From Candidatus Saccharimonadota bacterium (GTDB taxonomy: Bacteria; Patescibacteriota; Gracilibacteria; BD1-5; UBA6164), in the NCBI GenBank assembly GCA_963677765.1, contig OY782392.1:720001-752000 (forward strand): 32,000 nucleotides of DNA, in the 5' to 3' direction. The notes beneath the pieces are model-generated. The model saw only the letters and a list, made by a program, of their open reading frames with translations. It searched no databases and was not told where the DNA came from. Positions 1-32,000 of this stretch are shown here, piece by piece (the stretch's first letter is position 1; every line of letters starts with the position of its first letter). Both the position numbers and the translations under genes were made by a program.

Positions 1-566
1 ACATCTGATCCAAATATGTCGTTGTTTGGCCAGTTTGCAGGAGTTGCTCTACCATTATTAGCAGACATTTGTAGAGAATCAATTAATCTAATGATTTCAT
101 CTATATTTCTACCATTTGATAATGGGTAGTACATTAATGCTGAAATTTTTCATTCAGGATTAATTATAAATACTGCTCTAACTGTATGAGAACTATCAGC
201 ACTTGGTTGTAGCATTCAATAGTCATATGCTATAGATGGAGCTGCTACAATTGGAAATTCTATATCAACATTAAATTTTTCTTTTATATTTAATGCCCAA
301 GCTATATGTGATTGTATACCATCAACTGAGTAACCTATTAATTCAACATTTCTTTTATCAAATTCTTCTTTTTTTACTTGAAATGCTATAAATTCAGAAG
401 TACATACAGGAGTAAAGTCTGCAGGATGTGAGAATAATACAACCCATTTTCCTTTGTAATCAGATGGGAAGTTTATAGCTCAAGTAGTTGAAGGTCAGCT
501 AAAAGCTGGAGCTTGTTCTCAAATTAAAGGAACTCTAGGCATTGGCATAGTTACATTATTTTCCAT
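1..566 (-). CDS. Peroxiredoxin, 1-Cys/Prx6-like (3' end runs off the window)
   Basis: Table-25 translation from ATG at 566: [59 protein letters not shown]...[11 protein letters not shown]. It has the FSHPxDFTPVCT peroxidatic-Cys motif. In-frame TGAs fall at Gly-like positions and there is no TAA/TAG in 188 codons. Confidence 0.85.
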
Positions 567-606
567 AATTGTATGAATTATAAAATTAAAATATATTTAT
601 TAGAAA

Positions 607-621
607 TGAGAATTATTCTTA
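607..621. promoter_or_regulatory. Fur-family-type 7-1-7 inverted repeat, box 1 (TGAGAAT-T-ATTCTTA)
   Basis: Near-perfect 7-1-7 palindrome 41-55 nt upstream of the peroxiredoxin ATG. It shares the architecture of Fur/PerR/Zur boxes (TGATAATnATTATCA class). A second copy lies 63 bp away and a Fur-family gene is adjacent. Confidence 0.5.
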
Positions 622-669
622 TTTCTTGAAAGTATTATATTACTATATTTTGTATAGTCAAATAAAAAA

Positions 670-684
670 TGAGAATTATTCTCA
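670..684. promoter_or_regulatory. Fur-family-type 7-1-7 inverted repeat, box 2 (TGAGAAT-T-ATTCTCA, perfect)
   Basis: Perfect 15-bp palindrome 73 nt upstream of the Fur-like gene ATG. A TATAAT hexamer sits at 698-703, so the box lies where a -35 element would be. Confidence 0.55.
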
Positions 685-756
685 AAAAGATTTGATTTAT
701 ATAATTTTTTAATTAAAATTAACTTAAATTAATATTTAAAAGTTAAGTAAAATTCG

Positions 757-1101
757 ATGAAAACACATTATTATAAAGAAGATATAAAAAAAATATGTAA
801 AGATAAACATTTAACTGTAGAACAAATTTTTGAAGAAATATCAAAAATTTATTCTGATGCATGAAAATCATCTATATATAGAAATGTAGAAGAAATGGTA
901 AAAGAATGAGACCTTAGAAAATTGGTTTGAGTTTGAAAAAAATCTTATTTTGAATCTAATTGTTGAAACCATATACATTTAGTAGATGTTAATACATGAC
1001 AAATAATAGATTTACCTGAAGATATTATTATAAAAAATTTACCTGAAAATTTTAAACTGAAAAATATGGATGTTAAATTGTTTTGAGAATTTAGTTCATA
1101 G
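757..1101 (+). CDS. Fur-family transcriptional regulator, minimal 114-aa form (PerR-like by context)
   Basis: MKTHYYKEDIKKICKDKHLTVEQIFEEISKIYSDAGKSSIYRNVEEMVKEGDLRKLVGVGKKSYFESNCGNHIHLVDVNTGQIIDL... The winged-helix SIYRNVEEMVKEGDL matches the Fur TVYRTL..L.e.GlV pattern, followed by HxH. 115 codons end at TAG. The usual CxxC pairs are missing. Confidence 0.7.
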
Positions 1102-1148
1102 AAAAGATTTTTATTTTGGGAGGAGGAAAATAAAAATCTTTTTATTTT
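1102..1148 (+). terminator. Rho-independent terminator after the Fur-like gene
   Basis: Perfect 16-bp arms AAAAGATTTTTATTTT / AAAATAAAAATCTTTT around the loop GGGAGGAGG, followed by a T-rich run. Confidence 0.75.
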
Positions 1149-1171
1149 AATTTATATAAATAAAAATTATT

Positions 1172-1630
1172 ATGAAGCTTAATTTAGAAAATAAATATTT
1201 GATTTTAGAAAATAATTCAGAAAAAGAACTTAGTTTAGGAGATATATTATCATGAGATAATACAATTTTATTTTTTTATCCAAAAGATAATACTCCATGA
1301 TGTACTATTGAAAATAAAGATTTTTCTTGTTTGAAAACTGACTTTGAATCAAAATGATATAAACTTATTTGAGTTTCTAAAGATAGTATAGATAGTCATA
1401 AAAAATTTGTAGAAAAACAATGATTAGAAATTAGTTTAATATCTGATCCAGATTTAATATTACATAAAGAACTTTGAGCTTATTGAGAAAAAAATAACTA
1501 TTGAAAAATAGTAGAGGGTGTTATTAGATCAACTTTTATAGTATCTTGAAACTGAGAAGTAGAAAAAGAATATATAAATATTAGAGCAAAATGACATGCT
1601 GAAAGGATATTAAAAGAAATTTCAAATTAA
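1172..1630 (+). CDS. bcp: Thiol peroxidase Bcp / peroxiredoxin Q
   Basis: MKLNLENKYL...ILFFYPKDNTPGCTIENKDFS...[28 protein letters not shown]... It carries the FFYPKDxTPGCT signature. 11 of its 13 Gly codons are TGA. 153 codons end at TAA. Confidence 0.9.
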
Positions 1631-1659
1631 AACCATGAGTTAATACTTATGGTTTTTTA
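1631..1659 (+). terminator. Rho-independent terminator after bcp
   Basis: AACCATGAGT-TAAT-ACTTATGGTT hairpin (one G-U pair) followed by TTTTT. Confidence 0.6.
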
Positions 1660-1675
1660 TTTCTAAAAAATTAAT

Positions 1676-1703
1676 TTGACTTTTATTTATTAGCACATAA
1701 TAT
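1676..1703 (+). promoter_or_regulatory. Sigma70-like promoter candidate for clpB (TTGACT-N16-TAATAT)
   Basis: TTGACT at 1676-1681 and TAATAT at 1698-1703. The -10 element lies inside the CIRCE element, which is the classical arrangement. Confidence 0.5.
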
Positions 1704-1716
1704 ATATGAGTGCTAA
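1690..1716. promoter_or_regulatory. CIRCE element (HrcA operator)
   Basis: TTAGCACAT-N9-GAGTGCTAA versus the consensus TTAGCACTC-N9-GAGTGCTAA. The right arm is perfect and the left arm has 2 mismatches. It lies 28 nt upstream of the clpB ATG. Confidence 0.8.
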
Positions 1717-1743
1717 TTTATTTTAGTTGCTAACTATTTAATT

Positions 1744-3897
1744 ATGAATGTAGAACAATTAAAAGAAAAAACAAAGGATGCTTTAAAAAAGTATTGAATA
1801 GATTTAGTTGAAAAGGCTAAGTCTTGAAAAATAGATCCTGTTATAGGTAGAGAAGAAGAAATAAGAAGAGCTATACAAATATTATCACGTAGAACTAAAA
1901 ATAATCCAGTATTAGTATGAGAACCTTGAGTTGGTAAAACTGCTATTGTCGAATGAATAGCTAAAAAAATTAGTGAGAAAGATGTTCCTGATAATTTGTT
2001 AGAAAAAACAATAATAAGCCTTGATATGTGAGCTTTACTTGCTTGAGCGATGTTTAAATGAGAGTTTGAGGAGAGATTTAAGGCTGTAATATCAGAAGTA
2101 GAAAAATCAGAATGAAAGATAATCTTATTTATAGATGAAGTTCATACTATAGTTTGAGCTTGAAATTGAGAATGACAAAATGATGCTTGAAATTTATTAA
2201 AACCTAGTTTAGCTAGGTGAGAACTTCATTTGATTTGAGCAACTACTATAAATGAATATAGAAAATATATAGAAAAAGATGCTGCTTTAGAAAGGAGATT
2301 TGCTCAAGTAATAGTTGATGAACCATCAAGAATAGATACTTTATCTATACTTAGAGGTATAAAAGATAAATATGAAAATCATCACTGATTAAAAATTACA
2401 GATAAGGCTATAGAATCTGCTGTAGATTTATCTATAAAATATATAAGTGATAGAAAACTCCCAGATAAAGCTATAGATTTGATGGATGAAGCTATGAGTT
2501 CTGTTAAGTTAAAATCAATATCTAAACCAGTAGAATTAGATATATTAGAAAAAGAAATTAGAACTTTAAAAATAGAACTAGAAGCAAAAAAAACAGAAAA
2601 AAGTATTTGAAAAGATATTTTAGATTCTTTAGAGAAACAGATACTTGATAAATCAAAAGAATCAGAGTTAATTGAAAAAACATGGAAAAATGAAAAAGAT
2701 ATTTTAAATAATATTAAAAATAGTAGATTAAAAATAGATGAATTCAAAATTAAAGCTGATATTTTTGAAAGAGAATGAAATTTATGAGAAGTAGCAAGAA
2801 TTAGATATAGTGAAATACCCAATTTAGAAAAAATAATACTAGAAAATGAGTCTAAAATGAAAGGTTTAGAAGAGAAATGAGTAACTTATTTGAAAGATAG
2901 AGTTGATTCAAATGATATAGCTGAGATAATTGCAAAATGGACTTGAATTCCTGCTCAAAAATTACTTGAGACAGAAAGAGAGAAGCTTTTGAAATTAGAA
3001 GAAGTATTAAAAAAAGATGTTATATGACAGGATAATGCATTATCTTCAATTTCATCTGCTATAAGAAGGGCAAGAGCTTGATTATCAGAAGAATGAAAAC
3101 CATTAGGTAGCTTTTTATTTTTATGACCTACTTGAGTTGGTAAAACAGAAACAGCCAAAGCTTTAGCTAAAAACATGTTTGATGATGAAAAAAATATGAT
3201 AAGAATAGATATGAGTGAATACATGGAAAAACACTCTGTATCTAGACTTATATGAGCACCTCCTTGATATATATGACATGATGAATGAGGTCAGTTAACG
3301 GAAGCAGTTAGAAGAAAACCATATAGTGTTATACTTTTTGATGAAGTTGAGAAGGCTCATTCTGATGTATTTAATATATTATTACAAGTATTGGATGATT
3401 GAAGATTAACTGATAGTAAATGAAGAGTTGTAAATTTTTCAAATACTATAATTATATTAACTAGTAATATATGAAGTAATAAGATACAAGAATTAACAAA
3501 AGAAAATAAGAATAGTTTAGAAATTTTATCTAATCTAGAAGTTGATTTAAAACAATATTTTAGACCAGAATTTTTAAATAGACTTGATGATATAATTATT
3601 TTTAATCCTTTAAGTGAAGATGAAATAATAAATATAGTAAATAATATATTAAATGATTTAGTTATTTTATTAAATAAAAAATCTATAAAAGCTGATTTTA
3701 GTATAAAATTAAAAAAACATTTAGCATCTGTTTGATTTGATAGAGATTATTGAGCTAGACCATTAAAAAGAATAATAAATAATAAAGTAGTTAATTATTT
3801 ATCAAATAATATATTATCATGAAATATTAATTCATGAGATGAAGTTATATTAGATATAGATGATAATAAAAATATAATACATAAAAAAAGTAGTTAA
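1744..3897 (+). CDS. clpB: ATP-dependent chaperone/disaggregase ClpB, natively lacking the N-terminal domain (717 aa)
   Basis: [71 protein letters not shown]...[19 protein letters not shown]...LLQVLDDGRLTDSKGR...GARPLKRII. Both Walker A/B modules and the coiled-coil M-domain are present. It is collinear with E. coli ClpB from about residue 145 onward. 718 codons end at TAA. Confidence 0.97.
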
Positions 3898-3915
3898 ATT
3901 TTAACTACTTTTTTT
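3883..3915. terminator. Bidirectional palindromic terminator shared by clpB and the convergent YgjV-like gene
   Basis: Perfect 33-nt palindrome AAAAAAAGTAGTTAAA-T-TTTAACTACTTTTTTT. It contains both stop codons (3895-3897 on + and 3901-3903 on -). Confidence 0.8.
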
Positions 3916-4596
3916 ATATTCTTCTATTTCGTTTTTTACTATTTTAATATCTTTTTTTATTTCTTTATTAAATTTAATCTTAAATTTTTGTATAAAATTT
4001 TTTTGTTTTATTCTAATAAAATCATAGATATTTATATATCTACCAACATCTGGTTTTGGTTTTTTTAGAATTCACATTACTTTGTCTACAAAATATACTC
4101 TTTTTCATTCTTCTATAATCATTTTATACATAGCTATTACTAATAAGAATTGTACAAGTATTTCATTTAGAATTCATCACATTGATCATGTGCTTATATG
4201 GAATGTAAACCAAAACATTGATGTAACAAACATAAATAATCTTAATCTTATTCTTTCAAAAAAGAAATATCAATAAGCTGATATTATTGAACCTATTATA
4301 GGAAGTATAGAGTAATTATTTTCAAATGTAATTATTCAAAAAACTATAGTAGCTGATACTATTCATAAAAATATTCTTTTATTTTTTTTGTATTTTAAAG
4401 ATAAAAATATACGAAATATTCATATTATAGTAGCTGCTAATGCAGAATAGACTCACATTGTGTAAAAATGTAAAGCCCAAAAAATCATTGAAATAATAAT
4501 TATTTTCAATGTTTTTTTATCATCTTTTTGAAGTAAAGCCATAAATGCTATTGCCATGGCTATAAATCAAAAAGTTTGTCATAGAGGATTTTGCAT
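3901..4596 (-). CDS. YgjV-family inner membrane protein with a Lys-rich C-terminal extension
   Basis: MQNPLGQTFGFIAMAIAFMALLQKDDKKTLK...HFYTMGVYSALAATIIGIFRIFLSLK...ILPIIGSIISAYGYFFFERIRLRLFMFVTSMFWFTFHISTGSMGGILNE... It is collinear with E. coli YgjV (LLPVIGTIVSTWALF...WVIHNFWAGSIGG). 232 codons. Confidence 0.7.
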
Positions 4597-4941
4597 TATA
4601 GTCTCTATAAAATTCACTTATCTTAAAAATTAGGGTTTAATAATCTAATTTAATCATGTATTATCTAAAAAGTCAAATATATTAACTTTTTATAAAAAAC
4701 TTTTATTTTTAGCCATTTGTTATATATTTTAAAACCTAAAATTATATTTACAAAAAATTATTTTATTACGGAAAAAATACTATCTTTTTATTATAATACT
4801 TAGAAAAAGTTTGAAAATATTTACACTTAAAACATTTATATAAAGATTATATTAGTTTGATAAAAAATTCTGATAAAATTGTAGATATAAACTTAATTTA
4901 AGACCCTAAATATTTTGTTGCTGATGATAAATTAGCATAAT

Positions 4942-4972
4942 AAAAAATAAGAGAATAATTCTCTTATTTTTT
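4942..4972. terminator. Perfect 15-1-15 palindrome: terminator of the 4964-5521 gene, with a core identical to the Fur-box-like motif
   Basis: AAAAAATAAGAGAAT-A-ATTCTCTTATTTTTT. The stop codon of the minus-strand gene (4964-4966) lies inside it. The core AGAGAAT-A-ATTCTCT resembles the boxes at 607 and 670. Confidence 0.65.
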
Positions 4973-5521
4973 ATTTGTTAAATTCATTATAGCTAGTCAT
5001 AAAGCAATTAATACAAGAAACATTATTAAATATATTATTTTTTCTTTATCTTTATTTTTTTCTATTTCGTTATCATTATTTTCATTAATAACTACTTCTT
5101 TTTCTTCTATAGTATCTTGAAAATATTCTAAATCTTCTTGAGCATTACTTGTTAATGATGTTCTAGAGCATAGTGAAACTGACTCTTCTCATACTTCTCA
5201 GTTAGTATAAACTATATATTCTTTTCATTCTTCAAAATTATATCAACATGTAGCTGAACTTTGAGCAGTACTTATTTTTTTTACTTCACTGTATTCTCAT
5301 TTTATGTTTTTTATTCAAGAAAAACTTACAATTAATTTATCATATTGGTTTAATCTATTTTTTTCTTCTATTCATGAAACAGTTCATATAAACACACTTG
5401 TAGACATTTCTTTTGATTCATTTGGGCTTGCAGGTTGTATACATGAACAAGCAAAAGTTTTACTATTGCTTAAAACAAATAAACTAAACATTATAAAGAT
5501 AAGAGTTAATATTTTTTTCAT
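4964..5521 (-). CDS. Secreted, C-terminally membrane-anchored protein with a mature N-terminal Cys-x-Cys (TIMP/NTR-module-like)
   Basis: MKKILTLIFIMFSLFVLSNSKTFA|CSCIQPASPNESKEMSTSVFIGTVSG...ATCGYNFEEGKEYIVYTNGE...SLCSRTSLTSNAQEDL...IIYLIMFLVLIALGLAIMNLTNKK. It has a signal peptide, then CSC...P, CGY.F..G.EY.VY and C.RT, the pattern of bacterial TIMP-like proteins. 186 codons. Confidence 0.55.
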
Positions 5522-5641
5522 AATTTTTTATTTAATAATAATATATTATTAATAACGATTAAATACTTTTTTGGTGACAAAAATTTTAAAAAAATAAAAT
5601 AACGCATATATTATATTAGAATTATGACTTAAATATACTTA

Positions 5642-6403
5642 ATGAAAAAATTATTAATAGTTTGTGCTCATTCAAAAGAATTAAATTCTGTTAAATCAAA
5701 AATAAAAGAAATTAAACAAAAAAACTTAAAAATAAGTTTTTTTTCAACATGAATATGAAACTATAATGTTTTATTAAATCTTTCTAGATTTTTAGAAAAT
5801 AATCATTTTGATTTTGTATTAAATATATGAGTATGTTGATATGTAAATGATTATAAAGAAGTTTTCCAAGTTTCAAGAATATGTAATTTAGCTAACAATA
5901 AAGAAATAATTGTTCCTACTATAATAAACTGATATGATTTAGAATCAATTCTTACAAGTGATAATGTAGTTTCTGATAAAAATATATTATTAAATGAATC
6001 TTATGTAGATATGGAATCTTATGCAATTGAATTAGTTTGTGATAGTTTTAAGATACCTAGGTTATTGTTAAAAGTTCCTGTAGACAAGGTTTGAATAGAA
6101 ACAAAAAATTTTGATTACTTAAAAGCTGATAATTTTTTAAAAAATAATATAGATTATGAAGAACTACTATTAAAACTAGATAATTATTTATCTAGCTATG
6201 AAGATGAGGTTGATTTTGAATACTATTTTAAAAATTATAACTTTACTTTTAGTGAAAAAGAAATATTTAAAAAGTATTATTATAGATATATTTCATTAGT
6301 TTGAAATAATTTTGATGACTATTTTTTTAAAAATTTATTAGAAGATAAAAAGGAATTTTTAAAAAGATTGGAAAAATTTTTAGATAAATACTTGATAAAA
6401 TAA
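5642..6403 (+). CDS. Nucleoside phosphorylase-superfamily protein (Pfs/MTAN- or MqnB-like nucleosidase) with a C-terminal extension
   Basis: MKKLLIVCAHSKEL...FFSTGIGNYNVLLNLSRFL...FDFVLNIGVCGY...YVDMESYAIELVCDSFKIPRLLLKVPVD. These match E. coli Pfs blocks SGIGKVAAA / DVIINTGSAGG / AVEMEATAIAHVC..FNVPFVVVRAISD. 254 codons. Confidence 0.65.
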
Positions 6404-6410
6404 AAAATAA

Positions 6411-7376
6411 ATGATTTTATATATAGAAAAACAAGCAATAGATTATCCTCAAACTAAAAAAATCTTAGAAAAATTTAAAAACTCAAATATTATATATATT
6501 GATAATTATAAAAATATATTTGATAAAGATTTTTATAATTTAAATTCTTCTAAAAGTTTAATTGTAGCTAAACTTAATTCTGCTGCAGTTAGTGAAGCTC
6601 CTGCTTGATATTGACATACTGAAAGTGCTTTTTTCTTTAAAACAAGTCTTAATTGTATTTATGATTGTAGTTATTGTTATTTAAAATGAGCTTTCAAAAA
6701 TGATAATATGGTAGTTTTTGTTAATTATGATGATATCAAAAAACAAATATTAGAAAAAATATCTAGCTTAGATAAGAATAAAACTCATTGGTTTTATAGC
6801 TCAGATTATTCTGATATATTATGAATGGATTGATTTACAAATTTTATGCAAGAATTTGTAGAATTTTTTGAACAATTTGATAATGTGAAAATGGAAATCA
6901 GAACTAAGGGATCAAATATTAAGTCTATATTAGATTTATGATTTGTTCCAAAAAATACAGAAATATCTTTTTCTTTAAATCCTCAAATTCTTATAGATAA
7001 ATATGAAAAGTGAACATCTTCTTTGCAATCGAGATTGGATGCTATAAAAAAACTACAAGACTTATGATATTTGGTATGAGTTAGATATTTACCATTATTA
7101 CCTGTAAAGGATTATGAAATAATTTATAAAGATTTTATTGATAAAATTAAAATCTCTATAGATATAAATAAAACATATTCTTCTTTTGCTTCAGGTCTTT
7201 TGTATACAAAAAAAGATTATAATAAAATACTTTCTAAATATAGAGATTTAGATATACTCCATATGCTAGAATTAGATAATGATTGATTTTATAGAGAATC
7301 TAAAAAAGTAAGAGATAATTTTTATTCTATGTTTAAAGCTTTGGATAAAAAATGTATTTTATGTTTAGAATACTAA
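6411..7376 (+). CDS. Radical SAM protein, spore photoproduct lyase (SplB) family
   Basis: MILYIEKQAIDYPQTKKILEKFKNSNIIYIDNYKNIF...TSLNCIYDCSYCYLKG... The CX3CX2C cluster has Cys codons at 6654, 6666 and 6675. The track ORF 6411-6608 is its N-terminal fragment, truncated at the first TGA. 322 codons. Confidence 0.75.
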
Positions 7377-7384
7377 ATAAATAT

Positions 7385-8023
7385 ATGAAAAAAAACATAT
7401 TAATAACATGAACATCAAAATGAATATGAAAATATTTAACTTCTAATTTAAAAAATGATTTTAATATCTATTGTATTTCTAGAAATTCAACAGATATTGA
7501 GGGGGTTTTTGATATTAACATTGATTTAACAAACTTTTCAGAAATTGATAAATTTGTTAAAAACTGTGAAGAAAAAAATATTTTTTTTGATTCATTAATA
7601 TTAAATGCTTGAGTTTGATATTTTTGAAAATTTGAAGATGCTAGTGATCAAGAATACTTAAATATAATAAATTTAAATCTTAGTTCTAATATTTTATTGG
7701 TAAAAAAGATTTTACATTTATTGAATGAAAAATCTAAAATAATTTTTTTATGAAGTATTATATCTAAAAAGTTCATGAAGTATTGAGCAGTTTATCAAGC
7801 TAGTAAATTTTGAATAAGATGATTTGCATGAGCATTAAAAAATGAATTAAAATGAAAAAGCGTTCATATATTAAATCCAAAAATTGTTGATACATGATTT
7901 CATGATAAATCAAATATAGAGCTGAATTTTTCAAAAAATCAATTAACTCCCAAAAAAAATATTTTAGATACTATTATTAATCTTTTAGAATGAAATGATA
8001 AGAGGTTTGAAATAGACTTATAA
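7385..8023 (+). CDS. Short-chain dehydrogenase/reductase (SDR) family oxidoreductase
   Basis: MKKNILITGTSKGIGKYLTS...LILNAGVGYFG...GAVYQASKFGIRGFAGAL. It has the TGxxxGxG, NAG and YxxxK motifs. 213 codons. Confidence 0.85.
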
Positions 8024-8033
8024 CAAAAAACAA

Positions 8034-9557
8034 ATGGAACAAAACGAAACAAAAATAACAATAAATAAAAAAAATAAAATAATTATATTGATTATCGCTA
8101 TTTTATTTTTTATATATGTATTTCTATTTCTTTGAGCTAAAAAAATAGAAATGATATCAACTTTTCCTTGATATAAAATAGACAATACAAATTTATCAGT
8201 TGATAAAGTATTATATTGAGAATATGAAGAAATAAATATAGATGATTGATATTGAAATAATATAAATTGAATCTATGTGAAATCTGATATTGAAAATGCA
8301 AAGACAGTTTATTTTTTTCATGGTAATAGTTGACCTATATATTTTTTCTATAATTGGATAAATTATATAAATAAATTATGATTTAATGTTATGGTTTATG
8401 ATTATCCTTGATATTGAAAATCAGATTGATTACCATATAAAAATAATGTATCTAATTTTTCTCAAAAGTTTTATGATTATTTAAAAGAAGAAAAGAATAT
8501 AAAAAATGAAGATTTAATAGTTTGGTGATATAGTATTTGAACAGCTGTATGAGTTGATTTTGCTTCAAATAATGAATTTGATAAAATATTATTATTTGCC
8601 CCTCTTTCTTCTAGATATGATGCATCAAAACATTATTTATGATTTGCCGCACAAAAGTTATTTTTTATAAAAGATAGTTATGATACTTATAAAATAGTAA
8701 AAAATTTTAAAAGAGATGCTTTAATTATTCATTGAAATAAAGATTGAATTATTCCATTTTGGCATTGAAAAAAAGTTTTTGAAAATTATAAATGAAATAA
8801 ATATTTTATAGAAATAGATAATCAATGACATAATAATATTATAGAAAATAATTGAGAATATTTATTATGATTTATAAGAGACTTTTTGAATGATTATGAT
8901 ATATGAAAAGAAATACTTTTAGATGATGATTTTAAATCCTTATTACAAGACTCGATAGATGAAAATAAATTTATAGATTCTCTAGATATGAAAACAGATA
9001 GCTCTTTGCAAAAATTTGTTACATCTAATTTGAGTTTTCAAGATAAATCATATATTCCAGAAAATCTTATAAATATAAAATGAGATTATATTATTGATTG
9101 AAAATGATGAAGTCAGTTGCTTAGAAAAGAAGCAAATGAGAGTCTTCAAAATATGTCAGAGTTATTTTTCAATGACTTATGAGAAAAAATGCTTGTAGTT
9201 AGTGCATATAGAAGTTATAACTATCAAAAATGAATAAAAGATAGAGGTTGTCCGGACAATCTTTGTGCAAAAGCTTGATATAGTGAACATCAAAGTTGAT
9301 TAGCTGTAGATTTTTGGGAAGCATCAACAAAATATGATTGGGATAATAATCCAAAACTACAAAAGTATTATATTTGGTTAAATGATAATGCTCATAAATT
9401 TGGTTTTCATAATACTTACCAAAGGTGATTAAATATTGACTGATATGAAATTGAACCATGGCATTGGAGGTATTTATGAGTTGAATTAGCAACTTATTTA
9501 AAAAACAAAGATTTAACTATAGCAGAGTTTTATAATGTAATAAATAATGACAATTAG
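8034..9557 (+). CDS. Membrane-anchored fusion: alpha/beta-fold serine hydrolase + VanY/M15B D-alanyl-D-alanine carboxypeptidase
   Basis: The N-terminal TM segment is IIILIIAILFFIYVFLFLGA. The hydrolase half has VYFFHGNSG, the GYSIGTA nucleophile elbow, IIHGNKDGIIPF and a catalytic-type His (NQGHNNI). The C-terminal half reads VVSAYRSYNYQ...AGYSEHQSGLAVDF...AHKFGFHNTY...EIEPWHWRY (VanY SxHxxGxAxD and ExxH). 508 codons. Confidence 0.8.
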
Positions 9558-9567
9558 TTTACTTTTT

Positions 9568-9608
9568 AAAATACAAATATATAATGATTTTATATATTTG
9601 TATTTTTT
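9568..9608 (+). terminator. Rho-independent terminator after the hydrolase-VanY gene
   Basis: 16-bp arms AAAATACAAATATATA / TATATATTTGTATTTT, a 7-nt loop and trailing Ts. Confidence 0.7.
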
Positions 9609-9625
9609 ATTGTAATAAATTAATA

Positions 9626-10303
9626 ATGGCTAAAAGAAATAGGGTAGAGAATAGACAAAAATGACCTATGAAAACAGGTTTTCATAGAAAGAAAAAAGTA
9701 AATCAATGAAAATATATAGTTAGAGATGATTATGCTATAAAAGCTCAAAAAGCATGATTTAGAGCTAGAAGTGTTTATAAATTATTAGAAATACAAGAAA
9801 GATTTGATTTAATAAAACCAGATTATTCTGTTATTGATATTTGATGTGCTCCTTGAAGTTTTCTACAAGCTATTAGAAATATAGTTAGAGAAAAAACTAT
9901 TATTTGAGTCGATTTAAAAGAAGTAAAACCTTTCTCATATCCAAATGTTTCTACTATAGTTTGTAGTATATTTGAATATGACGAATTAAGTAAAAGGGTT
10001 TTAGAAATAATTTGAGATGACCAGTTTGATTTAATAACTAGTGATATAGCTCCAAATACTACTTGAAGATTTGATGTTGATCAATATGCAAGTGTGGAAC
10101 TTAATATTGCTATATGTGAGTTTAGTGATAGGTTTTTAAAAAAATGATGAAATATGCTTCTAAAAGTATTTAAATGAGAAGATTTCAATGACTTAGTTCA
10201 GCAAGTAAAAAAAAGATTTGAAACAATGAAAACTTATAAGCCAATGGCTTGTCGTGATAGTTCTCATGAAGAATATATAATTTGTTTAAATAAAAAAGAC
10301 TAG
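9626..10303 (+). CDS. rlmE: 23S rRNA (uridine-2'-O)-methyltransferase RlmE/FtsJ
   Basis: ...RDDYAIKAQKAGFRARSVYKLLEIQERFDLIKPDYSVIDIGCAPGSFLQ...DLITSDIAPNTTG...KVFKGEDF. It carries the FtsJ/RrmJ signature blocks. 226 codons end at TAG. Confidence 0.9.
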
Positions 10304-10322
10304 TAAAATACTAGTCTTTTTT
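10292..10322. terminator. Bidirectional palindromic terminator shared by rlmE and the convergent small gene
   Basis: AAAAAAGACTAGTA-AAA-TACTAGTCTTTTTT. It contains both TAG stops (10301-10303 on + and 10311-10313 on -). Confidence 0.8.
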
Positions 10323-10565
10323 TATATCAAGTTCTTTAGCAATTGATTCATTTATTTCTTTTTGAAGTACTATTTTTCTTAGCATTTCTTTTTTTTCTTT
10401 TTTTTCTTTTTCTTTATTTTTTTCTATTAATATTATTTTTATAAGAGGTAGTAAATAAAATGTTGTTATATATATAATTATAACTCATAAAGTTAATACT
10501 AAAATATCTATAATTCAAAAATTAATTAAATGAATTATATTTGATAATATTTCAGATGATGTCAT
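10311..10565 (-). CDS. Small membrane protein (84 aa) with a Lys/Glu-rich tail, downstream of the sortase gene
   Basis: MTSSEILSNIIHLINFGIIDILVLTLGVIIIYITTFYLLPLIKIILIEKNKEKEKKEKKEMLRKIVLQKEINESIAKELDIKKD. It has two hydrophobic segments, starts 42 nt after the sortase stop and has 85 TAA/TAG-free codons. I recognise no homology. Confidence 0.5.
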
Positions 10566-10607
10566 ATATTTATATTCAAATCACAACATTTTTTATAAAT
10601 TTAATAA

Positions 10608-11540
10608 TTATTTCTTTTCAACTAATTCTCATATTACTACTAATCTGTTTATAGTTGTACCTATAGGCCGACAAGTCATAAGAGTTATTTTTGTTTTATT
10701 TGGTTCTTGTTTTAGAATCGATACGTCACCAGGTTTAATAACTTTTTTTTCTCTTATTTTATAAGTATACTTTTCTTGACCATAATATGCAATAACTTCA
10801 TCTCAATAAACTAAGTTATCTAATTGAGCAAATACATCATTATATTCTCATTTCATCCATGGTAGATTAGAAGAATGACCAAATATGAAACTATTTCATT
10901 CTTTACCTGGTTTTGCACTTCCAGGATATCTTATTATACCATTTTCCAATTCTTTCATAAAAATATCATTTAATTCGTTTTCTCAGCTAATAGTTTTATT
11001 TTGTACTTCTAATAGAGGTATATTTTTTCATATTTTTGGTACTATAATTCTATTTGTAAAAGGAGTTATTTCTATATCTAAATTTATTTCTTTTTCTTCT
11101 AAGTCTTTTTTATATTTTTGTATAGTTGATGCTTCTAAAGATTCTTCTTCATTATTTGCATTAGTTTCCTCTACAAGTTTTGTCTTTATTTTTGCTGCTT
11201 CTACAGAGTTAAGTATACCATTTTTTGTTTGTTCAGCTTGTTCTTTAAAAATAATACTTTTAGCTACTTGTACATATGCACTATAGTTAGTTGTAACTAG
11301 AAGTACTCAAAAAATAGCAGAAGTTGTTGCTATGTATTTAATTAAGAAAATAATACTAGACCAAATATTAAAAGATTTTTTTATTTCTTTTTTATTTTCT
11401 GAAACTATTATTTCATAATTGTAAACTATATTATTTTTTTCAATTTGTAAATCTTCTATTTTCAAATTTAAGTTATTTTCATATTCTTTGAAAATATCAA
11501 AGTTATCAATATCGTTTAAAATATCTTTTTTAGAACTCAT
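10608..11540 (-). CDS. Sortase family transpeptidase (N-terminally membrane anchored)
   Basis: ...IIVPKIGKNIPLLEV...GIIRYPGSAKPGKEGNSFIFGHSS...GDEVIAYYG...KITLMTCRPIGTTINRLVVIGEL. The catalytic His (GHSS), the TLxTC Cys and the Arg are present. Track ORF 11307-11540 is its N-terminal fragment. 311 codons. Confidence 0.85.
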
Positions 11541-11565
11541 ACTATTTTATTATTTTTTAATTTTG

Positions 11566-11579
11566 TTTTTGTTTTTGTA
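11566..11579 (-). other. 14-nt motif TACAAAAACAAAAA at -39..-26 of the sortase ATG (copy 1 of 2)
   Basis: An identical 14-mer occurs at the identical distance upstream of the VTC gene ATG (31973-31986). Confidence 0.4.
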
Positions 11580-11700
11580 ATTAAATTTTACTATAATTTT
11601 TTTTTAATTGCAAAAAATCGTATTAGTTTTCAAAAGAACTTGAAATATTTTAATTTTTATTTATATTTATTAGTAGTTTAGATAAATTAGAACTCAAATT

Positions 11701-12153
11701 ATGGCAAAAAAATATGAAAAGAGTTCAGGTTGAATTGTATACCGTAAAAAATGATCTAAAGTTGAAATCTTACTTCTTAAGTGGTTAAATTCTAAAAACC
11801 AAGAAATATATGTTATCCCAAAATGACATATTGAGCAATGAGAAGTTGCTAAAGATACAGCTATTAGAGAAATATCTGAGGAAGCTTGATTAGACCAAAA
11901 AGATTTGGAAATAATTAAGTTTATTACTAAGCTAAACTATACATTTACAGCAGGGTATTTAGAAAATAATCCTGTAATCGATAAGGATGTTTATCTTTTT
12001 TTAGTTAAATATAATTGAACTAAAGCTCCCATAGTTCAAACAGAAGAAAGGTTTGTATGATACTCTTGGTTTACTTTGGAAGAGTTGAAAAAAATAAAGG
12101 TTATGTTTGATATAGGTTCTATAATATCAAGAAACAAGACTTTTTTTATATAG
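11701..12153 (+). CDS. NUDIX hydrolase
   Basis: MAKKYEKSSGGIVYRKKGSKVEILLLK...YVIPKGHIEQGEVAKDTAIREISEEAGL. It matches the Nudix box GX5EX7REUXEEXGU. 151 codons end at TAG. Confidence 0.85.
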
Positions 12154-12166
12154 ATAATTTTATGAT

Positions 12167-12634
12167 ATGGAAATAGTAAATAATAAATGAGTAATTGAAA
12201 TTATATCTAACTCTAAAAATAAAATTTTATTTAATACTATAAGTTTAGATGTTCTTATAGATGAATTAAAAGTTGATCATCCTGGAGAATTTGAAAAAGC
12301 ATGAATTTTACTAGAAGTAAAAGAGTATAACTCTATACTTTTTTATAGTTTTACTATCGATTCTAAACACTTAGTTATCATTGCTAATGATACTTTTGAG
12401 TTAAAAGAAGAAATTCTTAGTTTTTTCTGAGATGTAGATGTTTTAGTTATAACTTGATCTAAACAGTCTGCTAAAATATTTGAAAATATTGAAGCTAGAT
12501 TGGTTATTCCTTATTGAGAATGAAAACATGCATTCTTAACTACTTTATGACAACATCCTGAGCCAGTATCTATCTACAAAGTAAAATGAGAATTGTCAGA
12601 TGATTCAAATGAATTTGTAGATTTAGAAGATTAA
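12167..12634 (+). CDS. Hypothetical protein (weak resemblance to the C-terminal part of MBL-fold/UPF0173 hydrolases; no HxHxDH motif)
   Basis: MEIVNNKGVIEIISNSKNK...FFGDVDVLVITGSKQSAKIFENIEARLVIPYGEGKHAF... 156 TAA/TAG-free codons, starting 13 nt after the Nudix gene. Confidence 0.5.
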
Positions 12635-12671
12635 AAAAAGAAAGCTTTTAAGCTTTCTTTTTTTAATCTTC
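12626..12671. terminator. Bidirectional palindromic terminator (22-2-22) shared by convergent genes
   Basis: GAAGATTAAAAAAAGAAAGCTT-TT-AAGCTTTCTTTTTTTAATCTTC. It includes the last two sense codons plus the stop (GAA GAT TAA) of both genes. Confidence 0.8.
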
Positions 12672-13205
12672 TTTTGGTATAACTGCTTCTATAGCTGCAA
12701 ATGTTGCATCTTTTCATTCAGGTACAATTATTGTTATTTTATCTCATATATTAGCTCTAAAATGTGTAACAGCTGCTGTTAATAAATCATATGTTTTTCA
12801 TTCACTAACAACTTGATATTTATCTTTTTCTTTTACAATAAGACCAGTTTTATATAATCTTTCTATAGGTGCAATTTGTTTATATAGCATTTTTCAATTT
12901 TCTTTTATTGTAAGTTTTAATTTATCTCATTGTACCATTTTTGATTTTGAAGAATAATTAACAGGTACAGGGTATTTATTTCAATCAGAACCTAACATTT
13001 CTAATCATGTGAAAACTCATTCAATAATTTTTGCATCCTCATCACTATAAGAGTTTAATCATTTAGTATCAAGATTTAAATTAGTATCAAGATTTATATT
13101 GTTTTCATCAATTACGTCTTTTAATAGTTTTTTAGCACTTTTTATAGATTTTTCTGCTGATATAATAAAGTCTCTTATAGCTGCAATTGTTTTTTTGTTT
13201 TCCAT
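12663..13205 (-). CDS. Hypothetical protein (180 aa)
   Basis: MENKKTIAAIRDFIISAEKSIKSAKKLLKDV...GNKYPVPVNYSSKSKMVQGDKLKLTIKENGKMLYKQIAPIERL...IIVPEGKDATFAAIEAVIPKED. 181 TAA/TAG-free codons. I cannot assign a function. Confidence 0.55.
13063..13096. repeat. In-frame 18-bp tandem duplication inside the 12663-13205 gene
   Basis: TTAGTATCAAGATTTA occurs at 13063-13078 and 13081-13096 (period 18). It encodes the repeated NLDT(N/K) peptide. Confidence 0.8.
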
Positions 13206-13285
13206 AAATTTATTTTTATTTTTTAATATTGATAATATCTTAACAAATTTTTATTTAGTTGTAAATAAATTGAACTTTACAATAA

Positions 13286-14305
13286 TTAAAAATATATTTC
13301 TATAAAATTATCTATGTAATTTATAAACAAAACTGTTATAAAAAAACCTATTCATAGAAATGGTCAAAAAGCTACTTGTGTATCAATTTTTGATTTTTTT
13401 GTTTTTATGTATTTATTTATGATTAAAAATATTGATATTATACTTCATACTATATAAGTAATCATCATTCATGCTATAGAATAACTTACACCTAATAATA
13501 ATCATATCATTATTCATATTCTTAAGTCTCATCATCATAAGGCTTTTCATCCTGATAAAACTATTTGTAAAAAGAAAAATATGAATATTCCCAAAGCTCA
13601 AACTATTCAACTTATTAGAGGGAATTCATTAAGGCTATATCAAGTTATATTTATATATATACTTATTATAGATATAATTATTGCTAATATAGCAATATCA
13701 TATTTTATTTCTAATTCTTTTAACATTATTATATATAATAATCATATTATTATAAATGCTAAAGGAATGAAAAATAAATTATATATTAAAAAGTTATCAT
13801 TATTAAAATCATTCATGTATGGAATAATATTTAGAAACCATTCATTAGCTATTAGTCATAATATTGCTATTATAATTCAGCTTAACATTATTCATTCATG
13901 TATTTCTAAAAATAATATATCATAAAATATATATAGTGTTGTTATAAATCATATTATTAACCAAAATATTAATTTTATTATTTCAGTTCAATCTAATAAT
14001 ATTATATTGTTTATATCTACTAAAAATATAGATATTGCTAAAAATAATATTCAATTAAAAATTTCTAAAGAAGGGTAAACATATGAAATACTCGATTTAC
14101 AATATCTACATTTTCAAAAAGTTGATAACCAAGATAATATAGGAACTAAATCATAATATTTAAGTTTTGTATTACAACTATTACAATGACTTCTTCATCA
14201 TAATATTCATTTTTCTCAAGATTTTAATCTATGAATTATAACAGATCAAAAACTTCAAAAAAGAGCTCAATATATAAAAATTATTATATATAAAAATATT
14301 TCCAT
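13286..14305 (-). CDS. pilD: Prepilin peptidase (type IV leader peptidase, A24 family), 339 aa
   Basis: MEIFLYIIIFIYGALFGSFGSVIIHRL...GGRSHCNSCNTKLKYYDLVPILSWLSTFGKCRYCKSSISYVYPSLE...GKALGGGDLRIGIMIG...VAFGPFLGIGFF. It has the zinc-finger CxxC...CxxC, GxGD and FGPFL blocks. 340 codons. Track ORFs 13413-13610(-) and 13581-13925(+) here are off-frame or antisense. Confidence 0.85.
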
Positions 14306-14434
14306 TTTCTAATAAATTATTGTTATATCTTACATAGTATATTTAAATATAATTAAATAAAAGTTTAAATTTTAGACATTATTTTTATTTTGTGTTAAAA
14401 TTATTTTATATTTTAATATTTTTATAAAAAAATT

Positions 14435-16381
14435 ATGTTATTTTTAAACCAATTTAAAAAACTTTTAGTATCATTTATTAGAAATGATTTTTCAATGGAG
14501 GCGTGAAATAATTCACCTGAACAAACTACAGTTAATGATGGTGAATCATTAGAAAATAGTATTAAAAATATACTTGCTGACAAAAGGCTTGATGGTCAAG
14601 ATTTAAGTGATGTTTCGGCTATAGAAACTATTTATTCTACAGAAAAAGCTGAATTATATAAAGAAACTAGAGATGCTATAAAATCTTTAGCTACTGAGAT
14701 GTTATCAAACTGATATACAGTTGATAATGCAAATGACTATGAGGTTATGATTAAAGTTTTAAAACTAGCATGATTTAATACAGAAAAATTTCCTTATTCA
14801 CAAGTTGATTTAGAAGAAAAATATGGATGATATTCTATTACATATGAAAATGGTGAAGTAAAAATCTTTAATTGAGTTCAATTAGATGAAACAATTAAAA
14901 GTGATGGTAGTGTAGAAGAAGCATGATTTTTTGATACTACTATCGATTCAGGTATTAATAATAATGATATTTCATCAATTAATGTTGATTCTATTATTAG
15001 TTGAGATTTGATAAATAGATTTAATGATATAAAAAATCAAATTTGAGAAATTCCAGTATGATTTGAAGAAAATATGCCTATATTGGGCAATATGGATGTT
15101 CCAGAAATTTGAAAAGATTGAAAAATTTTATCTGAAAGAGAAAGAATTGAGGCTTCAATTTCTGATTTACTTGAATATAAGTCAAATTTAGAAAATTATA
15201 ATAATCAATTAACAGAATTAAAAACATATATAGATAATTCTAAATTAGAAGAAAAACCAGAAGGTTTTGAAATTGATAAACCTGTAAAACCAGATAATTT
15301 AGATTGAATTACTTTGGAAGAATTAACTTCTTTAAGAAGTAGAATTGATAATTATAATACAGAGGTTAGAAACGAGTTAACAAGATTGGAAGACCAAAAA
15401 GCTCAACAAGAAAAAGAACAAAGACAAAAAGAAGCTGCAGAATGACAAGCTCTTAATAAAGCAAAAAGATTTTATGAAAGAGTTTGAGCTACGAGTGATA
15501 GTATAAAAGAATTACAAGCCTTAGTTTGATTAGAGGGTGAGTCTATAGATGGTAAATTTTGACCACAAACTTTTAGAGCTATTAGAGATAAACAAACTGA
15601 ATTATGAATTACTTCAGATGGTATGGCTTGAAAAACTACGTTAGAAAAATTAAATGTAGAAAAAACAGTTCAAGATTTTTATAGCTTTGATTCACAAAAA
15701 CAAGAAGAATCATTAGTTGATTCTGCATGAAAAACTATTTCAGAATGATTTAGCTCAGCTGCTGATGCTGTTTCAGAATGATTTAAAACAGTAAAAGAGT
15801 GGATTTCTGAAGTATTTAATACAAACAAAGATTTACTCACTATAAAATGAGCTAATTGAAAAGAAATAACTCTTGAATTTGAAGAATGAGATGAAAATAA
15901 TCCAGCTCAAATACATGTAGATACACCATTTTTTGATTGAGTAAGTGATTTTCCATTAACTAATTTACCAGATAATTTAAGTTCATATGAAGATGCTTTA
16001 ACTTATGTTCAAGCAAAAGTTGAATCTATTAAACAAGAATATGATAATCAATATTTAGATAATGCTATAAATATGGTTAGTTCTGGAAGATGATATAGTT
16101 ATAGTGTATGAAGCTTTGAGACAAAAGATTGAAATAACTTAGACGTTAATTTGATACAAGATACTGATCATGATAACAATTTTAAATGAGTATATGTTGA
16201 AGTTAATACTCCAGTATGAGATGATATATGGGATAGTGATACTAGAATTGATTTATTAGATTCAAATGGATGAGAACTTACTAGAGAACAAGTTATGCAA
16301 GCAGTAGATCAAGCTAAAGTTAAATATGAAGAAAAATATAAAGAAGTACAAGAAAAACAAAAAAATGAGAATAATGACTAA
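14435..16381 (+). CDS. Large hypothetical protein with a coiled-coil region and a peptidoglycan-binding (PG_binding_1-like) domain
   Basis: 648 aa. The central segment is ...IKELQALVGLEGESIDGKFGPQTFRAIRDKQTELGITSDGMAGKTTLEKL (pattern lQ..L....DG.fGp.T..A...fQ...gl..dG..g..T). The coiled-coil-like stretch is LTRLEDQKAQQEKEQRQKEAAEGQ. I see no obvious signal peptide. Confidence 0.65.
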
Positions 16382-16386
16382 TAAAT

Positions 16387-16416
16387 AAAAAACCTAAGAT
16401 TTAATCTTAGGTTTTT
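16387..16416. terminator. Terminator between convergent genes
   Basis: AAAAAACCTAAGAT-TTA-ATCTTAGGTTTTT. Confidence 0.75.
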
Positions 16417-17575
16417 ATTTTACTTTTAGGTTTAAGTTTTTTTCTTCTTTTTGTTTTTCTTTTATATTTTTATTAGCTTTAGAAGCTTTTTTATAAAGAT
16501 TTTCAGATAACTCTATTATTTCATATATATAAGGCATTCTATATGTTTTATTATTTATTTTTCATAATCCAAAGCATATAGGGAATAGAATTAACAACAT
16601 TATAGCTGAACTTATTATTCATAATAGATTTAATATAAATAATATAATAAATATAATAGTTATTGTAATTCAAGTTTTTATATGAATTTTATAATTAGAT
16701 TTTATTTCTTTAATAAATATTAGATTTATTATTGGGATATAAATCAAATTTTTATTTAGCTTTAATTCTTCTAATTTAGATAATTCTATTTTATCATTTT
16801 CTTTAACTATTTTTTTCTCATTTATTATTTCTTTTTTTATATCTTTAAATTCTTTAAAGTCTCACTTAAAATAATTTGATATATATCTTATAATAGTTTT
16901 TTGTAATGTTATTTTACCTTCAGGTAAAAAGTAATATGGTAGATTAAAACTTATTAGTTCATCTCTAGTAAATAAATTTATTCATATAAATATTATTAGT
17001 ATAGTATATGATAATATAAATAAACTTGTTAAGTTTCAATATCATAATAAATTTATCAAGTATATTATGATAGTTATAAATAAATTTATTTTTAATATAT
17101 TTTTTATACTTTCATTTTCAAACTTAGAACCTACTATATATCATATAAAAGGTATATAAGAGAGTATTATAGAAAGTTTATCTTTTTCATTGTAATTATT
17201 CTCATTTTTGATTTCTAATTTTATATTTTTATTTGTTTTTATAAAATTTCAAATATCAAATAAATCTCATTTAAATGCTTTATATATTCAAACTAGAGTT
17301 AATCATAATAAAAATATAAATATTATATTTGCAATAATTATGTTTAATCAATATCAAAATAAATTAATTTGATATAAAAGAGAATTTGTTATAAAAATTA
17401 TATAATTTATAGCGAATCATATATGTATTATAATGGAAGCTTTTACATGATTTTTAACAAAATCATTATTTATATATTTATTATCTTTATTTAGCAAAAG
17501 AAGACCTGATATAAATATCAATAAATATGCGGAAATTGCATTATTTATAGTTTTTTGTTCTATGTTTTGAGACAT
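16415..17575 (-). CDS. Polytopic membrane protein, hypothetical (386 aa)
   Basis: MSQNIEQKTINNAISAYLLIFISGLLLL...LSIILSYIPFIGYIVGS...LIYIPIINLIFIKE... It has three similar hydrophobic modules separated by Lys/Asn/Glu-rich loops. 387 TAA/TAG-free codons in roughly 20% GC DNA. Confidence 0.6.
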
Positions 17576-17653
17576 TTTATTTTTTTTACTTTATATTTTT
17601 AAATTCTTCCTTATTATATCATATAAGTTTATTATTAACAAAATATTTTATAA

Positions 17654-18235
17654 ATGAATTTAAAATTAGTAAAATTCTTAAAATCAGTATGATTATGAGC
17701 TACAGAATACTATTTTGATGATTATAACGAGGTAGTTTTTGTATGAAGATCAAATATGTGAAAATCAAGTTTAATGAATGCTCTTTTTGAGAAAAAAGAT
17801 TTAGTTAAAACTTCTTCAAAACCATGAAAAACTAGATTAGCAAATATCTTTTTAGTAGAAAATAAGTATTATTTTACAGATTTACCTGGTTACTGATTTG
17901 CTAAATTAGGTAAAAATTTAAAAGATGAATTAGATGGTTTAATATCATGGTATTTAGAAGAAAGGTCAGAGTCTATAAAAAAAGTAGTATTACTTATTGA
18001 TTCTAAATTATGACCACAAGAAGCTGACATCGATATGTATAAATATATATTGGATTTAGAATTGCCAGTTTTGATTGTTTTATCAAAAATTGATAAATTA
18101 TCAAATAGTGAATACCAAAAGTCTTTAAAATTTGCAAAAGAAACATTTTTCTGACAAGATATAATATGAGTTTCAAGTGTTAAAAAAACATGATTAAAAG
18201 ATTTGTCTAAATCTCTTAAATCTTGTTTAATATAA
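17654..18235 (+). CDS. engB: Ribosome-biogenesis GTPase EngB/YsxC
   Basis: ...[42 protein letters not shown]...YFTDLPGYGFAKL...VLSKIDKL. It has G1 GxxxxGKS, the PGKT block, the DLPGYG block and G4 SKxD. 194 codons. Confidence 0.9.
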
Positions 18236-18258
18236 AATTATTTTTATAAAAAATAAAT

Positions 18259-19404
18259 ATGTTTAAAAAAGAAACATCTTTTATATTAAATTTTGGAATG
18301 ATTATATTGTTAATGTTTTCATTCTTCTATGTTTTATATATATGAGCTAGTTTAATTATACCATTTATAATAGCTTTGCTATTTTCTTTTGCTATAATTT
18401 GATTATCTAATTTTTTTAGAAAGTTTAGGATCCCTGCTTTTATATCATTTTTGTTATCTTTAATATCATATTCATTGATATTTTGGCTAGTCTGAAAGAT
18501 GATAGGTTCAAATATTGATGAACTTATAAAACTATTACCAGATTATCAAGAAAAAGTATTAAAAATTATATCAGATTCATTGGCTTATCTACGTATACCA
18601 GAACCAAGTAATATAACAGAGGTATTAAATCAAATCAATTTACAATATGTATTTACTCGTACTGTATGATGAGTAACTTCTATATTTTCTAGTGCCTGAA
18701 TTATATTATTTTATGTTTTATTTATATTATTAGAATATAGACATTTTAGAAATAAGTTATATTTAATGATATGACATTCTGATAAAAAGTTTCAAATACT
18801 TGAAACTCTTGATAAGATTAAATCAGATGTAAAGTCATATTTTGTTATAAAAACTTTTGTATCTCTTTTTACAGCATTATTTAGTTATCTAGTTATGAAA
18901 GCTTTTGGTTTAGATTTTGCTGTATTTTGGGCACTACTTATTTTTATATTGAACTTTATCCCAAGTATAGGTTCAATAATTGCTGTTATGTTTCCATCTC
19001 TTTTATCTTTAGTACAACCATGATTTACTTTATATGATTCGTTATTTATGATATCAGGTTTAGTATGAGTTCAAGTTATGATGTGAAATATAATTGAACC
19101 TAAATTTATGTGAAATAAATTAAATTTGAGTCCTCTTGTTATTATACTATCATTAGGTTTTTGGTGAACATTATGGTGAGTTATTTGAATGTTATTATCA
19201 GTACCAATAATGGTTATTATAAATATAATACTTTCAAAAATACCAATTACTAGACCTTTAGCTATATTGTTATCTGAAAAATGAGAACTCCAAATTAGTT
19301 GATGAGATGATGTTATTGAAAATAGAAAGAAGTTAGTTGAAAATATAAAAGAGAAATTTAATAAAAAAGATAAAAAAAAGGATAAAAAAAATAATAAAAA
19401 ATAA
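18259..19404 (+). CDS. AI-2E family transporter (PerM/YhhT, UPF0118)
   Basis: It is a multi-TM protein. ...ALLIFILNFIPSIGSIIAVMFP...[43 protein letters not shown]... are the characteristic NFIPxxG and N.iEP...g..l.l.P blocks. It has a Lys-rich tail. 382 codons. Confidence 0.85.
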
Positions 19405-19416
19405 TATATTAAAAAT

Positions 19417-19626
19417 ATGGAAAAAATAAAAATTGAAATTGATTCTAAATATAGAGAACATTTAGATTTATTAAAACAAATAATACCAGATACTGATGGT
19501 AGCGTTATAAAAGATGACTCTAGAGTTACAGAGCTTTTAGTTGAAACATTTATAGGTTTTTTACAAGAACAATCACATGAACATAATCATGATCATGAAT
19601 GAGGTTGTTGTTGACATGATCATTAA
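19417..19626 (+). CDS. Small protein (69 aa) with a His/Cys-rich C-terminal tail
   Basis: MEKIKIEIDSKYREHLDLLKQIIPDTDGSVIKDDSRVTELLVETFIGFLQEQSHEHNHDHEGGCCGHDH. The track ORF stops at the TGA at 19600-19602. Table 25 adds GGCCGHDH before the TAA at 19624. Confidence 0.6.
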
Positions 19627-19662
19627 AAAAATAGAACTTTTGTTCTATTTTTTTTGTTATTT
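19624..19662 (+). repeat. 39-nt exact repeat, copy A (stop codon + terminator hairpin AAAAAAATAGAAC-TTTT-GTTCTATTTTTTT)
   Basis: TAAAAAAATAGAACTTTTGTTCTATTTTTTTTGTTATTT is identical to 23340-23378. The hairpin and T-run at 19625-19655 form a Rho-independent terminator. Confidence 0.9.
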
Positions 19663-19711
19663 ATACTAATATGATATCATTAAAGTTGATATTATTAATT
19701 ATTAATAAATT

Positions 19712-20953
19712 ATGAAATATATATATATAATTTTTGTTTTATTTATATTAAGTTCTTGTATAAATAATGAGTTAAATAGAGATAGTGAAATTATTTCTAA
19801 CAATAATAATGAAATAAATTCTCAAGAAAGTGTTTCTTTTATTGAAAATAATAAGCTTAAATTCTTGGAATGAGATTATTATTGAGTTATCGAATCTTTA
19901 GAAAAATCAGAAATTGATACTTATGAATCTAATATTTTATTAGCTGAATCTTATTTAAATTATTGAAATGCATATTATGATGAATCTAAAAATTCTGAAA
20001 AGGCATTATTAATATTGAATAATATGGAAGATGATTTTTATGTATTATTTTTAAAGTGATATGCTAATGAAATTATTAAAAATTATGATGATTCATTAAA
20101 ATATTATTATGAAGCATTAAATATAGATTGATTATCTAATGATGAAAAAAGTGTAGCATACAATCAAATATGACATATTTCTCAATTAATGTGATTCTCA
20201 CAAGAAGCATATAATTTTTACCAAAAAGCTTATGAGTTGAATAAAAATAATGTTTCTATAAATTTAAATATTTGAAGGTCTTTAATTCACTCATGAGACT
20301 TAATTGAAGGTAAAAAATATTTTGAAAATGCTTTAAGTTTAACTGATAATACTTTTCTTAAATCTGAAATATACTATTGACTTAGCTCTATAGTTTTAAA
20401 TAGTAGTGATTATAATACTACTACAGATATATATAATATATTTGAAAAATCTCTTGAATATGCTGATAAATCTTTAACTAGTAATTCTAATTATCCATTA
20501 GCATATGTTTGATATGCTAGAGCATTAATATTATTAAATAAAGATTTAGATATAGCTGAAGATTATTTAAATAAATCTATTGAGTTATATCCAAATTTAT
20601 CTGTTGCATATAAATATTTATGATATTTAAATATGAATCAAAATAATTATAAAGATTCTATTGTTAATTTTAATAAATCTTTAGATCTTTTATCCGATGA
20701 TATTACTTTAATGTGATATGAAAGAAATAATAAGTGAGAATTATATTTTCAAATCTCTTATTCTTATGCCAAACTATGAGATAAAATTAATAGTTTAGAA
20801 TATTTAAAAAATACAATTAATGCTAAAAGTAAATATACTAATAACTTATTATTTAAGGAGCTATTGAAAGAGAATAATTGAGTATTTGTAATACTTAAAT
20901 GAAATGATTATTTCGATAATTTATTAAAACTTTTAAATATCAATAAAAATTAA
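19712..20953 (+). CDS. TPR-repeat lipoprotein
   Basis: MKYIYIIFVLFILSSC (lipobox LSSC). It continues with repeated TPR-like units (..AESYLNYGNAYYDE.., ..YYYEALNID.., ..AYNFYQKAYELN.., ..YFENALSL.., ..DYLNKSIELYPN..). 414 codons. Confidence 0.75.
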
Positions 20954-20963
20954 TTATAAAAAC

Positions 20964-23342
20964 ATGAAAAATTTACTTAAATTAAGTATAGTATTTATTT
21001 TAATATCTTATTCAAATACTATAAATGCAGAATGGACACAGGAACAATCAGCATGATATTATGCTGCTAATCCAGATGTTTTAGCGGCTGTTTTATCTTG
21101 AGAAGTTAATTCAGCTGAAGATCATTATAATGATTGGTGAGAATCTGAATGAAGAAATCCTAATCCATGAATTGATTTATGATGAGCAACTATAGATGTA
21201 GTTTATGATTGAGTTCATGATTCTATATTAGATGAACTTGCAGCAGTTGCTATATTAGAATATTATTGAGATACTTCAACGCAATTTACTGATCATAAAT
21301 GAGATACAGTTTCTGTTTTGGAGTCTTACTCAACTTTTATTGATCGTATTAGTAACTGATGAGCAGAAGCAGTTATAAATCAAGACAGTAGTTGAGCTGT
21401 AAATGTATGATGTTCTAATAATTCCAATCTTGTACAAATTACTCCCTTATCTAATAATTGATTAACTTGAAATTCTTCTAGTTGATGAACTGATCCAGCT
21501 CAACAAGCAACTACAACTACAAATACAACAAACGGATGATCATGTTCAAGTTATATATCTAGTTGGTCACCATCATGGAGTGAATGTAGTATAGAATGAA
21601 CATGGAATATTAATTGAACAATAAACTGTAAACAAACAAATAACTGGTCACCAAATAGTAGTAGCTGTGGTACACTGATAACAACAACTACAACAACATG
21701 TGTTTGAATTGAATGTAATTCTAGTACTAGTTCTTCATGTGATAGTTCTAGTTGTCCATCTAATGCACCAAGACCACCAGTACAATTAGACACAAAAATA
21801 GTAAGTATGTTACTATCAAATACAACAACAGAAAATAACGGATCCTTTGCTAATAATCTAGATACTAATGATATTAAAGTGAAAATTTTATGAACAACAA
21901 ATCAAAATAAATCAATAGTAAATTGGTGAACTAATTGAGTTTTTTCAAACTTTATAGATACATCATCTATACCATCAGACTTATTAAATAATGAATGAAA
22001 AGCTTTAAATTTTGAAAGTGTTCCAAATAATATAAATATCCAACAAATAAATTGACAAAACTTTGAATTCACAATATCAAATATAAAATCTAGAACTCCT
22101 ATTGTTAGAAATGATTGAAAAATTAGATTCAATGCATGATCTACTATATTAGAATTAAATAGTATTAACTATAATTTCAAGAAACCATTTACATGATATA
22201 TTGAAGTAAAAAATCCATATACACTATTATGGGATTGAAAAACTACTTTGTGAACTCAATTAGATTATAAGTTAAATCTATTAGAAGAAAGTAATATAGA
22301 TAAAGATTTATTATCTAATTATAGTTTAATTGACTTTAGTTCTGATATAAAAGAATATTGAGAATGATTAGAAGTTCAAAATATAAGCTTAAGTTGAGCT
22401 ACATTAAATGATACTAATTGAACTATATTTAGCGCAAGAGTAAATACAAATAGCTGAGCAACTGTGTTAAATGATAATCCATGACTACAAATAGATTTAC
22501 CAGTCATAAACTATATTTTTGCTTGAGAAAAAGTATGATATTATCTAAGTAAAGAAACATCTTGAGATGATACTACTCCAATAACATCAGAATGAGAAAA
22601 ATTCAAATGAGTAAAAATACTATGAAATCTAGAATGAGGATGAAAACAAGTATTTACATGACAAGAAGATAATTTTTCTAGTGTTTTATGACTTTGATCT
22701 AGAGCTAAAATTAGACAAAATGCATATGAAAATATTTCAACAATGAATTCTAGTCAAATAGCAGATGGAGTTCTTTACATAGAATGAGATTATAGAATAT
22801 CTTGAAATGTAAGTTATGAAACTTTAGTAGTTAAGAATTGAAATATTATAATTAGCTGAGATTTAAATACATCAAATAAAAAATTATGATTAATTGTATT
22901 AAAAGATAATTATAATACATCAAATTGATATAATGATAAATGAAATGTATATGTTAAACCAAATGTAAGATATATAAATGCAAGTATTTATGCAGATTGA
23001 TGATTAATAAGTGTATGAAATGATGAGCTACCATTTCCAGTTGATAATTCAGAAAGAACATATAGTTTAAAGAATCAATTATATATGAAATGAACATTAT
23101 CTACTAGGAATACAATTGGTTGAGCAATCTTAGCATGATGAAAATATATATTGCCATGATGAACACAAACTGATAATTTTGACTTATCTATGCAATATGA
23201 TTTGAATTATATTAGAAGATGATCATTAGATTGGGACAAAAACTCTAATTGATTATTGGATAATTGAGAATATATAGATTCATTTATAATTGAGTATAAT
23301 CCTAATATTCAAATTGATCCTCCTAAATTATTTTCAAATTAA
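20964..23342 (+). CDS. Large secreted protein (792 aa) with a Cys-rich WS..WS.CS segment and poly-Thr/Ser linkers
   Basis: The signal peptide is MKNLLKLSIVFILISYSNTINA|EW. The N-terminal part has YYAANPDVLAAVLSGEVNSAEDHYNDWGESEGRNP. Positions 21540-21790 encode SCSSYISSWSPSWSECSIEGTWNINGTINCKQTNNWSPNSSSCGTLITTTTTTCVGIECNSSTSSSCDSSSCPSNAPRPP. The C-terminal ~500 aa is rich in beta-strand-like repeats. 793 codons. Confidence 0.7.
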
Positions 23343-23378
23343 AAAAATAGAACTTTTGTTCTATTTTTTTTGTTATTT
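23340..23378 (+). repeat. 39-nt exact repeat, copy B (stop codon + terminator hairpin)
   Basis: It is identical to 19624-19662. The hairpin and T-run at 23341-23371 terminate the 792-aa protein gene. Confidence 0.9.
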
Positions 23379-23547
23379 TTATTTTATTATATATAATAAT
23401 TATAGATATTTTTTAAAAGGATATTTAAATGATGGAATGTTTTAGTAAATTATTTTATGTTTTTCTTTTTATGAGATAAATATTTATTGAAATATTTCAT
23501 TATTTGTTCTTTTAAAAAGTATCTTTTTTATATATTAAATTTTTTTT

Positions 23548-25830
23548 ATGATAAATTTATCAGATAAAAATGCTACAATGTTGACTCCTTTGAAAAAGTC
23601 ATATGAAATATCAGGAGAAAAAATTTCTTTTGAATCATGAAAATTAGGTTTATTAATAAATGGTTCAGTAACTATTAGTGATGAAAATGATAATGTATTA
23701 TTTGTTTCTACTTGATTTAAACAAGAATGATTAAATGAGAAAGCTGATTTTTTTCCGCTTATAGTTGAATGGCAAGAAAAATTTTATGCTACTGGTAAAA
23801 TAGGTGGTAATAGATTTCAAAAAAGAGAATGAAGACCTAGTGATGAGGCTACTTTAACAGCAAGACTTATTGATAGACCAATAAGACCAATGTTTCCAAA
23901 ATGAATTATTAACGATACTCAAATTATCGCTACAGTTTTATCTTCTAGTTGAGAAAAAGAATTAGGTTTATGGTGAATTTCATGAGCTTCTATTTGACTT
24001 ATGTTAGCTTGAACTCCTTTTGAATGACCTGTTGCTGGTTGTAAAATATCTTTAATGGAAGATGATAGTTATGTTTTTAATCCAACAACAAAACAAGAAC
24101 ATGATGCAAAATTAACTCTTCTTACTGCATGAACTTTAGATGCTATAACTATGGTAGAAGCATGAGCTAAAGAAGTTAGTGATGAAGAAATGGTTAGTGC
24201 TTTAGAAAAATCTCATGAAATAATAAAATCTATATGTAATGCACAATTAGATTTTGTAGCAGAGTATAAAAAAGTATTTTGAATAGAAGAAGTAGAAGCT
24301 ACTTATAATAATCCAGATGAATCTTTATATGATCTAGTAAAAGAATTTTTAACAGAAGAAAAAATGGAAGTTCTTTACAATAAAGGTAAAAAAGAATTTC
24401 AATTTGAGTTAAATAATCTTGATGTAGAAGTTAGAGACTATTTGTCTGAAAAATGATATATAGTTTGAGAATGATCAGATAATATTTGAGAATCTTGTTT
24501 AGTTTCAGAAGATAAAAAAGTCGATGAATCTTCTGTTTGAGCTCTTGTATATAAAAGAGTAAAAGAAGTTATGAGATCTAACATATTAACTAAAGAAAAA
24601 AGATTAGATTGAAGAAAATTAGATGAAGTTAGACAAGTTATAGGTGAAGTTTGATTGTTACCAAGAACTCATGGTTCTGCGTTATTTCAAAGATGAATGA
24701 CTCAAGCTTTATCTATTACTACTTTAGGTTGACCTGATGATGTTCAAACATTGGATTGAATGATGCCTGAATCTGAAAAAAGATATATACATCATTATAA
24801 TTTTCCACCATATTCAGTAGGAGAGGTTAGAATGATGAGATGAGTTGGTAGAAGAGAAATAGGTCATTGAGCTTTAGCTGAAAGAGCTTTAGTTCCTGTA
24901 CTTCCTTCTGAAGAAGAATTTCCATATACAATGAGAGTTGTTTCTGAAATAACTACATGTAATGGTTCAAGTTCTATGGCTTCTGTTTGTGGTTCAACAA
25001 TGAGTCTTATGCATGCTTGAGTACCAATTAAAGCTCCTGTTGCATGAGTTGCTATGTGAATGATTTATGATGAAAAAACTTGAGATTACAAAATATTATC
25101 AGATATACAAGCTCAAGAAGATTTTTTAGGTGATATGGATTTTAAAGTTGCAAGAACAAAAAAATGAATTACAGCTATGCAATTAGATGTAAAAATAAAA
25201 TGATTAAAAATGGATGTTTTTAGAAATGCATTTAAACAATCTATAGGTGCAATTGATTATATATTAACTCAAATGTTATCTGTACAAGATAAACCAAGTG
25301 AAAAATTATCTAAATATGCTCCACTTATTCTTAGTTATCAATTACCAGTTTCAAAAATAAGTAGTGTAATCTGAAAATGATGAGAAAATGTTCAAAGAAT
25401 GGAAAAAGAATACTGAGTAAGAATCTCAATAGCTGAAGATTGAGTTACTACTATTACTGCTGAAAATCAAGACTGATGAGAAAAAGTTATTGATGAAATA
25501 AAAGAAATTCTATGGGTTCCAGAAGTATGATATAAATGAATAGGTAAAGTAGTCAAAATAATTGATTGAACTTGAGCTATTATTGAGTTTAGATGAAAAT
25601 CATGAATGATTCATATTTCAAAATTATCTTATAAAAGAATTGAAAAAGTAGAAGATGTTTTAAACATGTGAGATGAAGTTAAATTTGAAATTATTCAAGT
25701 AGATCTTGATAAATGAAGGATTTGATTAAAAAGGGAATTATCTGAACAAGAACAAAAAGAATTAGATGAAATAAAAGCAAAAAAAGCTAAAGAACAAGAA
25801 GAAAAAAATGATAAAAAAGAAGAAAAATAA
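23548..25830 (+). CDS. pnp: Polyribonucleotide nucleotidyltransferase (PNPase)
   Basis: ...[13 protein letters not shown]...[52 protein letters not shown]...[13 protein letters not shown]...[18 protein letters not shown]...[13 protein letters not shown]...RREIGHGALAERAL...[34 protein letters not shown]...[11 protein letters not shown]... It is followed by KH (VIGKGGENV) and S1 ([16 protein letters not shown]) domains. 761 codons. Confidence 0.97.
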
Positions 25831-25858
25831 AAAAAGAACTCTTAGAGTTCTTTTTTTA
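25828..25858. terminator. Bidirectional palindromic terminator shared by pnp and the convergent response regulator gene
   Basis: TAAAAAAAGAACTC-TTA-GAGTTCTTTTTTTA. The outermost triplets are the two stop codons (25828-25830 on + and 25856-25858 on -). Confidence 0.8.
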
Positions 25859-26530
25859 TTCTTTTAATATAAATCATTTAGAATTGAGAGTTATTAAATT
25901 AAATTCATCTCATAATTTTTTTCTTAAATTAAATATCGTTACATTTATTGTATTATCACTTATTCATATACCATCATAAGATCACCATATAGATATTGTT
26001 AGATCAGTTCTTTTTATTATTTTATTTTTATTTATTATAAAATATTCAATTAATAAAAGTTCTCTTTTTGTAAATTGAATATTTATGTGATTCTTTGATA
26101 TTATATTTCAATATCTTAAGTCATATTCAATATTTTTATACTTTATTATTGAAGATATATGTTCTCATTTTCTTCTTACAAGACTCCTTATTCTTGCCAT
26201 TAATTCCTCAGTATTATATGGTTTATCCAAATAGTCATCAGCTCATAAATCTAAACCATATATTTTTTTATCATATTCTGAATATCATGATGTAATTATT
26301 ATATGTGATTTTATATTTTTTGATTCTCTTAGCCATTGAATTATTTCAAATCATTCATTTTCTGAATTTCATAAATTTAAATCTATTATATATAAATCAG
26401 ATTCAATTTTATGATTTGATATAACTTCGTTTTTTGAATTATATTCAGATACAAAATATCAATTTTTCTTTAGTTTTTTAGCTAAAATCATAGATAATTT
26501 CATATCATCTTCAATAATAGTTATCTTCAT
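25856..26530 (-). CDS. OmpR-family response regulator (receiver + winged-helix)
   Basis: MKITIIEDDMKL...DLYIIDLNLG...GADDYLDKPYNTEELMARIRSLVRR...FTKRELLLIEYFIINKNKIIKRTDL...DNTINVTIFNLRKKLG...KGFILKE. The acidic pocket DD, the phospho-Asp and KP are conserved. 225 codons. Confidence 0.9.
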
Positions 26531-26632
26531 TATATTTTTTTATTATTTTAAATTTCAATAATTTTATCCATAAAATCTCTTTTACAAAATAATATGTATT
26601 TATAGGTTCATTTATCATAATTTTTATAAATT

Positions 26633-26652
26633 AAATGTAACTAAAATGTAAC
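26633..26652. promoter_or_regulatory. Direct repeat AAATGTAAC-N2-AAATGTAAC (11-bp phasing): candidate OmpR-type response-regulator binding site
   Basis: Two identical 9-mers at 26633-26641 and 26644-26652, in the 168-bp divergent region between the RR gene (start 26530) and the 26699 operon. Confidence 0.4.
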
Positions 26653-26657
26653 AAATT

Positions 26658-26686
26658 AAAAATATAAGTTAATTACTTATATTTTT
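26658..26686. promoter_or_regulatory. 12-5-12 perfect inverted repeat immediately upstream of the 26699 ATG
   Basis: AAAAATATAAGT-TAATT-ACTTATATTTTT ends 13 nt before the start codon. It could be an operator or a leader hairpin. Confidence 0.35.
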
Positions 26687-26698
26687 AATTTATATTTT

Positions 26699-27526
26699 AT
26701 GGTTTTAAAACTAGATGTTAGTTCATTTGATACTAAAAAAATTACTAATTGAGATTTAAAAAAGATATCTTTGATTGAGAAAGATATTTGGGCAACTTGA
26801 ATATGAGAATATGTTAAGTGTAACTATTGCAATGAGATACATTCAAAAGAAGATATTTTCTGACATTTGCCTATTGATATTAAGAAGAAAAGTGTAGATA
26901 TACTAGAAGAATTATTTTTGTCAGATACAATTAATTGTAAAAAGTGTAAATCTTGAAATACATCTTTTATATATGATCTAGATTTTAATATCCAAAATAT
27001 TATAGATAGATATAAAAATAGTGTTGAATCATATTTAAGTATTTTACATGATGATGAATGAAATTTTTATTGATTTTCTGATTGATATATTGATAAATTT
27101 AAAATTATATATAAAAATGAGCTTTTGATTTATTTTTGAGAAGACCTTTATAATGATTTAATTAATAATTGATTTGTGGATAATTTTATTAATTATTTTT
27201 GTTGTAGTTCTGTTTGAATACTTGAAGAGAAAAAAAGTTTTAAAAATTTATATTTATTATTAAAAAAAATGTATTTTTCAATAGATGATAAATACAATGA
27301 TTTGGTATGAGTAGCAGAGATTGATAATTTTAGTTTTATAAGAAGATTATCAACTAATTTATGAGCAAGAGAGTATTTACTAGATAGTTATAATAAGAAA
27401 AACAAAAATAGTAATAATAATAGCAATTTATATTTTCAAAATTGACTGATATGAAAATATAAAGAACTATTTTCTTATGATTTGAAAGAATTTGTTATTA
27501 AAAATTTCAAATCCACTTGTAAATAA
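26699..27526 (+). CDS. Hypothetical protein with paired CxxC motifs (zinc-ribbon-like), first gene of the histidine-kinase operon
   Basis: MVLKLDVSSFDTKKITNGDLKK...YVKCNYCNEIHSKEDIF...DTINCKKCKSGNTSF... 276 TAA/TAG-free codons. I recognise no family. Confidence 0.55.
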
Positions 27527-27573
27527 GTAAAAAACTAATAATTTATATATTAATAATTATTATCAATATCATA

Positions 27574-29670
27574 ATGTCATTTTATATATTCTTCTACTTC
27601 TTAATAATTTTTTTATTAATTTATATTTGAATAAAAATTTATTTAACCTTCAAAAGAACAAGTTGAATATATTTTTTAATATCTATGATTTTAACATCTT
27701 TTCGGTTTATTTTATATATTTTTTCTTTTACAAATATCTTTGCTCAAGAAATATATTTATATCTAAATAGATTAATGTATTTTACATCTTTATGATGATT
27801 TTATAGTTTTATATTATTTTTGTATTTTTTTAAAAATAAATTTATTATAAGCAAAATATATTATAACTTAATTTTTGTTTTAATATCATTTGTATTAATA
27901 GTTTTTACACCTTTGTTTGTATTATCAATATATGAATTAAATGGTTTATATTATGAAAGTTATTGAAAATATTATATTTTATTATTTATATTTTATTATA
28001 TTTTATATTTATATATTCCATTTTTATCTTATAAAACTATAAAAAATACTAAATTAATTAATAAAATTAGATTAAAATATATAGTTTTATGATATCTTTT
28101 ATTTGTATATTTAATTCAAGTATTTCAACTATTTCTTCCAATATGGGGATTTTATTTTTTGGAAAAAGAATCTATTATTTTTATAATACCTCTTATATTT
28201 TTTTCATATTATTCAATTACTAGATATAGTTTTTCAAATTTATTTTTAAAATCAAAAGAAATATTATCATTATTATTTTCAATCATATTTACTATACTTT
28301 TACTTTTATTTATAAAGAAAATATCAATTTTATTTTGATTAGAATTCCTTAATTTCTGGTGAATTAGTCATAGTTTTACTTATATTGATATTATTTTTTC
28401 TATAATAATTTTTTATGCATTAAATATAATTTTAAATAAAATATTACCTTGAAATAAAAATTATGAAAATTTTATTGAAGATATATTAAAAATACAAAAT
28501 GAGCTTCGTTTTATTTTGAACTTTAAATCTATTAAAAAGTATCTTAATAATAAAATTTATACTAATTATTGAATAAAATATTCAAATATAATATTAATTA
28601 ATAATGAAAATAAAAATTTTGAATTATTTAATTTTTTTAATAATAATTTAAATTCTTATTTTATAAATGATATTGTTTTTTTAGAAGAAAATAAAAATAA
28701 ATTTGATATATGAAAAATTAAATCACAAATCAATAGAGAATCATATATAATTTTTCCTTTGAGAAATAATGTTTGAGAATTAATATGATTTTTTGAATTA
28801 TGAAAAAAAATGTATCTTGAGAATTATTATTCTGAAGAAATAGATATAATAAAAGGATTTGTAAATTTTTTATCTAGTCATTTAAAATATGTTGAAATAT
28901 ATTCAAGTATTAATTATTTGAATCTAAATTTAGATAAGGAAATTGATAAAAAAACCATAGAATTTAATAATTTAATAAATAAGCAAAAAGAATTTATATC
29001 GGTTGCTTCTCATGAGATAAAGACTCCTATCATGTCATCAAGCTTACAAATTGAAAGTATAATCGATGATGTTAATGAAAATAGTTATGATATTGATTAT
29101 CTAAAAGAAGAACTTTATATATTAAAAGAACAAATATTTAAAATATCAGATTTATCTAAGGTTTTATTTGATATAGAAAAATATGATATTTGAAAAGTAA
29201 ATTTATATATAGAAAGAGTTAAGTTAGAAACAATTTTTTTAAATGAAATTTATTATTTAAAAAAAATAAATAATAAATTAGAAATAGATTTCATTTTTGA
29301 TGATAAAATATGATATATAGATTTGGATAAAATTCAATTTACACAAGTTATATCAAATATAATTAATAATGCTAATAAATTTTCTGATAAAAATAAACCT
29401 AAAATATTAATTAAGGTTTCTAGTATAGATGATTATATAAAAATTAATATTGATGATAATTGAGTATGATTTAGTTATGATGAAAATGAATATATTTTTG
29501 ATAAATATAATACTTGAGAATGAGAATCTATATGATTAGGTTTAGGTTTATATTTATGTAAGAAAATAACAGAATACCATTGATGAAAAATAAAAGCTAA
29601 TAATTCTAAAATACTTTCCTGAGCATCTTTTGAGATTATTATACCAAAGTTACAAAAAAGAGATATATAA
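27574..29670 (+). CDS. Sensor histidine kinase with a polytopic N-terminal membrane domain
   Basis: About 300 aa of TM segments, then H-box EFISVASHEIKTPI, N-box VISNIINNANKFS, G1 IDDNGVGF and G2 GLGLGLYLCKKITEYHGGKI. Track ORF 28810-29193 is an in-frame internal fragment. 699 codons. Confidence 0.9.
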
Positions 29671-29681
29671 TATCTCTTTTT
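29654..29681 (+). terminator. Hairpin + T-run overlapping the histidine kinase stop codon
   Basis: AAAAGAGATA-TATAA-TATCTCTTTT, then T. The stop codon at 29668-29670 lies in the loop. Confidence 0.6.
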
Positions 29682-29745
29682 ATTGAATATATATTTAATA
29701 TTATTATTATATTTTTAGTTTTACTATTATATTAATAATATTTTA

Positions 29746-30432
29746 ATGGATTGCTTAATTATAGATGATGATAAATTTTTAACTATGAAGTTAAAAAAGA
29801 TGTTTATTAATATTAAAAATATAAATAGTGTAATAACCATTAATGATTATTTGTGATTTATTAATATATATTTTAGTATAAATATATATGATGTTATTTT
29901 ATTGGATATTAATCTTAACTCTAATAAAAATTGAATTGATATATTGAGATTAATTAGAAGAAAAAATTTAACTATTCCTATAATAATATTTAGTTGAAAC
30001 TCAAATCTAGATATGATAGATTTAGCTTTTAAAAATTGAGCTAGTGACTATATAATCAAACCATTTAGATTTGAAGAATTAAAGCTTAGAGTTTTAAATT
30101 GGTATAAAAATAGAAAATGTAGAGTTGATTATTATTCTAATTGAAATATTTATTACAATTGATTACTATATTATATTGATAATAATGATTTTTTATATTT
30201 TTGAGAAAAGATTTTATTAACAAAAACTACTAAAAGGCTGTTATATATTTTCTTATATAATAAAGAGAAGTTAATTTCAAATGATTTTTTATTAGAAAAA
30301 TTATATTGATATTGAATTTATGACAAAAATCTTAGGATTATAATTTTAAGACTGAAGAAAAGTTTATTATCATTTTGATTAGGAAACTCTATCGAAAATA
30401 TAAGATGAGAATGATATATTTTTAAAATATAA
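29746..30432 (+). CDS. OmpR-family response regulator (second copy)
   Basis: MDCLIIDDDKFL...YDVILLDINL...GASDYIIKPFRFEELKLRV...LLTKTTKRLLYIFLYNKEKLISNDFL...IENIRGEGYIFKI. 229 codons. Confidence 0.85.
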
Positions 30433-30477
30433 TAAAATATGATATAATATTTATATATTAAATAAAATTAATAAAAA

Positions 30478-31029
30478 ATGTTAGAAAAAGAAATAAAAAT
30501 ATTAGATATAGATAAAAGGTCTGTGGAAGAAAAATTATTAAAACTAGGTGCAATTAAGACTTTTGACTGATTTATTCATGATATTTACTATGATTTTCCA
30601 GATTGAGATAATATGAAAATGGAAGAAAATAAGAGGTTATTTAGAGTGAGAAAAAAATGAGAAGAACATCTATATACAATAAAAAGAAAAAGAAATAAAA
30701 AAAGTGAAGGTTGAGAAAAATGAGTAAAAGTAGCAGATGAATGAGAAAATACTATAACTGATGTTGAAAGTTTCACAAAGGTTTTAGAAAAATATTGAAT
30801 GACTAAAACAAGAGAAAAAATGAAGCATAGAACATCTTATAAATTATGAAATATAGAATTTGATATTGATGATTATGAATGAATTCCTACTCTTATAGAA
30901 ATTGAGGCTCCAAGTTCTTCAGATATAAAAGAATATATATCATTATTAAATCTAGATAATCATATACAAAAGAAGTTTTGATCGAGAAAATTATATGAAT
31001 ATTATTGATTAGAATATAAATATTTATAA
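30478..31029 (+). CDS. CYTH-domain protein (CyaB-type class IV adenylyl cyclase / triphosphate tunnel metalloenzyme)
   Basis: MLEKEIKILDID... has the N-terminal ExExK signature. ...RVRKKGEEHLYTIKRK...KHRTSYKLGNIEFDIDDYEGIPTLIEIEA is typical of the CyaB/ThTPase fold. 184 codons. Confidence 0.75.
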
Positions 31030-31059
31030 AAAACAACTAATTAAAATAGTTGTTTTTTT
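31028..31059 (+). terminator. Rho-independent terminator after the CYTH gene
   Basis: AAAAAACAACTA-ATTAAAA-TAGTTGTTTTTT(T). Confidence 0.75.
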
Positions 31060-31070
31060 ATTTATAAATA

Positions 31071-31099
31071 AAAAAGTATCTTATTAAGATACTTTTTTT
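31071..31099 (-). terminator. Hairpin terminator for the VTC-domain gene (its stop codon lies in the hairpin)
   Basis: AAAAAGTATCTT-ATT-AAGATACTTTTT. The minus-strand stop codon is at 31084-31086. Confidence 0.7.
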
Positions 31100-31947
31100 G
31101 TTATTTCATTTGTTATATGTTTTGTTATATCATTTAGAGAACCTTTTCTTTTTTTATTAGATATTGTTTCCATTCTAATTTTTTTGATTTGTTCCATTGT
31201 TTCTTTAAATGTATCAAATTTTTCTGCTAATCATGAATAAACAACTCATAGAGAATATTTGCTACAACTTTTTGCCTTATCTATATTGTGTGTTTTCATT
31301 ATTTCACAAGCTTGACAGTCTTCTTTTAATGATTTACTTTCTATTATAACAAGATTTTTTAAATCAACTATCTTTGCTCATTTTTTTCTTAAGTCAGTTG
31401 CTTTTATATCAAAATCAATAGTTAATCTTTCTTCTCAGTTTTTACTAACCATTGTTATTCTTTTATAGTTTGTCTTTATAGAAGGAGATATTTCAGGTGC
31501 TTTTTCACCAGAATATACACTTTGCCATACTCAATCAAAGAACCTTTTTTTACCTCTAGTCATGAAACCATGTTCTTCAGAAGGAAATTGATATCTATAT
31601 TTACTTGTTATTCCATCGTTTTTTTGTTTATATTCAAAAAATGCTAAATTTGAATCTACATAATATCTTGTTCTAACTTTTGTTCTAGATTTTAATTTAT
31701 TTTGATGTTGATTATAAAATAGATAATCTTTTGTATCCATATATACATTATCATATTCAAAAACTTTTTTTCAGGCAATTTCTAATACTTGAAATTGATC
31801 TTTTAAATCACTAAGTATATCTGAAAATTGTTTTGAATTAAGTAGAAATTTTCTATCAATTCTTTTTAAAAAACTTGCTGTAGAATTTAATTCAGTTAAA
31901 GTTATTGGTTTAAAACTTTTTAGTTTATCGTTAAATTTAGGAGCCAT
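31084..31947 (-). CDS. VTC-domain protein (polyphosphate-polymerase-type triphosphate tunnel domain)
   Basis: MAPKFNDKLKSFKPITLTELNSTASFLKRIDRKFLL...FEYDNVYMDTKDYLFYNQHQNKLKSRTKVRTRYYVDSNLAFFEYKQKNDGITSKYR...ERLTIDFDI...IIESK. These are the R.D.KF, Y.DT...Y, R.K.R.R.Y and E.K blocks of bacterial VTC proteins. Track ORF 31531-31740 is an in-frame fragment. 288 codons. Confidence 0.75.
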
Positions 31948-31972
31948 ATTACTTCAGGGGGGTTAGTTTTTA

Positions 31973-31986
31973 TTTTTGTTTTTGTA
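31973..31986 (-). other. 14-nt motif TACAAAAACAAAAA at -39..-26 of the VTC gene ATG (copy 2 of 2)
   Basis: It is identical in sequence and spacing to 11566-11579 upstream of the sortase gene. A C6 run (31957-31962) lies between the motif and the ATG. Confidence 0.4.
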
Positions 31987-32000
31987 TTACTTATTTATTT

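What the first reader, a model, noticed from the sequence alone, without database searches (positions are those of the whole stretch)
1..32000. TGA is a sense codon for glycine (table 25): the window looks ORF-free under the standard code but is about 93% coding
The supplied track finds only 18 standard-code ORFs (4,677 nt, about 15% of the window). Thirteen of them are antisense or off-frame, which is not credible for a bacterial segment. Reading TGA as sense yields 31 long frames free of TAA/TAG, totalling about 29.7 kb. The encoded residue is Gly, because TGA sits at invariant glycines. Examples: clpB Walker A boxes G-E-P-G-V-G-K-T (TGA at 1918-1920 and 1927-1929) and L-G-P-T-G-V-G-K-T (3124-3126, 3133-3135). 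Others are the SDR motif T-G-T-S-K-G-I-G (7409-7411, 7421-7423, 7427-7429), the EngB G1 loop G-R-S-N-M-G-K-S (17744-17746, 17759-17761) and Bcp P-G-C-T (1298-1300). Trp is still encoded by TGG at conserved tryptophans (peroxiredoxin KWVVLFSHP, 444-446 on the minus strand; VanY EPWHWRY, 9459-9461 and 9465-9467). TGA is the majority Gly codon (11 of 13 in bcp). Every gene ends at TAA or TAG. This is the SR1/Gracilibacteria code, so standard-code pipelines will shatter or miss nearly every gene here.
Basis: partly seen in the sequence, partly recalled or inferred. Interest (0 to 1): 0.85.

Follow-up and report, generated by a model that had tools for sequence, protein, structure and literature searches.

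The report
Gracilibacteria DNA: TGA encodes glycine
This 32-kb stretch comes from a very AT-rich Gracilibacteria bacterium that reads the stop codon TGA as glycine, a genetic code known since 2013, and it probably also reads the rare codon CGG as tryptophan.

Summary
Under the standard code the window (21.6% GC) has 18 ORFs totalling 4,677 nt. Four are in frame with real genes, 13 are antisense or off-frame, and one is intergenic. With TGA read as sense, 30 non-overlapping genes cover 92.4% of the window.

TGA means glycine, not tryptophan:
- ClpB: 80.5% Gly opposite TGA in 76 standard-code orthologues.
- PNPase: 57.9% Gly and 0.2% Trp in 141 diverse homologues, matching the window's own GGN columns.
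- TGA swaps with GGN 23 times in a relative's pnp gene and never with TGG.
- Pfam scores are higher with Gly than with Trp in all eight proteins that have hits.

TGA supplies 82% of glycine codons. A tRNA with anticodon UCA and the glycine identity set lies upstream of clpB in five relatives. It is not in the window. RF2 loss could not be tested.

This is the established SR1/Gracilibacteria code, which has proteomic support, so the main finding is already known.

One addition: both CGG codons in the window sit at conserved tryptophan positions. This fits the published prediction that some Gracilibacteria read CGG as Trp, so table 25 alone would probably mistranslate them.

Public protein collections hold this window's proteins only as table-4 (Trp) translations.

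The parts
3..566 (-). Peroxiredoxin (AhpC-TSA). It runs off the window start. 5 TGA, 6 GGN, 3 TGG.
   Evidence: Pfam AhpC-TSA scores 97.9 bits with Gly and 83.7 with Trp. Against PDB 5ovq, 4 of 5 TGA lie opposite Gly and 3 of 3 TGG opposite Trp. The gene is not at this position in relatives.
757..1101 (+). Fur-family regulator, 7 TGA.
   Evidence: Pfam FUR scores 50.2 bits (Gly) against 34.5 (Trp).
1172..1630 (+). Bcp-type peroxiredoxin, 11 TGA and 2 GGN. The P-G-C-T glycine is the TGA at 1298-1300.
   Evidence: Against PDB 5iox, 7 of 10 TGA lie opposite Gly. Pfam scores 95.5 against 70.3 bits.
1744..3897 (+). ClpB disaggregase without the N-terminal domain, 38 TGA. Both Walker A loops carry TGA-coded glycines (1918-20, 1927-29, 3124-26, 3133-35).
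   Evidence: It aligns to E. coli ClpB residues 154-854 (E = 5e-218). Gly lies opposite 31 of 38 TGA. Across 76 standard-code orthologues Gly fills 80.5% of cells.
3901..4596 (-). Imp-YgjV inner-membrane protein, 12 TGA.
   Evidence: Pfam scores 113.2 bits (Gly) against 77.1 (Trp).
4964..6403 (.). Two genes with no Pfam match: 4964-5521 (-) and 5642-6403 (+), with 9 and 7 TGA.
   Evidence: Both are TAA/TAG-free frames. Orthologues are present in relatives L083 and L003.
6411..7376 (+). Spore-photoproduct-lyase-like radical SAM protein, 10 TGA.
   Evidence: Pfam SPL scores 99.8 against 84.0 bits.
7352..8023 (+). Short-chain dehydrogenase, 14 TGA. In T-G-T-S-K-G-I-G all three glycines are TGA. 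The true start is probably the ATG near 7385.
   Evidence: Pfam adh_short scores 97.3 against 61.2 bits.
8034..9557 (+). Alpha/beta-hydrolase plus VanY D-Ala-D-Ala carboxypeptidase, 34 TGA. EPWHWRY uses TGG.
   Evidence: VanY scores 81.3 against 54.7 bits. The Abhydrolase_1 hit (59.9 bits) is lost with Trp. The TGG codons are verified.
9584..10303 (+). RlmE/FtsJ rRNA methyltransferase, 11 TGA.
   Evidence: Pfam FtsJ scores 164.9 bits. Against PDB 6jp6, 7 of 9 TGA lie opposite Gly.
10608..11540 (-). Sortase, 7 TGA. It holds one of the window's two CGG codons, at 10668-10670, in TLMTC[CGG]PIGT.
   Evidence: Pfam Sortase scores 83.4 bits. Of 97 homologues with the motif, 94 have W at that site. 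Both homologues with R there (L093, L094) and relative L003 carry CGG at the site.
11701..13205 (.). NUDIX hydrolase 11701-12153 (+) and two genes with no Pfam match, 12167-12634 (+) and 12663-13205 (-). A small membrane ORF lies at 10311-10589 (-).
13286..14305 (-). Prepilin peptidase (A24), 28 TGA.
   Evidence: Pfam A24_N_bact scores 92 bits.
14435..17575 (.). Protein with a PG_binding_1 domain, 14435-16381 (+), 31 TGA. Membrane protein, 16415-17575 (-), 15 TGA.
17654..18235 (+). EngB/YsxC GTPase, 10 TGA. Both G1-loop glycines (17744-46, 17759-61) are TGA.
   Evidence: Against PDB 3pqc, 5 of 8 TGA lie opposite Gly, including both G1-loop positions.
18259..23342 (+). AI-2E transporter 18259-19404, TPR protein 19712-20953, and a 793-aa secreted protein with no Pfam match, 20964-23342 (68 TGA).
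23548..25830 (+). Polynucleotide phosphorylase, 48 TGA and 20 GGN.
   Evidence: PDB 5yjj matches at E = 6e-147.
25856..27526 (.). OmpR-type response regulator 25856-26530 (-) and a gene with no Pfam match, 26699-27526 (+).
27574..29670 (+). Membrane histidine kinase, 24 TGA. It holds the second CGG codon, at 27703-27705 (residue 44).
   Evidence: Pfam HATPase_c. Relatives L001, L089 and L091 have TGG (W) at the aligned site, in a W-F-x-L-Y motif.
29746..31947 (.). Response regulator 29746-30432 (+), CYTH protein 30478-31029 (+), and VTC-domain protein 31084-31947 (-).
   Evidence: The same gene order occurs in relatives L001, L089 and L091.

Best explanation
The window is ordinary, densely packed chromosomal DNA of an uncultivated Gracilibacteria (BD1-5/GN02) bacterium with 21.6% GC. 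It uses the SR1/Gracilibacteria genetic code.

Shown here: UGA is a sense codon for glycine. UAA and UAG are the only stops. UGG remains tryptophan.

Shown in close relatives and inferred for this genome: UGA is read by a dedicated tRNA with anticodon UCA. That tRNA carries the bacterial glycine identity set (G1:C72, C2:G71, G3:C70, U73), so GlyRS should charge it.

Inferred from the literature: release factor 2 has been lost, so nothing competes for UGA.

Inferred: strong AT mutation pressure then converts GGN glycine codons to TGA, the only glycine codon with a single G or C. As a result TGA now supplies 82% of glycine codons.

Probably also true: CGG, which has almost vanished from this genome, is read as tryptophan rather than arginine.
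For: Coding density rises from 13.8% to 92-94% when TGA is read as sense. Shuffled sequence reaches at most 6.4%.

Gly lies opposite TGA in standard-code orthologues:
- ClpB: 31 of 38 columns, 80.5% of cells.
- PNPase: 57.9% Gly and 0.2% Trp, equal to the GGN columns. Mean BLOSUM62 is +2.93 for Gly and -2.27 for Trp.
- EngB, RlmE, Prx and Bcp together: 23 of 32.

TGG columns are Trp. TGA interchanges with GGN 23 times and with TGG 0 times in pnp of relative L001. Pfam scores are higher with Gly in 8 of 8 proteins.

Composition points the same way. Gly is 6.3% of residues if TGA is Gly and only 1.1% if not. Trp would be 5.6% if TGA were Trp.

A tRNA(UCA) of 76 nt plus encoded CCA occurs in L003, L005, L083, L084 and L085. 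The five copies differ at one base, although the surrounding DNA is only 78-96% identical to the window. It scores 47.8 bits against the Rfam tRNA model. It has a 7-bp acceptor stem GCGGGGG/CCCCCGC and discriminator U73.

The nearest named relatives are Candidatus Gracilibacteria.

Literature:
- Proteomics gave 97 peptides unique to the Gly translation against 3 unique to the Trp translation (PMC4032931).
- prfB is absent from all BD1-5 genomes examined (PMC6851277).
- The glycine identity rules used here are those of PMC8629427.
Against: No tRNA gene lies in the window. Its own 1.05-Mb contig could not be retrieved, so the tRNA-Gly(UCA) and the absence of prfB are not shown for this genome itself.

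Gene order with the tRNA-bearing relatives breaks upstream of window position 668.

About 20-40% of TGA columns are not Gly in distant homologues. The window's own GGN columns show the same, so this is normal divergence. There is no protein-level evidence for this organism.
Confidence: 0.97

Rival explanations
1. The code is table 4 (Mycoplasma or endosymbiont type), with UGA read as tryptophan. This is what automatic gene callers assumed for this very sequence.
For: The genome is very AT-rich, like other UGA=Trp lineages. The public collection stores this window's proteins only with W at TGA. Many relatives are stored the same way: P0001 has 46 W and 23 G, where the NCBI table-25 entry P0004 has 3 W and 65 G.
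Against: Trp fills 0.2% of cells opposite TGA in PNPase homologues, and E. coli ClpB has Trp opposite none of the 38 TGA codons. TGA never interchanges with TGG. Pfam scores drop in every protein when Trp is used (against 47). Trp content would be an implausible 5.6%. The UCA tRNA has glycine identity elements, including U73.
Confidence: 0.01
2. The code is strict NCBI table 25. UGA is Gly and every other codon is standard, so the two CGG codons encode arginine that replaced tryptophan through single TGG-to-CGG mutations.
For: TGG to CGG is a single transition, so a genuine Trp-to-Arg substitution would also produce CGG. There are only two CGG codons in the window. No tRNA(CCG) was seen in any locus fetched.
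Against: Both CGG codons fall at conserved Trp positions and none falls at an Arg position. At the sortase site 94 of 97 homologues have W. Both homologues with R there, and relative L003, use CGG, although about 95% of Arg codons here are AGA or AGG. At the histidine kinase site three relatives have TGG. CGG pairs only with CGG or TGG, whereas CGT pairs with AGA and AGG. Codetta predicted CGG=Trp in some Gracilibacteria (PMC8629427).
Confidence: 0.2
3. UGA encodes selenocysteine, or is only partly read through, rather than being fully reassigned.
For: ARAGORN labels the UCA tRNA 'tRNA-SeC'. RF2 status is unknown for this genome.
Against: There are 505 in-frame TGA codons, 5.1% of all codons, and they sit at glycine positions rather than Cys or Sec positions. 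The tRNA is an ordinary cloverleaf with a 7-bp acceptor stem and a short variable loop, not the SeC architecture. Termination at even a small fraction of about 17 TGA per gene would abolish full-length protein.
Confidence: 0.005
4. The window is decayed, non-coding or misassembled DNA, and the long frames are artefacts.
For: Under the standard code it looks free of ORFs.
Against: Frames free of TAA and TAG cover 92% of the window, against at most 6.4% in 100 shuffles. Twenty-one of the 30 products hit Pfam families over nearly their full domains. An independent metagenome contig is 99.9% identical over 9.9 kb. Relatives conserve the gene order.
Confidence: 0.002

Closest known systems
NCBI translation table 25: Candidate Division SR1 and Gracilibacteria code (Campbell et al. 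2013; Rinke et al. 2013; proteomic validation by Hanke et al. 2014, PMC4032931)
   Same: UGA is Gly, UAA and UAG are stops, and UGG is Trp. The genome is AT-rich and small, and the nearest relatives are named Gracilibacteria. Relatives carry a tRNA(UCA) with glycine identity elements.
   Different: TGA use is extreme here: 82% of glycine codons at 21.6% GC. CGG appears to be Trp, which table 25 does not include.
Codetta-predicted Absconditabacteria code: UGA=Gly plus CGA and CGG=Trp, with CGG=Trp also predicted in 'some Gracilibacteria' (Shulgina and Eddy 2021, PMC8629427)
   Same: Both CGG codons lie at conserved Trp sites. CGN codons are nearly extinct, and Arg is encoded almost entirely by AGA.
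   Different: CGA is absent from the 30 genes, so its meaning cannot be read. No tRNA(CCG) was recovered. The lineage is Gracilibacteria rather than Absconditabacteria.
Table 4: UGA=Trp in Mycoplasmatales, Entomoplasmatales and insect endosymbionts
   Same: UGA is a sense codon in an AT-rich reduced genome, with presumed RF2 loss.
   Different: The amino acid here is Gly, not Trp. The tRNA derives from a glycine tRNA rather than from tRNA-Trp.

Membership tests
Table 25 (SR1/Gracilibacteria code) | In-frame UGA inside conserved protein-coding genes, with UAA and UAG as the only stops | tested here: met
   There are 505 in-frame TGA codons in 30 genes. Twenty-nine genes end at TAA or TAG. Coverage is 92-94% against 13.8% under table 11.
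Table 25 (SR1/Gracilibacteria code) | UGA columns align to glycine in homologues that use the standard code | tested here: met
   ClpB 80.5% Gly. PNPase 57.9% Gly, equal to its GGN columns. TGA interchanges with GGN at DNA level.
Table 25 (SR1/Gracilibacteria code) | UGG still encodes Trp | tested here: met
   ClpB: 2 of 2 TGG columns are 100% W. Prx: 3 of 3. In gene-by-gene comparisons with six relative loci, 36 of 41 aligned codon pairs involving TGG are TGG with TGG.
Table 25 (SR1/Gracilibacteria code) | A tRNA with anticodon UCA and glycine identity (G1:C72, C2:G71, G3:C70, U73) | tested here: inconclusive
   It is absent from the window. It is present, nearly invariant and with all four identity elements in five relatives, including loci 94-96% identical to the window. 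The window's own contig could not be fetched.
Table 25 (SR1/Gracilibacteria code) | Loss of release factor 2 (prfB) with prfA retained | not testable with these tools
   Only 32 kb of a 1.05-Mb contig is available. The literature reports prfB absent from all BD1-5 genomes examined (PMC6851277).
Table 25 (SR1/Gracilibacteria code) | The organism belongs to Gracilibacteria or Absconditabacteria | tested here: met
   The best PNPase and ClpB matches are named Candidatus Gracilibacteria, at 65-80% identity. Matches to the listed non-Gracilibacteria loci are at most 56% identical. Gene order is shared with Gracilibacteria MAGs. No 16S or ribosomal-protein phylogeny was possible.
Table 25 (SR1/Gracilibacteria code) | All other codons have the standard meaning | tested here: inconclusive
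   Both CGG codons (2 of 2) lie at conserved Trp sites. This argues against CGG=Arg, but it rests on two sites.
Table 4 (UGA=Trp) | UGA columns align to tryptophan | tested here: not met
   Trp fills 0.2% of cells opposite TGA in PNPase. E. coli ClpB has Trp opposite 0 of 38 TGA codons. Pfam scores fall when Trp is used (against 47).
UGA=Gly plus CGG=Trp code (Codetta prediction) | CGG codons at conserved Trp positions, and CGG interchanging with TGG rather than AGA | tested here: met
   Sortase site: 94 of 97 homologues have W, and both homologues with R, plus relative L003, use CGG. Histidine kinase site: TGG in 3 of 3 relatives. Codon pairs are CGG-CGG 6, CGG-TGG 3 and CGG-AGR 0. The window itself has only two sites.
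UGA=Gly plus CGG=Trp code (Codetta prediction) | A tRNA(CCG) with Trp identity elements | not testable with these tools
   No tRNA(CCG) occurs in the window or in any fetched locus.

The most novel reading that the evidence does not exclude
This Gracilibacteria lineage uses a code with at least two changes: UGA=Gly and CGG=Trp, with CGA and CGC unused in this window. No NCBI translation table describes that code. Even correct use of table 25 would then mistranslate it, and the reassigned UGA has become the dominant glycine codon (82%). The CGG change has so far been predicted only computationally, and only for 'some Gracilibacteria'.
Probability: 0.75. Interest if true: 0.45.

Novelty: already known. 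Interest (0 to 1): 0.25.

Why it matters
The practical point holds. Standard-code pipelines find almost no genes in this sequence. The common fallback, Prodigal choosing table 4, gives full-length proteins with tryptophan at about 5% of positions where glycine belongs. That is how this window's proteins, and many of its relatives', are stored in the large public protein collection. Those entries lower homology scores and would mislead structure prediction.

Biologically, the window illustrates the late stage of a stop-codon capture. Under extreme AT pressure the captured codon has replaced four-fifths of the original glycine codons. The two CGG codons add independent, codon-level support for a second reassignment (CGG to Trp) in Gracilibacteria, which until now rested on a computational screen.

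Tried and rejected
- No tRNA and no Rfam family was found in the window.
I used the NCBI Gracilibacteria PNPase P0004 instead.
- I could not retrieve the window's own 1,048,296-bp contig. P0123 led only to a 9.9-kb ENA contig that is 99.9% identical to the window.
- The GTDB genome scan did not contain the source genome. Its best hits were relatives at 69-81% identity.
- The homologue search with the N-terminus of the histidine kinase returned nothing. I replaced it with codon alignments to relatives.
- No tRNA(CCG) was found in any fetched locus.
- Considered and rejected: table 4, selenocysteine or partial readthrough, and pseudogenes or misassembly (see the rival explanations).
- Also considered: that W in the database homologues at the sortase site could come from TGA mistranslated under table 4. 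I rejected this because W-poor, table-25-type translations also show W there. In the loci examined at DNA level the site is CGG, not TGA.

Full report
**1. Observation**

The window is 21.6% GC. ARAGORN finds no tRNA or tmRNA gene, and no Rfam family reaches its gathering score.

Four are in frame with real genes, 13 are antisense or off-frame, and one lies in a gap.

Stop-to-stop frames of at least 300 nt cover 13.8% of the window under table 11. They cover 94% when only TAA and TAG are stops. Releasing TAG gives 22% and releasing TAA gives 70%, in much shorter frames. One hundred base shuffles give a mean of 2.0% and a maximum of 6.4% for frames free of TAA and TAG, against 92% for the real sequence counted the same way. 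The longest shuffled frame is 570 nt against 2,403 nt observed.

A greedy non-overlapping set has 30 genes totalling 29,559 nt, or 92.4%. Twenty-nine end at TAA (24) or TAG (5), and one runs off the window.

**2. Which amino acid TGA encodes**

I translated TGA as X, so that the queries were neutral, and compared them with proteins from standard-code organisms.

| Protein | Comparison set | Gly opposite TGA |
|---|---|---|
| ClpB | E. coli ClpB | 31 of 38 |
| ClpB | 76 orthologues read under table 11, the listed ones almost all Bacteroidota | 80.5% of cells; majority in 31 of 38 columns |
| PNPase | 141 diverse cluster representatives, 36-48% identical to the Gracilibacteria PNPase used as the search query | 57.9% of cells (Trp 0.2%; Gly background 8.5%) |
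| EngB | PDB 3pqc | 5 of 8 |
| RlmE | PDB 6jp6 | 7 of 9 |
| Prx | PDB 5ovq | 4 of 5 |
| Bcp | PDB 5iox | 7 of 10 |

- In ClpB the seven GGN columns give 87% Gly, and the two TGG columns are 100% Trp.
- In PNPase the window's own GGN columns give 58.9% Gly, so TGA columns behave like ordinary glycine columns. Mean BLOSUM62 over the TGA columns is +2.93 for Gly, with Ser next at +0.18 and Trp at -2.27.
- The Prx alignment also shows Trp opposite all three TGG codons.
- Pfam scores for the same ten proteins are higher with Gly than with Trp in all eight that have hits. Examples are adh_short 97.3 against 61.2 bits, AAA_2 244.7 against 208.5, and VanY 81.3 against 54.7. The Abhydrolase_1 hit is lost entirely with Trp.
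- Composition agrees. With TGA as Gly, glycine is 6.3% of residues; without it, 1.1%. With TGA as Trp, tryptophan would be 5.6%.

A check that assumes no translation table uses pnp of relative L001 (GCA_028689115.1), which is 77% identical at nucleotide level. There the window's TGA pairs with TGA 28 times, and TGA pairs with GGN 23 times counting both directions. TGA never pairs with TGG, and TGG pairs with TGG 3 of 3 times.

**3. Organism and source**

The best PNPase hits that carry names are all 'Candidatus Gracilibacteria bacterium', at 65-73% identity. The GTDB genome scan with ClpB gave:
- a Gracilibacteria MAG (JASMTS01) at 80%;
- an unnamed MAG at 81%;
- Gracilibacteria HOT-871 (CP017714) at 69%;
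- nearly all the remaining loci listed come from Bacteroidota, at 52-56%.

Gene order is shared with these MAGs. Logan and JGI contigs L083-L086 are 94-96% identical to window positions 668-9676. An ENA contig is 99.9% identical to 21559-31445.

The window's exact proteins are in the public collection on a 1,048,296-bp contig (NCBI, ENA), but only as translations with W at every TGA. The Gly versions are absent. Many relatives are stored the same way. I could not retrieve that contig.

**4. Mechanism**

No tRNA lies in the window. In five relatives (L003, L005, L083, L084, L085) ARAGORN finds a tRNA with anticodon UCA about 8-9 kb upstream of fur and clpB.

- The five copies are identical except at one base, although the flanking DNA is only 78-96% identical to the window.
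- It matches the Rfam tRNA model end to end at 47.8 bits. It is an ordinary cloverleaf with a 7-bp acceptor stem (GCGGGGG/CCCCCGC), anticodon loop CUUCAAC, a short variable loop, discriminator U73 and an encoded CCA.
- G1:C72, C2:G71, G3:C70 and U73 are the glycine identity criteria that Shulgina and Eddy used for tRNA(UCA) in this clade.
- ARAGORN's label 'tRNA-SeC' merely reflects the anticodon.

Gene order with these relatives breaks upstream of window position 668, so the tRNA's location in this genome is unknown.

RF2 loss could not be tested. Sieber et al. report prfB absent and prfA present in all BD1-5 genomes they examined. Hanke et al. validated UGA=Gly by proteomics, with 97 peptides unique to the Gly translation against 3 unique to the Trp translation.

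The codon usage fits AT pressure driving GGN to TGA after capture. Counts are TGA 505, GGT 84, GGA 23, GGG 2 and GGC 1. That step is inference.

**5.

CGA and CGC do not occur in the 30 genes. CGG occurs twice.

- **Sortase gene, 10668-10670 (minus strand).** The motif is TLMTC[CGG]PIGT. Of 97 homologues with this motif, 94 have W, 2 have R and 1 has Y. The W group includes W-poor translations in which W cannot have come from TGA. Both R cases (L093, L094) are CGG at DNA level, and relative L003 also has CGG at the site.
- **Histidine kinase, 27703-27705 (residue 44).** The context is TSF[CGG]FILY. Relatives L001, L089 and L091 all have TGG in a clean W-F-x-L-Y context.

Across all locus pairs, CGG aligns only with CGG (6 times) or TGG (3 times), never with AGA or AGG. 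CGT does align with AGA and AGG. Arg is otherwise encoded by AGA (212) and AGG (25).

This matches the Codetta prediction of CGA and CGG=Trp in Absconditabacteria and CGG=Trp in 'some Gracilibacteria'.

Caveats:
- TGG to CGG is a single transition, so a true Trp-to-Arg replacement would look the same at the codon level.
- The window offers only two sites.
- No tRNA(CCG) was recovered.

I put CGG=Trp at about 0.75-0.8.

**6. Comparison with what is known, and verdict**

The window meets the testable defining features of the SR1/Gracilibacteria code (NCBI table 25). It fails the defining feature of table 4. The tRNA criterion is met only in relatives, and the RF2 criterion could not be tested.

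The code has been known since 2013 and has proteomic support, and the source assembly is already public. The main finding is therefore correct but already known.

What is worth keeping:
- the extreme share of TGA among glycine codons (82%);
- the codon-level support for CGG=Trp in this lineage;
- the fact that public protein collections carry these proteins as table-4 mistranslations.

Noticed in passing
window 10668-10670 (-) and 27703-27705 (+): The only two in-frame CGG codons both lie at conserved tryptophan positions: sortase TC[W]P and histidine kinase W-F-x-L-Y. CGA and CGC are absent from the genes. This suggests CGG=Trp, as predicted for some Gracilibacteria.
   Followed up: yes
whole window; proteins P0121-P0123, P0276, P0284 and others: The public protein collection holds this window's proteins only with Trp at every TGA (table-4 gene calls). 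The Gly versions are absent. Many Gracilibacteria PNPase entries are W-rich in the same way, for example P0001 with 46 W and 23 G.
   Followed up: partly
L003:1331-1409, L005:423-501, L083:899-977, L084:899-977, L085:1880-1958: A nearly invariant tRNA(UCA) with the glycine identity set lies 8-9 kb upstream of clpB in relatives. ARAGORN labels it tRNA-SeC, which is an annotation pitfall.
   Followed up: yes
window 1744-3897: ClpB lacks the N-terminal domain. It aligns to E. coli ClpB residues 154-854. It is 717 aa here and in close relatives, and only a 113-nt gap separates it from bcp upstream.
   Followed up: partly
window 1-667 and about 4803-4814, compared with L083: Gene order with the 94-96% identical relatives breaks upstream of position 668, where they have an unrelated 205-aa gene instead of the peroxiredoxin. 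They also carry a 524-aa SulP transporter gene that is missing from the window between ygjV and the next gene.
   Followed up: partly
window 3-566 (-), 10608-11540 (-), 31084-31947 (-): These three genes keep roughly equal numbers of GGN and TGA glycine codons (6:5, 8:7 and 5:6), against 18:82 overall. Across all genes GGT (84) far outnumbers GGA (23), although the two codons have the same G+C content. Both patterns are unexplained.
   Followed up: no
window 20964-23342 (+): This is a 793-aa predicted secreted protein with 68 TGA codons. It is rich in Ser, Thr, Asn and Cys and has no Pfam match.
   Followed up: no
window 19417-19602 (+): This 61-aa ORF has no TGA and lies in the 307-nt gap between the AI-2E transporter and the TPR gene. 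It is the only standard-code ORF that is neither in a gene nor antisense to one. It may be a small real gene.
   Followed up: no
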